Assembly (NCBI GenBank): GCA_965216785.1 | Contig: OZ244197.1 | Span: 2,336,001 to 2,400,000, forward strand | Direction of reading: 5' to 3' | Length of the DNA: 64,000 nucleotides | From: Thermodesulfobacteriota bacterium | Lineage (GTDB): Bacteria > Desulfobacterota_D > UBA1144 > Nemesobacterales > UBA2774 | Translations under genes and position numbers: made by a program | The notes under the pieces: model-generated | Database searches by the model: none | What the model was told of the DNA's origin: nothing | Seen by the model: the letters and a program-made list of their open reading frames with translations, nothing else | Part shown: in pieces, positions 1-64,000 of the stretch | Numbering within the stretch: position 1 is the first letter of the stretch | Layout: the number at the start of each line of letters is the position of its first letter

Positions 1-1
1 T

Positions 2-310
2 GTTTACGATGACCGTGTTAGGGTCTCCGGAATTGTGGTTCCGGGAACCATCACTCAAAAAACCGGCGAGCCTCTTACCTTTACCATAAAAGACGGCGAG
101 GAGACTGTGGATATTACCTATGAGGGTATTGTCCCCGATATTTTCAGGGACGATGTGGAAGCTGTAGTGGAGGGTGTATACACCCCCGACAATATCTTCG
201 TTGCGGACACGCTGCTCGCGAAGTGTCCCACAAAATATGAATCGACAGATTCACTCTACCAGGAGGCCGCAAAGGACGGCGGTCAGTATAAAGAGGGTAA
301 ACCTTACTGA
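2..310 (+). CDS. ccmE: Cytochrome c maturation heme chaperone CcmE (5'-truncated, CxxxY variant)
   Basis: Y.G.VPD.F...VEAVVEG and LAKCPTKY motifs; overlaps ccmF start (TGATG). Confidence 0.9.
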   Translation, partial: VYDDRVRVSGIVVPGTITQKTGEPLTFTIKDGEETVDITYEGIVPDIFRDDVEAVVEGVYTPDNIFVADTLLAKCPTKYESTDSLYQEAAKDGGQYKEGKPY

Positions 311-2316
311 TGGTAGAGATTGGCTCTATCTCCATATTACTTTCATTCTTAGTATCTGTTTACGTGCTGGCAGCGTCGCTCTACGGCGTTAAAGCCCGGA
401 GGCGGGACTTCGTTAAGAGCGCAGAGAACGGGGCCATCGCGGTTTTTGTCCTCATTCTGATCGCCACAGCCGTGCTCCTGTACTCGCTCATAAACCTTGA
501 TTTCAGCCTAAAGTACGTCGCTCTTAACACAAGCACCGATCTTGCAGTTATTTACCGTATTACCTCACTCTGGGCAGGGCAGGCGGGATCTTTACTGCTC
601 TGGTGTCTCGTTCTGGCTTTTTACACGGTTCTGGTCGTGATAGAGGGCAGGAATAAAAACCGTGAGCTCATGCCCTACGTCACAGCCACACTTTCTGTTG
701 TGCTGATATTCTTTATTTTCATCGTAGGGTTTGTAGAAAGCCCTTTTGAAAAACTACCCTTTACCCCAGTGCAGGGGAACGGGCTTAACCCGATACTACA
801 AAACGCTTATATGGCCATCCACCCGGTTACGCTTTATCTTGGCTACGTCGGTGTCACTGTGCCGTTTGCCTTTGCCATGGGAGCGCTCCTTTCCGGAAGG
901 CTCGGGGACGAATGGATAAGGCTCTCGCGCAAATGGGCGCTTATCGCCTGGACGTTCCTTGCCGTCGGTCTTCTGCTCGGCGCCCGCTGGGCGTATCTTG
1001 AGCTAGGGTGGGGCGGCTACTGGGCTTGGGACCCTGTAGAGAACGCGGCCTTTATGCCCTGGCTCGCGGCGACCGCTTTCATTCACTCCGTCATGATCCA
1101 GGAAAAAAAAGGCATGCTCAAGAAATGGAATATGATACTTATCATACTGACGTTCTTCCTTTCCATCTTCGGCACATTTATCACCAGGAGCGGCATCATC
1201 TCCTCAGTACACTCGTTCGCTCAATCGGATATAGGCCCGCTGTTCCTCGGGTTCATCGCGTTTATTCTCCTGTTTTCGTTCGCTATTTTTCTCTACCGCT
1301 CAAAGGAGCTTGAGAGTGAGAACCAGTTTGACTCGATCCTCTCAAGAGAGAGCGCGTTCATATTCAACAATTTACTTTTTCTGGGAGCTGCGTTCACCGT
1401 ATTCCTCGGCACCATATTCCCCATACTTTCTGAGGCTGTAGTAGGGCATAAGATCCTTGTAGGCTCTCCGTACTTTAACGCGGTGAATGTGCCGATCGCG
1501 CTCGTGCTGATATTCCTCATGGGCGTCGGCCCTGTGATATCGTGGCGCAAAGCCTCGAGAGAAAACCTGATAAAGAACTTCATGTACCCTGTCATACTCT
1601 CGGTGCTCACTGCGCTTGTACTCGTAGTACTCGGCATAAGAGACGTTACGGCTGTCCTTTCATACGCGCTCTGCATGTTCGTTACGGCGACGGTATTAAC
1701 AGAATTCATCAAAGGCGTAAGGGTGCGGAGCAAGAGGGGCGAGAACCCACTGCTCGCTTTCACCAGGTTAGTCTCAAGGAATAAAAGGCGTTACGGGGGC
1801 TATATCGTCCACCTGGGCGTAGTTCTCATAGTAGTAGGCGTCACCTCTTCGTCCGTGTTCGTGACAGAAAAACTCGTAACACTGAGCGAGGGAGAATCCG
1901 CGACCATTCGGGACTACACTCTCACCTTTAACGGTCTGGAGCAGTATACGACGGACGCGAAGAACGCGACTACGGCAGAGCTTTCTGTGTTTAAAGGACA
2001 AAATGACCTTGGTGTAATGGTCCCGGAGAAGAACCTCTATAAATACGAAGGCAACCGTGAGATCAATCAGGAGACCGAGGTTGCTCTCCGCTCCACTTTT
2101 ACGGACGATCTGTATCTTATCCTGAGTAACGTCGGCACGGACGGTACAGCTTCGTTCAGGGTCATCATAAACCCGATGGTAAGCTGGATATGGGCGGGCG
2201 GCGTAGTGCTGCTCCTTGGAGCGATCGTCACTATGTGGCCTTCGGGTAGAAAAAAGAGAGAGGAAGTATTCATAAGATACTCACTGGGTGAGAAGGACAT
2301 TACCGCAAAGGCATAA
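310..2316 (+). CDS. ccmF: Heme lyase CcmF/NrfE family
   Basis: WAGQAGSLLLW, HP..LYLGY, WGGYWAWDPVEN (WWD) and SVHSFA motifs; many TM segments. Confidence 0.96.
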   Translation: MVEIGSISILLSFLVSVYVLAASLYGVKARRRDFVKSAENGAIAVFVLILIATAVLLYSLINLDFSLKYVALNTSTDLAVIYRITSLWAGQAGSLLLWCLVLAFYTVLVVIEGRNKNRELMPYVTATLSVVLIFFIFIVGFVESPFEKLPFTPVQGNGLNPILQNAYMAIHPVTLYLGYVGVTVPFAFAMGALLSGRLGDEWIRLSRKWALIAWTFLAVGLLLGARWAYLELGWGGYWAWDPVENAAFMPWLAATAFIHSVMIQEKKGMLKKWNMILIILTFFLSIFGTFITRSGIISSVHSFAQSDIGPLFLGFIAFILLFSFAIFLYRSKELESENQFDSILSRESAFIFNNLLFLGAAFTVFLGTIFPILSEAVVGHKILVGSPYFNAVNVPIALVLIFLMGVGPVISWRKASRENLIKNFMYPVILSVLTALVLVVLGIRDVTAVLSYALCMFVTATVLTEFIKGVRVRSKRGENPLLAFTRLVSRNKRRYGGYIVHLGVVLIVVGVTSSSVFVTEKLVTLSEGESATIRDYTLTFNGLEQYTTDAKNATTAELSVFKGQNDLGVMVPEKNLYKYEGNREINQETEVALRSTFTDDLYLILSNVGTDGTASFRVIINPMVSWIWAGGVVLLLGAIVTMWPSGRKKREEVFIRYSLGEKDITAKA

Positions 2317-2374
2317 TTAACTAAGTCGGGCCCACTAAGGCAATACACAAGCTAAGGATAAAATAGGAATCAAT

Positions 2375-2908
2375 TTGGAAACACTAATAGTACTTTTTAT
2401 ATCGGGTCTTACGGCTTTATTCATTGCGCTTCCATTCTTCATCGGGAAAAGGGGCGAGGGCCTAGACAATATGAATACAGGCGGTACTGTAGATCCGGTC
2501 CATAAGCGCCTGAAAGCGCTTCACGCTCGTAAGGAGTCCCTATACTCCGCCATAAGAGATATTGATCTCGATTACGGTCTCGGGAAGCTTACGGAGGGCG
2601 ACTACGAAGAGCTGAGGCAAAAGTACAGAGTAGAGGCCGCCTCCGTGCTAAAAGAGATTGACGCTTTAGCCAAGGACCCGGTCGCGGGTGGTTTGGATGC
2701 CGAGATTGAAAGCGAAATTAAAAAGACAAGGACAGCGGTATCTCATAACCCGCAGGAAAATGAGATTGAAAACGAGATATTGAAGGCGAGAAAATCTATC
2801 CACTCAGAGTTCTCGGCCCCAAAGGGCTTAAGCTGTAAAGAGTGTGGTAATACATATACGGAAGATGATCTTTTCTGCTCCAAATGCGGAGCTAAATTAA
2901 ACGGATAA
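2375..2908 (+). CDS. CcmI-like membrane protein with C-terminal zinc ribbon
   Basis: N-terminal TM; DIDLDYGLGKLTEGDYEELR helix; CKECG...FCSKCG; follows ccmF. Confidence 0.7.
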   Translation: METLIVLFISGLTALFIALPFFIGKRGEGLDNMNTGGTVDPVHKRLKALHARKESLYSAIRDIDLDYGLGKLTEGDYEELRQKYRVEAASVLKEIDALAKDPVAGGLDAEIESEIKKTRTAVSHNPQENEIENEILKARKSIHSEFSAPKGLSCKECGNTYTEDDLFCSKCGAKLNG

Positions 2909-2910
2909 AT

Positions 2911-4416
2911 ATGAATATGGATAATCGAATACTAAGCGCGCTTACTTTATTGGTTCTGCTGCTGGCATCCTTCGCTCAGGCCCCGGTATCACATGCTCAA
3001 GGCGAGCCCCCTCAGGCCTCGGGCGGGGAGCTCTTTGTTCAGTACCGCTGCGTCAGGTGCCACACCATAGGCAGGGGCGTATTCGTCGGCCCCGATCTAA
3101 AAGGAGTGGGAGACAGGTACACAAAAGCTGAGATACTGAGGTGGATTGAGAACCCGCAGCTCATTTACAGCTCGAGCGGCAAGATGCCGGTAAACCCTGG
3201 TTTTCCTCCAATGCCGCCCATGCAGGTGCCTCCTCAAGTCGTCGAACCCATAGCTGAATATATTCTCTCCGCAAAGCCAGATGACGGTCCACAGGGCGGA
3301 GGAACGATAACGGGTAAGGTAGTAAACGGCGGAGACGGAGCCGTGAGGCCCGGAGTAAATGTTACCATCACACCGTTCATGGGGGATGTAGCGGGCACAC
3401 CGCAAACAATAACCTCAAGCGCCCAAGGGGATTTCACATTTACAGAGCTGCCCTGGAACAGAAGTTATGTGATAACGATTAACTACAAGGGCGCCGAGTA
3501 TTCCACAGACAAAATGGTGTTTAACCCCGGCGAAGATAAAAAGGCCCTTGATCTCCCGGTGTTTGAGCCCTCGCTTAGCGATGAGAACATAAGCGTCGAA
3601 GAGGCGCATCTTATCGTGCAGGTTCTTGACGGCAGCGTTACTGTGGCTGACCTCAAAGTGTTCAGCAACAAAGGCGATACGATTTATATAGGGGGCAAAG
3701 AGCTCTCGGACGGCCGGAAGGAATCGGTCAGATACAGCCTTCCTGAGGGGGCTTTCAACATAAACTTCATTCACGGCTTGGACAAAGAGGGCGTTGTAAC
3801 AACAGATACCGGTTTTTCAGATACAAAGAGCATCCTCCCGGGGCCCAGTAGGGCAGTCTTTTCCTACAACGTTCCCCTGGACCCCAAAAATACCGTAATA
3901 GATAAAACTATCCTATATCCGACTTCGACTTTTTTGCTGCTGATTCTGGAAACCGATAACGAATTTACGGTCAAGGGACTTAGCAAGCAAGAGCCGGTTG
4001 TAATAAATAATGAAAAGTTTCTCAAATGGACAGGCTCTGAGCTTGCAGCCGGGAGCGAAGTTGTGATCGAGATTAAATCCGCTCTTTCCTCTCAAGGAGA
4101 CTATGTTAAATGGGCCGCTCTGGGACTCTTAGCGCTCATAATCGTTGCCGGGGTCATTTATTCTATGTTTAGAAAAAATGAAGGGGGCACGGGTTCGGAT
4201 GGAGCGACGGAAGAATCCAAAGGTGAAGAATCTCAGGATGAAGAGTCGGATTTACTGCAGAAGCGCGGCGCGTTAATTCAGGAGATTGCCGCTCTCGATG
4301 ACAGGAACGAGTCGGGTAATATAGATCAATCCGAGTATAAAGAGCGTAGAGAAGAAAAGAAGAATGAGCTTTTGGAAATTACACGGAGACTGCGTGCTAC
4401 TCACAAGTCTCCGTAG
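2911..4416 (+). CDS. Membrane-anchored c-type cytochrome fused to a carboxypeptidase-regulatory-like beta domain
   Basis: Signal peptide, CVRCH, GPDL, MPPM candidate ligand, ITGKVVN beta domain, C-terminal TM. Confidence 0.8.
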   Translation: MNMDNRILSALTLLVLLLASFAQAPVSHAQGEPPQASGGELFVQYRCVRCHTIGRGVFVGPDLKGVGDRYTKAEILRWIENPQLIYSSSGKMPVNPGFPPMPPMQVPPQVVEPIAEYILSAKPDDGPQGGGTITGKVVNGGDGAVRPGVNVTITPFMGDVAGTPQTITSSAQGDFTFTELPWNRSYVITINYKGAEYSTDKMVFNPGEDKKALDLPVFEPSLSDENISVEEAHLIVQVLDGSVTVADLKVFSNKGDTIYIGGKELSDGRKESVRYSLPEGAFNINFIHGLDKEGVVTTDTGFSDTKSILPGPSRAVFSYNVPLDPKNTVIDKTILYPTSTFLLLILETDNEFTVKGLSKQEPVVINNEKFLKWTGSELAAGSEVVIEIKSALSSQGDYVKWAALGLLALIIVAGVIYSMFRKNEGGTGSDGATEESKGEESQDEESDLLQKRGALIQEIAALDDRNESGNIDQSEYKERREEKKNELLEITRRLRATHKSP

Positions 4417-5123
4417 ATAAACTGTAGAATAGAAAGAACCGAGACACTTGCGGTCTCGGTTCTAAGTACTCTGGGACCCAGACCCAGAGAGATGAAACCC
4501 ATTTCTTTAGCAAGGAGGACTTCATTGTCCGTAAACCCACCTTCCGGACCTATAAATAATATAATATTTTGGGGCGCTTGTAAAGTACTTTTAAGATGAT
4601 TTTTGACAGGTAGCTCAGTATTTACATGAAGTATTATCTGCATATCCTTGCTATCACTAGATAATAGTGCGGTTTTAAAGTCTAAAGTATTTTCGATAAC
4701 CGTGGGTTTGGTCCTTCCGCACTGCTTAGAGGCCTCTACGGCTATCTTTTCCCACCTCTTATGCCTGTCCCTTGAATGGGTCTGAACTCTCTCGGTAATT
4801 AAGGGAACCACTGCGCTTACCCCAAGCTCAGTCGCCTTCTCGACAATATAGTCCATCTTATCGCCCTTAGCCAAACCCTGATAAAGTGTAATGTTCAGAG
4901 GGGACTCTCTTTCTACTTTCTCACTTGCGTAAATCTCTACCTCAAGCTCGTTCTTTCCTATACTCGAGATCTTCCCGTAATATTCCATAGAGTCACGGTC
5001 AAAGAGCGTAATGTCGTCCCCGGCTCTTAGCCTCAGCACTTTTACAATGTGCTTTTGGTCAGGGCCGGAAATTACCGCCTTATTATCTTTTACACAATTT
5101 TTTTCTACTGGGAATCGCGGCAT
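4401..5123 (-). CDS. rsmE: 16S rRNA m3U1498 methyltransferase
   Basis: H..KVLRL, KATELGV, EASKQCGR, IGPEGGF, LGPRVLRTETA. Confidence 0.97.
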   Translation of the reverse strand: MPRFPVEKNCVKDNKAVISGPDQKHIVKVLRLRAGDDITLFDRDSMEYYGKISSIGKNELEVEIYASEKVERESPLNITLYQGLAKGDKMDYIVEKATELGVSAVVPLITERVQTHSRDRHKRWEKIAVEASKQCGRTKPTVIENTLDFKTALLSSDSKDMQIILHVNTELPVKNHLKSTLQAPQNIILFIGPEGGFTDNEVLLAKEMGFISLGLGPRVLRTETASVSVLSILQFIYGDL

Positions 5124-5153
5124 TTTACACCTGATCTGGATTAGATGAGACAG

Positions 5154-6671
5154 TTATTGAGAAAAGTGCTCCGATATAGCCTGGGAAAGAGCTTCTACAG
5201 TATATTTATCCGGCATTATCTCAGTATCGTACCCAAGCTCCCTCACCGTACCGGCTGTGATCGGCCCGATGCAGGCGATCACCGTATCTTTTGGAATTTT
5301 CCCTACCTGATCGAAAAAATTACGCGCGGTCGAGGAGCTGGTGAACGTTACCACATCGATCTCTCCGTCTTTAATAAGCTTTTTAATCCTCTTTGTATCA
5401 CTGCTGGGCGGCTGCACGGTTTCGTAGGAAGGGGCGACATCCACAATTGCCCCCATTCGTCTAAGCGTATCCGGCAGTATGGTTCGAGCCGCTTTAGCCC
5501 TTGGGACAAGAAATCTACGGCCCTCTACCTGCATGCCTGCGAATATCTCAATCAGCCCTTCGGCTCTGAAGTCCACGGGTACTTCGTCAACGCCGATACC
5601 GGCTCGTTCGAGCGACTCGGCTGTCTTTTCCCCGATTGCGGCTACCTTTATCCCGTAGAGCTCTCTTAAATCTTTTCCCTTCTCTCTCAGCCTTTTCAGA
5701 AACGCCGTTACACCGTTTACACTCGTGAACAATATCCAGTCATACTCCCTAAGGTTCTTTATAGCGCTGTCGAGCGCTCTGAAGCTTCCCGGCGCTGTGA
5801 TCTCTATCGTGGGATACTCGATAGCCCGGGCGCCTTCAGATTCGAGGAGACGCACGAAGCGCTCGGCCTGTTTTTTCGGTCTTGTGACCAGTATGTTTTT
5901 TGAAAAGAGCGGTTTTGTTTCGTACCAGCTCGCTATATCTCTTAGAGCTACAACGCCTCCGACCACCAAAATCGCGGGCGCACCCACGTCCTTTCTTTCT
6001 TTGGCTTTTCCGGCTATATCTCCCACCGTACCCGTGACCGTGACCTGCGAGGGGTAGGTGCCCCAGGTGATAATAGCGGCCGGCGTGTTCTTGTCTTTTC
6101 CTGCTTTAACGAGCCTTTTCATATTTTTTGCAAGGTTTCTGACCCCCATCAGGAATACCACCGTGCCTATCTCTGAAAGCGCTTTCCAGGGAACAGAGGT
6201 CTCGTCTTTCCCAGGGTTCTCGTGGCCCGTAACGACCGCGAATGACGACGTGTGGTCTCTATGCGTAAGCGCGATTCCAGCGTACGCGGGCACAGAAGAT
6301 GCGGAAGTTACTCCCGGCACAATCTCAAAGGCAATATTCTCTTTATGAAGGGCTTCAGCCTCCTCGCCGCCGCGTCCGAAAACAAAAGGGTCGCCACCCT
6401 TTAGCCGGGCAACGGTATTCGCTTCCCCGGCGTATTTAGCCAAAAGAGCGTTTATATCCTTTTGGGAAACTTCTTTCTTCCCGGCTTTTTTCCCGACATA
6501 GATGATCTTTGCGCCGTCTTTAGCGTGCTTGAGCAGAGCGGGATTCACAAGGTAATCGTAGACTATGACGTCCGCGCTCTCTAGAATCTCCTTCCCTTTA
6601 ATGGTTAAAAGCCCGGGGTCTCCGGGCCCTGCCCCAATCAGATAAACAACTCCGCTCTTTTTTATGGCCAT
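5154..6671 (-). CDS. cobA: Uroporphyrinogen-III C-methyltransferase / synthase fusion (CobA-HemD)
   Basis: GAGPGDPGLLT, RLKGGDPFVFGRGGEE, then HemD domain (ILVTRP, FTSVNGV, FTSSST); start moved to ATG 6671. Confidence 0.95.
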   Translation of the reverse strand: MAIKKSGVVYLIGAGPGDPGLLTIKGKEILESADVIVYDYLVNPALLKHAKDGAKIIYVGKKAGKKEVSQKDINALLAKYAGEANTVARLKGGDPFVFGRGGEEAEALHKENIAFEIVPGVTSASSVPAYAGIALTHRDHTSSFAVVTGHENPGKDETSVPWKALSEIGTVVFLMGVRNLAKNMKRLVKAGKDKNTPAAIITWGTYPSQVTVTGTVGDIAGKAKERKDVGAPAILVVGGVVALRDIASWYETKPLFSKNILVTRPKKQAERFVRLLESEGARAIEYPTIEITAPGSFRALDSAIKNLREYDWILFTSVNGVTAFLKRLREKGKDLRELYGIKVAAIGEKTAESLERAGIGVDEVPVDFRAEGLIEIFAGMQVEGRRFLVPRAKAARTILPDTLRRMGAIVDVAPSYETVQPPSSDTKRIKKLIKDGEIDVVTFTSSSTARNFFDQVGKIPKDTVIACIGPITAGTVRELGYDTEIMPDKYTVEALSQAISEHFSQ

Positions 6672-6886
6672 AATAGAAAGAAAACCGAAGCTCGTATATA
6701 AAGTCAAGAAATACAGCAGTGGCTGAGCGGCATAGGAGCGCGGAGATAAAAACAATATAGCTTAGCGAGGGGTTATTTACCCGGCCAAAAAATTCCTATA
6801 TCATGTTAGTATAATCATGGCAGCGGTTTTGGGTTAAAATGAGAAGCGAACCGGGAGTGAGATTTATTAGAGAGGAGGACAGTAAT

Positions 6887-7504
6887 ATGCTCGTACGCGA
6901 TTATATGACAAAAAAACCCACCACGGTAAGTCCTGAAGACCTGGCGGAAAAAGTTTATGTGATGATGAAAAAAGAAAATGTCAGACAGGTCCCTGTAGTC
7001 AAAAAAGGAGACCTTGTGGGCATCTTAACCATAGGCGACATAGAGGCGTTTATGGGCAGGGGCACAGAGCTCAAGGTTAAAGACGCTATGATCACAAACC
7101 CTCTTACTATCCTCGATTATGCCTCGGTTGAAGGGGCGGCGGAGATAATGAGGAGCAGAAAATTTAACGCTCTTCCGGTAGTAAACAATAAGAACGATCT
7201 TGTGGGCATAATAAGCGTGACTGACATTCTGGACGCCTTTCTCAATATGCTCAGCTTTCACGAAAAGCCCATCAGGCTCGAAGTCAACCTGGGGGATGAC
7301 GTAGGGCTTTTTGACGTGCTGTCAGTAGTACAATCAAACTCAGAGAAAGTTATTTCCTTCAGCGCGGCCACCCTGGACAGAAAGGTCTACTACTTCTGGG
7401 TCGTAAACTGCCGCTTCGGACATGTGCAAAAAGAGCTCGGGAAAATGGGCTGCACCTCAAACATCGTGTTCTCGGAAAGAGAAAACGAAGAATCACTTCG
7501 TTAG
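6887..7504 (+). CDS. CBS-pair protein (AcuB-like)
   Basis: Two CBS repeats (VRDYMT..P; LPVV...LVGIIS.TD); GAGGAGG RBS before ATG 6887. Confidence 0.85.
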   Translation: MLVRDYMTKKPTTVSPEDLAEKVYVMMKKENVRQVPVVKKGDLVGILTIGDIEAFMGRGTELKVKDAMITNPLTILDYASVEGAAEIMRSRKFNALPVVNNKNDLVGIISVTDILDAFLNMLSFHEKPIRLEVNLGDDVGLFDVLSVVQSNSEKVISFSAATLDRKVYYFWVVNCRFGHVQKELGKMGCTSNIVFSERENEESLR

Positions 7505-7542
7505 GATGCCTAAATTTTATATCCTGGTATAATTACGCTGAT

Positions 7543-7923
7543 ATGGAATCAGAAGATCTGGAATACATACTCGACCACTATAAGAATCCCAGGAACTACG
7601 GGACCCTTGAAGACCCGGACCTGAGCTATGAAGAGGGTATACCCTCTTGCGGCGATCTCATCAGGCTCGACGTCAAGCTCGACGGCGAAAAGGTAGAAGA
7701 CCTAAAGTTCTCCGGCACAGGGTGCGCCATAAGTCAGGCCTCCGTGTCGATACTAACAGAACAGGTAGCCGGTAAAGAGCTAAAAGAGATCACCGAGCTT
7801 ACCGATCAGGATATGCTCGACGCGCTCGGGAGAAGGATTTCACCCATAAGGTTTAAATGCGCGCTACTTGGGCTTAACGTGCTCAAAAAGGCCATAGCCC
7901 ACAAAAACAATAACGGGGGTTAA
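7543..7923 (+). CDS. sufU: SufU/IscU-type Fe-S scaffold / sulfur-transfer protein
   Basis: DHYKNPRNYG, PSCGD, GCAISQAS, RFKCA; adjacent to sufS. Confidence 0.9.
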   Translation: MESEDLEYILDHYKNPRNYGTLEDPDLSYEEGIPSCGDLIRLDVKLDGEKVEDLKFSGTGCAISQASVSILTEQVAGKELKEITELTDQDMLDALGRRISPIRFKCALLGLNVLKKAIAHKNNNGG

Positions 7924-7991
7924 TAGAGATCGAACGTTTAATCAAGCAGACCGAAAAATTTGACCCTCATAAGATTAAAGAAGATTTCCCC

Positions 7992-9176
7992 GTGCTTAAG
8001 CGGCTGGTTAACGGGAAGAGGCTCGTTTACCTTGATAACGCCGCTACCACTCAAAAACCGCTCAGCGTTATTGAGTGCATAGAGGATTACTACAAGCTTC
8101 ACAACGCTAACATTCACCGCGGCGTGCATACCCTTAGCTACGAGTCCACCGTCATGTACGAAGAAGGGCATAAAAAAGTTGCCGAGCTCATAGGGGCGAA
8201 AGACTGGAGAGAAATTATTTTCACCAGAAACGCTACCGAGTCCATAAACCTCATCGCCTACGGGTGGGGGCTGCACAACCTTCATGAAGGCGATGAAGTT
8301 GTCATCACTATTATGGAGCATCACTCAAACATAGTGCCCTGGCAGATGCTCAGAGACCTAAAGGGCATTACGTTAAAATACATAGACGTTGACGATCAGG
8401 GAAACCTTAAGCTGGATGATCTGCCAAAGCTCATAACAGATAAAACAAAACTTGTAAGCGTTATACACGCATCAAATGTAACGGGGGCGATTAACCCCGT
8501 GAAAGAGATTTCGCGCGAAGCAAAAAAAGCGGGCGCGCTCGTACTCGTGGACGCGGCTCAATCAGTTCCGCATATAGGTTTGAGCGTAGATGATTTGGGT
8601 TGCGATTTTCTCGTTGCCTCCGGACACAAGATGCTCGGGCCCACCGGGATAGGGTTTCTTTACGGCAGGACGGAACTTCTGGAATCTATGGAGCCTTTCA
8701 TGTACGGCGGCGATATGATAGAGAAAGTCACCATGGAAGCTTCCACCTGGAACGAGCTTCCCTGGAAGTATGAGGCCGGGACCCCGAATATCGAAGGCGG
8801 GATAGCGATAGGGGCGGCGGTCGATTACATGAACATGCTGGGGCTCGATAATATATACGCCCATGAAGAAGAGCTTACAGCCTATGCCTCTGAGAGGTTC
8901 TCTCAAATTCCGTGGATAAACACCTATGAGTCTGCAACAGGTCCGAGAGTAGGGGTGATATCCTTTAACGTCGAGGGCGTGCACCCTCACGACGTGGCGG
9001 GGACTCTGGACGAAGAGGGCATAGCGGTGCGCTCCGGACACCACTGCGCTCAGCCTCTGATGAAGAGACTTGGTATGGACTACGCCGCGCGCGTAAGCTT
9101 TTACCTTTATAACACCAAAGAAGACGTCGATCTGACAGTCAGGGCGCTAGAAAAGGCCAAAAAAATATTCGGTTAG
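7992..9176 (+). CDS. sufS: Cysteine desulfurase, SufS type (true start probably upstream)
   Basis: YLDNAAT, ANIHRG, SGHKM (PLP lysine), RSGHHCA. Confidence 0.96.
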   Translation: MLKRLVNGKRLVYLDNAATTQKPLSVIECIEDYYKLHNANIHRGVHTLSYESTVMYEEGHKKVAELIGAKDWREIIFTRNATESINLIAYGWGLHNLHEGDEVVITIMEHHSNIVPWQMLRDLKGITLKYIDVDDQGNLKLDDLPKLITDKTKLVSVIHASNVTGAINPVKEISREAKKAGALVLVDAAQSVPHIGLSVDDLGCDFLVASGHKMLGPTGIGFLYGRTELLESMEPFMYGGDMIEKVTMEASTWNELPWKYEAGTPNIEGGIAIGAAVDYMNMLGLDNIYAHEEELTAYASERFSQIPWINTYESATGPRVGVISFNVEGVHPHDVAGTLDEEGIAVRSGHHCAQPLMKRLGMDYAARVSFYLYNTKEDVDLTVRALEKAKKIFG

Positions 9177-9226
9177 TGTCTTTTACAGGAACTGTTGGGG
9201 CCAACACTTCTCACGCAGCTTTGTCT

Positions 9227-9243
9227 TGTCTTATAATCTGACA
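9227..9243 (+). promoter_or_regulatory. Enhancer-like site, copy 1 (TGTCTTATAATCTGACA)
   Basis: TGTC-N9-GACA dyad; reverse complement recurs at 29635 and 34701; 50 bp upstream of a sigma54 motif. Confidence 0.75.
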
Positions 9244-9292
9244 CAAGTCAATCATTTTACTCTAGAATCATCAATAATACTGGGATTTTAAA

Positions 9293-9308
9293 CGGCATGC
9301 ATATTGCC
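9293..9308 (+). promoter_or_regulatory. Sigma54 promoter for USP gene
   Basis: CGGCATGCATATTGCC = GG-N10-GC. Confidence 0.75.
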
Positions 9309-9453
9309 AATTATAATATTAGTATGATAACGCGCGATGTGTTATCATATATGTATGAACAATACGCGTTATCAAGCCAAGTTAAAGTAATACATTAGGT
9401 TTGTGGTATTGTCTGATTTTGACAGAGTTAACAATATGTTTAAGGAGGTTCTG

Positions 9454-9891
9454 ATGAAGATTGAAAAAATATTATTCCCGACCGATTTTTCTTTAAAATC
9501 ATTAAAAGCAAGAGAGTACGCGATCTATCTTGCCGGTATGCTGGATGCCACGGTGTTCATACTGCACGCGATCGAGCCTTTTGAGTACGATGAGCTTGAT
9601 GATGAGATAAAAGGGTTTTATAAGGATCTTGAGATTCAGCTCAAGGAAAAGATGGAGAAGGAAAAAGATGTATTCACTTCAAGCGGCATCGGAGTGCATG
9701 ACGATATAGTGATAGGGCCCAGATGGAGAGTCGTCAACACCTACGCGAGCGAGCACGCGATCGATTTAATCGTTATGGGATCTCACGGTGTAAAGACAGA
9801 AACCGGAGAGCTTTCGGTAGGCACGACGAGCCATAAGGTTATGTTCACTTCCCCTTGCCCGGTGCTGCTGGTGAGACACGGAAAAGAATAG
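9454..9891 (+). CDS. Universal stress protein (single domain)
   Basis: KILFPTDFS, DLIVMGSHG, VGTTS..V....PCPVL; AGGAGG RBS. Confidence 0.93.
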   Translation: MKIEKILFPTDFSLKSLKAREYAIYLAGMLDATVFILHAIEPFEYDELDDEIKGFYKDLEIQLKEKMEKEKDVFTSSGIGVHDDIVIGPRWRVVNTYASEHAIDLIVMGSHGVKTETGELSVGTTSHKVMFTSPCPVLLVRHGKE

Positions 9892-10003
9892 TATTAGAGA
9901 GAAAAGGGATATTTAAAAATGAGTTTTTCTCTGCCCTCATATAGTATATAATGTAAATACTCTAGGCGGAGATTACTTGTCTATCTATTTACAGGAGGAT
10001 TCT

Positions 10004-10828
10004 ATGAGAGTAAGGAAGAAAACTCATTTAGCTATAGCCGCAGTGCTCTTTTCAGTAAGCTTTATATTCATTGGCCATACATATCTTACACAAATTGCTG
10101 GTGCGCAAGATGAGCCCCAGCAGGCAGCTCAGGCTGAGCCGCAAATAGCGATCGAGCCTGAAGCGCTCACTGTGCTCAAAAGGATGTCCGACGCTCTGAG
10201 CTCCCTTAAGCAGTTCAGCTTCGATGCCGAGGTCAATTTTGACGAACCCATAGATTCGGGACAGATGGTTCAGTACGGAGGCGTTGTAACAATAACCGTA
10301 AAAAGACCCAACAAAGTGTTTGCGGAAATGACAGGAGACCGGGCCCAGCGAAAGGCATGGTATAACGGTAAGGAATTAACCATGTTTGATCAGAAAAAAG
10401 ACTTTTACGGTCAGCTCGAAACACCCGATACCATAGATAAGACAATGGACTACCTCATGGAGACCTATGATTTTACACTCCCGCTGGCCGACATCCTGCA
10501 CACGGATCCATACGGGTCGTTTTCTGACGGCGCGTTGGAGGGCGTGGTCATAGGCGACGCTATAGTCAGAGGAAAGCAGTGCTCGCACATTGCGTTTGCC
10601 GGAGAGCTGATAGATTGGCAGATATGGGTTTCCAAAGAGGAGCCGGCTCTACCTTGTAAGCTGGTTATTACATATGAAGATCAACCGGGCGTGCCGCAGT
10701 ACCAGGCCACATTCTCTAACTGGAATGTGAACCCTGAAGTGCCGAACTCCTTGTTTAAGGCGCAGATACCCGAGGACGCGGTAAAGATTGATTTCATAGA
10801 TATGAAGAAACAAAGGGGGGCTAAATAA
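10004..10828 (+). CDS. Periplasmic DUF2092-like protein
   Basis: Signal peptide; LKRMSD.L, RPNK, PLADIL, DWQIW, PCKLVIT, W...P pattern. Confidence 0.8.
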   Translation: MRVRKKTHLAIAAVLFSVSFIFIGHTYLTQIAGAQDEPQQAAQAEPQIAIEPEALTVLKRMSDALSSLKQFSFDAEVNFDEPIDSGQMVQYGGVVTITVKRPNKVFAEMTGDRAQRKAWYNGKELTMFDQKKDFYGQLETPDTIDKTMDYLMETYDFTLPLADILHTDPYGSFSDGALEGVVIGDAIVRGKQCSHIAFAGELIDWQIWVSKEEPALPCKLVITYEDQPGVPQYQATFSNWNVNPEVPNSLFKAQIPEDAVKIDFIDMKKQRGAK

Positions 10829-11748
10829 TGAGATTAAGCATGAGAAATAATACTAAAAGACCTACAGTATTAATCATCTTCCTATTATTATCAGCGCTGC
10901 TCATTGTCACGAGCGACGCTTTCGCCCGCAGAGGCGGCGGTGGACACAGGGGAGGAGGGGGACATAAAAACGTTCAGAGAGGCGGGGGCGGAGGCGGCGG
11001 TGGGTTCGGAAACCGCGGTAACGGTAGCGTCCGCTATTCCGGGCAGCGAAACAATCAGGGGAGCAGGCAACGGAGCGCTCAGCACAGAAACCCCTCACAG
11101 GGAACAAGGCAAAATGTCGGTACCCGTCCGAATAACCCTAACAGGCCCAATAATCCCAACAATCCCAACAGGCCCAATAACCCGGGCAACAGACCTGGTA
11201 ATCCAGGCAACAGGCCGGGCGGCGGCAACAATACCATCAATGTTGACGTTACTAGAAAATATAGCAACAAAAATTATTACGGCGGTCACTGGAACTCTTG
11301 GGGCGGTTACTATTCAGGCTGGGCGTTTGCAAGCGGTCTTGTAATTGGGGCCGCGATTGCGAGCATACCTCAGCAGTCTCAGACAGTCTATGTGGGCGGA
11401 GACACCATATACTATTCAGAGGGCGTGTATTACGCCCCTGAAGGGAGTGAATACGTCGTGATACCGCCTCCTACCGGTGCGGTCGTAACGGATCTTCCTT
11501 CTTCCTGCACGACTGTAAGTGTGGGAGAGTACGACTACTACAACTGCGGCGGGGCGTATTACCTTAGACAGGGGTCAGAATATAAGGTCGTAGAGCCTCC
11601 GGTGGGAGCAATAGTGAGTGATATCCCCGAGGGCGCTCAGAAAACAGATATTAACGGGCAGACCTATTTTGTTTTCGCGGGCGGCTACTATCAGCCGTTT
11701 TACAGCGGGAACTCTGTCGTTTACAAAATCGTTCAGGCGCCTGCGTAA
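10828..11748 (+). CDS. Secreted Gly/Asn/Pro-rich protein with Tyr-rich repeat domain (DUF6515-like)
   Basis: Signal peptide ending AFA, low-complexity region, three YYY..G.YY..Y.VV.PP repeats; TAATG-coupled to upstream gene. Confidence 0.75.
   Translation: MRLSMRNNTKRPTVLIIFLLLSALLIVTSDAFARRGGGGHRGGGGHKNVQRGGGGGGGGFGNRGNGSVRYSGQRNNQGSRQRSAQHRNPSQGTRQNVGTRPNNPNRPNNPNNPNRPNNPGNRPGNPGNRPGGGNNTINVDVTRKYSNKNYYGGHWNSWGGYYSGWAFASGLVIGAAIASIPQQSQTVYVGGDTIYYSEGVYYAPEGSEYVVIPPPTGAVVTDLPSSCTTVSVGEYDYYNCGGAYYLRQGSEYKVVEPPVGAIVSDIPEGAQKTDINGQTYFVFAGGYYQPFYSGNSVVYKIVQAPA
11125..11220 (+). repeat. Intragenic coding repeats (RPNNPN / RPGNPGN)
   Basis: Degenerate tandem units, e.g. AACAGGCCCAATAA twice. Confidence 0.8.
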
Positions 11749-11862
11749 AGCCTTTGGTTTTGCGAAGACTCTAACTCGAAAGCCGGCTAACGCCCGGGCA
11801 AGTATTAAACTAATACCCCGAGCCGGGGCTCCGCTCAAAATACGACCCAAGGTAATTTGCGC

Positions 11863-12696
11863 ATGAGTGAAACAAACGATATAAATAAAAACTCCCGGGA
11901 GGGCTATTCCTTTGGGTACGAAGAGGGGATGCTCGACTATCAATCTTACAGGGCTTTAAAGACCCTTGGCTTTGTACTCCCCTATTTAAAACCCGACATG
12001 GCGGTCCTAGAGTGCGGAAGCGGGCACGGGGTAGCGACTTTTGAAATTGCCAAAAAACTCTCAAGCGGCAATGTGATAGGCATAGATATCCATAAAGACC
12101 TCGTAGACACAAACAATAAAAAAGCCCAAGAATCACATATTGAAAACGTAAAATTCGAGACGGCGAATCTTTTAGAGCTCCCGTACCCCGAGAATTCGTT
12201 TGATCTTGTTTACATGCAGGCGGTACTGGTACATATAGCTCGCCCCGCAAGCGCGCTCACGGAAGCCCGTAGGGTGCTCAAGCACCAAGGACTTGTATTG
12301 GTCAGAGAGCCTATAATGGACAGAGCGATCTTTTCCCCTGAGAACCCGCTGTTCGAAGAGTCCTTCGAGCTCATTGAAAGAACCATAAAAAGCTACGGCG
12401 GAGACCCCAGCATTGGCCGCAAGCTATGGCCGCTACTGCATGACGCTGGGTTTGGCGATATTCTCATGTCCTCTAGCTGGGAGCAGCCGGAGTCGCTTGA
12501 AGAATGGCCCGATTTTTATGAAGGCTGGGTGAAAGCTATGGAGGGGGACGTTGCTAAAATCGTACTCGGAAACGCCTGGGCCGACGAAAAGCAAATTGCC
12601 CAAATATCTAAAGCCTGGATAGATTTCGGGAAAAACAAAAATGGATACGTCGCATCCCCCTGGGGAGAAGCTGTGGGCAGGAAATCAGCCGTGTAA
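11863..12696 (+). CDS. Class I SAM-dependent methyltransferase
   Basis: VLECGSGHG, GIDI, LPYPENSFDLV, ARRVLK. Confidence 0.9.
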   Translation: MSETNDINKNSREGYSFGYEEGMLDYQSYRALKTLGFVLPYLKPDMAVLECGSGHGVATFEIAKKLSSGNVIGIDIHKDLVDTNNKKAQESHIENVKFETANLLELPYPENSFDLVYMQAVLVHIARPASALTEARRVLKHQGLVLVREPIMDRAIFSPENPLFEESFELIERTIKSYGGDPSIGRKLWPLLHDAGFGDILMSSSWEQPESLEEWPDFYEGWVKAMEGDVAKIVLGNAWADEKQIAQISKAWIDFGKNKNGYVASPWGEAVGRKSAV

Positions 12697-12721
12697 TTTT
12701 CTGTTAGACTTTGTGCCCGGC

Positions 12722-13738
12722 TTAGTACCAAAACGAATAAATCCGCTCTATCATCCAAAAAGACGCGAGCGAGCCAACGGCGTAAGCAGCCGGCTTCTCA
12801 AATGCCATTAGGTTCAGGACCCTTCCTTTTGTGATAAGCATAAATATTTTATAGAGTACTATTGCGGCCGCTATGAAAGCAAGCTGGCCAATCTCGACCC
12901 CCACGTTAAAGAACAATAGTCCCGTCCCTATCTCTGTCTGAGGGAGCCCGACTTGCTTTAGCACGGAAGCAAACCCTAAACCGTGCAGCAGCCCGAACGC
13001 TATGGACACCAGTATTGGGTATCTGTAGGTAAGAGTGTCGCGGGGCTCTTTTGCTATCTCGCTTGCCAGAAATACGATGCTGAGCGCGATTACGGCCTCT
13101 ATCGGCGCTACGGGCAGGGTTAGCAGGTTAAGGGCCGAGAGAGCGAGGGTGAGAGAGTGCGCGAGCGTGAACCCTGTGACTGTTATCAGTATCCTGCGCC
13201 CCGTGCCCGCTATGAGTATAAGGCAGACAAGGAAAAGCAGGTGATCGTAGCCTTCCAGTATGTGAGTGATGCCCAGCACAGTGTAGTCTTTGGCGACGCG
13301 TGATTTGCTTTCGCTCTCAGGCACCTGCCAAATGGTTCTACCCGGTTCGAGCAGTGCCGAGTGTGTCTCTCCCGAGTGTGTCTCGAGCCTGATCAGCGTC
13401 TGGACAGAAGGGTTATGAGCCGGGAAGCTAACTTCAACAGATGCCCCTGTGAGTCCGTCCTCGCACCTGTATACTTTCTCGCGGACGAACGAGTCTCCAA
13501 GGTTCCCGGCAAATTCGGTTCCTATCTGCTCACAGCTGCCGGGAGCGTATATCTTTGGGATATTAAACGCAGGGATAGATTTAGGTGTCTTCCAGGTAAA
13601 GGAATACACGCCCGGCTCGGTTTCTATTATTTCTACGTAAACGGGCCTGCTTTCGTGCGCTAAAGAAGTATCTTCTATATGTAAAATAAGTGAGAGCAGT
13701 ATAACTGCAAAGCTTAAGCAGGCCGCGCTAGTTTTCAC
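12722..13738 (-). CDS. HupE/UreJ family membrane protein
   Basis: LGITHILEGYDHLLF, GFTLAHSLTL, FGLLHGLGFA, FNVGVEIGQ; probable GTG start 13738. Confidence 0.9.
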   Translation of the reverse strand: MKTSAACLSFAVILLSLILHIEDTSLAHESRPVYVEIIETEPGVYSFTWKTPKSIPAFNIPKIYAPGSCEQIGTEFAGNLGDSFVREKVYRCEDGLTGASVEVSFPAHNPSVQTLIRLETHSGETHSALLEPGRTIWQVPESESKSRVAKDYTVLGITHILEGYDHLLFLVCLILIAGTGRRILITVTGFTLAHSLTLALSALNLLTLPVAPIEAVIALSIVFLASEIAKEPRDTLTYRYPILVSIAFGLLHGLGFASVLKQVGLPQTEIGTGLLFFNVGVEIGQLAFIAAAIVLYKIFMLITKGRVLNLMAFEKPAAYAVGSLASFWMIERIYSFWY

Positions 13739-14672
13739 CTGAATCGCTCCGGGTCTGGCTGTCTTGTGCCGGAATTTCTGCTTCTTCAGGGCCTTCATAA
13801 ACGATCCTAACGTCGTAGGCGTCTATGATCTCTCCTATAGTTTTATTACTCTTTTCTCTTATGATGCTAAACCGGGCGTCGTCCTTTACGCGTCCGTAGA
13901 TCTCTTCTATCTCAGGGTAGCGCCCGTCTTTTTTACCGCTCAGCATCACGAGATGCGAGCCGTATTTTGACTCGAACGGGCCGTACCAAATAGCATCAGA
14001 AGGGGTGAGTGAAAAAATCTCCTCTGTAAACTCGTCACCCATATGGCTCGATACGTACTCGGGTGTGCGCTCTACGTAGTTAAGGTGATATAAAAACCTG
14101 TCACCGTGCTCTCCGCCCTTTGTGAATGGGACCTGGTTTTCATTAAGTGAAGCAAGCTTCTGCTCTGCAAGCACTCTTGCTTTTTCTTTTCCGTGTACAT
14201 CATTTCCAAAATACACGTGTGTAAAAGTTACGCTGGGTTCGACAAAGTAGTCGTCCCTGTTCTCCTCAAAATATTTTTTTATCTCATCCCCGCTTAGCTC
14301 TGTAGTACTATCTATAAATCCCCGGTTGATAAACTCCACCTTCTGTACGAGCCTTCTCCGTATTACGTAGTCCTCTCTATCAAGCCCGATCCCCAGAGCC
14401 TCTCGGTAAAGGACCTCCTCACGGACATAATCGTCAATAAGATTGCTAAGCTCCTCCTCATTCATGCTCTCGAGTTTTTCGGAAAAACCTTTCTCGTCAA
14501 AGGCCTTTGAGCGGTACTGCATGAATGTAAGGAGCGCATCCTTATCGACTACGATCGTCTTGGAATAAGTCTCTTCCGGAATATCCTTTACAGTTAAATT
14601 ATAGAGGACAAATAACCCTAACCCGATCAATAAAAAATGAAGAAGCGGCTGGCGTATCAGATTTTTCAGCAT
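13728..14672 (-). CDS. Parvulin-like peptidyl-prolyl isomerase domain protein
   Basis: PLLHFLLIG anchor, REEVLYREA..IGLD, FTHVYF, GPFESKYGSHLV. Confidence 0.85.
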   Translation of the reverse strand: MLKNLIRQPLLHFLLIGLGLFVLYNLTVKDIPEETYSKTIVVDKDALLTFMQYRSKAFDEKGFSEKLESMNEEELSNLIDDYVREEVLYREALGIGLDREDYVIRRRLVQKVEFINRGFIDSTTELSGDEIKKYFEENRDDYFVEPSVTFTHVYFGNDVHGKEKARVLAEQKLASLNENQVPFTKGGEHGDRFLYHLNYVERTPEYVSSHMGDEFTEEIFSLTPSDAIWYGPFESKYGSHLVMLSGKKDGRYPEIEEIYGRVKDDARFSIIREKSNKTIGEIIDAYDVRIVYEGPEEAEIPAQDSQTRSDSGEN

Positions 14673-14684
14673 ACCGTGATAATT

Positions 14685-16550
14685 CTACTCAGAGGGCGTA
14701 TACCAGATTGGAGACGTATATGCCCGCTCCTGTATAGTTGCCGGATGTCCTGTTTCCTTAGGGTCTATCTGTAAAGCCACAGCGTCATATAGTGAGTTTC
14801 TGGGCGTGGGTATCTGAAGCGCTCGGATATAATAGAAAGCCCTCTCCGAAGCCTCGAACTCGGGGTCTGTCCAAGAAGTTACAAGAAGCGGAGTGCCTAT
14901 GCTGTTATTGTAGCTTGCTGTTTTCAGATCAACCGTGCTCCCGACTGCGGGCACTTTACCATCGGCCCCGGGCTTTCTGTCGCCCGACCACGCTACGTCA
15001 TACACTTTTTCCTGTGCGTTACCGTCCTTATCGAGCCACCCTTTTACAACCTGTATACGGTCAAGGTTCGCGCCTTTTGGGTCTTTGACTGCTTTGATGA
15101 GAAATGAAGGCGCTTTACCTTGTGGCGCTTTCGTTAAGTCGCTTCCCATGGGAACGCCTTTTTTATATCCCACTGTAGCTAGGTCTTTTACTTTAGTGTC
15201 CTCTTCTGTGAAGTCCCATCCTCCGAACACCCTTACTATTATCCTGGGTCCTGTGGTTGCGAAGACCTCTTTTCTCCTGAAGGCGTCAAAGAGCGAGGCT
15301 CGTGTATTCTCCTCTGCCCATACCCCTGCCAGGCCTGCGGCGCCCATATCATAGCCGTTAGCTCCTGGAATGATCTCTACTTCTTTCGTTCCCGGTGTTG
15401 AGTCGATCGCCATCTTGCCCCAGAAATTATCTTCTTCTGCGGATGACATAGCAGTGTGGGAATCTGTAGATCCGACGAGGCCGAATTTATAGGGATTGGC
15501 ACCCGTCTTATTTTCGATCTCAAGACCTCTTTTCAATGCGCTCCTTATGTAGTCGCCTTTTGAAACTTCTATATCAGGCTCAATTGCTTTTGTGTCCCCA
15601 AGGTTAGAGTCATCGAACATCGCTACACCTTCGTCTTGAACCTCGATAAAGTGCTCGTAGGTTTCGTAATCAGCGAACTCATCGTTGGGTGAGAGTCTCG
15701 GGTTTGTTTCAGAGTCCCCTTTTATCTGCGTAACCTCAACCACAGGCTCCCATGCCATCCTCAGCTTCGCGTACTCCGCTGTGATAGGTTTGCCGTCGCT
15801 GTCCACTGTTTGAAACATTAGTCCTTTACTGATGTTCGAGTTATGCGGAATTGCGAGCATTTCGGCGTTCAGGGATTTTGAAGTCTTTGCCAGCCAATTC
15901 CACAGGTCTTCAGGCTTGTCGCTATCAAAAGAGGTGTAGGGCATAAGCTTTGTGCCCACATCTTTACCGTCCTTTAAAAATACGATTCTATGCAGGTTGG
16001 CCCCATTAGGGGTAGAGGACCATTCCCAGCCAAGGAAGCTCGTAAACTTGCCGGGCTCATTGTGTCTCTCGGCTGCGTCCATAATATCGTTCCATACGGA
16101 CTCCCTGATTTCGGGAGTGTTGATCTCTTCAACTGCGGTATTATTGTTTACAGACAATATAAGCTCACCGAAGGCCTCAGCGTGTTTGCCTTCGTTTGAA
16201 AGCCGGACGAACCTTTTCCCGAACTCAGTATTTGCGACACGTGGGTCTCCGGCAAATAGCATGGGGATCACTCCCATATACTCACTGTGGTCTGAAACCA
16301 CGAGAAAGTCGAGCGGTGTGTGTATTTGTATTTTCGCTTTATTATAAGGGTGTATTACAGGCTCGCCTTTGGCGTAGCGGTATGCGGTGTCGGGATCGGC
16401 GCTCCTGTTCTCCATCAGGTAAGCGTCCGGTGAGTAGCTCGTGTGAAGGTGCGTGTCTCCGAAATATACATTTCTCTGAGGCGCGTCCTGAGCTAGTGAA
16501 AAAGTGCAAAAGGCCAAAGAAACAGCAATAAATGATAATAAAGTTCTCAT
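14685..16550 (-). CDS. Secreted DUF3604-family PHP-like metallohydrolase
   Basis: Signal peptide; GDTHLHTSYS, SDHSEY, IPHNSN, GSTDSH, QERAYTSPIWY. Confidence 0.88.
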   Translation of the reverse strand: MRTLLSFIAVSLAFCTFSLAQDAPQRNVYFGDTHLHTSYSPDAYLMENRSADPDTAYRYAKGEPVIHPYNKAKIQIHTPLDFLVVSDHSEYMGVIPMLFAGDPRVANTEFGKRFVRLSNEGKHAEAFGELILSVNNNTAVEEINTPEIRESVWNDIMDAAERHNEPGKFTSFLGWEWSSTPNGANLHRIVFLKDGKDVGTKLMPYTSFDSDKPEDLWNWLAKTSKSLNAEMLAIPHNSNISKGLMFQTVDSDGKPITAEYAKLRMAWEPVVEVTQIKGDSETNPRLSPNDEFADYETYEHFIEVQDEGVAMFDDSNLGDTKAIEPDIEVSKGDYIRSALKRGLEIENKTGANPYKFGLVGSTDSHTAMSSAEEDNFWGKMAIDSTPGTKEVEIIPGANGYDMGAAGLAGVWAEENTRASLFDAFRRKEVFATTGPRIIVRVFGGWDFTEEDTKVKDLATVGYKKGVPMGSDLTKAPQGKAPSFLIKAVKDPKGANLDRIQVVKGWLDKDGNAQEKVYDVAWSGDRKPGADGKVPAVGSTVDLKTASYNNSIGTPLLVTSWTDPEFEASERAFYYIRALQIPTPRNSLYDAVALQIDPKETGHPATIQERAYTSPIWYTPSE

Positions 16551-16926
16551 ACTAACCTCCTCCTACCAGAAGTGTTAATTGAGTATACATAATATTTAAG
16601 ATTCTTGAACTCAAATTTTATCTTAGCAAACCAACAGGCCTTGAGCTGGATAGCGTCTAAAACGTATAGCTTGCGGCAAAGCCTAGCTGCTCAAAATTAC
16701 TGAGTCCCGCGTCTGTCATTGTAAAGGTAAGAAGCGATATAAGGGCTATGAAGAATACGTTTTTTCCCCCATTTAAGACTCCTTTGGTTATTAGTATTAA
16801 TAATTATAACAAATTAGGTTCCGGTGAGTTCTGATAACGGTTTGATGCCAAAAATTAGAAACTTGCACTATAATTAAGAGTGAGACGAAAATTCCTTTAA
16901 GCGGGAAAAATAACTGGAGAAATAAA

Positions 16927-18102
16927 TTGCAGGAGAAACAAAGACGCAACTGGCTTGGAAATACTACTACTGTCGTCTTTTTACTGGCGATTCTTGGCGC
17001 GCTGATTTATGGTGCTGCAGTTTTCTACAACGGCTACATCCAGGATATTAAGCGTGGCGAGAACGGAGTTGCGGCGATTCAAGTATTGGACGAGTTGAGA
17101 GGCTCGTTCCTTGAGATGAAGCAAGAGGAATTAACCTTGCTTCAGTCTACCGACCAGACGCGCGCGATTGCCGGTATTGAAAACTCGATAAACCGGCAGC
17201 GCCAGAGGCTGTCTACTTACCTCAAACTCGCGGACTATAACGAGGAAATTAGAAGTACCGCTCCCAAACTCATGGTCAGCTTTGAGGCCTGGGCGTCACT
17301 TGAGCTGGATCTGGTGAACAGTAAAGCGGCTCTTCAAGCCGATCCGGGTATTAGAGCCGATAATAGTCAGATAGGATTTCTCGTACAAAGAAGCTTGTCG
17401 TCGTTCCTAAATGTCATGGACGTTCTGGGGGAGGGTGAGAGACCCATAGAAGAGGACATTAAAGCAGGAGCCGCGGCGGCTGACGGTCTGTTTACGAGCA
17501 CACTTGTGTTCGTAGCGTATCTGATCTGCCTTGCGTTCTGGTGGGTGTGGTCGGCGGCCGGCAGAGAGAGACGGCACTACAAGAACGTGCGCGAGTTCGC
17601 GCATATGAGTAATACCGACAACCTTACAGGACTCATCAATCGCGTTGTATTTGAAGACAGGCTCTCCGCCGCGATTGCGGGAGCGCGCCGCTACGGCAGC
17701 AGCGCCGGGGTCTTATACTTTGACCTTGACGGTCTAAGGGAATTGAACGTAAAGAAGGGATATCAATCAGGTGATATAGTCCTCAAAGAGGTTGCGCTCA
17801 GGCTTCAGCAATATACCCGCGAGATGGATACGGTGGCCAGAGTTGGTGATGACGAGTTCGCGGTTCTGGTAACCAACCTGAAGCAAAAGGAAGATGCCCA
17901 GGTAGTTGTGGACAAGCTTAAAAACGCCCTGACACAGCCGATTGAGCTTAACGGCGAGCAATACTCGCCAAGCGTTAGCATAGGCGCTTCGGTGTTTCCC
18001 TACGATGGGGAAGAGCCCGAAGAGCTCGTCAATAATGCGAACTCCGCTATGTATGAGGCAAAACAGGGATCTAAACCCAACGTTGCTTCCATCCAGCACT
18101 GA
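16927..18102 (+). CDS. Membrane GGDEF-domain protein (GDDEF variant)
   Basis: Two TM segments around a helical sensor; DNLTGLINR, DLDG, REMD I-site, RVGDDEF. Confidence 0.9.
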   Translation: MQEKQRRNWLGNTTTVVFLLAILGALIYGAAVFYNGYIQDIKRGENGVAAIQVLDELRGSFLEMKQEELTLLQSTDQTRAIAGIENSINRQRQRLSTYLKLADYNEEIRSTAPKLMVSFEAWASLELDLVNSKAALQADPGIRADNSQIGFLVQRSLSSFLNVMDVLGEGERPIEEDIKAGAAAADGLFTSTLVFVAYLICLAFWWVWSAAGRERRHYKNVREFAHMSNTDNLTGLINRVVFEDRLSAAIAGARRYGSSAGVLYFDLDGLRELNVKKGYQSGDIVLKEVALRLQQYTREMDTVARVGDDEFAVLVTNLKQKEDAQVVVDKLKNALTQPIELNGEQYSPSVSIGASVFPYDGEEPEELVNNANSAMYEAKQGSKPNVASIQH

Positions 18103-18114
18103 TCAATAATGCTA

Positions 18115-18165
18115 CTCAGCTCTTTAGGCTCTTATACAGCTCGTCGTGGATAGAGTCTTCGAGCT
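18115..18165 (-). repeat. att-like duplicate of the 3' end of the glutamate-synthase-family gene
   Basis: 18115-18148 is identical to 21235-21268 (34 bp); similarity continues to about 18165. Confidence 0.93.
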
Positions 18166-18246
18166 TAAAAAATGTAGAAAAGTAATACTATTCAAATTAG
18201 TATATCTATATATAGGAAGAAAATTGAAGTTGAAGGTTTAGGTAGA

Positions 18247-20691
18247 CTAACCGTTTAATCTTACAATGTATCCTTCAAAATCATCAGCTAATTCTAAGTC
18301 AAATTTCTCAAAAATACGTATCCACACTTTTGTCTTAAGATATTTTTCTTGTTCATCTTCATTACCAAATTCTTTAAGCCAATCGGGTGGTTCTGAAATG
18401 AATTTATCTAGTAGGTCTCGATTCTCAGAAAAGAATTCAATATTAATGTAAAATATATCTTTCTCAACAAATTCTGGGTTATCCTCCGGCATAAGAGGCG
18501 AATATTGTACTAGTTGACCTAACTGCTTTTTATTTAATAGTATTATAAGATCATCTATACCAGGAATAATAAAACTGAATACCGGGATCTTTTTATATGT
18601 TCCTACTCTTTGTTCCTTCTGCATATTATCATGATATTCTCTTTGACTTGAAATAAAATTTTCATTTATTTCCTTAAACTTATACAAAGAAAAACGAGTA
18701 GCTAATATTACTACATCATCTGAACTGTCAAATAAATCAATTTGTTTAAGAAACTCTTCTCTTGTTACTTCAATGCACGTTGATGCAATTTTAGCATATA
18801 GAAATGAATTCTCCGCTTGTGCTAGATCTCTGCCATAATTTTTAGCCCAATCTCTATAAGTTACATGCCACTCTTGAAAAAAGATGGCTTTTTCATCAAT
18901 TTTATTGATGCCAAATCGATTCAGTTTAGTATTAATGTATGTCATTTTTTCTGAATATAAATTGATACTCATAAACATGTTTCTAATTGTACTATGTTGA
19001 TTAAATGATGTTACAAAATCATCCTCGAATTCAAGTATTTTTGCTGAACTTGGTTTTAATTCTTCTGCCCGTTTTTTAAATTCATTTTCTGCCATTTTTT
19101 TTATATCTTCGAAATATTGGATTATGCATCTCAGAAATATTTCCTCTATATCATTTTCACTAAAATTCAATTCAGACAAAAATTGCTTCTCATTGCTAAG
19201 ACTTTTAGTGATATTGATATAATCATTTATAAAAAACTTGAGATCTTGCAGTCTATATATATCTATCTCTTCAACGAACCCAAATCTATTCTTTGTAATC
19301 TCAAATTTTTCAGGTTCATATAAGTTAGAATCAAATTTTATAACTCTAGCTAGTACTAGTATGAAATAGCGGTTTAAGTATATTTCTTGTCCATGATGAC
19401 CTTCCCAGCTATTCAACCTACGCTCGAAGAACGGTTTATCAAAATAAAATTTCATCAGACTATTAATAGTGGTAGGTGTTATATCATGACCAGCCCATTT
19501 TGCATCTGAGTCAGGAGGTTGTTTATATTCCCAGATAAAACGAATATAATCTGGTTTCTCTTTGAATAGGCAATAACTTCCTATAGCAAATGCAATTTCC
19601 AATATGCTAATAAATTTAATTTTATTGTCGAAACCGTCATAAATGTCTTTTTCAATTTGATAAGTGTATTCTTGCTGTTGAATATTAAAATATGGTTTTA
19701 AGATATCTTTAAGTTCTGTAAATTTGGCTCTGCAATGTTCTAAATCTTTCAGAACCGTGATATTTTCTGAATCGTTGTACAGAGTCTCTAATTTTTCTTC
19801 TATATTGTGTCTGTTATCTATCGATCTGTATAATTCAATATCCGATTGCATGATTAAATGACCATATTCCCATATTCTATTTATTCCGTAACTTGATAAG
19901 GATATTCCGTCAATCAACATAGATATTAGATGCTGAAATATTTCGAAGCGTCCATATGAAATAATTGTTTTTGCAGAAGAGAGGAAATGTTCATCGAAAA
20001 TTGACAGATAATATAGATTAAATTTTTTTTCAGGTTGTCCTAATAGATTGAATACTATATTTGTGTACCAATGAACTGATGAAGAATAAATAGAACGATC
20101 ACCAATTTTTCCACTATATTTCAAGAACAATATGGTAGTAATCTGATTTAAATATCTTAATATAGTCCTTATGTGTAGTTCATTATTCTCATCTTGAGCT
20201 AATTTGCCTAATACCATTTCAATTCGATATATGGCATGTGCAGAAATTTCCTCATTCCCAACTTTTAATGCAGATTCCCAGATTTTACCAAAGTAACTTA
20301 AAAATAAATCGAATAAACCTGTTTCAATTTCGGTTTCGGATATAATATCTTTCTCGGCTAACTCGGCCTGCATAGAACCGTCAATATTAAATCTTGGACT
20401 CGGGAGGTTTAATTTTGGTTTTATTCGATACTTTGCAAATGAAATCAGATATTGATTGTATTTATGTTTGTCTTCCTTTTTTAATTCATAGAACTTAATG
20501 ACATAATGTTCGAGACTGTCTAGTATTTCTAAAACAGTTTTATTTTCGTAGCGTGATGTTTTAGTTACAGCAATATTAGTTAATTTCTCTAGAGCAAATA
20601 TGAAATCGCCAATATCTTGTTTTTTCCTAAAAAATACTTTCAGCATGGTCTCGTAATTTTTGAGATATAACCCCTTCAATATTTGTAACAT
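18247..20691 (-). CDS. Large hypothetical protein; probable C-terminal part of a frameshifted gene of about 960 aa
   Basis: 814-codon ORF in AT-rich DNA, overlapping the upstream ORF at a T6 run. Confidence 0.75.
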   Translation of the reverse strand: MLQILKGLYLKNYETMLKVFFRKKQDIGDFIFALEKLTNIAVTKTSRYENKTVLEILDSLEHYVIKFYELKKEDKHKYNQYLISFAKYRIKPKLNLPSPRFNIDGSMQAELAEKDIISETEIETGLFDLFLSYFGKIWESALKVGNEEISAHAIYRIEMVLGKLAQDENNELHIRTILRYLNQITTILFLKYSGKIGDRSIYSSSVHWYTNIVFNLLGQPEKKFNLYYLSIFDEHFLSSAKTIISYGRFEIFQHLISMLIDGISLSSYGINRIWEYGHLIMQSDIELYRSIDNRHNIEEKLETLYNDSENITVLKDLEHCRAKFTELKDILKPYFNIQQQEYTYQIEKDIYDGFDNKIKFISILEIAFAIGSYCLFKEKPDYIRFIWEYKQPPDSDAKWAGHDITPTTINSLMKFYFDKPFFERRLNSWEGHHGQEIYLNRYFILVLARVIKFDSNLYEPEKFEITKNRFGFVEEIDIYRLQDLKFFINDYINITKSLSNEKQFLSELNFSENDIEEIFLRCIIQYFEDIKKMAENEFKKRAEELKPSSAKILEFEDDFVTSFNQHSTIRNMFMSINLYSEKMTYINTKLNRFGINKIDEKAIFFQEWHVTYRDWAKNYGRDLAQAENSFLYAKIASTCIEVTREEFLKQIDLFDSSDDVVILATRFSLYKFKEINENFISSQREYHDNMQKEQRVGTYKKIPVFSFIIPGIDDLIILLNKKQLGQLVQYSPLMPEDNPEFVEKDIFYINIEFFSENRDLLDKFISEPPDWLKEFGNEDEQEKYLKTKVWIRIFEKFDLELADDFEGYIVRLNG

Positions 20692-21130
20692 ACTGATTGA
20701 TACGTATCATAAACCTCCAAAATACCAAAATATTTATTATTGACCACACAAAATATATCACTAACAAATATGGACTGGAAATTCCAATAAATCTGAACAA
20801 AATGCCAAACATAATACTTACTAGGAACAAAAGGTATTGAGACTTATATAGAAATTCATCGGTGAGTAAAGATGCTATCTCTCCATCATAATCTTTCGTA
20901 ATATTAGATACAACCTGAACACTTATTGGAATTGATAAACCAATAAATACCCCTTCGACTGTGATCACGTCTTGTATAAAAGTTGCATTAGTAGTTAGTG
21001 AAAATAGTTTCTGTATATATGATGGAGCAGGATTGCCAAAGTAAAAAGAATTAAATGTTAATCCTATTACAAAGACTAATAGAAATAAGGTAAATGCTAC
21101 CGAGAAATTGTATAGATTTGAACGATTCAC
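20627..21130 (-). CDS. Hypothetical membrane protein (about 4 TM); probable N-terminal part of the split gene
   Basis: Four hydrophobic segments; ends ATT TTT TAG. Confidence 0.7.
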   Translation of the reverse strand: MNRSNLYNFSVAFTLFLLVFVIGLTFNSFYFGNPAPSYIQKLFSLTTNATFIQDVITVEGVFIGLSIPISVQVVSNITKDYDGEIASLLTDEFLYKSQYLLFLVSIMFGILFRFIGISSPYLLVIYFVWSIINILVFWRFMIRINQYVTNIEGVISQKLRDHAESIF

Positions 21131-21235
21131 TTAAGTCTCTATGGTGGTTGTTAAACAAATAATGTATAAGCGACTATAGCAGAAAATGGAAAAATCTTCA
21201 ACTGCAGGTCTCAAAGCACCGGATAGCCAAAATCC

Positions 21236-22963
21236 TCAGCTCTTTAGGCTCTTATACAGCTCGTCGTGTATGCAATCTTCAAGGCTCGAGCTCTCGGGCA
21301 AATACACGCCGAACGGGTCGTCATCAAAATATCTTACAAATACGTTTTTATAGCTAATAATTCTAATGTCTGTTTTGTTTATGTCCCTTGGGTCGCTGTG
21401 CCCAAGCACTTTTGTCAGGTGCATCATGTCCTTGTGAAACCCTTCCATGTAATGGTGCACTCGGGTCGATTTCTCAGGCAGATTAATACCATGGATCCTC
21501 CACTTGCTGTTGGTCGTAATACCCGTCGGGCATTCGTTCGTGTGGCACTTGAGCGACTGTATACATCCAAGCGCAAGCATAACTCCCCTAGCGGTCTCGA
21601 TAATGTCCGCGCCTACGGCAAAGGCCAGGGCCGCGTGCGCGGGGGTAAACAGCTTCCCAGAGCTTGAGATTGTCACCTTGTCCCTTAGCCCCGCTTCCTT
21701 TAGCTTTTTATCCAGATAAAAGGTGGTTTCAAAAGAGGTCCCGTAACCAACGTAATTCATAAATAGATTCTCTCCGGCCCCCGTACCTCCGTCCGCCCCG
21801 TCAACCTGAATCGCGTCAGGTCCTCCCCCGGTCTCCTTCATTGCCTCGATCAGCAGATCAACCTCGTCAAGCCTTCCAATGCACATCTTAATCCCTACCG
21901 GAAGCCCGGTCAGCTTCCTTACCCTCTGTATTAACTCCAGGAGCTTTAACACTGAGTCCTTTGGGGTAGAGGCAATGCACTCAGCGTGCTGGCAAGGGCT
22001 CATTATGGTCTTCCACGGCTCGACTCTTCTCACCGCCGCTATCTCGGGAGTTACCTTAACGCCCGGCAGCATTCCCCCCAGAGAAGGCTTTCCGCCCTGA
22101 GAAATCTTTAACTGTATCATCTTTACATTGTCATTTTTGACTACGAGTTCTTTAAGCAAATCATCGTCCAGAAGCCGGGTAGGGGTGCCGTCGTTAAGCG
22201 CCCCGTCCCTTCCCACGCCGAACTTCCCAGTGCCTATCTGAAACACAACGTCATTCCCCGCCACCCCGTGCGGGCCGTAACCGCCCTCTCCTGTATTCAC
22301 ATAACAGACGTCTTTTGCCCCTATGCTTATACACTCAGCCGCTTTCCAGTTGATAGAGCCGTAGCTCATGGCAGAGACGTTTACGGTGTTCTTTACCGGG
22401 AAGGGGATAATATCCGGTCTTCCTTCACCGATGACAAGCTCGTAAGACTCTTTTTCAGTCTCGCCCGGGAAATTCCTGTGCAGTATGTGAGACTGCGCCG
22501 TGTTCTCCAGATCAAACTCGTCAAGCTCCGTTCCGAACCCGGCGAAGGGTTTTAAGTCCTTTGCTTTCTGATATATGTAATCTCTCACAATCCTCGGAAT
22601 TGGCCTGCCGTTTGTGTTGGATTCGTTGAAGTACTGTAGGTACTTGTCCCTGAAAGTGTCTTCAAATAGATATCGTACCCTGCCGAACGGGCCGTAGATT
22701 CTAATTAGCGTCCTGTCGTCCTGTACAAATAGCTCCCTAATAGAGAAGATAATTATTGCGGCTGCTATGATTAAGCCAAAATAGAGCCAGCTTCTAAAAA
22801 TAAGTCCCGCAGGGATGGAAAGTACAAAAAGCCCGATAGTGATAAGATCCATCGCTTTCTCTAAAGGCGGGTTATAGGTGTAGGGAACAAGGCACAGGCT
22901 TTTACCAAGTCGGTTGAGCTTGTTAATTAGCTTTTTGCCTTCGCGGGAAGCTTTATAGGGCAT
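21236..22963 (-). CDS. FMN-binding glutamate synthase family protein with N-terminal TM segments
   Basis: SAMSYGS, NTGEGG, FQIGTG, KISQGGKP, DGADGGTG, CIQSLKCHTNEC cluster motif. Confidence 0.92.
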   Translation of the reverse strand: MPYKASREGKKLINKLNRLGKSLCLVPYTYNPPLEKAMDLITIGLFVLSIPAGLIFRSWLYFGLIIAAAIIIFSIRELFVQDDRTLIRIYGPFGRVRYLFEDTFRDKYLQYFNESNTNGRPIPRIVRDYIYQKAKDLKPFAGFGTELDEFDLENTAQSHILHRNFPGETEKESYELVIGEGRPDIIPFPVKNTVNVSAMSYGSINWKAAECISIGAKDVCYVNTGEGGYGPHGVAGNDVVFQIGTGKFGVGRDGALNDGTPTRLLDDDLLKELVVKNDNVKMIQLKISQGGKPSLGGMLPGVKVTPEIAAVRRVEPWKTIMSPCQHAECIASTPKDSVLKLLELIQRVRKLTGLPVGIKMCIGRLDEVDLLIEAMKETGGGPDAIQVDGADGGTGAGENLFMNYVGYGTSFETTFYLDKKLKEAGLRDKVTISSSGKLFTPAHAALAFAVGADIIETARGVMLALGCIQSLKCHTNECPTGITTNSKWRIHGINLPEKSTRVHHYMEGFHKDMMHLTKVLGHSDPRDINKTDIRIISYKNVFVRYFDDDPFGVYLPESSSLEDCIHDELYKSLKS

Positions 22964-23011
22964 GAGCTATAGTCTAATTAAAAGTTAAGCTTTTTAAAAC
23001 ACAAACAGCTC

Positions 23012-25690
23012 TTATTTCTTAATGAACATAATCGCTTGGCCGATGATGAGCGGGATAAGTCCCATAGATATAATAACGAGCCACCCCATAGCTCCCGGAT
23101 TTAACACCCTAAGCACCGTAGCTACGGGCGCTAAATAGACAGCCAGTAACAGTATTATCACGCAAAGCAGGAGCGCTCCCCATACATAAGGATTACGTGT
23201 AATTTCGTTCTTTATGAAATAGGATCCTGGGGCTCTCATATTGAATACATGAAACAGCTGAACGAATGCGAGTGTGAGGAAAGACACCGATACTGCTCTT
23301 TCAACTCCGTAGCCCAGGTGCTCAATGCTGATTATTAGCGCTCCCAGAACGGACAGGCTCATCAGCGTGCCGTACCCGACTATACCGAGCCAATTACGCT
23401 TCGTTAGTATAGACTGGCCGGGCTCCATCGGAGGGGAGCTCATAATATTCTTCTCTCCTTCTCCGACACCGAGCGCAAGAGCGGGAAATACGTCCGTAAC
23501 CAGGTTCAGGAAAAGTATTTGGAGCGGTAGCACCGGTAGCGGCATTTCAGTGAAGGAGGCTATCGACACTACGAGTATTTCACTCACATTACATGATATA
23601 AGGTAGTATATGAATTTCCTTATATTATCTAAGATGATCCGCCCCTGCTCTATAGCTACCACAATTGTGGAGAACGAGTCGTCTTTGAGCACCATGTCAG
23701 AGGCTTCTTGCGCGACCTGAGTCCCTCTTGTTCCCATAGCGATTCCGATGTCAGCCTGTTTTAGCGCTGGCGCGTCGTTCACTCCGTCACCCGTCATAGC
23801 GACCACTAGCCCGCGGCTTTGGTACATGGACACGATATCGAGCTTTTGCTCAGGGCTTATGCGGGCAAGTACCGGTGCGCTGAGAACCCCCTCGCGCTCC
23901 GTGTCGGGCATCTCCTTTAGGTTCCCAATTTCGCTCCCATGCAAAGCTTTTTTATTCTTAGCGTCTGTAAGTCCAAGGGACTGAGCGATGTTAAGCGCAG
24001 TAGAAGGCTGGTCACCCGTCACCATGACTACGTTAATTCCGGCACCGAGACACTTCCTTATAGCGTCCTTAACGTCACTTCGAGGCGGGTCGAGAAGACA
24101 TATAAGGCCAAGAAGAGTGAGGTCTTCGTACGGAGGCGAGGTGTCCGACTCAACGTATTTATAGGCGTGCGCTATTATCCTGTAACCCTTCTCGCCAAGC
24201 TCCTCGTTTTGCTTAAGCCATATATCCTTCATCTCGTCTGTAAGCGCTGTTACACCTCCGCCTCTAAGCACTGAGCCCGAGACTCCCAGCACCGCCTCCG
24301 GTGCGCCCTTGACGGCCACCAGGTATGTACCCTCTGCTTTATGGAATGTGGCCATCATATTCGTGCTCGTATCAAATGCTTCGAGCCTTGTCTCTGGAAA
24401 GCGGTCTAAAAGCGCTTGTTTGCTTATTCCGGCTTTGATGCCTGCCAGCAGAAGCGCTACCTCGAGCGGGTCGCCTATATTTTTCTGTGAGCTTTCAGCG
24501 GTGTCTGTAATTGAGGCTGTATTACATAGAACGCCCACTTCAATACTTCGTCTTAAGGCTTCGTCTCCAAGGGGATCAATGGGATGTCCTTCAGATACAA
24601 ACTCAGCTTCAGTCTCTTTTTGCTTTCGAGTGATTTTTATGAGCTTTTCATCTATAGCGATAAGCTCTACACTCATTTTATTCTCTGTCAGGGTTCCTGT
24701 TTTATCTGTACATATAACTCCTGTAGAGCCCAGGGTCTCGACCGCGCCAAGCCTGTTGATGAGAGCGTTTCTCTTTGCCATCCTCATCATACCCCTTGCA
24801 AGCGCTATGGTAGCGACAACGGGAAGGCCTTCTGGAATGGCGGCTACTGCAAGCGCAATCCCGGTCTCTATCATAAGGAAAAGATTCCTTCCTCTGAGCG
24901 CCCCGGAAGCTATTACGAATACCGCGACAACTACCGTAGCTGCTATGAGCTTGTACCCTAGTGAGTTGAGCCTTTTTTCTAATGGAGTGCTTTCTTTACT
25001 TGCGGACTCAACGAGCGTGCTGATACACCCGATCTCGGTATTTAAACCAATTGCGGTTACGAGCCCCTCGCCGGAGCCTCGCGTCAGTGGTGTGCCCATA
25101 TACGCCATGTTGGAGCGCTCCGCAAGGGTCGTATCCTCACTAAGGGCGGTCAACTCCTTGGGCACAGGTACGGACTCCCCGGTAAGAGAGGACTCATCGG
25201 TCTCCATCCTCGAGGCTTTTATGAGCCTCATATCGGCAGGCACTATATCGCCCGCGTCGAGAATCACTACATCGCCGGGTAAAAGGTCATGAGATGGAAT
25301 CTCCACAGTACGTCCCGAGCGCCTCACTCTCGCGCTCAAGCTCACGAGCTCGTGGAGCGCTTCCATTGACCTCACGGCTTTTATCTCAGTAAAAAACCCG
25401 ATAGCGGAATTTAGAAGTAGCACCAGTATGATGGCTATCGCCTCGGGAATATCTCCAAATATAAAGGACAGGACCGCCGCAACCACTAAAAGAAGTACAA
25501 TCAGGCTCTTGAACTGGTTAGCTAATATAACCCATGGGCTCTTTGGTTCTGATTTTTTAAGCAGGTTCTTGCCAAATCTTATCAAGCGTTCCCGTACATC
25601 TTCTTCGGTGAGTCCGGTGTCGGGAGAGACTCCTAGGGCCTGCGAGACTTGTTCTACAGACAATTTGTAAGGTTCTTTAATCTCTTTCAT
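23012..25690 (-). CDS. Cation-transporting P-type ATPase (P2A-like)
   Basis: TGES, IPEGL, DKTGT, GDGVND, QILFLNLVTD. Confidence 0.96.
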   Translation of the reverse strand: MKEIKEPYKLSVEQVSQALGVSPDTGLTEEDVRERLIRFGKNLLKKSEPKSPWVILANQFKSLIVLLLVVAAVLSFIFGDIPEAIAIILVLLLNSAIGFFTEIKAVRSMEALHELVSLSARVRRSGRTVEIPSHDLLPGDVVILDAGDIVPADMRLIKASRMETDESSLTGESVPVPKELTALSEDTTLAERSNMAYMGTPLTRGSGEGLVTAIGLNTEIGCISTLVESASKESTPLEKRLNSLGYKLIAATVVVAVFVIASGALRGRNLFLMIETGIALAVAAIPEGLPVVATIALARGMMRMAKRNALINRLGAVETLGSTGVICTDKTGTLTENKMSVELIAIDEKLIKITRKQKETEAEFVSEGHPIDPLGDEALRRSIEVGVLCNTASITDTAESSQKNIGDPLEVALLLAGIKAGISKQALLDRFPETRLEAFDTSTNMMATFHKAEGTYLVAVKGAPEAVLGVSGSVLRGGGVTALTDEMKDIWLKQNEELGEKGYRIIAHAYKYVESDTSPPYEDLTLLGLICLLDPPRSDVKDAIRKCLGAGINVVMVTGDQPSTALNIAQSLGLTDAKNKKALHGSEIGNLKEMPDTEREGVLSAPVLARISPEQKLDIVSMYQSRGLVVAMTGDGVNDAPALKQADIGIAMGTRGTQVAQEASDMVLKDDSFSTIVVAIEQGRIILDNIRKFIYYLISCNVSEILVVSIASFTEMPLPVLPLQILFLNLVTDVFPALALGVGEGEKNIMSSPPMEPGQSILTKRNWLGIVGYGTLMSLSVLGALIISIEHLGYGVERAVSVSFLTLAFVQLFHVFNMRAPGSYFIKNEITRNPYVWGALLLCVIILLLAVYLAPVATVLRVLNPGAMGWLVIISMGLIPLIIGQAIMFIKK

Positions 25691-25736
25691 GGGTAATAGC
25701 TAGTATATAGTTTGCTATTCACAGTAAATGAAAAAA

Positions 25737-26444
25737 TTAAGCAAGTCCCCTGAGCACATAGCCCACCACATAAGCGATTACAGCCGCGACCCCTCCGATC
25801 AGGAGGGTTTCAATGCCTGACAAAAACCATTTTTTATCGACGATAGTGGCCTTAACGGAGCCAACTATAAAAAAGGCGACTGAGGTGAGTATAATCGAGA
25901 GCGTAAAGACGTTTTCGCTGAGCGATGTAAAAAAGTAAGATAGTACGTAAGCGAGAAGCGGTATAAACCCTACAAGGTTAAATGAAACGAATGTAACCAG
26001 TGCGTTCTTAATGGGCGAAGTGTCGTCTTCGAATATGCCGAACTCGTCCTTCATCATGGTGTCTATCCATATCTCCTGATTGCTCGTAATTATTTCGACC
26101 GCGTCCTCAAGGGGCTTGCCTGTAAAACCCTTATCTTTAAATATTTGCCTTATCTCCTCCTCTTCCTCCTCTGGGATGTGGAGTACCGATTGCTCTTCAG
26201 ACTTCCTTATTTTATCTGCGTATTCCTTTTTGGATTTAGAGCTCAGGTAGTTGCCTACGGCCATAGAAAAACCGTCTGCGAAAAGGTTCGCGAAACCGAG
26301 AATTAGCACAATAGTGGGCGAGAGTGACGCTCCTGTTACGCCCGCCACAATTGCAAATGTCGTAACCGAGCCGTCTATACCCCCGTAGATAAATTCCGGC
26401 AAATATGAATGGAGGCGGTTCTCATTAGTCTTGTCGGTATTCAT
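25737..26444 (-). CDS. VIT1/CCC1 Fe/Mn transporter family
   Basis: YGGIDGSVTTFA, ANLFADGFSMA, acidic cytoplasmic loop. Confidence 0.92.
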   Translation of the reverse strand: MNTDKTNENRLHSYLPEFIYGGIDGSVTTFAIVAGVTGASLSPTIVLILGFANLFADGFSMAVGNYLSSKSKKEYADKIRKSEEQSVLHIPEEEEEEIRQIFKDKGFTGKPLEDAVEIITSNQEIWIDTMMKDEFGIFEDDTSPIKNALVTFVSFNLVGFIPLLAYVLSYFFTSLSENVFTLSIILTSVAFFIVGSVKATIVDKKWFLSGIETLLIGGVAAVIAYVVGYVLRGLA

Positions 26445-26445
26445 G

Positions 26446-28026
26446 TTATGTCTCCAGGTTTTTTTGTATCAGGCGTTTGAATATTTTAGTTAATATGTTT
26501 CCCTTGGGCTCTGTCGTATCCACTATAATTAGATTCTCATCACTGACCTCATTGGGGTCTTCAAACTCGCTGGTGAACCTCTCAAGTATTTCGAGCCTGC
26601 CGTCTGAAATAGACCCTCCGAGAATCTCTCTCTGCTGGAGTCTATCGCGTACGACTTCCATAGGCGCTGTTGTCTGAATAAAGAATACCGGAGTGTTGAG
26701 CTCTGAAGCGGAGCTAAGTACGAGCTCTCTCCATTTAGCTTTTGAAAAGCTCGCGTCAACCACCGCGCACTCTCCCGTATTTATTATCCCCATTCCCCTC
26801 GCAGCCAATTCTTCATATGTATCCAGGGTAATCTCTTTTGAATAAATACCACTTTCATATTCCTCAAAATGTCTTTCTCCGGGTTTAGCGCCAGCCTTTT
26901 CTTTCCTTAGAGCATCTGATGATATAACCTGGCAAGACAGCTGCTTTGAAAGTGAGCTTGCGAGGGTGGACTTTCCCGTTCCGATAGAGCCGCAAATAAC
27001 AAGAAGCGTTGGTTTAGAGCCCAGGAGCGCGTAGCGTAAGGCGAGCTTAAAATACTTTTGCGCCCGCACAAGCGCCTCCTCTCTAATTTCGCTCGGCACC
27101 TCGGGCTCAAATGCCTTTATGCTCTCCACCTTGCCCCTCACATATGCCCTGTAGCATTTATAGAAATCAAGCACACGGTAAAGCCCTCTGTCCTCCATCA
27201 ACTCTGAGATGCGGGAGATGAAATAACGTGAATAATCGTAATAACCGTTAAGGTCAAGGTCCATTGCCAAAAACCCCGTATCAGAGGCGATATCTATAAA
27301 TCTAAACCTCTCGTTAAACTCAATGCAGTCGTATATGTTAATTCCCCCGGGGCTTATGTTAATGTGCTCCAGGTGCAGATCGCCGTGGCAGTTCTTGATA
27401 AAGCCGCCCTCCGCCCTTTCATGGAAAAGCTGTGAGCGGGTCTTAAAGAAACCCCAGTTGTATTCCTTCACTGCGTTAAATGAAGACTCAGAGATTGTTT
27501 TCCCTATGAACTTTCTGCTCTGAGAAGTGCTCTCGTCAACGCTATACTTAATGCTCGCAGGCTCTCCGTACGCGGAGATTTCCGGGTCCGGACGCTCGTT
27601 TTTGTAAAACTCCGCAAGTTTTTGTGCTATGCCGTCAAAATTTTTTTTTGAGGCTTTACCCTCTTTGAGCAAGTTTTTAAGAAAATATTTCTCGGGAAGC
27701 TCTTTCATCAAAAGGGCGTACTCTATGGTCTTCTCCCCTGGGCCGAATACATATTCCCCATCCTTAAGCGAAATCTCAAGAACTTGTAGGTATATGCCGC
27801 TTGTAAGCCTTCTGTTTAAGACAAGCTCTTTGTCTAAGAAATACTTTCGCTTCTCAAGCGTTGTAAAATCGAGGAACCCGAAATCTACCGGCTTTTTAAC
27901 TTTGTAAACGTAGGGGCTTGCGATAAAAACATCCGAGGCGTGCGTCTGCACGTGAGCGACTCTCTCTGGGTGATGAGGATATGAAGAAGTCTTTAATAGA
28001 AAATCCGTAAGTGCCCTGCGGTTCAA
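26446..28026 (-). CDS. Phosphotransferase-fold / P-loop kinase fusion (Rv2004c-like)
   Basis: YKVKKPV.FGFLDF, CHGDLH, DCIEFN; Walker A GSIGTGKST. Confidence 0.9.
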   Translation of the reverse strand: MNRRALTDFLLKTSSYPHHPERVAHVQTHASDVFIASPYVYKVKKPVDFGFLDFTTLEKRKYFLDKELVLNRRLTSGIYLQVLEISLKDGEYVFGPGEKTIEYALLMKELPEKYFLKNLLKEGKASKKNFDGIAQKLAEFYKNERPDPEISAYGEPASIKYSVDESTSQSRKFIGKTISESSFNAVKEYNWGFFKTRSQLFHERAEGGFIKNCHGDLHLEHINISPGGINIYDCIEFNERFRFIDIASDTGFLAMDLDLNGYYDYSRYFISRISELMEDRGLYRVLDFYKCYRAYVRGKVESIKAFEPEVPSEIREEALVRAQKYFKLALRYALLGSKPTLLVICGSIGTGKSTLASSLSKQLSCQVISSDALRKEKAGAKPGERHFEEYESGIYSKEITLDTYEELAARGMGIINTGECAVVDASFSKAKWRELVLSSASELNTPVFFIQTTAPMEVVRDRLQQREILGGSISDGRLEILERFTSEFEDPNEVSDENLIIVDTTEPKGNILTKIFKRLIQKNLET

Positions 28027-28053
28027 AAGGTCCTCATTCCGCGTATATTTTTA

Positions 28054-28950
28054 TCAAGGGTTAATGGCAAAAACGCTGCATGTAGCGTTATGTATTACCT
28101 TCTCCGTTACGCTTCCCAATAACAGCCTGTTGATGCCTGTCCTTCCATGAGTGTGAATCACAATAAGGTCAGTCCCCTTTTCCTCAGCGTAGGTAGATAT
28201 AGTCGAAGCCACGCTAAGGCCGTGAACGACCTCTGTTTTAATTTTAATATCCTTTGGACCTTTGTATTGTTTCGCGATCCGCTCCACTTCTTTTTCAAGC
28301 TCGGATATAGACTGTCTTATTACAATGTTTAGCGCCCCCGCGGGTACGTCCTGTGCGTACATGTCGAGCCTTAGCGCGTATATTACAGTTATACGTCCGG
28401 ACGTGGCGTTTGCGATGTCCATTGCGCTATGCAGCGCTGTTTTGCATTTATGCGACAAATCGTAGGGTACTAAAATATTCTTGTAAGAAACTTTCCTGCG
28501 GCCCGCTTTAGCTTTCGTAATCAGTACCGGTTTCTCAGTTACCTTGACTACTTTTGAGGTTTCGCTCCCCAGTATCAGGCTCCCGATAAAGCCGTGACCG
28601 TGCTTTCCCATGACAATGAGGTCAGCGTTTCTTTTACGCGCGAACTCTCTAAGTTTCTCAGACGGGTTTCCCCTTAGCAGAACACCTTCGAATTTTATAT
28701 CCGATTTCGCAAGGTTCTTCTCAATCTTAGCGAATTTCTTTGTGAAATCGTCTTCGACTTTTGTCATCCAGTCCTTAAATTCAACCTCGTCTCCGCTCAA
28801 GGACTCAAAAAGCATAACGGTGGGCAAGGGAATGACGTGTGCCCCAATAATGTTGGCGCCGGTTAATTCTGCCATATATTTCGCGTTTAATAGAGCGTTA
28901 TCAGCTTCTTTTGAGCCGTCTGTAGCCCAGAGTATCTTCTTAATTTTCAT
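28054..28950 (-). CDS. Tandem-domain universal stress protein
   Basis: KILWATDGS; two DLIV..HG...GS motifs. Confidence 0.93.
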   Translation of the reverse strand: MKIKKILWATDGSKEADNALLNAKYMAELTGANIIGAHVIPLPTVMLFESLSGDEVEFKDWMTKVEDDFTKKFAKIEKNLAKSDIKFEGVLLRGNPSEKLREFARKRNADLIVMGKHGHGFIGSLILGSETSKVVKVTEKPVLITKAKAGRRKVSYKNILVPYDLSHKCKTALHSAMDIANATSGRITVIYALRLDMYAQDVPAGALNIVIRQSISELEKEVERIAKQYKGPKDIKIKTEVVHGLSVASTISTYAEEKGTDLIVIHTHGRTGINRLLLGSVTEKVIHNATCSVFAINP

Positions 28951-29055
28951 TTAACACCTCGTCTGTAATTTGTCCAAGAAATCCCGACAATCGCCATCCG
29001 CCGGCGGACTTTTCATACTATTCTAACATAAACCCCCGATTATATAATCTCGAGT

Positions 29056-29505
29056 CTATATGACCTTGGACTTACTGCTCATTGCCATTGCCAGGTTAAC
29101 GACCTCCGTTGCCACGACCACTATCAGATCATCGACAGATACTATGCCCGTAAGCTTTCCGCCGCTCGTAATGGGCAGCCTTCTCACCGAATGCTCCTGC
29201 AGGATCCTGATTATATCAAACAGATCTGTATCCTCATCAACGCTCACAGGGTCTTTGGTCATAATATCCTCTACAGTGACTTCAGTGGGGTTTATTCTCT
29301 CGGCTATCACTGAAACCACTAAATCCCTGTCTGTAATGATCCCGATGGGTTTAGAGTCTTTGTCTGTAACGACAAGAGCCCCGATATCCTCGTTCCTCAT
29401 TAAATACGCGGCTTCCGAAACGGAATCATAAGAGGAAATAGTGATAACGTTTCTGTGTATTAATTCCTTAAAAGTACTTGAATAATCCTTTGACTTAGCG
29501 TGCAT
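29056..29505 (-). CDS. Stand-alone CBS-pair protein (Hrp1/Rv2626c-like)
   Basis: IGALVV, GIITDRDL, VRRLP, GIVSVDD. Confidence 0.9.
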   Translation of the reverse strand: MHAKSKDYSSTFKELIHRNVITISSYDSVSEAAYLMRNEDIGALVVTDKDSKPIGIITDRDLVVSVIAERINPTEVTVEDIMTKDPVSVDEDTDLFDIIRILQEHSVRRLPITSGGKLTGIVSVDDLIVVVATEVVNLAMAMSSKSKVI

Positions 29506-29546
29506 AACGTACTCCTGCTCGATTTTTTTACTATATATTCTGTAGT

Positions 29547-29562
29547 TGCAACTTAAGTGCCT
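29547..29562 (-). promoter_or_regulatory. Sigma54 promoter for the CBS-USP operon
   Basis: Minus strand AGGCACTTAAGTTGCA = GG-N10-GC. Confidence 0.8.
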
Positions 29563-29634
29563 TCTGGAAACGTTAAAAAATCTTCAATAAAATCAGCTTA
29601 ATCTGATATTCAGATTCAAAATGACAGTGTCTAT

Positions 29635-29650
29635 TGTCAGATTATAAGAC
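29635..29650. promoter_or_regulatory. Enhancer-like site, copy 2 (TGTCAGATTATAAGAC)
   Basis: Exact 16-bp reverse complement of 9228-9243; lies between two divergent sigma54 motifs. Confidence 0.78.
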
Positions 29651-29705
29651 GCTGGTGTGTCTGATGTAGCTATCGAATTTCCTTTTATTCTTAGATTAAA
29701 CGGCT

Positions 29706-29721
29706 TGGCATTTATTTTGCA
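29706..29721 (+). promoter_or_regulatory. Sigma54 promoter for the 80-aa ORF
   Basis: TGGCATTTATTTTGCA = GG-N10-GC. Confidence 0.78.
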
Positions 29722-29780
29722 CTTAAATATAGTAGTCAAAGGGATGTAGTATTGAATATAGGATATTTTAGGAGGCTTCT

Positions 29781-30023
29781 ATGTCTGACTATAACACTTT
29801 GTACCTTATAGACTCTACATATAATTCAGAGCGTGACGCGACAGAGGTAACTTTCGGTTACCTTGAGAAAGAAAAGGAGATAGTTGGCAGGAATATGAAA
29901 GTAAGGGTAATTGTGAGCGTTCCGGGCGGAAAAGATGACATGACCTCCGTAATTAAAGAGGGGTTAAAGAAGGCAAAACACGTACTGAAAACGGCCTCTA
30001 AAGCATCTTATGAGGAAGATTAA
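29781..30023 (+). CDS. Small hypothetical protein (80 aa)
   Basis: AGGAGG RBS, upstream sigma54 motif, fills an intergenic gap. Confidence 0.75.
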   Translation: MSDYNTLYLIDSTYNSERDATEVTFGYLEKEKEIVGRNMKVRVIVSVPGGKDDMTSVIKEGLKKAKHVLKTASKASYEED

Positions 30024-30066
30024 CTATAGGTAGTAACCACTTGTAATAACAATATATTATATGCTT

Positions 30067-31068
30067 TTAAGCTCCCGTAATTATCTCGTCCAGCTCATTT
30101 AACTTTGATATCTCCCCAATTGCTACGAGCGTGTCACCCGCTTGTATCATGCTCTTTGAGCCCGGGTTAAACTCCATCGTGCCGTCTGTTTTTCTTATAG
30201 CCAGTATTATTATTCCCAGGTCACGGCCGATTCCGGATTCAGCAAGTGTGCATCCGCTTAATTTTGATTTCTCAGAGACTGTTACTTCTTCAATTTGAAG
30301 CTCCAAATTCCCTGTTTTAGTGGCGAACTCCAGAAAATCCACAACGGCGGGCTTGAGCACGGTATTTGCGATCCGTATTCCCCCGGTATGATAAGGTGAT
30401 ACGACCCTGTCTGCCCCGGCGCGCAGTATCTTGCGCTCGGCGCTATCGTCACTCGCCCTCGTTACTATGAACAGCTCGGCATTAAGCTCTCTTGCGCTTA
30501 GCACTACAAACAGGTTCTCCGCGTCCGTTGGGAGTACGGCTACCAAACCCTTAGCCCTTTCGATTCCGGCATTCCTGAGCGCTTCCTCGCTGCTCGCGTC
30601 GCCCTCGACAATTAAAAACTCATCCCTGTCAATTTGAGAGACAGGCTCTTTTTCTATTACAAGGGTCTCAATTCCTTTCGCTTTAAACTCTTTAGCAACG
30701 GTCCTTCCCAGCCTGCCGAATCCGCAGATTATGTAATGGGACTTTATCTCGCTTATTCTTTTCTCCAATCTAGACCTCCCTATATACTCCTGAAGCTCTC
30801 CTTCGAGTAAAAGTTTTGCTTCCGTGCTAAGCAGATACAGAATTATACCTACTCCCACTATTAGCAGAACCATGGTGAATATCTGCCCCTCTGAGCTCAA
30901 AGGGTACACTTCACCGTAACCTACGGTAGTAAGGGTGATTACGGTCATGTAGAGGGCGTCAAGAGGGGGCCAGCCCTCAATAACCATATAACCTATCGTA
31001 CCCGCGGCTATTATTAACACTATTAAAACGAGCGCAGAAAATAGCTTGTTCCCAAGTTTAAGAATCAT
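30067..31068 (-). CDS. Potassium channel with RCK (TrkA-N/C) domains
   Basis: TTVGYG filter, ICGFGRLG, C-terminal TrkA-C. Confidence 0.95.
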   Translation of the reverse strand: MILKLGNKLFSALVLIVLIIAAGTIGYMVIEGWPPLDALYMTVITLTTVGYGEVYPLSSEGQIFTMVLLIVGVGIILYLLSTEAKLLLEGELQEYIGRSRLEKRISEIKSHYIICGFGRLGRTVAKEFKAKGIETLVIEKEPVSQIDRDEFLIVEGDASSEEALRNAGIERAKGLVAVLPTDAENLFVVLSARELNAELFIVTRASDDSAERKILRAGADRVVSPYHTGGIRIANTVLKPAVVDFLEFATKTGNLELQIEEVTVSEKSKLSGCTLAESGIGRDLGIIILAIRKTDGTMEFNPGSKSMIQAGDTLVAIGEISKLNELDEIITGA

Positions 31069-31202
31069 AAAAAACTCCGCGGGCTTGCGCCGCCGGGTTT
31101 AATTGTCGGTCTGAGTGTTCTCGAGCGATGTTTGAGTGTTGCAATCAAAATTTAAACCGCGTCTATGCACAATGCTTTTTAAATTTTTAGTGCCCGATAA
31201 TG

Positions 31203-32072
31203 TTAAGACGGTCTTACGGCAATGACCGCGCAAGACGCTTCCTGTACGACCCTTTCGGTGACGCTCCCTATGAACTCTTCCCTCCTGAACTCACCGCCGC
31301 CGTAAGTATTCAATACTACAAGGTCTATATCCTTTTCCTGTATGAATTTAAGTATTCCCAAAAGAGCGTTCTTAGCTGTATTGACTACAGTAGTAACTTT
31401 ATCCGCCATATCGGCTTCGTTTATCTGCTGTGTAAGCTTGCTATACGCGTTACCTCTGAGCCTCTCAACTACTTCGGGCGGGAATTTCCTGTCGCCGATC
31501 TCAACAATATTCAGGCTGAATATCTCGGCGCCGCTGAGCTCTGAAAAATCAAGGGCAAAGCGCAGGTCCGTGGAATTTATGTTATATAGGTCCGTAGGTA
31601 CGAGAAGACGTTTTATATTAATACTTTCCACATCCTTTTTCGCAATGAGCACTGGTACGGGTGATCGTCTGAGCACCTTTAGAGCAGTTGCGCCCAATAT
31701 GGCTTTGTCGTCCGCTCTGCCTTTCCCGATTACTATTAGGTCCGCTTTAACTTCCTCAGCGGTCTTTATAATCTCTGAGTGGGGGGCGCCCTGGGATATT
31801 CTCGAGCTGAATGATATTCCTTTTTCGTTTGCCACGTCGGCAATCCCGCTCAGCCTGTCGCTTTCTTTCGATTCGGTCTCCTTAATCCACTCCGCCAGCA
31901 TATCGAGCTCTTGTGAAGGAAATTCCTCTAGCACGGGCACTTCATAGTAGTCGGGTATGACGTACAGTCCCACTATCTCAGCGTTTAAGCTCTTTGCAAA
32001 ATATTCAGCGTATTGAAGGGCAAAACCGGCATCCTCAGAATTGTCACAAGCCCAAAGTATTTTATCTATCAA
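31203..32072 (-). CDS. Tandem-domain universal stress protein
   Basis: KILWACD, DLIVIG, IGSVTERVV. Confidence 0.9.
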   Translation of the reverse strand: MIDKILWACDNSEDAGFALQYAEYFAKSLNAEIVGLYVIPDYYEVPVLEEFPSQELDMLAEWIKETESKESDRLSGIADVANEKGISFSSRISQGAPHSEIIKTAEEVKADLIVIGKGRADDKAILGATALKVLRRSPVPVLIAKKDVESINIKRLLVPTDLYNINSTDLRFALDFSELSGAEIFSLNIVEIGDRKFPPEVVERLRGNAYSKLTQQINEADMADKVTTVVNTAKNALLGILKFIQEKDIDLVVLNTYGGGEFRREEFIGSVTERVVQEASCAVIAVRPS

Positions 32073-32226
32073 CAGTAGTCTCCTTAAGTTAATTCCACCA
32101 TTTGGTGGAAATATTCTAATCTATCAGATGAAATTATAAATACTTGGTTGCTCTGAATTGGCAAACTCGTGAATTTCATGCGTATATTAACCATCTGTGT
32201 AAATTCTCAGAAGTAATAGTCCTGAT

Positions 32227-33129
32227 TTATTTTACTGCCAACACTGAGCAGGGCGATTCCTGTATGATCTTTTCAGTTTCACTTCCGTATATGAGTCTGC
32301 TTACCCCTTTGCGACCGTGAGTTTTAACGACCGTCAAATCGATCTGGTTCTTTTCGGCAAATTCCCTGAGCACGTAACTGGGGCTGATGCCGTGAAGGAC
32401 CTGGCTCTTAATCTCCACGCCCGGCTCTTTAGCTTCAGGCGTATCTTTTGAACCCGATTCGGCTGCCACTATACGGGCAAGCTCGGTCTTGGAGCGCTCA
32501 ATAAGCTCGTCTACCAGACCGGGCGGTATCTCATAAGCCGTGCCGTCAAGCCAGAACACATAAACCGCGATAACTTCAGCGCCCACTTTATCCGCAAGGG
32601 CAAGCGCTTCTGGGAGCGCTGAAACCGAGATGTCTGATATATCCACGGGAACCATTATCTTTTTTATATCCGTACTGTATGTATCGCCTTTACTCCTTAC
32701 GGCCAATACGGGAGCATTTATTTGCCTCAATACCTTGACAGTGTTGCTGCCGATAAGCGTGCTGCTTAGAAACCCCTGTCCCTTCTTACCCATCACAATA
32801 AGATCCGCCCCTTCTATGTCGGCGGTTTCTATTATCCCCTCCACGGTGCCGTCCCTGATTATCGTAGAGCTAAAGGGTATACCTTTTTCCTTGAACTTCT
32901 CCGATACCTCGTCAAACCTTTGCTTAAAGCTATTCTCTGTTTTTTCAGCGATTTCTAAAATCGCGTCTTCGTATACCGGCAGAAGAGATGTCAGAGGGAA
33001 ATGAATCTCACTTACGTACAGAGCCGTTACTGAAGCCTTAAAAACATCTGCCAGGTATAGTGCAGAATCAAGCGCTTTGTCCGACTCTTCAGAGCCGTCT
33101 GTAGCCAGGAGTATCTTCTTTATATCCAT
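32227..33129 (-). CDS. Tandem-domain universal stress protein
   Basis: MDIKKILLATDGS (start moved to 33129), DLIVMG, GSETEKII..SPCSVL. Confidence 0.92.
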   Translation of the reverse strand: MDIKKILLATDGSEESDKALDSALYLADVFKASVTALYVSEIHFPLTSLLPVYEDAILEIAEKTENSFKQRFDEVSEKFKEKGIPFSSTIIRDGTVEGIIETADIEGADLIVMGKKGQGFLSSTLIGSNTVKVLRQINAPVLAVRSKGDTYSTDIKKIMVPVDISDISVSALPEALALADKVGAEVIAVYVFWLDGTAYEIPPGLVDELIERSKTELARIVAAESGSKDTPEAKEPGVEIKSQVLHGISPSYVLREFAEKNQIDLTVVKTHGRKGVSRLIYGSETEKIIQESPCSVLAVK

Positions 33130-33134
33130 ATCTA

Positions 33135-33998
33135 TCAAGGGCTGAGCGTTATTACGGGACAAGGTGCTTCCTGAATCACCTTTTCTGTCGTGCTCCCTAT
33201 AAACTCTTCTCTTATTTTCGTTCCGCCGTACGTCATCACAACTATCAGGTCTATGTCGTTTTTCTCCGCGAACTCTATTATACCACGCCATCCGCTTCCT
33301 GAGGCTATGGAATGGAGCTCAGTGTTCTCAGGTATTTTTGTAGCCCCTATGGTTTCCACAAGGTCTCTAAGCGCAAAGCCCTTTAACTGCTCCTGGATTT
33401 CCAGCGGTACGCTAAGGTTCCCGAGCTCTACTACATTGAGCACGTGCAGCTCTCCCCCGAAATCCTCTGCCATCCCGAGCGCGTATTCGTAGTTACCGGA
33501 CAGCCCGTGCATAACGGCAATCGGAGCGAGAATCTTCTTGAACTCCCCCTTTGATTTCGTCTCTAAGGCCGTAAGCACCGGTAGTCGAGTGCCTCTTATT
33601 ACCTTCAGGGCAGTTCCGCCTAGTACGAACCTCTCCAAAATCCTGCCTCGCCCAAGAGATATCAAATCCGCGTTTTCTTTCTCCGCGTACTCTATAATCT
33701 CCTCATGGGGGATTCCCTTAACTACATCAAAACCGAACTTGATTCCCTTTCTCTCTAACTCTTTTGCCAGGCTTTGCATAGACTCCCGCTCCTTGTTCGC
33801 GAGAGTATTATCCATCCACTCAAGAAAACTGTCCTTTTCCTTTTGTGTGAAGTTATTGACGACTGAATAGTATATGGGCAGTACGGACAAACCCATCAAG
33901 GCCGCGTCATACTTTAACGACAGTTTCTCGGCAAGTGCGAGCGCCTCAAGGGAATCGTTTGAACCATCCGTTGCCCAGATTATTTTATTTAAAGTCAT
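33135..33998 (-). CDS. Tandem-domain universal stress protein
   Basis: KIIWATDGS, IGSTTEKVI..APCPV; close paralog of 31203-32072 (shared TYGG...REEFIGS). Confidence 0.92.
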   Translation of the reverse strand: MTLNKIIWATDGSNDSLEALALAEKLSLKYDAALMGLSVLPIYYSVVNNFTQKEKDSFLEWMDNTLANKERESMQSLAKELERKGIKFGFDVVKGIPHEEIIEYAEKENADLISLGRGRILERFVLGGTALKVIRGTRLPVLTALETKSKGEFKKILAPIAVMHGLSGNYEYALGMAEDFGGELHVLNVVELGNLSVPLEIQEQLKGFALRDLVETIGATKIPENTELHSIASGSGWRGIIEFAEKNDIDLIVVMTYGGTKIREEFIGSTTEKVIQEAPCPVITLSP

Positions 33999-34117
33999 AT
34001 GGCTGCCCTCCGTTAACTATTTTATTCCTGCCCCGGCATCGCTGTGAAGCGCTCGCCTCTGTCCCCATTCCCGCTTTATTAATAACCGGATCGTGCTTTG
34101 CACTCCCGGCTGCCCCA

Positions 34118-34573
34118 TTAACTAACCTCTACCTTAATGTCTTTGGGCTTAGACTCCGCTGCCTTTGGCATATGAATCTCCAGAACGCCGTCTTTAAATG
34201 TGGCTTTAACCTTCTTCTCGTTTACCTTGGCTGGCAGATTGAGCACCCTCATAAAGCTCCCGAAAGACCTCTCGGAATAGTAGTAATCTTCCTCCTTGGT
34301 CTCTTCTTCCTTTTTCATCTCACCCTTAATCGTGAGCATGTTGTCTGAAATAGAAATATTCAGATTTTCCTTATCTACCCCGGGAACCTCGGCCTTAACA
34401 ACGATCTCGTTCTTGTTGTCGTACATATCTACAGCGGGAGATGACTCTCCGAACTGAGCAAACGCTCTTAGCGAGGGGAACCTTCTTGCCATACCGCCCG
34501 ATATTGTCTCATCGAACAGATCGTGAAAAAACCTTTCCATATTTTCTCTTGGTGTCCATCTTTTAAGTGCCAT
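34118..34573 (-). CDS. Hsp20 / alpha-crystallin small heat shock protein
   Basis: PAVDMY, AEVPGV, ERSFGSF.R...LP, A.FKDGVLEI..PK. Confidence 0.96.
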   Translation of the reverse strand: MALKRWTPRENMERFFHDLFDETISGGMARRFPSLRAFAQFGESSPAVDMYDNKNEIVVKAEVPGVDKENLNISISDNMLTIKGEMKKEEETKEEDYYYSERSFGSFMRVLNLPAKVNEKKVKATFKDGVLEIHMPKAAESKPKDIKVEVS

Positions 34574-34614
34574 AATACCTACCTCCTTAAAATTGGTTTT
34601 ATATTAATATTTAT

Positions 34615-34630
34615 TACAAGTAACGTGCCA
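34615..34630 (-). promoter_or_regulatory. Sigma54 promoter for the hsp20-USP operon
   Basis: Minus strand TGGCACGTTACTTGTA (perfect -24 box, GT variant at -12). Confidence 0.72.
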
Positions 34631-34700
34631 TATGCATAGCGTTCATATACACTGCTATAATAGATTCCTAATAGAATTATTACGCTCTACACATGTCGTG

Positions 34701-34717
34701 TGTCAGATAATAAGACA
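34701..34717. promoter_or_regulatory. Enhancer-like site, copy 3 (TGTCAGATAATAAGACA)
   Basis: One mismatch in 17 bp to the reverse complement of copy 1. Confidence 0.75.
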
Positions 34718-34815
34718 GTGCAGGATCGTAAAATTTATTCAATTTCAAAGAAAAGCCTTGAAAAGGATCTATTTTTATTCTATGAAATGTATGTAATGGG
34801 GGTTTCGAAAAGACT

Positions 34816-35844
34816 ATGAAAGCCATGCTGCTAAAGCGTGTATCGGATCTTAGATCTGAAAGTAACCCGCTTGATCTCTCAGACGTGCCCGTGCCCGAGC
34901 CGGGGGAAGGGGAGATACTTATTCGCGTAAAAGCTTCGGGCGTTTGCCACACTGAGCTCGACGAGATTGAAGGCAGGACCCCTCCGCCTCACTACCCGGT
35001 AATCCCCGGGCACCAGGTTGTGGGTACGGTTGAAGAGACGGGGCCAAACGCGGTTGCTCACGCTTTTGGAGACAGGGTTGGGGTAGCGTGGATTTATTCC
35101 TCGTGCGGTGTGTGCAGCTACTGCCGTGAGGGGAACAACAATCTATGCCCCGAGTTTATGGCCACAGGCCGAGACGCGGACGGTGGTTATGCGGAGTATC
35201 TGAAGGTACATGAAGAATACGCCTATAAGATTCCGGATACACTCGGCGACTCAGAGGCGGCCCCGCTCCTATGCGCTGGAGCTGTAGGGTACCGCGCTCT
35301 CAGGCTCACCGGTATTGCGGACGGGCAATCCCTTGGGCTTACGGGGTTTGGAGCGTCTGGTCATCTTGTGCTCAAGCTTGTAAAGAACATGTTCCCGGCA
35401 ACACCCGTATACGTGTTCGCGAGGAGCGGCACCGAGAGGGAGTTTGCAATTGAGCTTGGGGCAGATTGGGCAGGTGACGCCGAGGAATACTCACCCGAGA
35501 AGCTGGACGCAGTTATCGACACAACTCCTGTATGGAAGCCGGTAGTTGAAGCGCTCAAACAGATAAAGCCCGGCGGTAGAATGGTGATAAACGCGATAAG
35601 AAAAGAGGATGTAGATAAAGATTATCTCTTGAACCTAAGTTACCACGAGCATATGTGGATGGAAAAGGAGATTAAGTCCGTAGCGAACGTAAGCCCAAGA
35701 GACGTAAGAGAGTTCCTAAAGCTCGCGGGAGAAATACCCATAAGGTCCAAGGTGGAGGAATATGCACTTGAAGATGCAAATAGGGCGCTCACGGAGCTAA
35801 AAAAAGGTAATATAAAGGGTGCTAAGGTATTAAAACTGGTATAA
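34816..35844 (+). CDS. Zinc-dependent alcohol dehydrogenase family
   Basis: GVCHT, PGHQVVG, CGVCSYC..G..NLC, APLLCAG, GFGASG. Confidence 0.95.
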   Translation: MKAMLLKRVSDLRSESNPLDLSDVPVPEPGEGEILIRVKASGVCHTELDEIEGRTPPPHYPVIPGHQVVGTVEETGPNAVAHAFGDRVGVAWIYSSCGVCSYCREGNNNLCPEFMATGRDADGGYAEYLKVHEEYAYKIPDTLGDSEAAPLLCAGAVGYRALRLTGIADGQSLGLTGFGASGHLVLKLVKNMFPATPVYVFARSGTEREFAIELGADWAGDAEEYSPEKLDAVIDTTPVWKPVVEALKQIKPGGRMVINAIRKEDVDKDYLLNLSYHEHMWMEKEIKSVANVSPRDVREFLKLAGEIPIRSKVEEYALEDANRALTELKKGNIKGAKVLKLV

Positions 35845-35879
35845 TATCGTGCATTAAGGGTTCCGAAGGGGCTATTTAC

Positions 35880-37430
35880 TTGGAAAAAACAGAATATTAC
35901 GAGCTTGGGGATGTAATTGAGAAAAAAGACCTGAGCTCGCGTATATCTAACGAATTTACAGCTATTTTTGAGAAAAGCGTCAAACAAAAAAAGCGCTATT
36001 TAGACACTTTTGACTTCAGATTGTGCGGCGACGGTGTTTATCTGCTGTGCGATAGCAACTCTTTTATCCTCCACAACTCTCATTTCAATAAACCTATAGC
36101 TGAGCTACCCTCGGAAGGGAAAAAGGACCCTCACTTCTGGTGGGAGCTTCCGAGCTGCTCGTTAAAAAACGAATTAAAAAAGCGTATAGACGTCAGGGCG
36201 CTTTTGCCGATTATAGAGGTCGAGAAAACATCAACCCCCGTACGCATACTTAACGAGGATGAAAAGACCGTTATAATCCTGACGATAGAGGAAATAAAAG
36301 CGGGTGGCGATAGCGGCGGCAAAATTACTCACATATGCCTTAAACCCCTAAGGGGATACGGGAAAGAGCTTTCAGAGTTTAAAAGCTATCTTACTGGGCT
36401 CAGACTCAAGGAGTCAGAGGGCGATTACCTAAAGACACTGCTGATATCAATCGGTAAAAACCCAAAAGACTTTTCTTCAAAGCTGAAAATAAGCCTTACG
36501 CCCGAGCTCTCATCCCTGGAAGCTCTAAAGATTATAATGACTACGCTTCTGCGCACGATTAAGTTAAACGAGGAAGGTATCTTAAAGGATATAGATATAG
36601 AGTTCCTCCATGATTTCAGGGTGGCCGTCAGAAGGACGCGCTCTGCGCTCTCTCAAATAAAAGGCGTATTCCCCGAGCAGGATACAGAGCATTTTAAAGA
36701 AAGGTTCTCAAGACTCGGCAAGGCGACAAACCTTCTCCGAGACCTAGATATATATCTTCTAGACAAAGACCGCTACAGGGCCATGCTTCCGGAAGAGCTG
36801 AGTCCGGGGCTGGAGCAAATGTTCTCGATATTTGTAGAGCAGAGAAAAAAGGCCCACAGAGATATTGTTAAGTTTATTAAATCCAAAGAGTATAAAGATG
36901 TCATAGAGTCCTGGGACAAATTCCTAAGCGAAACAGGGGACGTTTCCTCGACCCCCAATTCCGCAGTTCCGGTCACCGAGCTTGCGGGCCGTATAATAAA
37001 AAAGAAGTACAAGAGGATAGTAAGAGACGGCTCACGCATAACCGATGCGACCCCAGACTCTGAGCTTCATAAACTCAGGATAGAATGTAAAAAGCTTAGG
37101 TACATGATCGAGTTCTTCTCTTCCCTTTATCCGGCAGAGGAAATCAAGTCACTGGTAAAACATCTGAAAATCCTCCAGGACAACCTGGGAGAGTTTAACG
37201 ATCTTTCGGTCCAGCGCGAAAGCCTAAAGGCGTTTGTCGACAAGCTTGACCCTTCGGACGAAAAACACAGGGAATCCATAGTCTCTTCAGGAGGGCTGAT
37301 CTCCGTTCTTTATGAGCGGCAAAGGGAGGTTCGCTCCGAGTTCACGGAAAAATTTAACGAGTTTCAGGACAAAGAGACAAAATCCATATTCAAAAAACTA
37401 TTTCATGTTAAGCCGGAGCGGGCGTCTTGA
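35880..37430 (+). CDS. CHAD-domain protein with degenerate N-terminal CYTH-like region
   Basis: YLDTFDFRL; LHDFRVAVRR.RS, RDLD, LHKLRIECKKLRY, LQDNLG.FND. Confidence 0.9.
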   Translation: MEKTEYYELGDVIEKKDLSSRISNEFTAIFEKSVKQKKRYLDTFDFRLCGDGVYLLCDSNSFILHNSHFNKPIAELPSEGKKDPHFWWELPSCSLKNELKKRIDVRALLPIIEVEKTSTPVRILNEDEKTVIILTIEEIKAGGDSGGKITHICLKPLRGYGKELSEFKSYLTGLRLKESEGDYLKTLLISIGKNPKDFSSKLKISLTPELSSLEALKIIMTTLLRTIKLNEEGILKDIDIEFLHDFRVAVRRTRSALSQIKGVFPEQDTEHFKERFSRLGKATNLLRDLDIYLLDKDRYRAMLPEELSPGLEQMFSIFVEQRKKAHRDIVKFIKSKEYKDVIESWDKFLSETGDVSSTPNSAVPVTELAGRIIKKKYKRIVRDGSRITDATPDSELHKLRIECKKLRYMIEFFSSLYPAEEIKSLVKHLKILQDNLGEFNDLSVQRESLKAFVDKLDPSDEKHRESIVSSGGLISVLYERQREVRSEFTEKFNEFQDKETKSIFKKLFHVKPERAS

Positions 37431-38170
37431 AAACCCTGGCCATGTACAGCATGAAAGGAGGGGTGGGTAAAACGGCAGCCGCCGTAAACCTCTCTTACAT
37501 CGCGGCGCAGGAAGGAGCCCGTACTCTCCTTTGCGACCTCGACCCTCAAGGCGCGTCATCCTATTACTTCCGCATTCGGGCGTCCCGTAACTTCAACTCT
37601 TCTAAATTCATCAAAGGCGGAAGGAATATAGATAGGAACATAAAGGGCACAGACTACCCGAACCTCGACCTCCTTCCATCAAAGCTCTCTTATAGAAATC
37701 TAGACATCGCGCTTGATTCCCTGAAGAATTCCAAAAGCCGCCTACGCAAGATATTCAAACTCATAAAGCACGAGTACGACTATCTGTTCCTTGACTGTCC
37801 TCCCGGCATCTCGCTCGTTTCGGAGAACGTGTTCGAGGCCTCAAGCCTTATTGTGGTACCGCTCATCCCCACCACTCTGTCCGTACTTACCTACGAGAAG
37901 CTGCGGAAATTTCTCAAGAATAACGACATAGACCGCGGTAAGCTCTTTACGTTTTTCTCTATGGTCGAAAAGCGAAAGAGCCTCCATCAGGAGATGATAG
38001 AAAAAATAAGACAGGAAGAAAAGAACATCCTAATCAGCCAAATACCATACCGCTCCGAGATCGAGAGGATGGGGATCGACAGAGCGCCTGTCGCGGCCAC
38101 TCACCCAAACTCCGCCTCTACGGAGGCTTACACTGATCTCTGGGAAGAGATAAAGAATCATATACCTTAA
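37427..38170 (+). CDS. ParA/MinD-family ATPase
   Basis: Deviant Walker A KGGVGKT, DLDPQG, DCPP; overlaps the CHAD stop. Confidence 0.93.
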   Translation: MKTLAMYSMKGGVGKTAAAVNLSYIAAQEGARTLLCDLDPQGASSYYFRIRASRNFNSSKFIKGGRNIDRNIKGTDYPNLDLLPSKLSYRNLDIALDSLKNSKSRLRKIFKLIKHEYDYLFLDCPPGISLVSENVFEASSLIVVPLIPTTLSVLTYEKLRKFLKNNDIDRGKLFTFFSMVEKRKSLHQEMIEKIRQEEKNILISQIPYRSEIERMGIDRAPVAATHPNSASTEAYTDLWEEIKNHIP

Positions 38171-38182
38171 ACACATCTCCAA

Positions 38183-38644
38183 ATGAATATTGAGATCGAA
38201 AGAAAATACCTAGTCAAGCACCCCCCGGGCCTTGAGAACTTTTCATCAGAGGAGATATTGCAGGGCTATTTACTCATTACCGATGAAAAAGAGATACGCA
38301 TACGGAAAAAGGGTAATAAATATTATCAAGCCGTAAAAGTGGGCCAGGGCCTTAAGCGTCAGGAGATTGAAAGAGAGATCGGGATGTTCCAGTTCGAGGA
38401 GCATTGGCCCGAGACAGAGGGCAGGCGCATCGAGAAAAGGCGCTATATGATTTACTACGACGCCGTGTTGATTGAGCTAGACGTTTACTCAGGTGAATTA
38501 ACCGGACTCATCACTGCCGAGGTCGAATTTAAGAGCGAAGAAGACAGCATGCTATTCGAGCCGCCCCCGTGGTTCGGCCCCGAAGTCACGCACGACGACC
38601 GCTACAAGAATAAAAACCTGGCCGTGTTCGGAATGCCTGGTTGA
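38183..38644 (+). CDS. CYTH-domain (triphosphate tunnel) protein
   Basis: EIERKY, QGYL, RIR, IEKRR, AEVEF, W.G.EVT.D.RY.N. Confidence 0.93.
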   Translation: MNIEIERKYLVKHPPGLENFSSEEILQGYLLITDEKEIRIRKKGNKYYQAVKVGQGLKRQEIEREIGMFQFEEHWPETEGRRIEKRRYMIYYDAVLIELDVYSGELTGLITAEVEFKSEEDSMLFEPPPWFGPEVTHDDRYKNKNLAVFGMPG

Positions 38645-38666
38645 GTTGGTTATAGAGTGTTTGTAT

Positions 38667-38700
38667 TGTCATTCTGAACTTGATTCAGAATCTCATCTTT
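38667..38700 (+). repeat. GTC-tagged palindromic repeat (REP-like)
   Basis: TGTCATTCTGAACTTGATTCAGAATCTCATCTTT; 32/34 match to reverse complement of 56860-56893. Confidence 0.85.
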
Positions 38701-38727
38701 ATTCTTAACAATAAACTAAAACCTTTA

Positions 38728-40038
38728 CTATCCCTTCTCATAAGGATCATCCATCTCGGGGTGCCATAGCTTAAAGTGGTCCTTATGCATTTCTGTGTAA
38801 GCGCCCTCTTCGTAATACTTATCATAAAAATCAAGATCAAGATGGTGCGCCTGAAACACAAGTCTCGTGAACATCGGGTCCAGGAATGCCGGGAAGCGTC
38901 CGTAGTTTTCATATACATAGGTGCAAAAATCCTTTACAATCTCGATCCTCACCTCGCTCGGGTGGTACTCGTCCGCCAGTACTCCTTCTGGCTCTTTGTA
39001 AGGGTAGGGGTTGTCCTCCTCCCAAAAGCGCCCACGTTCACGAAGGAATTTATCAACCGCTTCTCTCATGTCAGACACGTATGGCGGGCAAAGGGCTTCG
39101 AAAACACCGTCTCTTCCCACAGGTACAGGTGGCTTAGAGCTCCTAATGGTCTTCTCAGGGTTAGTGAACGTAAACCCGAGCCCTTTATACTCTGGGTTCA
39201 CACCGAGCGCGTAGTGAGGCAGAAGCCCCGTAAACGCCCATCCTCCCAGGCCCAGAGTCTGGAGAGCGAGGTTCATGTTCTGGCATATAAACGCCTGCTC
39301 TACGTTAAGGGTTGTCAGCACCCTAAGCTCTAGATCAAATAGCGAAAGCTCCACCTCTTTTCTGATGTATCCCTTCTCGATCCACTTGTCCAGCCCGCAA
39401 GAGCGCCCTCCGTTAAGCTCATCAACTATGTTAAACCCGTACTTTGAGCCGAAATAAATAAACAGCAGCACCATATACTCAACCGTAGTGTTCGTAACGG
39501 GGACAAAAAAAGTAGTCCCGGGCTTATTGCAATTCCAGGCGTTAAAATCAAAGAGTCCCGGCTCGCCTTTCGGAAGATCGGCCCTCCCGTTCTCTAGCTT
39601 GAGCAGGTTCATACGGAATAGCTCAAGTACTCTGTTCAGAACTTCCTGCTCTGATTTGCCGGCGAATATAGATGTCTCTCCCGCCTGGGGCATCAGGTCG
39701 TGGAGCTTTACCATATACACCCCGTTGTCGTTCGTATAGAAAAGCTCTGTCGAGTGTGAGTTGCAAGAGCACGGCCAGCTTCTGCCTGTCCACTGAAATA
39801 GCCAGGATATCCCGGTCCTTGGCAGATCGCCCAGCGAAAGCCCGGTCATCCCGGTGCCAGCCCAAATGAGATACGCCTCCTCAAGCTCTGTAAGCGGTAC
39901 GGGTTCGTGCTCGGACTTATGCTTGAGTGTTCCCTCGGCTATCTCCATCCCGAGCCCGAAACGCCGGGAGCGCCTCGTGAATATAGCGTCCATAAAACTG
40001 TAGTTAAGCGCTTTCTCTAGACCTTCTGGGATTTTCAA
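38728..40038 (-). CDS. Hypothetical protein, nitroreductase-like
   Basis: AIFTRRSRRF, R.WP...N, ICQNM.LALQ.LGLGGW resemble FMN-binding nitroreductase motifs. Confidence 0.7.
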   Translation of the reverse strand: MKIPEGLEKALNYSFMDAIFTRRSRRFGLGMEIAEGTLKHKSEHEPVPLTELEEAYLIWAGTGMTGLSLGDLPRTGISWLFQWTGRSWPCSCNSHSTELFYTNDNGVYMVKLHDLMPQAGETSIFAGKSEQEVLNRVLELFRMNLLKLENGRADLPKGEPGLFDFNAWNCNKPGTTFFVPVTNTTVEYMVLLFIYFGSKYGFNIVDELNGGRSCGLDKWIEKGYIRKEVELSLFDLELRVLTTLNVEQAFICQNMNLALQTLGLGGWAFTGLLPHYALGVNPEYKGLGFTFTNPEKTIRSSKPPVPVGRDGVFEALCPPYVSDMREAVDKFLRERGRFWEEDNPYPYKEPEGVLADEYHPSEVRIEIVKDFCTYVYENYGRFPAFLDPMFTRLVFQAHHLDLDFYDKYYEEGAYTEMHKDHFKLWHPEMDDPYEKG

Positions 40039-40169
40039 AAGAGACCTCCGGCAGACGAAATTTCGACAGTTCGGTTATTTGCGCCCGAACTATTATATAG
40101 AATTACACAAATAAAGTTATATTGGAAGTTTCTTTGCTTTGGAGTAATTAGTAAGAAGTAATAAGGCCG

Positions 40170-40628
40170 TTAGTCACGGCAGTCGCTGCATACGCCGTTT
40201 AGGAGGAGCGAGTAGCCTTCGATCTTGTAGTCCCCGAGCGTCTTGTCAGGTACGTCAAGCTCACTTAGCGACTCGTCATACACGTCTTCTACTTTCTTGC
40301 AGCTGGTACATACTATGTGGTGGTGAGGGGTAAGGTTCGCGTCGTAACGGGCAGCGTTATACAGCACGTTAACGACGGATATCAGCCCGAGCTTCTCAAA
40401 AGTCTCAAGAGTCCTATAAACAGTGGTGAGCGATATATTGGGGTAGTAGTCCCTTATCTTATTATATATCGTCTCTGTGCTCGGGTGCTGATCTGTGCTC
40501 GCAAGCTCTTTGTATATGGCAATCCTTTGCGGGGTGACCTTAATCCCAAGCTCCTTACTTCTGCTTATAAACTCGTTTACTCTTTCTTCAATAAACTCAG
40601 CGCTGCTTTCTATCATCACTTGTTCCAT
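40170..40628 (-). CDS. perR: Fur-family regulator, PerR-like
   Basis: TPQRIAI, HPS, ISLTTVYRTL, RYD...HHHIVC..C, C-terminal CxxC. Confidence 0.8.
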   Translation of the reverse strand: MEQVMIESSAEFIEERVNEFISRSKELGIKVTPQRIAIYKELASTDQHPSTETIYNKIRDYYPNISLTTVYRTLETFEKLGLISVVNVLYNAARYDANLTPHHHIVCTSCKKVEDVYDESLSELDVPDKTLGDYKIEGYSLLLNGVCSDCRD

Positions 40629-40754
40629 GTTTATATTTTGTCTAATTAATTCTACACGAAGGCTTCTCAAATATCCAGACAGTATTTATTTGAGCTGCAG
40701 AATGGACTTTATTTTCCCTTGTGGATAGTGCCGATAATCTGTAAGTTATTGTAA

Positions 40755-41390
40755 GTGAGCGCGATAGAAGAAATCAAGAGGCAAAAGGTAATAGCCGTCG
40801 TAAGGGCTGAGAGCGCGGACAAGGCGCTTGAGTTTGCACAGGGGTGCATCGATGGCGGCGTTGGGCTTATAGAGGTCACATTCTCTTTCCCCGGGGCACA
40901 AAGCGTTATATCTGAGCTGGCCGGCATATCCGGGATCACTGTGGGCGCCGGTACCGTGCTCGGAGCCCCAATGGCGGAGAAGGCGGTAGAGGCGGGCGCG
41001 GATTTTCTGGTATCTCCTCATACAGATAAAGAGATCATTACCTACGCGAAACAAAAAGGTGTCCCGACCATACAGGGGGCGCTCACGTCCTCAGAGATCG
41101 TAAACGCATGGAAACTGGGGGTCGATATGGTAAAGGTGTTCCCCGTCAGTTCTGTTGGGGGCGCCTCTTATATAAAAGCGATTAAAGAGCCTTTGCCGTT
41201 TGTGGATATTATGACAACAGGCGGGGTGAATTATGAGAATTTCACAGACTTTTTAAGTGCGGGCGCTTCTGCCGTAGGTCTTGTAAGCGCGCTTTTGGGA
41301 AAGGGCGGAAAGATAGACAGAAGCGTAATATCCGAGAACACAAAGAAAGTGATAGAGAAACTTTCCCAGGATTTGCAGTCTCAAAGTTAA
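40755..41390 (+). CDS. eda: KDPG/KHG aldolase
   Basis: IAVVR, IEVT, VGAGTV, VKVFP, TGGV. Confidence 0.92.
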   Translation: MSAIEEIKRQKVIAVVRAESADKALEFAQGCIDGGVGLIEVTFSFPGAQSVISELAGISGITVGAGTVLGAPMAEKAVEAGADFLVSPHTDKEIITYAKQKGVPTIQGALTSSEIVNAWKLGVDMVKVFPVSSVGGASYIKAIKEPLPFVDIMTTGGVNYENFTDFLSAGASAVGLVSALLGKGGKIDRSVISENTKKVIEKLSQDLQSQS

Positions 41391-41430
41391 TAGTTGTAAA
41401 CTTTGAGTATCAGAAATAAATAGCGAAAAA

Positions 41431-42924
41431 ATGGCTACCAATGATATAAATATTCTATTCGTCTCTTCCGAAATGGAGCCCTTCGTCAAAGTAGGGGGCA
41501 TTGCGGACGTAATAGGCACTCTACCCATAAGACTTGCGTCATTAGGTGCGGACGTCCGGGTGGTCATCCCATATTACCGACAGGTCAAAGAGAACTTAAA
41601 GGCACTCAAGCTCACACCTAAAACCCTGACAAAGAAACCAGTGTTCTGCCTTGACTGGCTGCCGTTTGAGTGTGAGATTAAAGAGGTTAAATATAAAAAC
41701 ATAAAGGTATATTTTATATGCAGAGACGAGCTTTTTGACAGGCGCGACGTCTATACGGACCAAAAGGGAGAGTTCCAGGATAACGACATTCGCTCGGGGT
41801 TTTTATCGCTCGGGGCGCTCGAGATCGCCAAAGCCGTAAAGTTCAGGCCCGACATCATACACTGCCACGACTGGCAGACCGCGCTTGTACCCATTTGTCT
41901 CAGGTGGCGAAAGCACCTAAAGGACGATGAGTTTTTTAAAGACTCCAAGGTCGTGTTCACGATTCACAACATCTCATATCAGGGCGAGTTCGGAAAGGAT
42001 ATTCTGGACAAGTTCGGCCTGCCGGCCTATCTATTTACCTCACAGGGACTCGAGCTGTTCGGAAAAGCAAACCTATTAAAAGGCGCTGTCCTTTACTCCG
42101 ACATGGTTACCACTGTGAGCCCCTCATATGCCGAGGAGATAAAGAAAAGAGAGTTCGGATACGGACTCGACGCGGTGCTAAAATGGATTTCCCGCAAGAA
42201 CAACAACCTTACGGGCATACTAAACGGCATAGACTACGACATGTGGGACCCGGATAATGACCGGGTGATTTATGAAAACTTTAATCCCAAGACAACTTCC
42301 AAGATAACAGTGAATAAGATAATGCTCAGAAAAGAGCTCGGCCTCGAGCCCGCGGAGGAAAAGCCGCTTCTGAGCGTAGTATCAAAGCTCACAGAGCAAA
42401 AAGGCCTCGACCTTCTCATAGAATGTCTCCCCCAGATCATTGATCTTGGCTACCAGGTGGCCGTTCTGGGCTCGGGTGACAAGAAATTTGAGAACATGCT
42501 CCGAAAAGCCAAGAACCGTTATAAAAGAGATCTGTCCGTGACAATCGGCCTCGATGATAAGCTCGAGAGGAAAGTCTACGCGGGCTCCGATATGTTCATG
42601 ATGCCCTCAAGGTTCGAGCCCTGCGGTCTGGGGCAGATAATAGCGCTTCGTTACGGCACTGTACCGGTTGTGAGAGGGACCGGCGGACTTCTCGACACAG
42701 TCCGGGACTACTCGGAAGATAGCTCTAAGGGCAACGGATTTATCTTCCACGAGCTCTCAAAGCTTAGCCTGCTGGACGCGCTCATCCGTGCAATCTCAGT
42801 CTATGAAGATAAGAAAAAATGGGAAAGGCTGGTCAAACGGGCTATGAAGGAAGACTATTCCTGGCGCATGTCCGGTAAAAAGTATTTAGAGATGTATAAA
42901 AGCCTTCTTAATCAAAGTAAATAA
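41431..42924 (+). CDS. glgA: Glycogen synthase
   Basis: KVGGIADV, HCHDWQT, TIHN..YQG, MPSRFEPCGL, TGGL.DTV. Confidence 0.95.
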   Translation: MATNDINILFVSSEMEPFVKVGGIADVIGTLPIRLASLGADVRVVIPYYRQVKENLKALKLTPKTLTKKPVFCLDWLPFECEIKEVKYKNIKVYFICRDELFDRRDVYTDQKGEFQDNDIRSGFLSLGALEIAKAVKFRPDIIHCHDWQTALVPICLRWRKHLKDDEFFKDSKVVFTIHNISYQGEFGKDILDKFGLPAYLFTSQGLELFGKANLLKGAVLYSDMVTTVSPSYAEEIKKREFGYGLDAVLKWISRKNNNLTGILNGIDYDMWDPDNDRVIYENFNPKTTSKITVNKIMLRKELGLEPAEEKPLLSVVSKLTEQKGLDLLIECLPQIIDLGYQVAVLGSGDKKFENMLRKAKNRYKRDLSVTIGLDDKLERKVYAGSDMFMMPSRFEPCGLGQIIALRYGTVPVVRGTGGLLDTVRDYSEDSSKGNGFIFHELSKLSLLDALIRAISVYEDKKKWERLVKRAMKEDYSWRMSGKKYLEMYKSLLNQSK

Positions 42925-43106
42925 TCCCGCTCAATACTGTCCCGGGTTCTGAATCTCAATCCACATATTCGGTTTATCTTCACCATATTTCACGCTTTGA
43001 TCATTATTGCTGGTTCATATGATACAAATGCGGCGATATTGCAACAATATTTTTGTCTTCTGAGTTTAATATTACAAGGCACTAAAAACGAGTTTGAAGG
43101 AGAAAT

Positions 43107-44741
43107 GTGATGGAACGTAAGCTAAAGGCAATAGCGCTTATATTTGCAATTATCATGGGCTTTGGGATAACAGAGCGCGCCGAGGCCCGCACAGAAGTTA
43201 CACTGGACGTTTTCTACGACGCTCTCTCTCCGTATGGCGAGTGGATACAGCACGATTACTACGGATACATTTGGCAGCCTGTAGGAGTTGATGAGTACTG
43301 GCAGCCATACCGAGACGGCAACTGGCAGTACTCAGATGAAGGCTGGATATGGGTATCGGGCGAGCCCTGGGGCTGGGCCACGTATCACTACGGCAGGTGG
43401 GTGCCGGACGAGTATTACGGCTGGGTATGGATTCCCGGCGTAGACTGGGCCCCGGCATATGTAGAGTGGTACGACAGCCCGGGATACATAGGCTGGGCTC
43501 CACGGCCTCCCGACAGGAATTTTTTTCTAGAGATCGGTATCTCAGTAGGAGGCTACGGTTACTATCAGCCGGGATATGCCTTCAATTTCAGTTACTACAA
43601 ACCCTACAAAAGACGCCACAGAAGGCACCACCATCATAAAAGACACCACTACTACGCTCCCCCGGAGCACTGCGTCTATGTTCCCTACGAGCATTTCTCT
43701 CACAAAAACGCAAAGCTCGTAGCCGTAGGCGGTCCATACAACACTGTAGTTCACAGGAACACCACTAATATTACCAACGTCACGGTCATCAATAACAAAA
43801 CTGTTTACAAGGGCCCTGACAGACACCATGTGGAGCGCCGCTCGGGTAAAAAGATAAAACGGATTGACGTCGTCGAGCGCGATACGGTTACATACAGGGG
43901 AGGGCGCGACCTTACTAAAGTAAGGGGCAATAAATATGAGGTCTACAGGCCAAAAGTTGTAAAGAGCGGCCACGAGAGGCCCAAGTCCATTTCAAAAAGG
44001 CATAACGGGAAGCGGGGTTATGAGCCGGGATATAGAAAAGGCATGGAAAAGCTCGGAGCGTCTGAGAATCATTCTGTGGTTAACAGAAGCGGCGGCAATC
44101 TAAGGGGCGACTTTACCAAAAGAGAGGGATACAAGCAAAACGCAAATCAGAAATACGGGAATAAATACAAAGCCGGGAACCGGGGCTCAACGCTCGCTCC
44201 GGTAAAGAGCCCTAAGCTGGAAGTAAACAGGGACATAAACTCAAACAGCTACAAAAGCCAAAGCCCTTCAAGGTATGAAAAGACCTATAGTAACAAGAAC
44301 GGCATAAATAGAGATCGGGGACAAAGACAGTACAGAAATAAGTCCGAGAACTTTAAGCTTACAGGAAACTCTTCTAAAAACAGTGTGAGTAACAGGAGCA
44401 AAAACTTTAAGGCGATTAAGAGCCAGGAGAGAATCCAAAATTCTAAAAAGCCCCTCGGCGTTTCAAACAAAAGCCTGAGCCCGGCAAAAAACCAAAGGGA
44501 TAGGGCCGCGTATAGCTCTCAAAAAAATCAAAATAAATCCCGCTCACTCAACAAAGCTCAGCGGCAAAAGAGCTATACGAACCGGCAAGTGAATAAAAGC
44601 TACACATATAAGAAACCTGCAAATAAGAGTAATTCCAAAAACGGCGTTTCAAGAAACCCGGTTAAAAGGAGCTTTAACAACAGCAGGCAGAGTTTTGATG
44701 GCTTTGGTCAACGCTCGCTTAACCGTCAGGTGAGAAGGTGA
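43107..44741 (+). CDS. Secreted DUF6600-like Trp/Tyr-rich protein with long basic disordered tail
   Basis: Signal peptide; FYDALSPYGEW, PWGWATYHYGRW, WAPAYV.W; Lys/Asn/Ser/Arg-rich C-terminus. Confidence 0.8.
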   Translation: MMERKLKAIALIFAIIMGFGITERAEARTEVTLDVFYDALSPYGEWIQHDYYGYIWQPVGVDEYWQPYRDGNWQYSDEGWIWVSGEPWGWATYHYGRWVPDEYYGWVWIPGVDWAPAYVEWYDSPGYIGWAPRPPDRNFFLEIGISVGGYGYYQPGYAFNFSYYKPYKRRHRRHHHHKRHHYYAPPEHCVYVPYEHFSHKNAKLVAVGGPYNTVVHRNTTNITNVTVINNKTVYKGPDRHHVERRSGKKIKRIDVVERDTVTYRGGRDLTKVRGNKYEVYRPKVVKSGHERPKSISKRHNGKRGYEPGYRKGMEKLGASENHSVVNRSGGNLRGDFTKREGYKQNANQKYGNKYKAGNRGSTLAPVKSPKLEVNRDINSNSYKSQSPSRYEKTYSNKNGINRDRGQRQYRNKSENFKLTGNSSKNSVSNRSKNFKAIKSQERIQNSKKPLGVSNKSLSPAKNQRDRAAYSSQKNQNKSRSLNKAQRQKSYTNRQVNKSYTYKKPANKSNSKNGVSRNPVKRSFNNSRQSFDGFGQRSLNRQVRR

Positions 44742-44770
44742 AGGTTTCAAGACAAGTAAAAGTGTAAACG

Positions 44771-44862
44771 ATGAGGTCTCGGGTCTAAGTCCAGAATGAC
44801 AAATATCACGTCATCCTGAACCGTGTCCTGAACTCGATTCAGGATCTATTCAGGATCTCATC
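44771..44862. repeat. Pair of REP-like palindromes, the second with a nested hairpin
   Basis: ATGAGGTCTCGGG..CCAGAATGACA, then GTCATCCTGAA..[TCCTGAACTCGATTCAGGA]..TTCAGGATCTCATC. Confidence 0.8.
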
Positions 44863-44928
44863 TTTTTATCTGTTATTTCATTGAATGACATTTTCAACAA
44901 GTATCCAACCTGATATCATATTCACACC

Positions 44929-45303
44929 TTGAGTACTAACGAGCGTGCAGAGAAAATACATATTTCAGAGATAGATGAGTGTCTCGCTTCAAAAACACTG
45001 GCACGAAACGGAGCATCTATAGGTATTCATGTCGAGAAATCGGGCGACGAGGGCTATATCCTGGTTACGGATACCGAAGAGAGCGGGGCATTAAATGATA
45101 AAGCGGTAGACTTTGAGCTTTCCCCTTCTGAGTATCAAAACCTTGAGGACAAGGAATTGGACGATCTCTTAACAGCGCCCCTTATCACAAGCTCGGCTCT
45201 TGAATTGTTCGACTTCCTTTTGCTTCGGTTTTCAAGCTTCAGCTGTTTCTTAGAATTTACGGGGAACGCCTGGAAAGTAGATGTTTACAACTTCAGAAAA
45301 TAA
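44929..45303 (+). CDS. Hypothetical protein
   Basis: 124-aa ORF filling a gap; no motif recognised. Confidence 0.6.
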   Translation: MSTNERAEKIHISEIDECLASKTLARNGASIGIHVEKSGDEGYILVTDTEESGALNDKAVDFELSPSEYQNLEDKELDDLLTAPLITSSALELFDFLLLRFSSFSCFLEFTGNAWKVDVYNFRK

Positions 45304-45331
45304 CATACATATAAAGCCTTCTTGCCCTTAG

Positions 45332-47122
45332 CTAATGGGTTTTGCCGTTCAATACCTTTTCGATTGTACTGCTAAGCGCATTTACGCTATAGGGCTTTTT
45401 AACAATATCGACAAACCCGTATTTCTTATATTCGGACATGACAGGGTCGTTTGAATAACCGCTTGAGACCACAACTTTTACATCAGGATCAATGGATCTG
45501 AGAGCTTTGGTCGCTTCGCATCCGCCCATACCTCCGGGCACGGTGAGATCCATTATTACAAGGTCAAAACCTCCGTTACTCAGGGACTGCTTATATTTAT
45601 TTACCGCTTCCTCGCCGTCTGACGCGAACTCTACCTCATAACCAAGTTTTTTCAGCATCCGCCCTGTCGCGATTTTAATTAAGTTTTCATCATCCATCAG
45701 CAATATCTTGCCTCTACCCTCGGATATATTGTTCACTGTTTTTACAAACGTTTCAGAGGGTTTATCGCTGGCAGGTAGAATTACTTCAAACTTTGTTTGC
45801 TTCCCGGGTTGTGATGTTACATCTATACAACCTTTATGGTTATTTACGATCGAATATACGCTTGAGAGACCAAGCCCATGACCTTTTTCTTTTGTAGTGA
45901 AATAAGGGTCAAATATCTTCTGTAAATTTTCCTCCGGTATCCCTATACCACTGTCTTCAATTGCGATCTTAAGATATTTCCCGCTTTCGGACTCAATGAG
46001 TTCTGATTGATTGACTAAAAATTTACTTATACCTATTTTAATAGTCCCGCCCTCAGGCATAGCTTGCTGTGCGTTTAAAACCAGGTTCTGTATGACCTGG
46101 CTGATTTGTCCCTGATCGGCTTCAATGCCCCATAAATTATCCTCTATATCGAACTCACATTTCACGTTTGATCCGCTTAACGTAAAATTGGCAACCGTTT
46201 TAATAAAGCCGCTAAAATCGGAGATCGGTTTTTTGATCGGCGAGCCGCCCTTAGAAAAAGTCAACAGCTGCGTCACCAATTCAGAGGCCCTCACAGCAGC
46301 TTCCTCAGTCTCGAAGAACAACGTAAAAAGCTCATTATCTGTATTTGGATGGGTCTTGGCAATGCTGAGGTTACTCATTATCGATGTCAGTAAATTGTTA
46401 AAATCGTGCGCGATACCGCCAGCTAAGATGCCCAAGGATTCAAGCTTTTGTGATTTGCCGAGCCTTTCCTCCATCATTTTTCGGTTCGTTACGTCCTGCC
46501 ACATACCTACAATCAAATTGTCCTTGTCGTTCGGTGTTTTAATTAGCTTTGAGTAGTCGTAAAACCACTTGTATGAACCGTCGGCTGTACGCCATAGGTA
46601 CTCGTACTCATGAGATCCTTTATCCAGTAATTCATTAATATTCTTTAAGACGTGAGGTTTTTGATCCGGGTGGATATTATCTGCCCAAAAAGAGTTATTC
46701 GAGGTAAAGTCCTTAGGCTCATAACCGCTAATTTTTTTTACATTGTCGCTTACATAGGTTGTCTCGAAATTGCCTTCGGTTTTACATGTGTACAAGGCTA
46801 CAGGCAGGGATTCCAGCATAACTTGCAGTTTGTCAACTGTGGATTCCAATTCGAGCTCAACTTTCTCTCGCTCTTTGATTTCTTTCCTAAGTTTAATCGA
46901 TCTATAAAGTGAGAAGAAAAAGACTGCAACAAAAGACACTGCGGCAACACCTATAATTTCGTCCAGCTCCCATGGTTCGTATAGTGTCAACATGTAGTGG
47001 AGCTTCTCAAATATATCTAGATAGCTGGATATGATATAAGATATGACGAAGAAAACTATAAAGAATACAAATTCCTTATAGTCATGGAGTATATGTTTAA
47101 GAGTTTTTTTCCAGGCACTCAT
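45332..47122 (-). CDS. Hybrid sensor kinase (TM-PAS-HisKA-HATPase-REC)
   Basis: IHPD PAS, GIAHDFNNLL, NLVLNA, FDPYFTTK, GLGL, LLMDDE/MDLTVP receiver. Confidence 0.95.
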   Translation of the reverse strand: MSAWKKTLKHILHDYKEFVFFIVFFVISYIISSYLDIFEKLHYMLTLYEPWELDEIIGVAAVSFVAVFFFSLYRSIKLRKEIKEREKVELELESTVDKLQVMLESLPVALYTCKTEGNFETTYVSDNVKKISGYEPKDFTSNNSFWADNIHPDQKPHVLKNINELLDKGSHEYEYLWRTADGSYKWFYDYSKLIKTPNDKDNLIVGMWQDVTNRKMMEERLGKSQKLESLGILAGGIAHDFNNLLTSIMSNLSIAKTHPNTDNELFTLFFETEEAAVRASELVTQLLTFSKGGSPIKKPISDFSGFIKTVANFTLSGSNVKCEFDIEDNLWGIEADQGQISQVIQNLVLNAQQAMPEGGTIKIGISKFLVNQSELIESESGKYLKIAIEDSGIGIPEENLQKIFDPYFTTKEKGHGLGLSSVYSIVNNHKGCIDVTSQPGKQTKFEVILPASDKPSETFVKTVNNISEGRGKILLMDDENLIKIATGRMLKKLGYEVEFASDGEEAVNKYKQSLSNGGFDLVIMDLTVPGGMGGCEATKALRSIDPDVKVVVSSGYSNDPVMSEYKKYGFVDIVKKPYSVNALSSTIEKVLNGKTH

Positions 47123-47348
47123 AATCTTTTACAGTACATATTTTCGAGTCGTTTATTCACATTGCTAAATAATCGTAAATATATATATTTTAGCACCTTT
47201 CATAACAGAATAATATTTAATGATAGCTTAATGTTACCTAAATTAATAGTATCTACCTTTATACTTTATTCCATTAGGTTCTCGCTTTATTTCCTAAGGG
47301 TTGAGCGCGACTAAAGTTAGCAGTAGGGTGAGTGCAGAGTTTCCGGCT

Positions 47349-48425
47349 TTAAAAGCGGTTGATCACTTCATAGTAGGTATTTCTCTGAGCGGGTGTGAAG
47401 CCTGCGGAGCGTATCATATGCACAAGCTCATCCAGGCTTGCGCGGTATTTGTTCTCAGCGCATGTGAGTACGTTCTCGTCAAATAGTGTCCCTCCGAGGT
47501 CACTTGCCCCATAGTGCATCGAAAGTGAACCCACTTTGTTGCCCTGGGTGAACCAAGAGCCCTGTATATGGGCGAAGTTATCCAGAAAGATTCTCGAGAG
47601 CGCAAGCACCCTCAGGTAGCGGTCTCCGCCCACTTCGTTCGGAAGCTTTCTTTCAAGAAATGTATTTTTAGGTTTGAACGTCCATGGAATGAAAGCAAGG
47701 AAATTGCCTGTTTCGTCTTGGAGAGTGCGAATGCGCTCCAAGTGCTCGATGATATCCTCATCTTCCTCAAAGTGCCCGAACATCATCGTGGCAGTGGTTT
47801 TAAACCCTTGAAGGTGGGCTTCTCTGGTGACTTTCATCCACTCATCGGCGTTTATCTTAAGGGGGCTGATTTTCTTTCTGACCCTATTGGTCAGCACTTC
47901 GGCGCCTCCGCCCGGTATAGTTCTTAGCCCCGCGTCCCAGAGCTGCTTTAATACATCTTGAGTGCTGATACCAGAATACTTGGCGATTGCGCTTATCTCA
48001 GGGGCCGAGAACATATGCAGATGAAGATCCGGAATCTCTTCGGTAGCCCTTTTCACAAGATCGATATAATAATCAAGCCCGATCTCGGGGTTATGCCCGC
48101 CCTGAAGCAGCACTGTCGTAGCGCCGTTATGATAGGAAGTCCTTAATATCTCAATTAATTTGTCGATACTGAGAGTATAGGCGTCCGTAGCGCCAGGGGG
48201 TCTCCAGAACGCGCAGAACAGGCATTCCGTATCGCACACATTCGTGTAATTCGGGTTTGTGTCCGCAACGAAGGTGACTGTGCCGTCGGGGTGGAATTTC
48301 CTCTTCTTCGAGTCCGCAAGCGCCCCCATGCGGGAGGTGTCGCACTCCTTGAGCATATGGAGCCCTTCTTCAGGGGAAATCCTCTCATCATTCATTATTT
48401 TGCCTATTATCTCGTTTACTTCCAT
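47349..48425 (-). CDS. mqnC: Cyclic dehypoxanthine futalosine synthase (radical SAM)
   Basis: NYTNVCDTECLFCAF, LLQGGH, PGGGAE, FIPW.F, QGSWFTQG. Confidence 0.88.
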   Translation of the reverse strand: MEVNEIIGKIMNDERISPEEGLHMLKECDTSRMGALADSKKRKFHPDGTVTFVADTNPNYTNVCDTECLFCAFWRPPGATDAYTLSIDKLIEILRTSYHNGATTVLLQGGHNPEIGLDYYIDLVKRATEEIPDLHLHMFSAPEISAIAKYSGISTQDVLKQLWDAGLRTIPGGGAEVLTNRVRKKISPLKINADEWMKVTREAHLQGFKTTATMMFGHFEEDEDIIEHLERIRTLQDETGNFLAFIPWTFKPKNTFLERKLPNEVGGDRYLRVLALSRIFLDNFAHIQGSWFTQGNKVGSLSMHYGASDLGGTLFDENVLTCAENKYRASLDELVHMIRSAGFTPAQRNTYYEVINRF

Positions 48426-48514
48426 AGTGTAGTTAGTGAACCTAATGGTGCTCTTAGTGTCAATCCGTGAATAAATCTTGAGCGCTTGAAAAGTTAGTGT
48501 AGAGTATTCTTTAA

Positions 48515-49948
48515 ATGTTCCATTCGGCTCTGAAAATTCTACTCTTTATTAGCGCTTTTTTGATTCCCTGCATCCCGCTATCTCACAGTTATGAGCACGT
48601 CCTGAATGATAGCATGATGAGTATATACTCAGACGGCGAAAAAGTAGGCTACACCCGGATAGTAATAGACCAGGATGGGGGTAAAACAAGGGTAGATGAA
48701 GAAAGCGAAATAAACGTCACACTTCTAGGTAACGAGCAGACTGTTACTATAGATGCGCAATACTTTCTCGACGATTTTTTATTGCAATCTTTTGATTTTC
48801 AGATGAGCTCTGAAGCGGGTGATTTGAGCTCTTCAGGGGCTATGGAAGGAGAGGGTCTGAAAGTGAAAGTAAAATCGGTTTCAGGCGAAACAGATCTATT
48901 CCTAACGGCAAAAGAAGGACTGACAATATTCGCACTTCTACCTAAATGGCTCGCCAAGAGGCCGATGAAGGTCGGTGAAGTGTACGAAATACGCCTTTTT
49001 GAGCCATCGGCTGCAATCATGGGCGCTGATGCAGAGGACCTGATTTCAATAAATAAAGTAGAAGCCCTTGAGGTTGTAGAAACAAAGCATACCGGAGAAA
49101 TTGAAACCTTCAGGGTTGCCACTGAATTTATGGGCTCAGAATATACTTCCTGGATTACCCCGCAAGGCGAGGTCGTAAAGCAGATAATCCCCCCCGGTCT
49201 GACGGCTTACAACGAGCCAGGCGCTGAAAAAAACTCCGATCCTATGGCAACTTATGATATTACCGCAAAAACCTCAATCCCAACCGACTTGGAAATTAAA
49301 AACCCGAGGAGCCTTGAATATCTCCGCGCTCGGCTCTCCGGCCTGGACGATATGGACGAAAAGAGCATTAACGACGGCTACCGACAGCTATATGAAAACA
49401 ATGTTATCGAGATCCGCCCGCAGGACATTACGAACCCGGCGGACTATGAGCTTCCCTATAAAGCCCTTTCGCAAAGAGACTTTTTGTTGCCCACATCTCT
49501 AGTTCAAAGTGACGACGAGCAGATTAAGGCAAAGGCCCGTAAGATAGTCAAAAACGAAACCGACCCGGTGAAGGCAGCGTCTGAAATCAGCGCCTGGGTA
49601 TATAAGAACCTTAAAAAAGAAGGCACTGTAAGTCTGCCCAGCGCCCTCGACGTGCTTGAGACGAGAAAAGGGGACTGTAACGAGCATGCCGCGCTCTTTG
49701 CCGCTCTTTCCAGAGCGTCGGGTATTCCCACAAAGATTGTAATGGGTACAATATATATTGACGGTAGGTTCTACTATCACGCCTGGAACGAGGTGTTTTT
49801 GGGGCAGTGGGTAGCGGTTGACTCCACATACGGGCAAATGCCCGCGGACGCAACGCACATTAAGCTAATTGAGGGAGATTTAAAAAAAAGTGGGGAGATT
49901 ATGAAAGTAGTGGGTAAAATTAAGATTAAGATCCTGGACGCATCCTGA
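48515..49948 (+). CDS. Exported transglutaminase-like domain protein
   Basis: Signal peptide; GDCNEHA, HAWNE, VDST catalytic triad. Confidence 0.9.
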   Translation: MFHSALKILLFISAFLIPCIPLSHSYEHVLNDSMMSIYSDGEKVGYTRIVIDQDGGKTRVDEESEINVTLLGNEQTVTIDAQYFLDDFLLQSFDFQMSSEAGDLSSSGAMEGEGLKVKVKSVSGETDLFLTAKEGLTIFALLPKWLAKRPMKVGEVYEIRLFEPSAAIMGADAEDLISINKVEALEVVETKHTGEIETFRVATEFMGSEYTSWITPQGEVVKQIIPPGLTAYNEPGAEKNSDPMATYDITAKTSIPTDLEIKNPRSLEYLRARLSGLDDMDEKSINDGYRQLYENNVIEIRPQDITNPADYELPYKALSQRDFLLPTSLVQSDDEQIKAKARKIVKNETDPVKAASEISAWVYKNLKKEGTVSLPSALDVLETRKGDCNEHAALFAALSRASGIPTKIVMGTIYIDGRFYYHAWNEVFLGQWVAVDSTYGQMPADATHIKLIEGDLKKSGEIMKVVGKIKIKILDAS

Positions 49949-49949
49949 T

Positions 49950-51728
49950 ATGAGCCGATTAAATATTACTACAACATTCCTCTTGTTCAGTTTACTGATA
50001 GGGGGGTATTTTCTGGCCTCATGCGCTCAAAAGAGCGCTCCCGAGCCTTTTCTCGAGGGAGGCGCTATAACAGAGGAATTAGAGCCTTCGGCTCAGGCAA
50101 AGGCCTATTATCACTTCACACTTTCAAGATACAATTTCCAGAACAGAAATTTTCAGGAAGCTCTGCGGGAGCTCGAAACAGCGGAAACCTATGATCCCGA
50201 TTCTGCCTATTTAAAATACAACCTCGCCGTGATTTACATATCCGCGGGCAGGGCTGAGGAAGCGCTTGCAAAGCTCGAGCAGTCAATAGAGATTGATCCG
50301 GAGTTCTCCCCCTCCTACACCTTACTGGGTAAGGCCTATTCACTCTCTCAGAACACAAAAGACAAAGAAAAATCGCTAAAGCTTTTAAAACGCTCTGTGG
50401 AGCTGAACCCCGAGGACGCGGAATCATACCTCTTTATAGGGATCCTGCAGACCGAAGACGGGGATTACAAAGCCGCGGAGCAGAGCTTTAAGAAAATTAT
50501 AGCCCTCTATCCCGATAACGAGAAAGGGTACTATTTTTTGGCCAGAGTTTATTATGAGAGCGGCGACTATCCTCAGGCCGAGCATTATTATAAAGAAGCG
50601 CTAAAGATAAACCCCGGGTTCGTTACCGCGCTCGCCGAGCTTGCCCTCACATACGAAAAGCTCGGGAGAATAGAAGAGTCCGAGGATATATACAAAGAAG
50701 TAATTGCCCTGTTCCCGAACAGTCTGGAGTCCTATGTGCGCTACGGTAATTTCCTTTTCAGGATAAACCGGATGGACGACGCGACCGAGCAGTTTGAAAA
50801 GGCGCAGAGCCTTGACTTCAGAAACCCCGATCTCAAGCTCAGACTGGGTCTCCTGTACATCGAAAGCGGAGAATACGAAAAAGCTATAGAGGAGTTTCAG
50901 CTTATTACGCTTACCGACCCCTCGGATGAGCGCGCGAAGTACTACCTTGCCGTAGCCTACATCGAGACCGGGAATTACGAGGAGGCGCTAACGCTGCTTG
51001 AATCTATCCCCCCGGAGTCGTCTCTATATAACGAAAGCCTTGTCCAAAAAGGGTTCATATACGATAAGTCCGGGGACACCAAACAATCCCTCGCGCTCAT
51101 AGAAGACGCTTACAAGAGAAATCCTGAGAACGAAGTCATAGTCAATTATCTTGGCTCTCTTTATAGAAAGCTAGACCGGCACGAGGACGCGGTATCGCTC
51201 TATAAAGGTTATTTAAACAAGAACCCAAACAGCCAGACAATTTACTATTCCCTCGGCGTTACCTATTACTTTATGGACGAGCAGTACAAGTCCATAGACG
51301 CCATGAAAGAGCTGATTCGTATTAATCCCGAGCACGCAGACGCTCTTAACTTTGTGGGCTATACGTATGCGGAGATGGGGGAGAACCTTGATGAGGCTGA
51401 GGTGCTGATACAAAAGGCCAATGCCCTCTCGCCCAACAAAGGGTATATAATCGACAGCCTCGGCTGGGTTTACTACAAGAAGGGCCGCTACGATGAGGCA
51501 GTCGAGCTGCTGCAAAAAGCCGCTAGCCTGGAGCCCGGCGACCCGGCGATCATGGAGCACCTGGGTGACGTGTATTACGACAAGGGCGATACGTTAAAAG
51601 CGCTTGAGTATTATGAAAAGGGGATAGCGATGTTCCGTGATTATGAAGGCGAGCCCGACATGAAGCTTAAAGAGAGGCTCGAGCAGAAAATAAATACAAT
51701 AAGACAGAAAATGAGCGTCGAAAGTTAG
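49950..51728 (+). CDS. TPR-repeat lipoprotein
   Basis: LASC lipobox; many TPRs; ALNFVGY.YA, DSLGWVYY, EHLGD. Confidence 0.92.
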   Translation: MSRLNITTTFLLFSLLIGGYFLASCAQKSAPEPFLEGGAITEELEPSAQAKAYYHFTLSRYNFQNRNFQEALRELETAETYDPDSAYLKYNLAVIYISAGRAEEALAKLEQSIEIDPEFSPSYTLLGKAYSLSQNTKDKEKSLKLLKRSVELNPEDAESYLFIGILQTEDGDYKAAEQSFKKIIALYPDNEKGYYFLARVYYESGDYPQAEHYYKEALKINPGFVTALAELALTYEKLGRIEESEDIYKEVIALFPNSLESYVRYGNFLFRINRMDDATEQFEKAQSLDFRNPDLKLRLGLLYIESGEYEKAIEEFQLITLTDPSDERAKYYLAVAYIETGNYEEALTLLESIPPESSLYNESLVQKGFIYDKSGDTKQSLALIEDAYKRNPENEVIVNYLGSLYRKLDRHEDAVSLYKGYLNKNPNSQTIYYSLGVTYYFMDEQYKSIDAMKELIRINPEHADALNFVGYTYAEMGENLDEAEVLIQKANALSPNKGYIIDSLGWVYYKKGRYDEAVELLQKAASLEPGDPAIMEHLGDVYYDKGDTLKALEYYEKGIAMFRDYEGEPDMKLKERLEQKINTIRQKMSVES

Positions 51729-51731
51729 ATT

Positions 51732-52505
51732 GTGAACACTCACTTGCAAAAGATATTCCTGACGGCAGTACTTATCATCTTGACCACTTCATGCGCGCAG
51801 AAGCAAATAGAAACCGCTGTCCCGGAGGCGTCTCCACAGGAGTTGTTACAAAAAACAGCGCTGCTACAAAACTCCGTACGCTCCGTAAAGGGACTGGCCT
51901 CTGTCAGCATAAAAACCCCGGATGATAAAATCTCTTACACCCAGGTTACGCTTGCCGAGGAGCCGGACCTCCTGAGGCTCGAAGCCCTGAACCCTTTCGG
52001 TAGCACCGTGGGGTTCATATCCTCAGACAGTGAGAACATATATATCGTCTCGCAGCAGCAAAGGGGAGTTTACGATATCACAGAGGTGTTCGATCTCTCC
52101 TACGTTTACCCGGGGCTCGAGCTTGAGATCACCATCGAGCACCTGGTCGATCTCGTTACGGGACGGGTGCCAAAGGATTTGTTCGCGCGGGAAAGTGAAG
52201 TGGAGCTTAGCTCAGGGCCCGAGGGTCTAGTGCTTAACTTTAAGAACGGCGCCGGCGCTCTGGACGACAGGCTCTGGATTAACCCTTCGAACAGCAGGGT
52301 GGAGAGGGCTCAAATAATTCTTGAATCCGGGCAGGCGGCGAATATCAATTACGAATATTTCGATGGGCTTATAAACGGTCATTATTTCCCCAGGATCATC
52401 GATTTTAAAACCGGCGAGCTTGCCATAGTAATTACTTACGAGCCGGACGTTGAACTCAATCAGTCTTTGGACTACTCGCTGCTAAAGCCCTCTCCGGGGT
52501 CGTAG
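51732..52505 (+). CDS. Lipoprotein, LolB/DUF4292-like
   Basis: TTSC lipobox; PD.LRLE.L.PFG; follows the TPR gene. Confidence 0.7.
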   Translation: MNTHLQKIFLTAVLIILTTSCAQKQIETAVPEASPQELLQKTALLQNSVRSVKGLASVSIKTPDDKISYTQVTLAEEPDLLRLEALNPFGSTVGFISSDSENIYIVSQQQRGVYDITEVFDLSYVYPGLELEITIEHLVDLVTGRVPKDLFARESEVELSSGPEGLVLNFKNGAGALDDRLWINPSNSRVERAQIILESGQAANINYEYFDGLINGHYFPRIIDFKTGELAIVITYEPDVELNQSLDYSLLKPSPGS

Positions 52506-52528
52506 CGACTCGAAATTGTGATGCCGAG

Positions 52529-52556
52529 TTGATAAAAATATCTAAATATTTATAAT
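52529..52556 (+). promoter_or_regulatory. Sigma70-type promoter for ptsH-ptsI
   Basis: TTGATA-N16-TATAAT. Confidence 0.7.
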
Positions 52557-52623
52557 ACACCCGGTAAGGGGGTCTAAAGCCCGGGCGTAATGGTTGCGAC
52601 TGAGCTTAGGGGGGTTGTTGTCA

Positions 52624-52905
52624 TTGTCTCAAGTTGAAATTACCAAGGTTTTTACCGTAAAGAATAAGCTCGGGCTCCACGCCCGGGCGGCGGCCGTATT
52701 CGTCAGAGTCTCAAGTAAATACACAAGTGAAATCAGGCTCGTTAAAGACAGCTATGAAGTAAACGGTAAGAGCATCCTGGGTGTTCTGTCGCTCGCCGCC
52801 ACAAAAGGGAGTGAGATAGAGGTAACCACAAAAGGTGAAGATGCCGAGGCCGCGATTAACGGCATCGAAGAGCTCATAGAGAGCGGTTTCGGAGAGGGAG
52901 TATGA
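52624..52905 (+). CDS. ptsH: Phosphocarrier HPr (start approximate)
   Basis: GLHARAA (His15), NGKSILGV (Ser46). Confidence 0.95.
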   Translation: MSQVEITKVFTVKNKLGLHARAAAVFVRVSSKYTSEIRLVKDSYEVNGKSILGVLSLAATKGSEIEVTTKGEDAEAAINGIEELIESGFGEGV

Positions 52906-54662
52906 GGGTCCGGAGAAACGGTATAGCCATCTCTCCCGGCATTGCAGTAGGTAAAGTGGTAATCCTTGACCGCTCAAAAACCATTGTACGCCGTACAGGT
53001 ATAGATAAGGGACAGATCGACTCTGAAAAAGAGAGGTTCCTGTCCGCGGTTAAGCGCTCAAAAGAAGAGCTGCTCTCGATAAAAGATAAGCTCGATACCG
53101 ACGAGGCGGGCGAGCACCACCAGATACTTAGTTTCAATATCATGATGCTCGAGGATGACCTGCTTTCAGAAAAAGTGCTAAGGCACATAGAGTCTGAGCG
53201 CGTGAACGCCGGATGGGCCGTAAACACTGTGCTTGCCAAAAAGAGCGAGGCGTTTAAGGATGTAGAGGATATCTACATGAAAGAGCGCCTTGCGGACATT
53301 TATTATCTGGGCGAGAGGATACTCCGAAACCTCCACGGCGTTCAAGAGGACGTCCCCGATCTTGAGGAAGACTCGATAATCGTCACTCACGACATCTCTG
53401 CGCTAGACGTAGTGCTGTACGCAAAGCATAGGGCCATCGGTATTGCGACAGACATAGGAGCGCTCACGTCCCACAGCGCGATCGTCGCGAAGTCGCTCGG
53501 TCTGCCCGCCGTTATGGGTCTTGAGGATATTACGCTAAGAGCGTCCCCCGGAGACAGCATATTAATTGACGGCTTCACCGGCACCGTAATACTGGAACCC
53601 GATAAAAAAGAGTATGAGGAGTTCAAAAAGAAAAAATCCGAATATCTGGATTTAGAGAAAAAACTCCTCCAGTACGCAAAGCTCTGTGGGCGCACGCAGG
53701 ACGGAAAAGAGATAAAGGTAAACGCCAATATAGAGATCACAGAAGAGCTTAACCACGCAATGTGCTACGGGGCCGAGGGAATCGGCATGTACCGCACCGA
53801 GTTTCTCTTCGCAAACTCAGTCTATTTCCCGGACGAGGAAAAGCAGGTCAAGAACTACAAAAAAGTAGTCTCCGCGCTCAGCTCCCCCGAGGTAACCATC
53901 AGGACCCTCGACATAGGTGGCGACAAATTCCCCGCCGGCATGGAGCCCTCAAAGAGGCTGAACCCGGCCCTTGGGCTAAGGGGCATACGCTATTCCCTTC
54001 ACGATGTAGATACATTCAGCACTCAAATACGCGCTATACTTCGCTCAGCCGGAAGTACCAAGATACGCATTCTCATACCAATGGTCTCAAAGCTCTCTGA
54101 GATAATCGATACAAAGAGGATTATCTCGAGCATAGCAAGTGAGATTGGGAAAGAGGACTCCTGGGAGATAGGCGTCATGATCGAGACCCCCTCAGCCGCA
54201 ATCATTGCCTCTGACATAGCGGAAGAAGTAGACTTCCTGAGCATCGGCACGAACGACCTGATACAGTACACCCTTGCCGTGGACAGGATAAACGAGCACG
54301 TTTCATATCTATATAGCCCGTTTCACCCCGCCATATTAAAGCTCATCAAAAACGTCATCGAGGCGGGCCATGAAAAGGGCATACCGGTAAGCGTTTGCGG
54401 CGAGATGGCCTCACAGCTCTCTTGCGTTCCGCTCCTTGTGGGTATGGGGGTGGACGAGCTCAGTATGAACACGCACTCCATCCCCAAAGTGAAGAAGCTC
54501 CTTAACACTATTACAGAGAAGGACTCAAAGAGGATATTGAAACACTCTCTCGGACTCAAGACTGAGTATAAGATCAGAGAGTACGTAAGGCGCGCCATTG
54601 TAAATAGATGGGGCGAGAACTTCCCGCAGGAATTCATAATCGAGATCAAGTCCGGTGTATAA
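52902..54662 (+). CDS. ptsI: PEP-protein phosphotransferase, enzyme I
   Basis: TSHSAI, GIGMYRTEF, RTLDIGGDK, SIGTNDL.QY, CGEMA; no N-terminal GAF domain. Confidence 0.95.
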   Translation: MRVRRNGIAISPGIAVGKVVILDRSKTIVRRTGIDKGQIDSEKERFLSAVKRSKEELLSIKDKLDTDEAGEHHQILSFNIMMLEDDLLSEKVLRHIESERVNAGWAVNTVLAKKSEAFKDVEDIYMKERLADIYYLGERILRNLHGVQEDVPDLEEDSIIVTHDISALDVVLYAKHRAIGIATDIGALTSHSAIVAKSLGLPAVMGLEDITLRASPGDSILIDGFTGTVILEPDKKEYEEFKKKKSEYLDLEKKLLQYAKLCGRTQDGKEIKVNANIEITEELNHAMCYGAEGIGMYRTEFLFANSVYFPDEEKQVKNYKKVVSALSSPEVTIRTLDIGGDKFPAGMEPSKRLNPALGLRGIRYSLHDVDTFSTQIRAILRSAGSTKIRILIPMVSKLSEIIDTKRIISSIASEIGKEDSWEIGVMIETPSAAIIASDIAEEVDFLSIGTNDLIQYTLAVDRINEHVSYLYSPFHPAILKLIKNVIEAGHEKGIPVSVCGEMASQLSCVPLLVGMGVDELSMNTHSIPKVKKLLNTITEKDSKRILKHSLGLKTEYKIREYVRRAIVNRWGENFPQEFIIEIKSGV

Positions 54663-54699
54663 AATCAGCTGCCTATTTTCCCCCTACCCAAAATATTCG

Positions 54700-54728
54700 T
54701 TGATACTAACGTTCGTTTTAATTATAAT
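54700..54728 (+). promoter_or_regulatory. Near-consensus sigma70 promoter
   Basis: TTGATA-N17-TATAAT. Confidence 0.8.
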
Positions 54729-54734
54729 TTGAAG

Positions 54735-54811
54735 TAAGAGAAGCAGAAGTCTCCCTTGTTAATCAATCCTTATGTAAGGGCGGGAAGTTTAAACACTTTC
54801 CCGCCTTTTTT
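54735..54811 (+). ncRNA. Candidate small RNA of about 75 nt
   Basis: Bounded by a promoter and an intrinsic terminator; no credible ORF; contains CTCCCTT. Confidence 0.55.
54779..54811 (+). terminator. Rho-independent terminator
   Basis: GGCGGGAA..TTCCCGCC stem followed by T6. Confidence 0.88.
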
Positions 54812-54817
54812 ATTTCA

Positions 54818-55270
54818 ATATTCACTCGCGGGCGAGGGGCCTCTGCCATCGCGGGCGCCGTGGACATAGTCCTTAACCTTCAGAGCGTCACGCCCGACAC
54901 CCTGCGCCTGTCCATAGTAAAGCACCGCATACAGGGCTCGCGCCCAGATATCTACATGCGAAAAGCAGGAGACGACAAGTTTGAGGTGTGCGGGGAGGTG
55001 GGGATTGCAACAGAGCCCGGAGTAGGGATGTACCGTGTGCAGGAGAGGATTATTGAATTTCTGGACGGCGAGACAGAGCCGGTGCATAGGAAGCTGATAT
55101 TTGAGGACGTGCAGGACGAGACAGGGGCTAAACAGAGAACAATCGAGCGAGGGCTTGAGGAGCTTATGGCCCTCGGCAGGGTTACAAAGGTGAAAAGGGG
55201 TTACTACATGCTCACAGAGTTAGCGCCGCAAGCGCCAACCCTAGGGTTTGGCGGGAATGGCGGGAAGTGA
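54818..55270 (+). pseudogene. 5'-truncated RepA/AAA_25-type helicase with C-terminal wHTH-like segment
   Basis: Frame upstream of GTG 54860 reads GRGASAIAGAVDIVLNL..KHR; Walker A/B part absent. Confidence 0.7.
55214..55269 (+). repeat. Left 56-bp inverted repeat (internally palindromic)
   Basis: 50/56 match to reverse complement of 56897-56952; centred on CCCTAGGG. Confidence 0.92.
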
Positions 55271-55278
55271 GGGGGGCA

Positions 55279-55911
55279 TCATCCATCAATTAAGAAACCT
55301 GTATCACTTTCCTTTGATACCCCACTACGAATAGAGCGAAGGGCAAAGCTAGAATCTTGCATGTCATTATGAGTATTTTTTATGATGACTTTTTTGACGT
55401 CTAAATTATGGCCATGATACACTATGTAATAATAGTTTCCATCATTTAGCACATCCTTATGAAGAAGTAATGTTCCCATGCTACGTTTGCTTACCCAGTT
55501 ATTATCACCAAGATATTTATTGCTCTTGAAAAATGTAAACTCAGTATTTTTACTGTTCTTAAAAGGCTCCACCCACTTTATTTTTTTTGCAATTTTATCT
55601 TCTACATGAAGGTTTTTTAAACTGTGATGAGGAATAACAATATCTAACAATCGCCACAGACCGTCATTAATTTTTTTTGCTTTCCATCTACTGATATGTC
55701 TTTTTTCTAATGAATCTTCACTATGTATAGTAGCTTCTCTCGTAAAAGAAGTTTGACAATTTCCATCCTCATGAAGGCTTGTTTTAATCGTTCCTAAAAT
55801 GCTACGTGCCGCCACATATATATCATTATTGTGTGTCCAAACTCTCCAAACAGAAGAATTTATATCATCAGGTTTCCCCAATGCAAATCTTATTACATTA
55901 GACTTAGCCAT
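55279..55911 (-). CDS. Hypothetical protein (AT-rich cargo)
   Basis: 210-aa ORF; no family recognised. Confidence 0.75.
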   Translation of the reverse strand: MAKSNVIRFALGKPDDINSSVWRVWTHNNDIYVAARSILGTIKTSLHEDGNCQTSFTREATIHSEDSLEKRHISRWKAKKINDGLWRLLDIVIPHHSLKNLHVEDKIAKKIKWVEPFKNSKNTEFTFFKSNKYLGDNNWVSKRSMGTLLLHKDVLNDGNYYYIVYHGHNLDVKKVIIKNTHNDMQDSSFALRSIRSGVSKESDTGFLIDG

Positions 55912-55968
55912 AACCTATAATATATTTAATTTGGAGATTAGTTGGTAGTGATATTGAATCTAATTTAA

Positions 55969-56835
55969 ATGTTTTATACACTTGTTGGAATGGACGAACA
56001 AGAACAGAATAACAATCAAGATTACAGTAAAGATTTAAAGATATACCGTCTGATTGAAAAATATTTAATACCTATAGCCATTATTCTTATATTAGTAGTA
56101 TTCGTCTTCTATATAATTGTTTTCTCTGACGGACTTAGTAATGAACAAGGTCACTGGGGGTTATTCGGGGATTATTTTGGGGGAATACTAAATCCTATAC
56201 TAAGTTTTATTACAATTATAGTATTGGTTTTCACTTTAAGACTTGGCTATCAAACTCTTGTCATATCAAAGGAGGAACTAGAAAAAGCTACTGATATGCT
56301 CAAATTGGCTAAGGAAGAAATAAAACTTACTCAAGTTGCTCTAGAACAATCAAAGGAGGAAGTACAGCTTGCTAGAGAAGCTACCCAAAGACAGGTCGAG
56401 CATTTAGAGAAAGAATCTTTAAAAATTGAGATCTCTACGATTTTAAAAGAAATTGATTCGGATATACAAAGTATTTTCAATATAATCGTGGATTTTGATT
56501 CAGCTTTTAGATACGGTCATTATTTTTCTGCTACATCCACAGAAAATATATCAAAAAGGAAGAGTTACGATGAATTATCCCGGAATGATAAATTCCAAAT
56601 AAATAGACTTCACGATTTATTAGCAAATATGGATACTTATATAAATACTATAGATGATTTATTCAATAGACCACCTTTGTCATTGTACTATAAAGTGAAG
56701 TACTGTAGGACAGCAAAAAAAATACAAAGTTATGTTCCGGATGATTTTAAAAAATTTGAGATTTTAGGTAAAGAAGAATATAAAACTATGATCACGCCAT
56801 CATATTATCCAACACCCACCACCCCCACCCCCTAG
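55969..56835 (+). CDS. Two-TM coiled-coil protein resembling the N-terminus of putative abortive-infection proteins
   Basis: WGLFGDYFGGILNPILSF followed by a coiled coil; AT-rich. Confidence 0.7.
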   Translation: MFYTLVGMDEQEQNNNQDYSKDLKIYRLIEKYLIPIAIILILVVFVFYIIVFSDGLSNEQGHWGLFGDYFGGILNPILSFITIIVLVFTLRLGYQTLVISKEELEKATDMLKLAKEEIKLTQVALEQSKEEVQLAREATQRQVEHLEKESLKIEISTILKEIDSDIQSIFNIIVDFDSAFRYGHYFSATSTENISKRKSYDELSRNDKFQINRLHDLLANMDTYINTIDDLFNRPPLSLYYKVKYCRTAKKIQSYVPDDFKKFEILGKEEYKTMITPSYYPTPTTPTP

Positions 56836-56859
56836 TGTTGGCAATGGCGGCAAAGATTA

Positions 56860-57102
56860 AAAGATGAGATTCTGAGACAAGTTCAGAATGACAGACCACT
56901 TCCCGCCAATCGCGCCAAAGTATAGGGTTGGCGCTTGCGGCGCTAACTTTGTTTGTCATTCCGGCCAAGCCAGTCATTGCGAGCGTAGCGAAGCAATCTC
57001 TTGGGGGCTTGGTAGCAAATGCCGTTAGGGATTGCCGCGGTCGCTCTGCTCCCTCGCAATGACAGCAAAAGATGAGATCCCGGATCGGTGTCCGGGATGA
57101 CA
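56860..57102. repeat. Cluster of REP-like palindromes
   Basis: Units at 56860-56893 and 57068-57102; inverted pair 56973-56999 / 57028-57063 (GTCATTGCGAG..CTCGCAATGAC). Confidence 0.85.
56897..56952 (-). repeat. Right 56-bp inverted repeat
   Basis: CACTTCCCGCCAATCGCGCCAAAGTATAGGGTTGGCGCTTGCGGCGCTAACTTTGT. Confidence 0.92.
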
Positions 57103-57107
57103 AGCTC

Positions 57108-58028
57108 TCACTTATCCAGCACTTCGGGTTTTTTGCCGCGGAAGAGTACGAGGAAGATGACTCCTATGATAATCATAGCGCCTCCGAGGAGCTTTACGAG
57201 CGATGGGATCTCGTCAAAGATGTAGTACGAGAACAGGATCACAAAAATCGACTCCAGAGGGAGCACGGCTGTGGTGCGCGATACATCTATTAGCTTAATC
57301 GCCTGGAACTGACAGGCCTTTGCGATCAGCGCCCCTGAAGTACCGCCAAGAATTATGTATAGATACTCGATGGGCCGGGTGGGCAGCTCCAGCGTTCCCG
57401 TCGCCAATAGATAAACCAAGAGGAATACCGTAACTCCGAGGGTACGCATGTTGGCGACCATCAACATGTTAAGCCTTTGCGCTACTTTCTTTACAACAAA
57501 AGATATAAGAGAGTAAAAGAGCGCCGCGCCAAGAGCGGTGAAGGTGCCTATGATGAGTGAGACTTCCCTTTGGTAGGCGACAATTATCCCGCCCGCTATC
57601 GTGACCACGACCCCTACGGCCTCGCCTCGGTTAAGCCTCTCGCCGAGAAATATCATCCCGAGCATAAGGGCAAAGAGCGTCTGCGCCTTAAGAAGGAACG
57701 AAGTGAGCGGTATTCCGATCAGTCTGATCGAGATTATCCAGAGTACGGCGCCGATCGATGTAAACACTGATGTGTATAGAAATATCTTCCAGTACTTCCC
57801 GATGTTTCTTACTTCTTGCCTTTGGTCTGGCAGTAACAGCACAGTGATGAATGAGAATATAAGCGCTCCGCCGAACCAGAAAAATATGGTGGATTCGGCG
57901 TCGAAATCCCGATCGACCGCACGTCCGAACGCGTAGGAAATGGCTGTGAATAAAGCGGTCCCGATTAGGAACAGATAACCCGCTATCGGAAATTTTTTTG
58001 ACTGGTGCTTAGCTTCTTTAGCGCTCAT
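57108..58028 (-). CDS. DMT/EamA family transporter
   Basis: About 10 TM in two repeats; FLGERL and IFDE.P motifs. Confidence 0.9.
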   Translation of the reverse strand: MSAKEAKHQSKKFPIAGYLFLIGTALFTAISYAFGRAVDRDFDAESTIFFWFGGALIFSFITVLLLPDQRQEVRNIGKYWKIFLYTSVFTSIGAVLWIISIRLIGIPLTSFLLKAQTLFALMLGMIFLGERLNRGEAVGVVVTIAGGIIVAYQREVSLIIGTFTALGAALFYSLISFVVKKVAQRLNMLMVANMRTLGVTVFLLVYLLATGTLELPTRPIEYLYIILGGTSGALIAKACQFQAIKLIDVSRTTAVLPLESIFVILFSYYIFDEIPSLVKLLGGAMIIIGVIFLVLFRGKKPEVLDK

Positions 58029-58972
58029 TGCTCACTCTCTAGGTCCGGACCGTTCTTTCTTCTCCACCACCAGGCTATAGCGGAGCCTGATATAGTATGC
58101 CAGATACTGAATATGGCGCCCGGAAGGGCGGCGAGGGCGCCGAAATACATATTGGCGAGCGCCACCGCCAGGCCCGAGTTCTGCATGCCTATCTCTAACG
58201 ATATGGCCCGCGCTCTCTTCTCGTCCATTCCTACGAGTTTTGCCGTGCCGTATCCGATGGCGAGCCCAAGGGTGTTATGGATTATAACTATTATGGCAAT
58301 TATCGCACCGATCTTTGTTATCGCCGGGGCGTTTGCGGCGACTATGACGCCGACTATAAATATGATAGCTATTGCCGAAACGCTTGGGAGGATGGGCAGT
58401 ACATATTTTATCCGGTCCCTTAGAACCGTCCTTAAGCCCACGCCCAAAGCAACTGGCAGGAGCACAATGAGAGCGGTCGACTTAAACAGCTTCAGCACAG
58501 GGATGTCAATCCACTGCCCCGCGTAAATATACATCAGCAGCGGTATCATGAGGGGCGCAAGCAGGGTCGACACGGACGTTAGAGTTACAGACAGCGCCAG
58601 GTCTCCGCGCGCAAGATAGGTCATCACGTTTGAGGCTGTCCCACCCGGACACGAGCCCACAAGCACAACGCCCGCGGCAAGCACAGGGTCCAGGCCGAAA
58701 GCCCAAGCGAGCGCGAATCCCAAAAACGGCATCACGAGGTACTGAACGGCGGCTCCCACGCCGACGTCCTTTGGCCTTTGGAAAACCCTCTTGAACTCTC
58801 CAGCCGTGAGCGTGGCTCCCATGCCGAACATAATTATTCCGAGCACCGGGACTATAAGATATGTAAGCGGCGCGAAGGGGGCGGGCTCTAATACTGCTAT
58901 AACTGTGAAGATAATTATCCAGAAAGTGAAGTAATTTGTTACGACTGCGTTTAGGAATCTTAGGTATCTCAA
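58025..58972 (-). CDS. Bile acid:sodium symporter (BASS) family
   Basis: IMFGMG, QY.VMP, CPGGTASN, EIGMQNSGLA. Confidence 0.95.
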   Translation of the reverse strand: MRYLRFLNAVVTNYFTFWIIIFTVIAVLEPAPFAPLTYLIVPVLGIIMFGMGATLTAGEFKRVFQRPKDVGVGAAVQYLVMPFLGFALAWAFGLDPVLAAGVVLVGSCPGGTASNVMTYLARGDLALSVTLTSVSTLLAPLMIPLLMYIYAGQWIDIPVLKLFKSTALIVLLPVALGVGLRTVLRDRIKYVLPILPSVSAIAIIFIVGVIVAANAPAITKIGAIIAIIVIIHNTLGLAIGYGTAKLVGMDEKRARAISLEIGMQNSGLAVALANMYFGALAALPGAIFSIWHTISGSAIAWWWRRKNGPDLESEQ

Positions 58973-59058
58973 ATGAGTTTTTTACCACAAAGCGTTTGGT
59001 GCCAAAAGCTACATAAGATCGTGAAAAGTGTCAATCGTCAAATGTGCATGGCGCACAC

Positions 59059-59499
59059 TTATTCCTCTTCCTTATCTTCCTGAGGGAGAGAGGGTGATGC
59101 CTGAACGGCGAAAGCGAGCTTTGAGAGTCCCTCTGACTTGGCGATGTCCATAATCTCCACAACTTTACCGTGCGGTACGTCGTTGTCGGCTCTGATGATT
59201 ACTAGCGAGTCCTTGTCCTTTACTTCATTCAGCTTCTTTTTGAGCTCGCTCTCGTCAATTGTGTCGTCGTTATAAACGATGCTTCCATCCTTTGTGAGGT
59301 TAATGGTCAGCTGCTCAATCTTTACAGGTTCTGCGGAAGAAGCCGAGGGGAGCTTGACGTTTATACCTCCGGATGTGGCGGCGAAGTTTAGCGAGAGGGC
59401 AAAGAATATAAGTAGGTTGAAAACGACGTCCACCACGGGAGTCAAATCGAGAGCCGATCCTGTGCCTACTCCGTTTTTAACCTTACGTCTGAACTTCAT
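59059..59499 (-). CDS. exbD: ExbD/TolR family protein
   Basis: LTPVVDVVFNLLIFF, IRAD. Confidence 0.9.
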   Translation of the reverse strand: MKFRRKVKNGVGTGSALDLTPVVDVVFNLLIFFALSLNFAATSGGINVKLPSASSAEPVKIEQLTINLTKDGSIVYNDDTIDESELKKKLNEVKDKDSLVIIRADNDVPHGKVVEIMDIAKSEGLSKLAFAVQASPSLPQEDKEEE

Positions 59500-60155
59500 C
59501 CCAGTATGTCCTCTTTATTGTCCACAGTTCCGTCTTTTGTAGCCATTATGTAGTCAAGAATTTTGCGTCCTTCCTCTTCGAGCATAGATATATAGTCGTC
59601 TGCCCGGCCGTTTAGGTATTTATAAGCAATGAATGCGGGTATGGCTATCAAGAGCCCGAATGCCGTAGTGTAAAGAGCCTCTGAGATTCCTCCCGCAAGC
59701 TCGGGCGGGTTGACGATGGGCTTATCCGCGATGACCCTGAATATCTTGATCATACCGGAGATTGTGCCCAATAGACCGAGCAGAGTACTAACGTTACTGA
59801 CGGCGCCTAGCCCTTCGTTATAGCGGATTAGATCGTTTGCTTCTTTTCTTCCCGCCTCCTCTATCTCCTCGCGGAGCTCTTCCTTTGGCCTCTCTGCGTT
59901 CTCTAAAGCGGCTACAGCGATTCTTGATACGGATGAGTCGTTAGAGCGGGCGTATACCTGGGCTTCGCCTGTTTTGCCTTGTACCATAAGGCCGTAGAAA
60001 TGATCGAGGAACTTTTCGGGTATGACTTTCTTGGTCCTGAGCGTCCACATTTTCTGAATGAATATCGCAAGTCCCACGACAGAGCATAGGATGATCGGAT
60101 AGGCAAATATTCCGGCTTTTCTTATAAGCTCGACAACGCCTGTATCTAAATCCAT
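59496..60155 (-). CDS. exbB: MotA/TolQ/ExbB proton channel
   Basis: LLGLLGTISGMI, GISEALYTTAFGL.IAIP. Confidence 0.9.
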   Translation of the reverse strand: MDLDTGVVELIRKAGIFAYPIILCSVVGLAIFIQKMWTLRTKKVIPEKFLDHFYGLMVQGKTGEAQVYARSNDSSVSRIAVAALENAERPKEELREEIEEAGRKEANDLIRYNEGLGAVSNVSTLLGLLGTISGMIKIFRVIADKPIVNPPELAGGISEALYTTAFGLLIAIPAFIAYKYLNGRADDYISMLEEEGRKILDYIMATKDGTVDNKEDILG

Positions 60156-60441
60156 CGGTACCTCCGGAAAGTATTAAGTCATGTATTAGATGTAAAACTG
60201 TAATGCAAGATTCTATTTGATTTTGTAATAGGATAACCACGGCTACTCTCAGGTCAACACAGACTGTGTCTGTAGACATACGAGTGCTCTACGCCTACGT
60301 TACTTCCCAGCAAATCGCGACCTTTACAACCTTATGGAGGAAAACCGCGTGATAATAATACAGATATAAACTGTTGCTTTATATAGCCGGGGTGAAAGAA
60401 TGTTGCAATTATACACAGAATCGGTAATTTATACGCCTACT

Positions 60442-62163
60442 GTGAGATACTCTCAATATTTTATACCAACACTAAAGGAAGACCCGGCAGACGCTGAAGT
60501 CGTGAGCCATAAGCTCATGATCCGCGCGGGAATGATACGCAAGCTCGCAGCGGGTATTTACAACTACTTGCCGCTCGGGCTACGCTCCGTGGGCAAAGTG
60601 GAGAAGATCGTCCGTGAGGAGATGAACAGGGCAGGGGCTATTGAGCTTCTCATGCCTGCAGTGCTTCCTTCCGAGCTTTGGGAGGAGAGCGGGCGCTGGG
60701 ACGTTTACGGAAAAGAGCTTTTACGCTTTAAAGACAGGGCAGATAGGGAGTTTTGCATAGGCCCTACGCACGAAGAGATAATAACAGACATAGTGCGCCG
60801 TGACATACGCTCCTACAAGGAGCTTCCGGTAAACCTGTATCAGATACAGACTAAATTTAGAGACGAAATACGCCCTCGCTTCGGTGTGATGCGCGCCCGC
60901 GAGTTCATAATGAAGGACGCGTACAGCTTTGACGCCGACATAGAGGGGGCGGAGAAGTCTTACTGGGCCATGTATGAGGCGTATACCAAGATATTCGAGC
61001 GCTGCGGCCTAGAGTTTCGGGCTGTTTTAGCCGACACGGGTAATATCGGTGGGAACTTCTCTCACGAGTTCATGGTGCTGGCCCCGACAGGGGAAGATAT
61101 CATTATGAGCTGCAGTAAGTGCGACTACGCGGCAAACCTGGAGCTGGCGGAAGTAGGCGAAGGTGCCGGGAGTGCTCAAAAAGGCGGCACAGAGGGGGCC
61201 GAAGAGGTAAAAGAGGTACATACGCCCGCTCTCAAAACAGTTGAAGAAGTAGCTGAACAATTAAATGTAAGACCCTCTGATTTAATAAAAACTATGATCG
61301 TTATGGCTGACGGTGAGCCTCTGGCCGCTCTAGTGCGGGGAGATCATGAGCTTAGCCTTACGAAGCTCAGAAAATCACTCGGCGCGGAGCTGGTGGAGCT
61401 TGCCACCCCGGACGTTATTGACCAAACAACAGGCGGTCCGATGGGATTCAGCGGCCCTGTGGGGCTAAACGCTCGTATTATTGCGGATAAATCTGTAAAA
61501 GATATGGGAGTTTCGGTAACGGGGGCGAATAAAGCTGACTATCACGTAATAAATGTAGTATTGGGAAGGGATTACGAGGTAAAAGAGTTTGCCGACATTA
61601 GGGTTGCGGAAGACGGGGACAAATGCCCCAACTGTGACGGCGGCACGCTAGTATCTACAAGAGGAATAGAGGTAGGGCATGTATTTATGCTGGGGACCAA
61701 GTACAGCGATGCTATGAACGCCAAGTTCGTTGACAAGGACGGCAAGGAAAAGCCTTTTATTATGGGATGTTATGGCATAGGGATAGGGCGTACAGTGGCC
61801 GCGGCGATAGAGCAGAACCACGATGAGAGCGGTATGATATTCCCAGAGGCTTTAGCGCCATTTCAGGTAACTGTGCTTCCTCTAAAAGTTAAGGACGAAG
61901 AAGTAATGAAAGCCTCAGAGGAGATTTATAAGGAGCTTATTGATCTTGGGTATGAGGCGATAATAGACGACAGGGATGTAGGACCCGGGTTTAAGTTTAA
62001 GGACGCCGAGCTGATAGGAATCCCTGTGCAGGTAGCGGTCGGGCCAAGGACGATTAAAGAGGGAGAAGCGGAGCTGAAAGTCAGAAAAACGGGCGATTCG
62101 AGGAATATAAAACTTAAAGAAGTAGTTCAAGAAGTGCAAGAGCTATTATCTGTAATAAGTTGA
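60442..62163 (+). CDS. proS: Proline--tRNA ligase with editing insertion
   Basis: GPTHEE, KFRDEIRPRFG..R.REF.MKDAYSF, GIEVGH.F.LG, MGCYGIG; probable GTG start 60442. Confidence 0.98.
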   Translation: MRYSQYFIPTLKEDPADAEVVSHKLMIRAGMIRKLAAGIYNYLPLGLRSVGKVEKIVREEMNRAGAIELLMPAVLPSELWEESGRWDVYGKELLRFKDRADREFCIGPTHEEIITDIVRRDIRSYKELPVNLYQIQTKFRDEIRPRFGVMRAREFIMKDAYSFDADIEGAEKSYWAMYEAYTKIFERCGLEFRAVLADTGNIGGNFSHEFMVLAPTGEDIIMSCSKCDYAANLELAEVGEGAGSAQKGGTEGAEEVKEVHTPALKTVEEVAEQLNVRPSDLIKTMIVMADGEPLAALVRGDHELSLTKLRKSLGAELVELATPDVIDQTTGGPMGFSGPVGLNARIIADKSVKDMGVSVTGANKADYHVINVVLGRDYEVKEFADIRVAEDGDKCPNCDGGTLVSTRGIEVGHVFMLGTKYSDAMNAKFVDKDGKEKPFIMGCYGIGIGRTVAAAIEQNHDESGMIFPEALAPFQVTVLPLKVKDEEVMKASEEIYKELIDLGYEAIIDDRDVGPGFKFKDAELIGIPVQVAVGPRTIKEGEAELKVRKTGDSRNIKLKEVVQEVQELLSVIS

Positions 62164-62202
62164 TATTATGGGGTAAATATACTTAAAGTAAAATATTAAG
62201 AA

Positions 62203-62925
62203 ATGCTAAGACCTAATCTTACACCAAATGAGCGTATTATACTCGCTCTTGATTTCCCAAGGCGGGAAATTGCCGAGCAATGGGTCCAGAAACTAGTCGG
62301 AAAGATAAAGACATTTAAAGTAGGACCCATACTTTTTCTGGATTCGGGACCTGACGGAGTTATCGATCTTCAGGATATGGGCGCTGATATTTTTCTGGAC
62401 ATGAAATTCCACGATATCCCCTCAACAGTTGAAAAATCCGCGCGTCAGGCCACCACTTTAGGGGTAAGAATGCTCACAATTCACGCATCCGGCGGAATTC
62501 GGATGATGGAGAGCGTCTCTAAGGGTGTAAAAGAGGAATCCGAGGGGTTAGGTATACCCAAACCCGTAATTTTGGCCGTAACTGTGTTAACGAGCCAAGA
62601 TCAGGATAGTTTAGCTGAAATCGGGGTGAATTCCACAACCCAGGATTCTGTGCTGAGACTCGCTTCATTGGCGGAAAAAGCCAATATTGACGGGCTCGTA
62701 TGCTCGGGGTTGGAAGTTGAGATGCTGAGAAGAGAATTCGGCAACCGTTTTACCCTCGTAGTACCAGGCATCCGTCCCGGCACAGCCGCTCACGATCAAA
62801 AGCGGGTTGTTACCCCAAAAGAGGCAGTTTCACTCGGCGCGGACTACTTGGTAATAGGCCGTGCGATAACAGAAGCCGACAACCCCGAAGCTGTGATTGA
62901 CGGAATTATTGAGTCTCTTGGTTGA
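62203..62925 (+). CDS. pyrF: Orotidine-5'-phosphate decarboxylase
   Basis: ALD, KVG, DMKFHDIP.TV, PGIR, DQKR, GRAI. Confidence 0.97.
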   Translation: MLRPNLTPNERIILALDFPRREIAEQWVQKLVGKIKTFKVGPILFLDSGPDGVIDLQDMGADIFLDMKFHDIPSTVEKSARQATTLGVRMLTIHASGGIRMMESVSKGVKEESEGLGIPKPVILAVTVLTSQDQDSLAEIGVNSTTQDSVLRLASLAEKANIDGLVCSGLEVEMLRREFGNRFTLVVPGIRPGTAAHDQKRVVTPKEAVSLGADYLVIGRAITEADNPEAVIDGIIESLG

Positions 62926-62984
62926 GCATATAGTCAAAAAATCAGTAGGTTACAGCTTATTCTTTCTGTATGCTTTAATACCAA

Positions 62985-63446
62985 ATGAGAAGAAGCAAAA
63001 GTCAGCTACTTGTGTCACTCCTATTTTTTATATCTTTAGTTATTTCCCTGAACTCTACCTACGCAAAGGATATTAAGGATGAGGTTGTAAAACGAACCAG
63101 CCTGGATGAGGAAATTTCGGTTTTCTGCCTCCGAAACTGCGCAGGGAACGAGCGAAAGGGGTATTTGAAAAGTTTTACAGTAGAGCAAATGAATAACGGG
63201 CATTATCAGGTAGTCGGAAAAGCCGCTCTTCAAAACCGTCATGTCATAAAGAGCTATATCATTTATGACCACACGGTTGTCGTAAACACGCTCGGGACCC
63301 TTAACCCGGAAAACTGCAAGCTTCGAATTGATGATGTCTTTATCGAGAACGATTACAGGGGCCTTTTTACAGCCATGCTTAAAAACCACGGAGAGGTCGT
63401 AGGTAAAGTGGAGAGGATTCCCAACTGCCGTAGTTTTATTGATTAG
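62985..63446 (+). CDS. Hypothetical exported protein with four Cys
   Basis: Signal peptide; 153-aa ORF. Confidence 0.7.
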   Translation: MRRSKSQLLVSLLFFISLVISLNSTYAKDIKDEVVKRTSLDEEISVFCLRNCAGNERKGYLKSFTVEQMNNGHYQVVGKAALQNRHVIKSYIIYDHTVVVNTLGTLNPENCKLRIDDVFIENDYRGLFTAMLKNHGEVVGKVERIPNCRSFID

Positions 63447-63540
63447 CGTTCCAAGCGCGTTTAAGGGATTCCCAATCTCTACTGCTTCCTCTGGAAGATT
63501 TATCTGAAAGTTGGTATGATGAGGAATTACTTAAAGGATT

Positions 63541-63567
63541 AGACCCTGAAACGAGTTCAGGGTGATG
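63541..63567 (-). repeat. REP-like palindrome
   Basis: AGACCCTGAAACGAGTTCAGGGTGATG, same architecture as the 38667 unit. Confidence 0.75.
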
Positions 63568-63573
63568 GTAAAA

Positions 63574-64000
63574 ATGGCGGGCTATAAAAACTTAACCAGA
63601 AGAGAAGCTCTCAAACTTGGCGGTCTGACAATACTTGCCACGACATTAGGGTCTTGCGCCAAGAAGGTGCCTGAATACTCGGGCATGTATTCAAGAAGAT
63701 TTAATCCGGTCATCGTATCTGAGCAAAGGGTGCTAAGAGAGCTTGTGGGGCTAAGACCGTATCGGCCACAGGGTTTTGTTGTGAGGCATCAAAGGCTGGG
63801 GATGAAGGACGTCGTCCATAACTACGGTCACGGCGGGGGAGGGGTATCACTGTGCTGGGGCACCTCACACATGGCTGTCGATAAGGCGGTTGAGCTCGGA
63901 CACCGTGAGTGCGCCGTGCTGGGCTCAGGCATTGTGGGTCTTTGCACTGCGACGTTACTTCAGCGGGCCGGATACGGGGTCACTATATATACTAAAGAGC
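63574..64000 (+). CDS. Tat-exported D-amino-acid-oxidase-like flavoprotein (3'-truncated; absent from the ORF track)
   Basis: Manual translation: TRREALK..LGSC, GLRPYR, HNYGHGGGGVSLCWG, VLGSGIVGL. Confidence 0.85.
   Translation, partial: MAGYKNLTRREALKLGGLTILATTLGSCAKKVPEYSGMYSRRFNPVIVSEQRVLRELVGLRPYRPQGFVVRHQRLGMKDVVHNYGHGGGGVSLCWGTSHMAVDKAVELGHRECAVLGSGIVGLCTATLLQRAGYGVTIYTKE

Follow-up and report, generated by a model that had tools for sequence, protein, structure and literature searches.

A candidate low-oxygen sigma-54 regulon in a Dadabacterium, with a 24-bp three-half-site element and a FixL-like sensor

The window analysed here, a stretch of 64,000 nucleotides from the genome of a Dadabacterium, raises the question of which regulator reads a short sequence that recurs upstream of its universal stress protein (USP), CBS and hsp20 genes, and in response to which signal. 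No description of sigma-54 regulation in Dadabacteria was found in the literature, and the candidates presented below would give this uncultured phylum a concrete regulator, a DNA site and a target list. The five Usp genes, the CBS gene and hsp20, on which the sequence-only reading had built a proposed sigma-54 stress regulon, were confirmed as such by Pfam. The genes considered were as follows.

9454..9891, + strand: single-domain USP (Pfam); ATG at 9454 after AGGAGG, frame open from 9403
21236..22963, - strand: glutamate-synthase FMN-domain protein; from gene order, likely the distal member of the CBS operon, after a 48-bp gap
23012..25690, - strand: cation-transporting P-type ATPase (Pfam); likely CBS operon
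25737..26444, - strand: VIT1-family transporter (Pfam); likely CBS operon
26446..28026, - strand: AAA_33 protein of 526 aa (Pfam); its L179 orthologue heads a site-bearing promoter of its own
28054..28950, - strand: two-domain USP (Pfam), second gene, after CBS; weak hairpin in the 105-bp gap
29056..29505, - strand: CBS-pair protein (Pfam), first gene of a leftward transcript; same promoter layout in the orthologues of L036, L044, L210, L216 and L221
29781..30023, + strand: conserved protein of 80 aa without a known family, preceded by the same site in two families
30067..31068, - strand: K+ channel with TrkA domains (Pfam); possibly the last hsp20-operon gene, the weakest of these assignments
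31203..32072, - strand: two-domain USP (Pfam), likely hsp20 operon; the gap contains neither a promoter nor a site for it
32227..33291 (open frame), - strand: two-domain USP (Pfam); true start probably near 33120, since the Usp domain begins at residue 57
33135..33998, - strand: two-domain USP (Pfam), directly after hsp20
34118..34573, - strand: Hsp20/alpha-crystallin (Pfam), first gene of its transcript

The 80-aa protein gave no Pfam match and no atlas match at 0.9.

The 16-mer TGTCAGATWATAAGAC was found without mismatch at 9228-9243 (-), 29635-29650 (+) and 34701-34716 (+), which upholds the claim of three copies in the window, and no further exact copy is present in the 3,118,197-bp host genome (G000). 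With up to three mismatches allowed, six matches were obtained against 1.09 expected, and six were reached in 0 of 100 shuffles. A three-mismatch match at 29782-29797, which overlaps a start codon, and a one-mismatch match at G000:850989, which lies within coding DNA, were discarded. Relative to the USP, CBS and hsp20 genes the copies all point the same way, as had been claimed. The conserved site is composed of three half-sites over 24 bp, TGTC-nnn-TGTCWKA-N3-TNNGACA; it exceeds the 16-17 bp first described, and in general it is not near-invariant. Among the 26 sites outside G000 that were found by the 16-mer search alone, the third half-site TGTC is present 7 bp upstream in 16. All 16 are paired with a -24/-12 motif, compared with 4 of the 10 in which the half-site is missing. 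The 24-bp sites of the window are listed here.

9227..9250, - strand: enhancer-like site 1; 17-bp dyad at 9227-9243 plus promoter-side third half-site TGAC with one mismatch; 27.3 bits
29628..29651, + strand: enhancer-like site 2, common to two divergent sigma-54 promoter motifs; 29.9 bits
34694..34717, + strand: enhancer-like site 3; 33.3 bits, the top-scoring site of the genome

Promoter motifs of the -24/-12 type were located by motif scan together with a weight matrix of our own, built from the -24/-12 consensus, and for hsp20 by scan and by conservation in hsp20 orthologues. All four were found where they had been placed before:

9293..9308, + strand: -24/-12 sigma-54 promoter motif of the first USP gene
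29547..29562, - strand: -24/-12 motif of the CBS operon
29706..29721, + strand: -24/-12 motif of the 80-aa gene
34615..34630, - strand: -24/-12 motif of hsp20

The gaps from 16-mer to motif are about 50, 73, 56 and 71 bp, within the 50-75 bp given earlier. Scans for sigma-70 promoters and terminators over 17800-35000 remained at chance level, and the divergent adh gene (34816), towards which no -24/-12 motif is directed, was left out of the targets.

Both sequence checks proposed with the sequence-only reading, a genome-wide motif scan and phylogenetic footprinting, tied the site to such promoter motifs. In many uncultured Dadabacteria the element stands ahead of sigma-54 promoter motifs that belong to genes of nitrous oxide reduction, of respiration at low oxygen and of stress. 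A site matrix trained on other genomes only gave 28 matches of at least 14 bits in G000, 16 of them intergenic (intergenic DNA being 14% of the genome), and a -24/-12 motif lies within 140 bp of 11 of these 16, against a background of 6%. Of 91 distinct sites in relatives that match the pattern exactly, 90 have the motif within 260 bp (background 7%), as do all six metagenome matches, with spacings as elsewhere. When the search was begun from the genes instead, hsp20 orthologues carried the -24/-12 motif in 24/24 and the site in 23/24 cases, and shuffles gave 1/960. Site-to-promoter distances recur in steps of about 11 bp, and the two orientations fall in phase when measured from the 24-mer centre (R 0.72) but not from the centre of the 17-bp dyad (R 0.28); at period 10.5 the same-strand class taken alone was not significant. 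Because of the three half-sites and this phasing about the 24-mer centre, occupancy of the whole element by two overlapping dimers, or by one larger oligomer, is suggested. Overlapping activator sites are reportedly known for NtrC4; confirmation in the literature was not found. IHF-like motifs between site and promoter were seen at three of the four window promoters, and there only when two mismatches were granted. Three HU/IHF-family genes are present in G000.

Chance matching, or a short mobile repeat that plays no part in transcription, would account for those one-mismatch 16-mers that are coding and have no promoter motif (G000:850989, L022, L024 and L046). The flanking sequences of the sites are unrelated, however, and the -24/-12 link, the phasing and the gene-first conservation go far beyond their controls, so that this explanation, to which we give next to no credence, is refuted as far as sequence can refute it.

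Control of all five USPs had been claimed. Only one of them (9454-9891) is first in its own transcript; the other four would come under the site only through read-through of the CBS and hsp20 operons, as is suggested by gene order and by relatives in which such USPs have a site of their own.

The enhancer-binding protein had been predicted to lie outside the window, and the best candidate does. G000 holds one intact rpoN gene (E 7e-56), on which the sigma-54 reading depends, and an operon GNAT - sensor - activator at G000:C1:2723618-2727199, 324 kb from the window, in which the candidate activator gene (G000:C1:2723618-2724973) overlaps the downstream end of the sensor gene. The product has the arrangement receiver-AAA+-HTH_8, with Asp57 in the receiver, Walker A and B motifs, GAFTGA at 222 and a Fis-type HTH, and its recognition helix is identical in 25/25 orthologues; outside matches reached 36-42% among the best seen. 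For the GNAT protein no PDB sequence match was obtained. The operon carries the 24-bp site itself and adjoins the cbb3-oxidase and clade II nosZ clusters in G000; over the loci compared it stands beside cco/nos genes or within USP-hsp20-CBS clusters.

Among 120 genomes, an rpoN match was found in 113, the sensor in 46 and the exact site pattern in 42, and the reversed control pattern in none. The sensor search used the full protein, a 90-residue N-terminal query having proved too strict (10/41). All 42 motif-bearing genomes have the sensor and none of the 74 sensor-less genomes has the motif, a split that overstates independence, since the pattern was partly derived from sensor-adjacent sites and the genomes are related. 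Four sensor-positive genomes (G045, G046, G038 and G054) gave no exact site match. Of 27 sensor loci, 25 have a site no more than 2 kb upstream of the sensor (in two of them it belongs to the neighbouring hsp20), as compared with 1/69 for the loci of other activators. At 50 distant kinase loci there was no site beyond four scattered matches.

We considered whether another protein, one of the 14 further sigma-54 activators or a factor of another kind, reads the site, the sensor operon being merely a target. In favour of this, TGTC-N9-GACA dyads without the third half-site flank a GAF-type activator at G000:3000494, and the G000 matches at 2135560 and 567725 precede small genes, the first of which resembles neighbours of the GAF-type activator. 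Of the 15 activators, though, the candidate alone has orthologues of 66-74% in 5/5 scored motif-positive and 0/5 motif-negative genomes, in a comparison that took in 11 genomes only and did not score the candidate orthologue in G011; for each of the 14 others, either some motif-positive genome has no orthologue or an orthologue turns up in motif-negative genomes, and the 1/69 count given above means that sites are almost absent around other activators. Another reader is accordingly held to be very improbable, and the candidate activator very probably binds the 24-bp site.

The sensor has the architecture PAS-PAS-HisKA-HATPase. Its first PAS domain aligns with FixL without a gap (E 7e-14), and its best PDB matches, by sequence and by fold, are the heme-PAS domains of FixL, DosP and FG214; for the fold an alignment-based model (83.5) was used, a single-sequence model being useless (pLDDT 38). 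The aligned His98, which we take to be the proximal heme ligand, is invariant in 23/23 sequences, and Arg118, at the position of FixL Arg220 (register fixed by the R220A entry 1y28), is present in at least 90%; L112 and L117, in which the cut segment is a different, inserted PAS domain, were left out. The sensor is not a canonical FixL, scoring 181 against a cut-off of 850 with the whole-protein model. The first PAS domain is likely a heme-binding oxygen sensor. The same parts might instead answer to NO, CO, redox state or heme itself and serve a nitrogen-oxide or energy-stress programme: the nos cluster is among the targets, an NnrS gene stands beside one of them, heme-PAS structures also bind NO and CO according to PDB titles, and the regulon is kept in genomes without a ccoNO match. 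Against such a signal, the distal Arg position of FixL is retained, the promoter of ccoI-cbb3 is one of the commonest targets across relatives, and the set of USPs, Hsp20 and P-type ATPase matches hypoxia regulons as described in PMC3721108; a signal other than oxygen is judged quite improbable. All 32 ccoNO genomes are among the 46 sensor-positive ones, of which the other 14 gave no ccoNO match. Since the regulon (USPs, Hsp20, CBS, cbb3, NosZ) appears to include cbb3-oxidase and nosZ clusters as well and is linked with a heme-PAS sensor, it is likely a low-oxygen one, larger and more specific than the general stress regulon first proposed.

The H-box of the sensor reads H-H-M-G-T in 30/30 orthologues, with His at H+1 in place of the usual acid and Thr at H+4, and this replacement of the acid leaves two readings of the sensor, as a rewired kinase or as a phosphatase gated by oxygen. 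In HisKA proteins the H+1 acid is described as required for kinase activity and Thr or Asn at H+4 for phosphatase activity (PMC3510030), and the same H+1 change is reported to mark the kinase-dead phosphatase DrBphP, which still requires ATP, and the inactivated Agp1 (PMC8292422). A sensor acting as phosphatase only would thus have a precedent: with oxygen bound it would dephosphorylate the activator, and at low oxygen it would stop, phosphate then coming from acetyl-phosphate or another kinase, with the same regulon, activator and regulon output as for a kinase. The N-box partner position, however, is Asp without exception here (30/30), where CpxA has Asn356 in contact with the H+1 Glu; the position is given as His in DrBphP (PMC8292422) and as the general-base Glu in GHKL ATPases (PMC3904827), which fits a compensating swap. 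Moreover, the sensor keeps intact N, G1 and G2 boxes, and in the 30 loci the operon is not accompanied by a second kinase. The phosphatase-only explanation is consequently considered unlikely, and on balance the sensor probably still autophosphorylates, by way of a swapped His304/Asp414 pair replacing the usual Glu/Asn. Whether HisKA kinases can relocate their 'essential' acid at H+1 finds a natural test in this invariant pair.

DosR is a LuxR-type regulator, unlike a sigma-54 activator. Several USPs, an alpha-crystallin and a cation-transporting ATPase are nevertheless shared with the Mycobacterium DosR regulon and the lxa locus of Burkholderia cenocepacia, the latter having an Anr/Fnr-like TGA-N6-TCA motif in place of the sigma-54-type promoters and upstream element found here (PMC3721108). 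The FixL-FixJ-FixK system of rhizobia and Rhodopseudomonas is described with a heme-PAS kinase-type sensor and with ccoNOQP, fixGHIS, nos and small heat-shock genes among its outputs (PMC13327599); the partner here is a sigma-54 AAA+ activator rather than FixJ, no Crp/Fnr protein (PF13545) of the FixK layer scored over cut-off in G000, and the H-box is H-H-x-x-T, not H-E. DrBphP of Deinococcus radiodurans shares the HisKA type and the rare His at H+1, but is a light sensor with Glu at H+4 and His as N-box partner (PMC8292422), as against Thr and Asp. FlrB-FlrC of Vibrio cholerae is likewise described as a heme-binding PAS kinase feeding a sigma-54 activator; it serves flagellar genes, through a PAS of novel architecture with unconventional heme binding that is not FixL-like.

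A close likeness, by description, is to NmpRSTU of Myxococcus xanthus, in which an NtrC-like sigma-54 activator with an upstream heme sensor governs an oxygen-utilisation regulon including a CBS protein, a USP, a P-type ATPase, cbb3 oxidase, its own operons and also heme genes (PMC11841059). The account gives NmpR paired GCGCA-N5-TGCGC sites 14-15 bp apart and a protoglobin kinase in a multi-component relay, in contrast to the one compact 24-mer and the single PAS-PAS-HisKA-HATPase sensor found here, where the predicted targets include Hsp20 and nosZ. No match to the NmpU-type protoglobin (PF11563) was found in G000, which is 92% complete. The Dadabacterial system thus appears to work like NmpRSTU with a different sensor and site. 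If this is true, a recurring hypoxia gene set has been wired independently once more, after DosR, Fnr/FixK and NmpR, and FixL-type sensing has been joined directly to sigma-54.

On the preferred reading, to which we lean, the 24-bp element is the enhancer of one NtrC-type activator, predicted to be phosphorylated by the FixL-like heme-PAS sensor when oxygen is scarce; by analogy with FixL and NmpR, the output is very likely on at low oxygen. The activated protein would contact the sigma-54 holoenzyme and bring about transcription of the USPs, Hsp20, the CBS proteins, the cbb3 operon (ccoI-S-NO-P-G) and the clade II nos cluster; through its own operon it would feed back positively, and the output would be a microoxic-respiration plus dormancy-type programme. 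The regulon would predict when clade II N2O reductase is expressed, which bears on N2O sinks. A fuller combination is advanced only tentatively: that the whole low-oxygen programme of Dadabacteria, cbb3 and N2O reductase included, runs from a FixL-type sensor straight to the sigma-54 activator with no Fnr/FixK layer, that the kinase is active with its catalytic acid moved from H-box to N-box (His/Asp for Glu/Asn), and that the three-half-site enhancer is read by two overlapping dimers. Some G000 sites score weakly, at 8.6 bits ahead of ccoI, 10.7 and 11.5 ahead of the nos genes, and 11.4 ahead of the USP at 235690.

The sequence-only reading had described three copies of a 16-17 bp site, and zero-mismatch copies of the 16-mer were located at 9228 (-), 29635 (+) and 34701 (+) of the window, the only exact copies in the whole genome of the host Dadabacterium (G000); with up to three mismatches, 6 matches were obtained in the window against 1.09 expected. 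The four -24/-12 motifs of sigma-54 promoters were all found in place, and the five USPs, CBS pair and Hsp20 were confirmed with Pfam, which also identified an AAA_33 protein, VIT1, a P-type ATPase and a glutamate-synthase FMN-domain protein. rpoN, on which the sigma-54 reading depends, is present in G000, together with 15 sigma-54 activators. Scanning of 41 related genomes with the 16-mer, one mismatch being allowed, gave matches in 16. TGTC stood exactly 7 bp upstream of 16/26 matches outside G000, and all 16 of these had a -24/-12 partner versus 4/10 of those lacking TGTC; this defines the element as TGTC-nnn-TGTCWKA-N3-TNNGACA, in which a third half-site is added to a 17-bp TGTC-N9-GACA dyad. 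The original site is thus real and conserved, and part of a longer element.

A site matrix trained on 19 non-G000 sites gave 28 matches of at least 14 bits in G000, 16 of them intergenic, and a -24/-12 motif (matrix made for this analysis from the consensus) lay within 140 bp of 11/16, compared with 6% of random intergenic positions. Among relatives, 90/91 distinct exact-pattern sites, drawn from part of the pattern-matching loci listed and from loci of sensor relatives, lay no more than 260 bp from a strong -24/-12 motif (background 7%), and metagenome matches were likewise paired (6/6). The pairing, for which a genome-wide scan and footprinting had been proposed, was borne out by both. Selection on the motif was avoided in a gene-first test, in which hsp20 orthologues were chosen and the upstream DNA was then scanned; after removal of 2 loci without upstream DNA from 26, the 24 tested had the -24/-12 motif in 24 and the site in 23 cases (shuffles, 1/960). 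On these comparisons the repeated site is a real, conserved predicted sigma-54 enhancer.

Site-to-promoter distances clustered at about 50, 61, 72 and 83 in one orientation and at about 70, 82, 92 and 103 in the other, with a best period of about 11 bp. The two series fell in phase when referred to the 24-mer centre (R 0.72) or to a point some 5.5 bp away, but not when referred to the dyad centre (R 0.28), from which we infer that the bound complex would span the entire 24-bp element.

In one relative the site precedes a PAS kinase gene, the orthologue of which in G000 (2724970-2726526, the sensor) overlaps an NtrC-type activator gene (2723618-2724973) and is preceded by a GNAT gene. Next to this operon are a clade II (Sec-type) nosZ cluster and a ccoI-ccoS-ccoNO-ccoP-ccoG cluster, and in 30 Dadabacteria loci the operon lies beside cco or nos genes or inside USP-hsp20-CBS clusters. 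Of 27 loci with enough DNA, 25 have the site in the 2 kb preceding the sensor (in two of the 25, L112 and L117, it belongs to the adjacent hsp20), as against 1/69 control loci of other activators; the G000 operon itself carries a site of 14.3 bits together with a strong -24/-12 motif. Asp57 and GAFTGA of the activator are intact, and its recognition helix is identical in 25/25 orthologues. The GNAT-domain gene (195 aa; locus L063:11613-12200 (-), equal to G000:C1:2726612-2727199) is first in the operon at most Dadabacteria loci. Its product could acetylate the activator or USPs, an idea taken from mycobacterial work.

Sensor relatives with organism names were Candidatus Dadabacteria (30 loci, 46-89% identity), the remaining matches reaching at most 36%. 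Across 120 genomes, an rpoN match was present in 113, the sensor in 46 and the exact site pattern in 42 (reversed-pattern control, 0). All 42 pattern-positive genomes carried the sensor and 0/74 sensor-negative genomes had the pattern, which was partly derived from sites beside the sensor, in related genomes that are not independent. Joint absence also occurred within families f1, f7, f5 and f2, and one (G046) of the four sensor-positive genomes without the exact pattern has a 21-bit site before hsp20. All 32 ccoNO-positive genomes had the sensor; 14/46 sensor genomes were without a ccoNO match. When 15 activators were compared (74/77 matches covered, the match beside the sensor of G011 being left out), only 2723618 had orthologues (66-74%) in 5/5 scored motif-positive and 0/5 motif-negative genomes; the NtrC-like activators 1271931 and 1302818 were present in both groups alike. 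The 2723618 activator is a well-supported candidate reader of the site, and the best candidate for the activator that had been predicted outside the window. Some sensors (L085, L087, L112, L117) have extra PAS domains, with open frames of 620-960 aa, and second copies, mostly without the first PAS region, occur in G041, G047, G048, G049 and G050.

The sensor has the domain order PAS-PAS-HisKA-HATPase. Its first PAS domain gave a gap-free alignment with B. japonicum FixL (E 7e-14); of the 15 PDB sequence matches of this domain, 14 were FixL, DosP or FG214 heme-PAS; His98 is invariant (23/23) and Arg118, at the position of FixL Arg220, is kept in at least 90%. The alignment-based structure model (pLDDT 83.5) had heme-PAS folds as its top matches, followed closely by LOV domains, whose E-values were slightly weaker. 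The orthologues (30/30) have H-H-M-G-T as their H-box and Asp in place of the first N-box Asn, which is evidence against a plain kinase; H+1 is Glu/Asp in 49/50 distant kinases, the other being unaligned. Kinase activity needs an acid at H+1, and phosphatase activity needs Thr/Asn at H+4 (PMC3510030). His at H+1, a very rare residue there, distinguishes the phosphatase DrBphP (PMC8292422). The H+1 Glu of CpxA contacts Asn356, and GHKL ATPases carry their general base at this position (PMC3904827). The paired change could be a compensating swap or mark a dedicated phosphatase; in either version, output would be ON at low oxygen. G000 (92% complete) yielded neither a Crp/Fnr protein over the cut-off nor a protoglobin.

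Of 69 strong intergenic -24/-12 motifs in G000, 15 had a site of at least 14 bits upstream and 19 one of at least 10 bits. Predicted targets were as follows.

Predicted targets in G000
Four window transcripts, USP (9454+), CBS operon (-), 80-aa gene (+) and hsp20 operon (-): site and -24/-12 motif
Regulator operon: site and -24/-12 motif
CBS gene beside cco: site and -24/-12 motif
PEP-synthase-family operon: site and -24/-12 motif
AdoMet synthetase: site and -24/-12 motif
PCMT-YbaK-release-factor-like operon: site and -24/-12 motif
Flavin oxidase: site and -24/-12 motif
Radical-SAM gene: site and -24/-12 motif
Two nos promoters: weak sites and -24/-12 motif
USP 235690: weak site and -24/-12 motif

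The flavin oxidase and radical-SAM genes are presumably heme-pathway genes, and the PEP-synthase-family operon probably extends to a further USP and CBS. The ccoI site scores just 8.6 bits in G000 and is strong in many relatives; USP 1613240 of G000 is without a site, and targets 2135724 and 567315 may belong to another activator. Four of the five window USPs would be transcribed by read-through; scans for terminators and internal promoters gave no clear candidate. What had been called a stress regulon keeps its sigma-54 reading, and its gene content and the link to a heme-PAS-type sensor make a low-oxygen programme likely.

A second target cluster (L313, G000:C1:1740000-1756000) holds genes for cytochrome c peroxidase, two dehydrogenases, PEP synthase family, CMD, Na/H exchanger, USP, CBS, PF01941-type AdoMet synthetase, PCMT, YbaK-like and release-factor-like proteins. 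In several genera a 131-aa PF18780-repeat protein (L026:1600-1995 (+)), possibly a second-tier regulator, lies behind a site at +69/70; it is without a match in G000. The GAF-type activator 3000494 is flanked by TGTC-N9-GACA dyads (G000:C1:3000449 and 3005445) in which a third half-site is not clearly present, and hits at G000:C1:2135560 and 567725 are grouped with them; a related site may be read by a second activator family. Similar genes of about 90 aa lie near activators 84964, 89327 and 3000494.

The regulon of M. xanthus NmpRSTU, as described in PMC11841059, comprises a CBS protein, a USP, a P-type ATPase-cbb3 operon, hemN and its own genes, and the Dadabacteria system would work like it; differences in sensor and site exclude it from membership. 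Its sensor domain resembles that of FixL, but H-box, partner and score place the sensor outside FixL. Similar genes make up the DosR and lxa sets (PMC3721108), and FixLJ-FixK has comparable outputs (PMC13327599). In the literature searched, which lies outside subscription journals, no description of Dadabacteria sigma54 regulation was found, and on heme-based oxygen control of cbb3 through an NtrC-like enhancer-binding protein only the NmpR paper was found. No such site or system appeared in the sections seen of PMC4641369, PMC12316311 and PMC3884062; the Desulfovibrio motifs in figures or supplements of PMC4641369 could include a similar dyad. The system as a whole is likely a low-oxygen regulon, with a conserved predicted sigma-54 enhancer and a well-supported candidate regulator.

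In the window, 814-aa and 167-aa open frames without a Pfam match (18247-21130 (-)) lie immediately 3' of the CBS operon, and a Zn alcohol dehydrogenase gene (34816-35844 (+)) diverges from hsp20 in the same intergenic region, without a -24/-12 motif on its own side. The 80-aa protein (29781-30023 (+)) belongs to no known family, and its gene is retained in two families behind a divergent site-bearing promoter with the CBS gene opposite.

What the first reader, a model, noticed from the sequence alone, without database searches (positions are those of the whole stretch)
18115..21285. Islet integrated into the 3' end of a glutamate-synthase-family gene with gene-end replacement
Seen: a 34-bp perfect direct repeat (18115-18148 / 21235-21268) extends imperfectly and still codes: LEDSIHDELYKSLKS* versus LEDCIHDELYKSLKS*. 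The enclosed 3.1 kb is AT-rich and has no recombinase. Removing it leaves the gene ending 13 bp from the convergent GGDEF gene. Known: integrative elements restore target gene ends in this way. Inference: an unusual protein-gene att site, with a decayed or trans-mobilised element.
Basis: partly seen in the sequence, partly recalled or inferred. Interest (0 to 1): 0.7.

Follow-up and report, generated by a model that had tools for sequence, protein, structure and literature searches.

The report
Islet carrying capsid-fold membrane protein pair
A 3.1-kb foreign two-gene block sits between two copies of a gene's last 49 bases, likely spliced in by the cell's own recombination rather than by an integrase, and its large protein is predicted to end in a phage-capsid fold, which makes the pair a candidate undescribed anti-phage system.

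Summary
The repeat and islet are real. Near-identical strains in two other studies lack the islet. Their empty site is not the predicted excision product: it has 49 other bases, not 13. An integrase att site is poorly supported. The nearest tyrosine integrase is 218 kb away. About nine unrelated genes in this genome have the same downstream gene-end scar, and a congener has a weak, separate scar at this gene behind other cargo. Best mechanism: integrase-free insertion-duplication, a known scar that this scan noted before in other genomes.

The surprise is the cargo. A membrane protein is paired with, or in relatives fused to, an ~800-aa protein that has a helical solenoid and a confidently predicted C-terminal HK97 capsid/encapsulin fold (pLDDT 93.8; all 50 listed matches HK97-type, best Z 13.3). 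The family is large (1056 clusters), matches no Pfam, PADLOC, NCBIfam or PHROG model and was not found in viral collections. It lies beside restriction or defence genes in 10 of 22 loci. Defence is inferred, not tested.

The parts
21236..22963 (-). Stand-alone FMN-binding glutamate-synthase-family gene (575 aa); its 3' end is the duplicated target
   Evidence: PF01645 residues 188-522, E 8e-65; the true 1538-aa gltB is elsewhere in G000
21235..21283 (-). Live copy of the gene end (34 bp exact plus 15 bp imperfect)
   Evidence: same allele as empty-site strain X5, no differences listed over 21236-21322
18115..18163 (-). Orphan gene-end remnant, a diverged allele (5 mismatches, 4 at third codon positions)
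18164..21234 (.). 3071-bp islet, 30% GC, absent from near-identical strains
   Evidence: cargo in 1 of 120 genomes of the phylum searched, G000 itself
20627..21130 (-). ORF A, 167 aa, predicted membrane protein (3 hydrophobic segments by a hydropathy scan); its family is fused to the N-terminus of ORF B in many relatives
   Evidence: a profile of 11 partner ORFs hits ORF A at 8e-29 and 27 of 38 test sequences; weak Pfam 8xMP hits below cut-off in 2 of 5 relatives
18247..20691 (-). ORF B, 814 aa (799 aa from the ATG at 20646), intact and overlapping the end of ORF A
   Evidence: 1056 relatives at E<=0.001
19132..20646 (-). N-terminal ~500 aa of ORF B: predicted alpha-helical solenoid, only generic helical-repeat matches
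18250..19131 (-). C-terminal 294 aa of ORF B: predicted HK97 (capsid/encapsulin) fold
   Evidence: pLDDT 93.8, pTM 0.90; VIA-align Z 13.3 to 2e0z, rmsd 2.9 over 190 residues; 30 Foldseek matches at E<=0.001
18103..18115 (.). 13-bp spacer between the remnant's stop and the GGDEF stop; differs from the 49-bp spacer of empty strains
16927..18102 (+). Convergent GGDEF gene; its last ~360 bp (about 17739-18102) are ~7% diverged from empty strains, against ~1% upstream
   Evidence: X7 22 differences in 306 bp versus 3 in 368; X6 27 in 876 versus 21 in 2707

Best explanation
The islet is a horizontally acquired two-gene block that was likely inserted without an integrase, by recombination anchored in the 3' end of the glutamate-synthase-family gene, and it encodes a membrane protein plus a large protein predicted to end in an HK97 capsid fold, which likely serves anti-phage defence. 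Shown: the repeat, the foreign composition, empty strains, allele mosaics on both sides and recurrence of the scar. Inferred, insertion: incoming DNA carried a related strain's gene end joined to the cargo. It crossed over in that homology and was joined illegitimately, or after trimming and circularising, a few dozen bases before the resident stop. One allele of the end stayed on the gene and the other was stranded behind the cargo. The whole block may then have moved between strains by ordinary double crossover; the data do not fix the order. Predicted: the fold. Inferred, function: ORF A anchors ORF B at the membrane, and the capsid-like domain would bind or co-assemble with phage head proteins, acting as a sensor or decoy coupled to the membrane part. 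I put about 0.7 on the integrase-free insertion and about 0.45 on defence; the confidence given is for the insertion mechanism plus the fold.
For: Empty strains at ~98.5-99% identity join 18102 to 21236 in runs X5, X6 (study P2) and X7 (study P3). They carry the live allele, while the remnant, the 13-bp spacer and the GGDEF 3' end form a second haplotype; difference clusters at 21323-21347 and 21413-21433 indicate recombination tracts. The last 60 nt of 5 of 2541 ORFs have a single orphan copy downstream, versus 0, 1, 0 and 0 for four control windows along the same genes. Looser scans give 9 sites; 8 of 9 are at least 35 kb from a tyrosine integrase. At the site ending C1:1956659 the congener G002 is empty and its post-stop DNA matches what follows the G000 remnant. 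ComEC and DprA are present. In E. coli, trimmed recircularised fragments gave 109-950-bp duplications (PMC3240628, passages). The same cargo pair is flanked by a 126-bp, 72% copy of a Fic gene end in L040. Fold; the Atlas also points to capsid families at 0.91, a lead only. The domain is kept in 117 of 119 homologues of 740 aa or more. Defence: 23 of 114 neighbour ORFs in 10 of 22 loci, versus 0 of 53 window proteins after the same curation. Cargo GC is at least 5 points below its flanks in 13 of 18 loci.
Against: The donor and the illegitimate joint were not seen, so microhomology and RecA dependence are untested. 34-49 bp is shorter than the duplications in PMC3240628. HFIR normally deletes rather than duplicates (same paper). 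In L039 the cargo sits beside a tyrosine integrase and a 19-bp repeat that looks like a tRNA end by eye, so this cargo can ride integrative elements. Only 1 of 22 homologue loci shows an integrase-free gene-end scar. The G002 remnant is weak: 21 bp at E 9e-4, score 36 against a best shuffle of 30; 1 other of 12 loci also edged past its shuffles, 34 versus 31. For defence: 12 of 22 loci, and this locus itself, have no clear defence neighbour. The control is one 64-kb window, and the curation was by hand. Defence-rich neighbourhoods also collect other mobile genes. No catalytic or toxic domain was identified. Sequence identity to solved HK97 proteins is only 3-14%.
Confidence: 0.68

Rival explanations
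1. One reading: a site-specific integrative element uses the gene end as att site (e14/icd type) and has since lost its integrase or is mobilised in trans.
For: The geometry is the same as e14 in icd (PMC6379469, passages). There is a perfect 34-bp core with mismatches only on one side. The genome has 15 tyrosine and 2 large serine recombinases. A homologous cargo lies by an integrase in L039. Two genera-level lineages (G000, G002) appear to have insertions at this gene end.
Against: The empty allele is not the excision product. The pattern search found no integrase-linked copy: 0 hits in viral contigs, 4 in metagenome contigs (2 unrelated chance-like, 2 single intact gene ends), and 3 of 101 genomes. 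The scar recurs at unrelated genes. The G002 scar seems to start elsewhere. The target is patchy with a variable C-terminus. Six of the 15 integrase matches lie within about 600 bp of a tRNA gene.
Confidence: 0.2
2. The cargo is a metabolic or structural nanocompartment: an encapsulin-like shell with a fused internal or external helical domain, tethered to the membrane, unrelated to phage defence.
For: The four best structural matches are encapsulins (Z 12.3-13.3). N-terminal Flp and cytochrome fusions and a transmembrane fusion are known in encapsulins (PMC8346489, passages).
Against: No conserved enzyme cargo gene among 114 neighbours. The distribution is sporadic, AT-rich and often next to restriction systems. 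A fused 500-aa solenoid plus membrane anchor would be hard to fit in a small closed shell (inference). Z differences under 1 are ties, and phage capsids follow at 11.3 and below.
Confidence: 0.2
3. The cargo is a degenerate prophage or satellite capsid gene with no host function.
For: HK97 fold. A terminase gene lies next to one homologue (L036) and phage-type ParB-methylases next to two (L036, L043).
Against: No relative in IMG/VR contigs or 50,697 phage records, and no convincing PHROG match for 25 domains. The full solenoid-plus-domain architecture is conserved across many phyla at about 30-50% identity. No portal or capsid-protease Pfam hit among 114 neighbours.
Confidence: 0.07
4. The repeat is an assembly artefact.
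For: None beyond the general risk at repeats.
Against: The two copies differ at 5 positions in a codon-like pattern. Run X4 has the islet at flank depth and the 34-mer at double depth. The genome is one contig.
Confidence: 0.02

Closest known systems
Homology-facilitated illegitimate recombination and insertion-duplication by trimmed, recircularised fragments (PMC3240628, PMC5361080, PMC2884548; passages read)
   Same: One-sided homology brings in unrelated DNA without an integrase. Displaced 3' ends are left behind the new genes (V. cholerae T6SS arrays), and partial duplications of the anchor arise (E. coli).
   Different: Here the duplication is only 49 bp and ends at the stop codon. Classical HFIR usually deletes about as much as it inserts. 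The mechanism here is inferred from sequence only.
Prophage e14 in icd of E. coli (PMC6379469, passages)
   Same: Insertion near the 3' end of a protein gene; an intact gene plus a pseudo 3' copy beyond the insert.
   Different: No integrase, no precise empty site, and the same scar at many unrelated genes.
Encapsulins, especially Flp-fusion Family 1 (P. furiosus, PDB 2e0z) and transmembrane-fused Family 3 of Mesorhizobium (PMC8346489, passages)
   Same: HK97-fold domain in a non-phage setting, with fusions to other domains.
   Different: No Pfam or NCBIfam match and 8-11% identity. The N-terminal part is a ~500-aa helical solenoid with a membrane partner, split or fused. No enzyme cargo; neighbours are often restriction or defence genes. 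Shell formation is unknown.
HK97-type phage major capsid proteins (PDB 3qpr, 1ohg, 9gyi)
   Same: Fold: Z 10.5-11.3 over about 190 residues.
   Different: Not found in phage collections, not in head-assembly operons, and fused to a large cellular-type domain.

Membership tests
Integrase-targeted island (e14/icd type) | Duplication of the target gene's 3' end that keeps the gene intact | tested here: met
Integrase-targeted island (e14/icd type) | Integrase in or beside the element | tested here: not met
   No Pfam match in either ORF; nearest tyrosine recombinase 218 kb away; serine recombinases over 1 Mb away
Integrase-targeted island (e14/icd type) | Empty site equals the precise excision product | tested here: not met
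   49 other bases instead of 13 in X5, X6, X7; a second junction haplotype could explain this
Integrase-targeted island (e14/icd type) | Same crossover point reused by independent elements | tested here: inconclusive
   One weak, decayed second scar in G002/L025 that seems to start elsewhere
Integrase-targeted island (e14/icd type) | Excised circle | not testable with these tools
   Only contigs were available, and they break at the 34-mer
HFIR / insertion-duplication scar | DNA uptake machinery in the host | tested here: met
   ComEC and DprA; both are widespread (10 of 14 controls over cut-off), so weak evidence
HFIR / insertion-duplication scar | Not tied to one target sequence | tested here: met
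   5 of 2541 gene ends by a strict test, 9 sites by looser scans, no common junction motif by eye
HFIR / insertion-duplication scar | Allele mosaic in the homologous anchor | tested here: met
   Difference clusters on both flanks
HFIR / insertion-duplication scar | Microhomology at the illegitimate joint and RecA dependence | not testable with these tools
   Donor DNA not found
Encapsulins (Families 1-4) | HK97 fold | tested here: met
   Predicted model and structure searches
Encapsulins (Families 1-4) | Sequence match to encapsulin or capsid family models | tested here: not met
   Pfam: none for ORF B or 25 long homologues; NCBIfam: none; the profile found no capsid among PDB sequences at E<=10
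Encapsulins (Families 1-4) | Adjacent enzyme cargo gene in a conserved operon | tested here: not met
   No recurring cargo among 114 neighbours of 22 loci; targeting peptides were not searched
Encapsulins (Families 1-4) | Self-assembly into shells | not tested
Phage major capsid protein in a prophage | Head-assembly neighbours and presence in viral genomes | tested here: not met
   Terminase beside 1 of 22 loci; none in viral contigs or phage records
Known anti-phage defence system | Match to a catalogued defence protein | tested here: not met
   PADLOC 2.0: 0 of 8 proteins at E<=0.1; the library dates from 2023
Known anti-phage defence system | Enrichment next to defence genes | tested here: met
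   10 of 22 loci, 23 of 114 ORFs, versus 0 of 53 control proteins; single-window control, hand curation
Known anti-phage defence system | Protection against phage | not testable with these tools
   Needs a bench assay

The most novel reading that the evidence does not exclude
The cargo is a widespread, undescribed anti-phage system built from a domesticated capsid protein. A membrane-anchored helical solenoid displays an HK97 domain that co-assembles with or senses phage head components and then poisons assembly or opens the membrane partner. It would be a third cellular use of the HK97 fold, after encapsulins and gene transfer agents, and it spreads partly by integrase-free gene-end insertion.
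Probability: 0.4. Interest if true: 0.87.

Novelty: new variant of a known kind. Interest (0 to 1): 0.66.

Why it matters
The scar itself is ordinary, but this genome shows it at about nine genes, with empty strains at hand, so integrase-free gene gain at gene ends can be studied directly. It also warns that a gene-end duplication is not proof of an att site. The cargo matters more. Over a thousand sequence clusters of unannotated proteins are predicted to carry a capsid fold behind a solenoid and a membrane anchor, outside phages and often beside restriction systems. If they defend against phage, they show cells turning a viral coat protein into an immune sensor or decoy. If they do not, they are still an unrecognised branch of cellular HK97 proteins. 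Two genes are enough to test either reading.

Tried and rejected
Search for an integrase-linked copy of the gene end with a degenerate pattern: viral contigs 0; metagenome contigs 4, of which L024 and L026 are unrelated DNA and L025 and L027 are intact gene ends; 3 of 101 genomes of the order. A single-protein scan of genome contigs with ORF B found nothing; the alignment found 25 loci. The full-length fold from 8 sequences was mediocre (pLDDT 64) and gave only generic helical matches and weak capsid hints; the whole-protein Atlas search scored below 0.8. Promoter and terminator scan: 16 promoter-like sites against 19.5 expected, no terminator. No RNA holder was listed, which says nothing on expression. 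X8 and X12 did not cover the junction, and X12's two 18-19-bp hits inside the islet are chance. Only 30 of the 49 spacer bases of the empty allele could be read. The tRNA scan inside one search printed nothing, so L039's tRNA-like end is judged by eye. A short dyad around the 34-bp core was noticed but not tested and is not used. Dropped before counting: L048, L053 and L054 (short contigs) from the neighbour scan; 10 PADLOC hits among neighbours and 2 among controls judged housekeeping, phage-type or partial. Not in print as far as searched: five full-text searches listed no description of this architecture, judged from listings and abstract starts. Two 2025 defence-prediction preprints do not contain the words HK97, capsid or encapsulin in their main text (their supplements are closed and might list the family). 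Three papers could not be opened, and most subscription journals are not held. The scan's own notes had nothing on this protein.
Full report
Observation. The 34-bp exact repeat is at the stated coordinates and extends to 49 bp at 90% identity. Both peptide readings are right and only two copies exist in the genome. The 3071 bp between them are 30% GC against 46% for the genome and hold two ORFs of 167 and 814 aa without Pfam matches. The target is a stand-alone 575-aa FMN glutamate-synthase-family gene, not gltB. Run X4, probably the source sample, covers the islet at flank depth and the 34-mer at double depth. Earlier scan notes call the organism a Candidatus Dadabacteria member; I did not test that.

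Empty sites. Of four runs laid, three (X5 and X6 of study P2, X7 of study P3) have contigs that join 18102 to 21236 with 49 other bases between. X5 differs from the window at 49 of 3603 and 64 of 3765 flank positions. So the islet is strain-variable, but the empty allele is not the 13-bp excision product. In one search, X5 shows no difference from the live copy over 21236-21322, X5 and X7 share the same spacer end, and a 92% haplotype in X7 has a similar spacer, so the longer spacer is probably ancestral. The window differs from X5 in clusters at 21323-21347 and 21413-21433 (X8 sides with X5 in the second), and from X7 at 22 of 306 bases in the GGDEF 3' end against 3 of 368 just upstream. The remnant, its 13-bp spacer and the GGDEF end therefore look like one foreign haplotype. 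Whether the islet formed in this lineage or arrived ready-made by double crossover is not resolved.

Is it an att site? No integrase is in or near the islet: the closest of 15 tyrosine recombinase matches is 218 kb away and two serine recombinases are over 1 Mb away. Pattern searches found no integrase-linked copy. Close orthologues occur in 8 of 24 other family genomes, with different downstream genes and often a different C-terminus. Among 12 loci checked for a remnant, G002 and the near-identical L025 have a weak one about 2.95 kb downstream, behind a 952-aa surface-protein gene: 21 bp at E 9e-4, extending loosely to 91 bases before the stop, score 36 against a best shuffle of 30. One other locus scored 34 against 31 and is not believed.

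A genome-wide habit. The last 60 nt of 5 of 2541 ORFs have a single orphan copy 0.3-15 kb downstream, against 0, 1, 0 and 0 for the first, quarter, middle and three-quarter windows. Looser scans add four sites. The nine involve unrelated genes and remnants of 36-207 bp at 75-97% identity; eight are at least 35 kb from a tyrosine integrase, and no junction motif is shared by eye. At one site G002 is empty and continues like the DNA behind the remnant. ComEC and DprA are present. This fits homology-anchored insertion: displaced 3' ends in V. cholerae (PMC5361080, passages), the HFIR model (PMC2884548, passages) and 109-950-bp duplications from recircularised fragments in E. coli (PMC3240628, passages). 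e14 in icd has the same geometry but an integrase (PMC6379469, passages). Eight earlier scan notes on other genomes reached a similar reading; they are unchecked and not counted as support.

The cargo. ORF B has 8 close homologues and, by profile, 1056 clusters at E<=0.001, 447 at 1e-30. Twenty-five genome loci span Patescibacteria, cyanobacteria, Proteobacteria, Firmicutes, spirochaetes, an archaeon and others, yet only 1 of 120 genomes of this phylum has it. Named members are 'hypothetical'. ORF A's membrane family is a separate overlapping gene in 11 loci and fused in many others, so the split is natural. PADLOC, NCBIfam and Pfam gave nothing, apart from sub-threshold 8xMP hits for ORF A relatives; PHROGs gave three hits at E 0.02-0.04 among 25 domains. 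The N-terminal ~500 aa are a predicted helical solenoid. The last 294 aa, folded with 122 sequences, gave pLDDT 93.8 and pTM 0.90. Against 48,161 representative chains, all 50 listed matches are encapsulins, capsids or capsid-related entries, led by P. furiosus encapsulin (Z 13.3, rmsd 2.9, 190 residues), other encapsulins (13.2, 13.1, 12.3), a cf-PICI capsid (11.3) and HK97 (11.2). Foldseek gave 30 matches at E<=0.001, and those listed are of the same kinds. The domain is C-terminal in 117 of 119 homologues of 740 aa or more. The family was not found in viral contigs or phage records and once on a plasmid.

Function. In 22 of the 25 loci I scanned up to three ORFs on each side: 23 of 114 ORFs, in 10 loci, are restriction-modification or defence genes after dropping 10 doubtful PADLOC hits; one locus has a terminase; no enzyme cargo recurs. 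The control, 53 window proteins, gave 2 housekeeping-type hits and no defence gene. This locus itself and 11 other scanned loci plus one ambiguous one lack such neighbours. In L040 the pair sits between a Fic gene and a type III methylase, flanked by a 126-bp copy of the Fic gene end; in L039 it lies by a tyrosine integrase. Known encapsulin fusions include N-terminal Flp and cytochrome domains and a C-terminal transmembrane domain (PMC8346489, passages), not this architecture; a review of MGE domestication lists encapsulins as the HK97 case in the passages read (PMC8987985). I commit to defence by capsid sensing or decoy as the likeliest role (about 0.45); assembly and protection are untested.

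Verdict. Observation confirmed; att-site reading only partly supported; the insertion scar is a known kind. The cargo is a new variant of cellular HK97-fold proteins, not found described in the searches named under Tried and rejected. Interest 0.66.

Noticed in passing
G000:C1 sites at 32790/38104, 161974/163015, 1051978/1050781, 1289986/1291988, 1354438/1359415, 1956624/1958104, 1968637/1966212, 2142855/2141730: Eight further gene-end remnants (36-207 bp) behind 1-3 gene cargos, e.g. after a glycosyltransferase, an RNase HII-like, an ArsA-like and a small integrase-like gene (names by eye from the sequences).
   Followed up: partly
L069:5380-5475 (G002:C155) and L025: Weak decayed remnant of the same glutamate-synthase-family gene end behind a 952-aa beta-propeller surface-protein gene.
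   Followed up: partly
L040:6974-7099 and 10334-10459: Same cargo pair bracketed by a 72% copy of a Fic gene end plus spacer, upstream of a type III methylase; the spacer holds short repeated motifs.
   Followed up: partly
L039:7013-7031 and 10820-10838: Cargo pair inside a 19-bp tRNA-like direct repeat next to a tyrosine integrase, with an inverted integrase fragment downstream; the tRNA scan did not confirm it.
   Followed up: partly
L037:6756-7205 and 10591-10887: Cargo (split at a different place, 358 + 561 aa) flanked by 94-114-bp imperfect inverted repeats, next to a DDE transposase.
   Followed up: no
G000:C1 77160-116000, 1276105-1299100, 1598983-1618900, 1806968-1825250, 2010990-2027700, 2672293-2682600, 2817619-2829330: Several classical tRNA-end islands, some in tandem with up to three or four att copies, mostly with their own integrases.
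   Followed up: no
G000:C1 1163454, 1289455, 870977: Three short (~210-220 aa) tyrosine-recombinase-only ORFs away from tRNA genes; possible trans-acting recombinases.
   Followed up: no
P0107, P0123, P0134, P0138, P0151, P0153; L047, L049, L051, L054: A 1000-1090-aa subgroup shares the C-terminal HK97-like domain but has a different N-terminal membrane region that the ORF A profile does not hit.
   Followed up: no
G018:C16:253921-255605; G017:C10:53482-55195: The glutamate-synthase-family orthologue is interrupted by stops or a frameshift in these relatives, consistent with a dispensable gene.
   Followed up: no

Follow-up and report, generated by a model that had tools for sequence, protein, structure and literature searches.

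A long CHAD protein and an orphan ParA-like ATPase form a conserved gene pair, a probable organizer of polyphosphate granules

In a 64,000-nucleotide window (the whole stretch of DNA analysed) of a Thermodesulfobacteriota genome, we identified a gene cluster whose conserved core is a pair, a pseudo-TTM+CHAD protein followed by an orphan ParA-like ATPase, which recurs across phyla and likely organizes polyphosphate (polyP) granules. That the two co-inherited proteins work as one machine positioning these granules is our tentative reading, a little short of an even chance. Passages of a 2025 review list the ATP dependence of granule placement as unknown (PMC13052382), and those of a 2026 study call the molecular basis of placement unclear and phosin function unknown (PMC13081873). 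Our literature search found no proposal of an ATPase–phosin pair organizing polyP granules; it did turn up a ppk1-parA-CHAD synteny reported for Acidithiobacillus. Whether motor or switch, such a pair would provide the first protein partner for a phosin and a new cargo class for the ParA/MinD family. The cluster comprises the following features, in window coordinates.

34816..35844, + strand, Zn-dependent alcohol dehydrogenase (TIGR02822, over cut-off), a local passenger
35880..37430, + strand, long CHAD protein, 516 aa, PF05235 at aa 220–449; core member and proposed granule adaptor
35880..36479, + strand, pseudo-TTM N-terminal domain of the CHAD protein (aa 1–200), from Foldseek
36480..37430, + strand, CHAD domain, polyP-contact residues mapped onto Chlorobium tepidum CHAD (CtCHAD)
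37427..38170, + strand, orphan ParA-like ATPase (AAA_31/ParA-like), 247 aa, of a distinct subfamily; core member
38183..38644, + strand, CYTH/TTM enzyme, 153 aa; accessory member

An earlier note on this DNA had described a CHAD gene overlapping an orphan parA gene, with a CYTH gene 12 bp on and no parB nearby. The open reading frames confirm the arrangement (4 bp shared between CHAD and ATPase, then a 12-bp gap), and the only ParB match in the genome lies at 1.081 Mb of contig C1, 1.29 Mb away, beside a canonical Soj and with one parS match near that pair. The note had also read the operon as divergent from hsp20; it is the alcohol dehydrogenase gene, not the CHAD gene, that diverges from hsp20 (242-bp gap), and this gene, unnamed at the time, fills the first 1,029 bases of 34816..38644. 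Neither the dehydrogenase nor hsp20 belongs to the module; only 2 of the 80 related loci have the former within 6 kb. A short-read contig, possibly from the source sample, spans 34040–38800 with 0 differences, and a strain from a separate study spans 35600–38646 without gaps. A promoter and terminator scan of the locus gave chance-level results, and NCBIfam has no name for the CHAD protein, the ATPase (all matches under cut-off) or the CYTH protein.

The pairing holds up across phyla, as the earlier note had suggested checking: a CHAD gene lies within 6 kb of the ATPase gene in 75 of the 80 closest loci (12 named phyla) and in 74 immediately precedes it in the same orientation, a linkage that exceeds chance, and the two genes overlap by 4 bp in 28 of 62 intact pairs. 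Three unlinked Methylococcales carry the long CHAD gene elsewhere in the genome, beside sixA. Counted in reverse over three phylum samples (seed genomes included), the ATPase gene adjoins the long CHAD gene in 9 of 11, 6 of 7 and 7 of 8 genomes. Within the phylum of the source genome, both genes occur in the same 36 of 120 genomes sampled, and CHAD, ATPase and CYTH are all present in 29 of 30 loci read (our own included), the other meeting a contig end. In one genus of this phylum (g26), CHAD occurs in 33 of 36 genomes but belongs to a different CYTH–CHAD protein (4 loci read) carrying ExExK, the N-terminal metal-binding motif of TTM/CYTH enzymes; protein comparison found this ATPase in 0 of 36 genomes and profiles found it in 0 of 5, and the idea that just any CHAD type will do as the partner is ruled out. 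The ATPase is thus supported as a dedicated orphan tied to one CHAD type across phyla.

Enzyme neighbours are variable among the 80 loci (ppk1 in 12, ppk2 in 8, ppx in 5, sixA-like in 12, phoU in 4), and none is constant. An obligate pair for the whole ATPase family is ruled out: among sampled genomes with a family member, the long CHAD gene is missing from 59 of 65 in Pseudomonadota and likewise from 7 of 14 in Actinomycetota. At 36 such Pseudomonadota loci, read over about 6 kb on each side, ppk2 is next door in 4 and profiles found no polyP gene in 32. Five genomes show the reverse, four with a long CHAD gene and no ATPase match (G141, G284, G365, G878) and one with a second copy that has no ATPase nearby (G230).

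The CHAD protein matches PF05235 (E 5e-60, 203.7 bits) and C. tepidum CHAD (3E0S/6QV7/6QVA; E 1.6e-67, 37–38% identity), and its model scores pLDDT 93.5 and pTM 0.91. Alignment with CtCHAD residues H253, R256, R260, R296, R418, Y419 and K441, taken from the mutants in passages of PMC6537752, shows that the polyP contacts of the crystallized Chlorobium domain are all kept: H244, R247, R251, R287, R407 and Y408 each occur in 63 of 63 rows, and K430 in 61 of 63. Granule localization in cells is reported, in literature passages, for other CHAD proteins. The N-terminal domain had no Pfam match; its model is predicted to adopt the TTM barrel, with Foldseek matches to thiamine triphosphatase, YgiF and SaTTM at E 1e-4 to 1e-3. 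ExExK is absent from 62 of 63 rows, an ExExK-like string occurring in the first 40 aa of the remaining one; the invariant residues are R106, K129 and G159, and no conserved residue precedes position 42.

The CYTH protein is likely an inorganic tripolyphosphatase, given its alignment with Nitrosomonas europaea NE1496 (PDB 3TYP/2FBL; E 4.5e-38, ~50–51% identity), where E4-x-E6-x-K8, Y29 and K52 coincide with the ExExK motif and the Tyr/Lys dyad. The earlier note counted it as an operon member, and the gene is constant in its own phylum; core membership is ruled out by its presence in 18 (profile) or 19 (tblastn) of the 80 loci, and it is accessory. The genome (92% complete) has two ppk2 genes, and ppk1 was not found in it.

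By its motifs and predicted fold the ATPase belongs to the ParA/MinD family (SIMIBI ParA clade). The deviant Walker A motif KGGVGKT is invariant in 63 rows (K10-G-G-V-G-K15-T16, with K10 the signature lysine), as are D37, D39, Q41 and D123 (DxD sensor motif, Walker B aspartate), and the model (pLDDT 85.6) reaches TM 0.80–0.84 to Soj/ParA at 21–26% identity. Placing Bacillus subtilis R189 and R218 on the ATPase via the genome's own Soj and their 29-residue spacing shows the R189-type arginine kept as R183 (72 of 94 linked rows have R or K there), while the R218 position is E211 (69 of the 89 CHAD-linked rows have D or E) and aromatic residues predominate at the R215-type position. Net charge is about +9 vs about −7 for four Soj controls, with R90, K184 and R219 as family-specific invariant basic residues. 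The chain stops 4 residues past the last core helix (230–243), and a C-terminal amphipathic membrane-targeting helix of the MinD/FlhG type is absent. Nor does the protein fit ParABS, since no parB accompanies it and only one of the two basic DNA-binding residues is present. D76 and R49, located in an insert that other ParA/MinD proteins use for partner binding, occur in 92 of 94 and 94 of 94 CHAD-linked rows vs 3 of 47 and 9 of 47 unlinked ones, a suggestive covariation with CHAD linkage that rests on 3 independent pairs and is not significant (p 0.25–0.5).

Phylogeny, also proposed at the outset as a check, places the ATPase subfamily on its own long branch apart from Soj (support 100). Strongly supported splits of the ParA tree reappear in the CHAD tree in 27 of 27 and 25 of 26 cases, and one of them mixes three named phyla; linkage alone would suffice for such agreement. 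In separate trees of the N-terminal domain and of the CHAD domain, 18 and 24 of 26 such splits reappear, respectively, which gives no pointer to the former domain as the ATPase contact. Multimer prediction passed the mark for the CHAD protein with the ATPase, at 0.58 vs 0.00 for the best control, with no interface given, at least 95% of contacts shared between runs and partner pLDDT of at least 84. Of 157 solved pairs, 116 reach the mark, as do 2 of 215 mismatched ones; passes at or below 0.60 comprise just 18 solved pairs and both mismatches, so that a pass in this low range lends weak support.

ParA–CYTH fusions of 412–414 aa number at least 9 among the 120 matches listed, and this fusion is repeated in two parts of the tree; other ATPase fusions involve a HAD phosphatase, a solute-binding domain and, once, the whole CHAD protein. 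CHAD–ParA fusions were rejected as Rosetta-stone proof: of 19 among the 120 long matches listed, 12 lose CHAD homology 36–130 positions early and run on in out-of-frame-looking sequence, as expected from a frameshift where genes overlap, and 6 further ones in normal order are discounted because stop loss is possible. Only P0146, with reverse order and a clean linker (2 cluster members, 3 sources), is counted as a ParA–CHAD fusion.

For granule positioning, we envisage that the CHAD protein would coat the polyP granule, that the ATPase would dock on the granule-bound CHAD protein and that its ATP cycle would set granule position and sharing at division. As expected from its family, the ATPase would form an ATP-dependent dimer with hydrolysis triggered by the partner, while the CYTH enzyme, where present, may clear tripolyphosphate at the granule. 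Among the weakest steps are the nucleoid as a possible track, with one canonical DNA-binding arginine kept, the other acidic and the whole protein basic, and the dead TTM domain as the putative ATPase-contacting part. A fuller version, in which this would be the first ATP-driven polyP-granule positioning, the dead TTM domain the ATPase activator and the invariant basic residues the readers of a polyanion (DNA via a new surface, or polyP) in place of the textbook ParA DNA-binding face, seems rather unlikely. The earlier note's proposal of CHAD as adaptor and ParA as positioning ATPase stands in part. A dedicated orphan, a single CHAD type, retained polyP residues, agreeing trees and the weak complex pass speak for it; the acidic R218 position, the many family members without a CHAD partner and the lack of a detected ppk1 speak against positioning, as do the fusions, since an ATPase joined to CYTH, HAD phosphatase, solute-binding or CHAD domains fits poorly with one that must leave its cargo. 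According to passages of PMC13081873, polyP spacing in S. elongatus needs no ParA-family ATPase, which also counts against positioning.

The ATPase may instead be a granule-resident switch or assembly factor that binds CHAD or polyP and ATP-dependently loads or gates CYTH, PPK and PPX, setting granule size, number or turnover without moving granules along DNA, a possible reading that we hold in some doubt. It accommodates the acidic R218 position and the missing membrane helix, the basic charge with its three invariant residues, the recurrent CYTH fusion, the clean fusion P0146 and ppk2 directly upstream at 4 loci lacking the long CHAD gene; ParA-clade proteins also serve as plain switches, according to passages of bioRxiv 10.64898/2026.10.19.760177. 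The retained R183, a fold nearest to Soj/ParA and the variability of every enzyme neighbour across the 80 loci argue the other way.

That the ATPase serves phosphate or polyP physiology without touching CHAD, co-regulation and joint transfer keeping the genes together, strikes us as improbable. Such a separation would suit the many family members that persist without a long CHAD protein, the five genomes with an unaccompanied long CHAD gene and a complex score at a level where, unless a pair is likely a priori, a pass is wrong more often than it is right. It is at odds with the translational coupling seen in many phyla, with the joint occurrence of the two genes where they are unlinked and with the restriction to one CHAD type. 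A DNA-partition or chromosome ParA travelling by chance with a polyP cassette is very improbable, for although the Soj-like fold, relatives on plasmids and a patchy spread with cross-phylum clades indicating transfer would agree with one, no parB is in the vicinity, canonical parAB lies elsewhere in the genome, the branch is long and apart from Soj, relatives occur in only 11 of 72,556 plasmid records and the constant neighbour is CHAD.

Among the closest known systems is McdA–McdB, which positions carboxysomes, together with PpfA–TlpT. Like McdA, the protein is an orphan ParA-type ATPase with the signature lysine intact and an adjoining gene for a protein able to bind a cytoplasmic body (passages of PMC11407121 and PMC13052382), and the constant neighbouring partner gene of McdAB-type systems is found in 75 of the 80 closest loci, though not in distant family members. 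Unlike the small McdB, the partner here has 516 aa in two domains and its gene lies upstream; a polymer coated with protein would be the cargo, nucleoid binding is doubtful and the ATPase sequence resembles McdA weakly (E ~1e-5). Chromosomal ParA/Soj of ParABS offers the closest solved folds (TM ~0.8, 21–26% identity) and the R189-type arginine, but our ATPase departs from it in the lack of parB/parS, the acidic R218 position, the net basic charge and the separate branch. AlgP of Pseudomonas aeruginosa, in literature passages the one named factor for even polyP-granule spacing, is by contrast a DNA tether similar to histone H1 and has no ATPase. The Acidithiobacillus folD-ppk1-parA-CHAD cluster, compared by description, has the published synteny (PMC10892726, PMC6416229), whereas its CHAD is described as CYTH-CHAD cyclase-like and its parA as a partition protein, and no granule role is proposed.

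The pair names genes to delete or purify in cultured N. europaea (L078), Tritonibacter (L109), Donghicola (L087), Paracoccus aestuarii (L114) and Desulfobacter latus (L088), and both the CHAD domain and the CYTH enzyme already have solved structures. NeuTTM (NE1496), ~50% identical to our CYTH protein, is the third gene of the CHAD–ParA–CYTH run in N. europaea, although literature passages give it no granule or ATPase link. The phosins PptA and YgiF share the CHAD domain and its polyP-contact residues; the YgiF type differs in that its CYTH domain is active, with ExExK, and that no such ATPase occurs in the kin genus examined. CtCHAD, the C. tepidum phosin, is of the same long type (522 aa) with CHAD domain and polyP-contact residues, its crystallized piece omitting the N-terminal pseudo-TTM domain, and in Chlorobiaceae the ATPase gene follows that of a 522-aa relative (E 3.5e-137 to CtCHAD).

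The CHAD gene is followed by genes for a ParA-like ATPase and a CYTH protein within a run of four forward-strand genes:

34118-34573, reverse strand: hsp20, oriented away from the four forward-strand genes
34816-35844, forward strand: Zn alcohol dehydrogenase (ADH), 342 aa
35880-37430, forward strand: CHAD protein, 516 aa
37427-38170, forward strand: ParA-like ATPase, 247 aa, overlapping the CHAD gene by 4 bp
38183-38644, forward strand: CYTH protein, 153 aa, starting 12 bp after the ATPase gene

The overlap and spacing are as an earlier note had read them; that note also called the operon divergent from hsp20, which holds for strand and direction, but the ADH gene sits between hsp20 and CHAD. 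The host genome, a single 3.12-Mb contig (92% complete) whose closest named relatives are Candidatus Dadabacteria, has its only parB at 1.08 Mb beside a canonical Soj, and the window ATPase is therefore an orphan, as had been proposed. Public contigs confirm the sequence of the locus, and a second strain shows matching gene order. No ppk1 match was found in this 92% complete genome, which carries two ppk2, one ppx-like, one sixA-like and one phoU gene away from the locus.

The CHAD–ParA module is real and conserved. Among the first 600 GTDB pattern matches, 586 were confirmed relatives of the ATPase, and the best 80 of these loci, a set biased to close relatives, come from 12 named phyla, with 7 further records unassigned. 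In 75 of these 80 a CHAD gene is found no more than 6 kb from the ATPase; 74 of these CHAD genes sit immediately upstream in the same orientation and 1 is convergent, so the synteny flagged for checking does extend across phyla. Of the other five, two begin at a contig end and three belong to Methylococcales, whose genomes encode elsewhere, adjoining sixA, a long CHAD (the type pairing a pseudo-TTM N-terminal domain with a polyP-binding CHAD domain). Further neighbours among the best 80 are CYTH (18–19 loci), ppk1 (12), sixA-like genes (12, in a cluster that may include Nudix), ppk2 (8), ppx (5), phoU (4) and ADH (2), with ppk1, ppk2 or ppx at 17/80. Within the host's own phylum, long CHAD and ATPase occur in the identical 36 of 120 genomes, and a search for the ATPase in genus g26 found none, CHAD being present in 33 of its 36 genomes (of the ExExK CYTH–CHAD type in four loci read, with ppk1 adjoining in three); the ATPase is therefore tied to one CHAD type.

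Counted from the CHAD side in even samples of three phyla, with the seed genome included in each, the ATPase adjoins the long CHAD in 9/11 genomes (of 201 sampled), 6/7 (of 301, Pseudomonadota) and 7/8 (of 251, Actinomycetota). The converse tie fails, since the ATPase profile matches 10, 65 and 14 genomes in these samples, leaving 1, 59 and 7 without a long CHAD; some other CHAD gene is present in 24 of 33 such genomes. At 36 loci of these unlinked ATPases, read for about 6 kb on each side, profiles detected no polyP genes in 32 and a double-domain ppk2 directly upstream in 4, and Pfam on 80 of 153 neighbour proteins returned unrelated genes. Pseudomonadota loci L238–L241, where the ATPase lies right behind the double-domain ppk2 and a long CHAD is missing, come from genomes that encode a short CHAD next to a sixA-like gene elsewhere.

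A FastTree phylogeny of 171 rows, four of them Soj, addressed the ParA ancestry raised in the earlier note and places the ATPase family on its own single long branch, separate from Soj (support 100). The window ATPase falls in a 68-row group (support 93) consisting solely of CHAD-adjacent members and fusions, and unlinked ATPases appear at about seven places, one a clade of 22; the module is therefore either a subclade property or an ancestral state with several losses. Stand-alone CHAD occurs in 10/10 genomes tested from the 22-member clade, beside ppk2 in 4. Genomes of this clade also encode a much diverged 514–562-aa CYTH-like and CHAD-like protein, 7–25 kb from the ATPase in three (loci L304, L305 and L306; genomes G415, G343 and G387), which is a possible replacement partner.

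Over its last 310 residues the CHAD protein matches the polyP-bound structure of C. tepidum CHAD (E 1.6e-67, 37–38% identity), in which, according to PMC6537752, mutating the contact residues weakens polyP binding. These residues map to H244, R247, R251, R287, R407 and Y408, each kept in 63/63 aligned rows, and K430, kept in 61/63. The N-terminal 200 residues gave no match in Pfam, and a confident structure model shows a triphosphate-tunnel barrel; the ExExK motif is absent in 62/63 rows, with R106, K129 and G159 invariant, suggesting a pseudo-enzyme (dead TTM) domain. CtCHAD, at 522 aa, also belongs to the long type, although it was crystallised as a piece without this domain; in Chlorobiaceae, the ATPase gene comes directly after the gene for a relative of the same length (522 aa).

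By every motif the ATPase is a member of the ParA clade, and it is neither a ParABS ParA nor MinD. All catalytic motifs are present, the fold is Soj-like and no membrane helix was found. Residues R189 and R218, through which Bacillus subtilis Soj is described as binding DNA, were mapped via the host's own Soj (basic residues 29 apart). The first corresponds to R183 (R or K in 72/94 linked rows, those with an adjacent long CHAD) and the second to E211 (D or E in 69/89 and 74/94 in two row sets). In Soj, placing an acidic residue at the R218 position eliminates DNA binding. Half of the canonical surface for contacting DNA is lost in the ATPase. The family is nevertheless basic (mean net charge +9 over 90 linked rows vs -7 over four Soj rows), R90, K184 and R219 are invariant, and the ATPase likely binds a polyanion, DNA or polyP.

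Across 63 paired rows, 27/27 strong ATPase splits were recovered in the CHAD tree in one build and 25/26 in a second (one conflict), with a patristic r of 0.81. One group of 16 rows in this agreement mixes deltaproteobacteria, Alpha- and Betaproteobacteria and Gemmatimonadota. This shows joint transfer, and such agreement is expected from linkage alone. D76, F48 and R49 are the columns that most clearly tell linked and unlinked ATPases apart, and they lie in an insert that passages of a ParA survey (bioRxiv 10.64898/2026.10.19.760177) describe as partner-binding in ParA and MinD; R49 and D76 are kept in the three in-trans cases, and their association with linkage comprises only three independent pairs (p 0.25–0.5). 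The multimer prediction suggested in the earlier note, run in one set-up with two ATPase copies and CHAD residues 3–510 without ATP, scored 0.58 against 0.00 for the best of three controls, which weakly supports contact under a calibration only rough for this set-up. It passes a mark reached by 116/157 solved and 2/215 mismatched pairs, but lies in the weak range up to 0.60, where the pairs reaching the mark are just 18 of the solved ones and the two mismatches. At least 95% of contacts are shared between runs, and partner pLDDT is at least 84.

At least nine relatives are ATPase–CYTH fusions of 412–414 aa, and at least ten further, longer ATPase fusions carry Pfam CYTH. Most listed CHAD–ATPase fusions look like frameshifts and were set aside; protein cluster P0146 looks real. 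The P0152 cluster (762–763 aa) has a frameshift-like linker and may be a real genomic frameshift, because it recurs in three members from different sources. Clusters P0125, P0171 and P0228 (related locus L055:5992-7677) join the ATPase to a sucrose-phosphatase-type HAD domain (28 members), a solute-binding family 3 domain (16) and a tail that lacks annotation but contains a CYTH-like string (15).

By analogy, the ATPase would most likely work like McdA with the phosin as adaptor, the arrangement envisaged in the earlier note. Given the DNA-binding surface and the fusions, we only tentatively propose that it positions polyP granules, and consider a granule-bound switch just a little less likely. 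The pair as a granule system is absent from the full-text literature searched, which mostly excludes subscription journals; parA–ppk1–CHAD synteny is already published, as folD–ppk1–parA–CHAD in Acidithiobacillus, presented without a granule-system proposal in passages of PMC10892726 and PMC6416229. The main text of the 2026 ParA survey names neither CHAD nor CYTH. Passages of PMC13052382, PMC11894788 and PMC11407121 either name AlgP as the sole spacing factor without settling whether ATP is used, or are silent on polyP, and those of PMC13081873 indicate that polyP spacing in S. elongatus does not need McdAB.

The window CYTH protein shares 51% identity with Nitrosomonas europaea NE1496, described in part of PMC3440374 as a specific tripolyphosphatase; both genes stand third in equivalent CHAD–ParA–CYTH runs.

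Immediately after the CYTH stop codon, strain run X5 from another study has 1,261 different letters at 38646-38735. A 436-aa reverse-strand ORF (38728-40038), downstream of a Fur-family gene, converges on the operon and has no match in Pfam or NCBIfam. Between hsp20 and a usp gene, a two-part intergenic repeat (34019-34116, about 50 + 42 bp) has 64 blastn matches in the genome, often tandem with a period of 47–50 bp, and is presumably REP/BIME-like. The reverse-strand stress cluster at 26446-34573 comprises hsp20, four tandem-domain Usp-like genes, one CBS-like gene, one TrkA-like channel gene and a gene for a 526-aa protein that ends in an AAA_33 domain, three genes being labelled by domain scan and the remainder from reading the sequence.

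Follow-up and report, generated by a model that had tools for sequence, protein, structure and literature searches.

Paired Iteron Palindromes Beside a Truncated Helicase Gene: Probable Relics of a Small Helicase Element

The Locus and Its Immediate Surroundings

The window, that is, the whole stretch of 64,000 nucleotides analysed, belongs to a genome referred to here as G000. Between a PTS enzyme I gene on one side and an EamA transporter on the other lies a cassette of two AT-rich genes, accompanied by the end of a helicase gene and several palindromic sites. In order along the window, the features are as follows.

54700..54812, plus strand: promoter-like site TTGATA-17-TATAAT, a short (~75-nt) non-coding stretch and a terminator; present at the same locus in G001 and G002
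54821..55270, plus strand: 5'-truncated helicase gene, with the end of a RepA-type ATPase (RGRGASAIAGAVD) and a complete winged helix (KQRTIER)
55214..55269, plus strand: site A, an iteron palindrome of GCGCCG/GCGCCA, CCCTAGGG and TGGCGG twice; encodes the last codons of the helicase
55279..55911, minus strand: cargo ORF1, 210 aa, an orphan, GC 0.33; its stop lies 9 nt from site A
55903..55942, plus strand: s1*, probably a decayed orthologue of site s1 in G002; overlaps the start codon of ORF1
55969..56835, plus strand: cargo ORF2, 288 aa, GC 0.32; orthologue at the same locus in G002
about 56795..56855, plus strand: s2, a third, degenerate site; an older resident site behind ORF2, overlapping its stop
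56897..56952, minus strand: site B, an inverted copy of A, with fixed inner differences (ATAC, CGAT) common to site B of the second genomic copy
56953..57103, no strand assigned: cluster of genome-wide hairpin repeats of the GTCATT.../...ATGAC type; one more lies at 56866-56893

The initial annotation had described this region as two divergent AT-rich genes within 56-bp inverted repeats that include a 26-bp perfect stretch, and in these respects it is borne out: the arms (55214-55269 and 56897-56952) are complementary at 50 of 56 positions with a longest perfect run of 26 nt (55218-55243), the arm repeat is recovered by genome-wide BLAST at E 1.8e-13, and the GC contents of the two genes, 0.33 and 0.32, compare with 0.46 for the genome. 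The third palindrome that it placed at the end of ORF2 (56795-56849) is likewise real, overlapping the ORF2 stop and collinear with an intact site in G002. By the order of core and TGGCGG this site is read as pointing in the same direction as A, the pairwise scores alone (24 versus 27) not separating the two directions, and it matches model R1 at E 0.003, R1 having been built including s2. Three things had been overlooked: the left arm is part of the coding sequence at the end of a truncated helicase gene, the genome contains a second copy, and a probable fourth, decayed site (s1*, 55903-55942) emerges from the collinear G002 alignment, model R1 not detecting it. Nor are the 56-bp arms the bounds of the element, as had been proposed, for homology with the second copy continues ~215 nt further left, across the helicase tail.

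The unit at 54700..54812 is likely resident rather than part of the cassette, since it is kept in both G001 and G002; with its near-consensus promoter and its terminator behind ptsI, it is a candidate small RNA. Rfam gave zero matches in the window or in seven helicase loci. Elsewhere in the window, a 3-kb stretch (18001-21000) has the lowest GC, 0.30-0.32.

Of the two cargo genes, ORF1 has a single homologue (46% identity) and no Pfam, PHROG or PADLOC match, its Atlas matches all fall below 0.9, and its structure model (pLDDT 38) is unusable. ORF2 encodes N-terminal membrane segments and a coiled coil, and its N-terminal part is similar to "putative phage abortive infection" proteins.

Relatives give this locus a history. 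In G002 the ORF2 orthologue lies between two direct sites, together with further genes, and in the alignment the second of these sites corresponds to the third palindrome of the window and the first to the decayed stretch at 55903-55942. G001 has other genes and one site at the same locus; the non-g1 intervals, among those listed, have other genes and no recognisable site. In run X5, from a strain ~95% identical, one site stands ~125 nt after 54811, with neither tail nor cargo (depth 7). Given the G002 alignment and the single-site locus of X5, the window is read as layered: tail, A, ORF1, s1*, ORF2, s2, B. Further, in G002 both ORF2 and its site belong to the resident DNA of this locus, so A and B may have come to surround pre-existing DNA instead of arriving with it as one unit.

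A Second Copy With Different Cargo

Whether the repeat flanks different genes elsewhere, a point raised by the initial annotation, is answered by a second copy 1.34 Mb away (G000:C1:1047593-1050086; L005:11594-14087). It has a helicase tail and sites A and B, and these enclose a type II restriction-modification pair, a TdeIII-family endonuclease and a methylase. The two tails are 91% identical over 277 nt and are cut at different points, and the outer flanks of the two copies are unrelated. Site B of the second copy is also inverted and is split by a 47-nt genome-wide repeat (core, 1050016-1050064); this repeat occurs at ~55 other places in G000 and also splits a site in G002 (L087:2642-2720). 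Given that the inner bases of the two B sites agree with each other and differ from those of the two A sites, so that A-type and B-type sequences lie on the same sides at both loci, both are read as descending from a common helicase-A-cargo-B layout in which the cargo has been replaced. The open frame spans the whole helix in both tails, with a dN/dS of ~0.18 over 89 codons, a low value that may date from intact parents.

A diverged, B-like half site (G000:C1:2519754-2519790, L209; R1 E 0.13) adjoins two AT-rich genes, which encode 341 and 355 aa; a search beyond these genes for a partner site found none.

The Helicase Family

The open frame at 54821-55270 (GC 0.58) encodes the C-terminal third of a helicase (149 aa), devoid of the DnaB N-domain and the Walker motifs, and its last codons form the left arm. 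Relatives occur in 11 of the 60 other genomes searched, including 7 of 10 within genus g3, and full-length matches at E<=1e-30 occur in 11 of 120 class members, G000 not being among them. An intact relative has ~470 aa and carries PF00772 and PF13481. In its structure model (pLDDT 77) the DnaB N-domain matches 1b79 (Z 15.3), the ATPase matches RSF1010 RepA (1g8y; Z 15.9, rmsd 2.5 over 178) and the winged helix at residues 391-457 matches 9f27 (Z 11.5, rmsd 1.4 over 65).

A search of G000 for a full-length helicase with the G004 or G014 proteins as queries found none. A longer helicase of the same lineage is encoded on a metagenome contig (L110), where it is cut by the contig end and is 85% identical over the 39 shared amino acids; the flanking genes on that contig are 82-89% identical to those of G000, and its helicase sits where G000 has none. 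Searched against G000, the L110 protein has a sole match, a 24%-identical helicase in an integrase-bearing island. That island (G000:C1:96183-104008) encodes a distant 513-aa DnaB-N/ATPase helicase whose 3' end carries TCCAAAA/CTTTTGGA iterons; these differ in type from those of the arms and are single-copy. G000 also has no PF01541 (GIY-YIG) match, one of UvrC size (~600 aa) included, against 32 of 32 family genomes, through either an assembly gap or a real loss, and the assembly may therefore miss an intact helicase as well. The metagenome scan gave at least 597 stretches, with at least nine true among the matches listed, and 13 pattern matches in viral contigs, from one weak pattern, included no relative.

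In g3 the helicases share a conserved promoter-RNA-terminator leader (L103:2880-3150, L104:4410-4650, L024:11380-11560, L110:3795-3960), which is often interrupted by repeats and has no Rfam match; its strong terminator hairpin covers AAAGGAG, and the leader may be an attenuator or a copy-control RNA. In the five g3 genomes searched, the helicase loci and their surroundings gave no PF00589 match. The G004 helicase has host genes on either side; several other g3 helicase contigs are short or end near the gene, and an integrase may lie beyond their ends. Three g3 helicases are themselves broken (two in G022, one in G032). The same helicase family is carried by an integrase-bearing satellite in G014.

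Sites and Their Match to the Recognition Helix

Behind most family helicases lies an iteron palindrome, consisting of two short repeats, a spacer with a TATA/TAGG core and two inverted repeats; none was recognised behind the helicases of G036:C77 or G021. The sites are 55-70 bp long, and the core comprises a few bases (TATA/TAGG) within GC-rich spacers. The arms of the window are iteron palindromes of this kind, and the description of them as origin-like palindromes holds. Strict generic iteron detectors found 0 and 1 of the G000 sites, being too strict for the degenerate type.

Iteron type and predicted recognition helix go together in all rows compared (15 of 15), where the iteron labels were read by eye, the L103 site is mixed, and the divergent helicases (G021, G028, two from G036, G056b) and the second G000 tail were left out.

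DxRT[VI]ER helix: CGACA iteron, 5 of 5
DxRTVFR helix: TGACA iteron, 3 of 3
non-Asp R[ST]xER helix: CGCCA iteron, 5 of 5, the window locus included
KTx[ND]R helix: GGACA iteron, 2 of 2

The helix of the window, KQRTIER, falls in the CGCCA class, and CGCCA is the iteron of the window's own arms. In trees that are mostly unresolved, two supported nodes show helix and site moving jointly between ATPase lineages; the ATPase of G022a is sister to that of G022b (97/92), and its helix to that of G016a (95/92). The agreement of helix and iteron is consistent with binding, while the covariation can be plain linkage given that the helix adjoins site A. The repeats are very probably the cognate sites of the truncated helicase.

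Distribution, Pairs and Stacks of Sites

Model R2, trained on g3 sites, finds sites in 10 of 10 g3 genomes (4-45 matches, both strands counted) and in both of the other two g1 genomes, with none in the other 48 relatives and none in G000. Model R1 has matches in 13 of 33 family genomes; in G000 it recovers four sites along with weak ones. The integrase-bearing or satellite-like copies (G014 and the two in G056) each show just one site, their own. G036, of another family and with a lone helicase, contains four additional copies of its own site type between genes; independent dispersed ACCCAAAAACCC-type sites lie at G036:C21:35106-35461, C82:5535-5590 and C48:18752-18769, one of them beside two host-unlike genes.

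The 37 fetched loci hold 101 distinct sites, with up to 22 per genome. Neighbouring sites 201-2600 nt apart are of the same type in 21 of 29 cases (chance 0.30), 12 direct and 9 inverted, a pairing whose p-value (4e-6) is overstated because the loci were partly fetched for showing pairs and the genomes are kin. The interior between such same-type pairs has a median GC of 0.45. Among sites stacked within 200 nt the same type recurs in 5 of 24, and among those beyond 2600 nt in 3 of 6. Where a helicase-adjacent site has a downstream partner (n=10), 8 pairs score as inverted and 2 as direct, a contig end truncating one of the direct pairs. Some sites stand alone between host genes, and both the 3' and the 5' ends of genes carry sites. 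Stacks without cargo, in which three to five sites differ in iteron type, occur at L168:2938-3576, L170:3022-3343, L186:1711-2135 and L197:2472-2678, at shared hotspots behind pckA and between a transglutaminase-like gene and mqnC (gene names by eye from translations).

At one locus (G019:C101) the leader-helicase unit lies between 73-nt direct copies that are 99% identical, and the orthologous locus of G032 has one site and no helicase. This is the pattern that would be expected from insertion of a one-site circle, or from loss between direct sites. The cargo includes PIN/DUF433, HEPN-like and small GIY-YIG genes. In addition, two small secreted-protein families lie between or beside sites at several loci (L024:8210-8890, L104:3446-4138, L193:2152-2880, L187:2192-2653, L172:2957-3427, L198:2340-2855), one of them presumably having an IPTL-type C-terminus ("IPTL-CTERM"). 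The sites may drive the expansion of these two families.

Is the Cassette Mobile?

The initial annotation had suggested an invertible or non-autonomous cassette lacking a transposase or recombinase. No recombinase was found nearby: G000 has no PF00589 match within 180 kb (the nearest is 184 kb away) and no PF00239 match within 1.2 Mb, and thus no linked invertase, with 15 tyrosine-recombinase and 2 resolvase-family matches elsewhere. The term non-autonomous holds. Inversion is not supported: no joint of an inverted form is among those listed for the contigs of runs X1, X2, X4, X5 and X6 (rare forms drop out of contigs), the diagnostic A and B bases are same-sided at both copies, and same-type pairs in relatives are as often direct (12) as inverted (9). 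In X2 and X4 a single contig crosses from 55246 past the right arm, and its depth over the cassette matches that of the flanks, which is what a relic would show. The contigs revealed neither a circle nor amplification nor a joint, and no target-site duplication was found at the cassette.

Three candidate rearrangements were rejected. The one joint of opposite strands traces to a hairpin repeat that sits 15 kb off in the same contig; a joint of 55275 to 56900 belongs to the contig of the second copy's cargo; and a candidate excision in X1, where depth is lower over the cargo (275 versus 436), was not repeated in X2 or X4, the break at 56817 having a tip of only 10 nt.

A Proposed Helicase Element Without an Integrase

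The reading favoured here, with moderate confidence, is that the cassette is a decayed copy of a small, integrase-less helicase element, that its two repeats are likely the sites where the helicase binds and loads (minimal origins), and that the genes between matching sites would be turned over by site-to-site recombination. The replication and mobility that this assigns to the cassette family are inferred. In the proposed mechanism, the winged helix would bind the iterons, and the helicase would load at the site, open the DNA and recruit host primase via its DnaB N-domain. Local copying would yield site-bearing circles or free ends, which would pair with another site of the same type through host recombination or template switching. 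Such pairing would insert units with a duplicated site, and loss would leave solo sites. That the helicase itself promotes copying and recombination between same-type sites is about an even proposition; the helicase is not known to have strand-exchange activity. In G000 the cassette is probably fixed, since both helicase copies are without their 5' part, and both copies are probably stranded relics.

Foremost among the other explanations, though itself unlikely, is passive debris: integrase-bearing satellites would have revisited intergenic hotspots and decayed to helicases and origins, leaving immobile sites whose cargo was swapped by ordinary homologous recombination between relatives. The integrase-bearing G014 has the same helicase family and the 96-104 kb island of G000 a distant one, the sites cluster at few shared loci, and both G000 helicases are truncated, all as this account would have it. 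It fits poorly with the intact g3 helicases that have a conserved leader and no integrase, with fetched loci that on their own contain as many as 22 sites in one genome when satellite origins are single-copy, and with the 99% direct duplication around one helicase unit.

Less probable still is that the sites hitch-hike with hairpins cut by small GIY-YIG single-strand nucleases (Ssn-type), the helicase merely supplying single-stranded DNA. The hairpins in the window resemble the SRM/NTS repeats of Ssn nucleases, and Ssn cuts such repeats as single strands, as set out in PMC11893778. SRM-like hairpins abut site B on both sides, and small GIY-YIG genes stand directly behind a site or between two at five g3 loci. 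Against such an origin, small GIY-YIG genes are also found in g2, g5 and g6, with no or almost no dispersed sites; the hairpins are genome-wide whereas the sites are few; and many cassettes begin 20-50 nt from a site with no hairpin between.

An operator function, in which the winged helix, even as a truncated remnant, regulates cargo or neighbouring genes with no replication involved, is more improbable again. The sites are without the ~100-bp AT-rich centre of SaPI origins and may for that reason serve as operators instead; some stand alone among host genes, and both G000 remnants keep an open helix frame under the low dN/dS given above. That ratio, however, may be a legacy of intact parents, the two tails being cut at different points. 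A predicted terminator also lies just upstream of the remnant, sites occur at gene 3' ends as well as 5' ends, and the direct duplication around a helicase unit is left unexplained.

Finally, an invertible segment acting as a phase-variation switch, or a MITE-like transposon with 56-bp terminal inverted repeats and an enzyme supplied in trans, is suggested by the inverted arms with their 26-bp perfect outer run, the 8 of 10 inverted helicase-adjacent pairs and the recombinase matches elsewhere in G000, but is largely refuted and very improbable, given the single orientation in the contigs of five runs (in X2 and X4 a single contig, as deep as its flanks, crosses from 55246 past the right arm), the same-sided inner bases of A and B at both loci, the lack of a target duplication, a left arm inside coding sequence, and the commonness of direct pairs and solo sites.

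Comparison With Known Systems

P4 alpha and its ori form a comparable rep-ori module. In integrons, too, gene-sized cargo lies between imperfect palindromes, site-ended cassettes stand in tandem, and the cargo includes defence and toxin-antitoxin-like genes; the present family differs in having no IntI near its loci and in sites that are iteron arrays, spread over many loci and paired in either relative orientation. For the ATPase and the N-domain, the best matches in structure and in sequence are RSF1010 RepA and the host DnaB helicases, but the family has a fused winged helix and no RepB or RepC partners in the ORF lists. A transposon with terminal inverted repeats would not have, as here, its left arm internal to a helicase tail common to the second copy, with no target duplication.

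The closest functional parallel is the Rep-ori of SaPIs and PICIs, whose Rep1, Rep2 and PriRep5 are self-loading helicase-initiators. According to PMC9371898, a SaPI origin immediately follows rep, has two or more iterons to either side that point in opposite directions, and is bound by the C-terminal winged helix; intact family relatives likewise have a C-terminal winged helix, and family sites have at least two opposed iterons on each side, starting at the end of the rep frame. Unlike these initiators, the family combines a DnaB N-domain with an RSF1010-RepA-type ATPase, not SF3 or SF6, and has no primase. SaPI origins measure ~300 bp with a ~100-bp AT-rich centre (bioRxiv 10.64898/2026.10.17.759575), whereas family sites measure 55-70 bp and have no such centre. 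The family is also without integrase, att sites and packaging genes (an integrase is present in the G014 cousin), and has many sites per genome, with several specificity types side by side.

In organisation the parallel is with RAYT/REP-BIME elements, for which PMC2817692 describes a mobiliser gene with its cognate palindromes on both sides, protein and repeat sequences that vary together, dispersed mosaic clusters and lineage-specific abundance, as in the present family. Here, by contrast, the protein is a helicase (DnaB-N/AAA_25/winged helix) without an IS200/IS605-type tyrosine transposase, copies number tens rather than hundreds, and pairs bracket whole genes. In its workings the family resembles a SaPI/PICI rep-ori module and in its organisation RAYT/REP, yet it belongs to neither, since it has no integrase or long AT core for the one and no transposase for the other. 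No description of this Dadabacteria helicase/site family was found in the open-access literature.

Implications

The window locus alone is a modest result, a fixed relic. Beyond it one may, tentatively, envisage a class of gene-shuffling elements with neither nuclease nor recombinase, in which a DnaB-type helicase that loads itself, and whose winged helix can be re-coded, seeds a 60-bp origin across the chromosome and mobilises the genes between sites of its own type, with orthogonal helix/iteron types coexisting and nesting. In the same speculative vein, the cargo would comprise defence genes, toxin-antitoxin-like pairs and expanding secreted-protein families, and the element would be a helicase counterpart of RAYT/REP or integrons. 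If true, bacteria capture and move gene-sized cargo, restriction-modification and abortive-infection-like genes included, by means of a replication initiator instead of an integrase or transposase, and mobile-element finders would miss such helicase/origin cassettes. The natural series of helices and iterons, differing by one or two residues and by one to three bases, offers a direct test of how a self-loading helicase recognises its origin. For the Dadabacteria themselves, the helicase sites are a candidate explanation for paralogue expansions.
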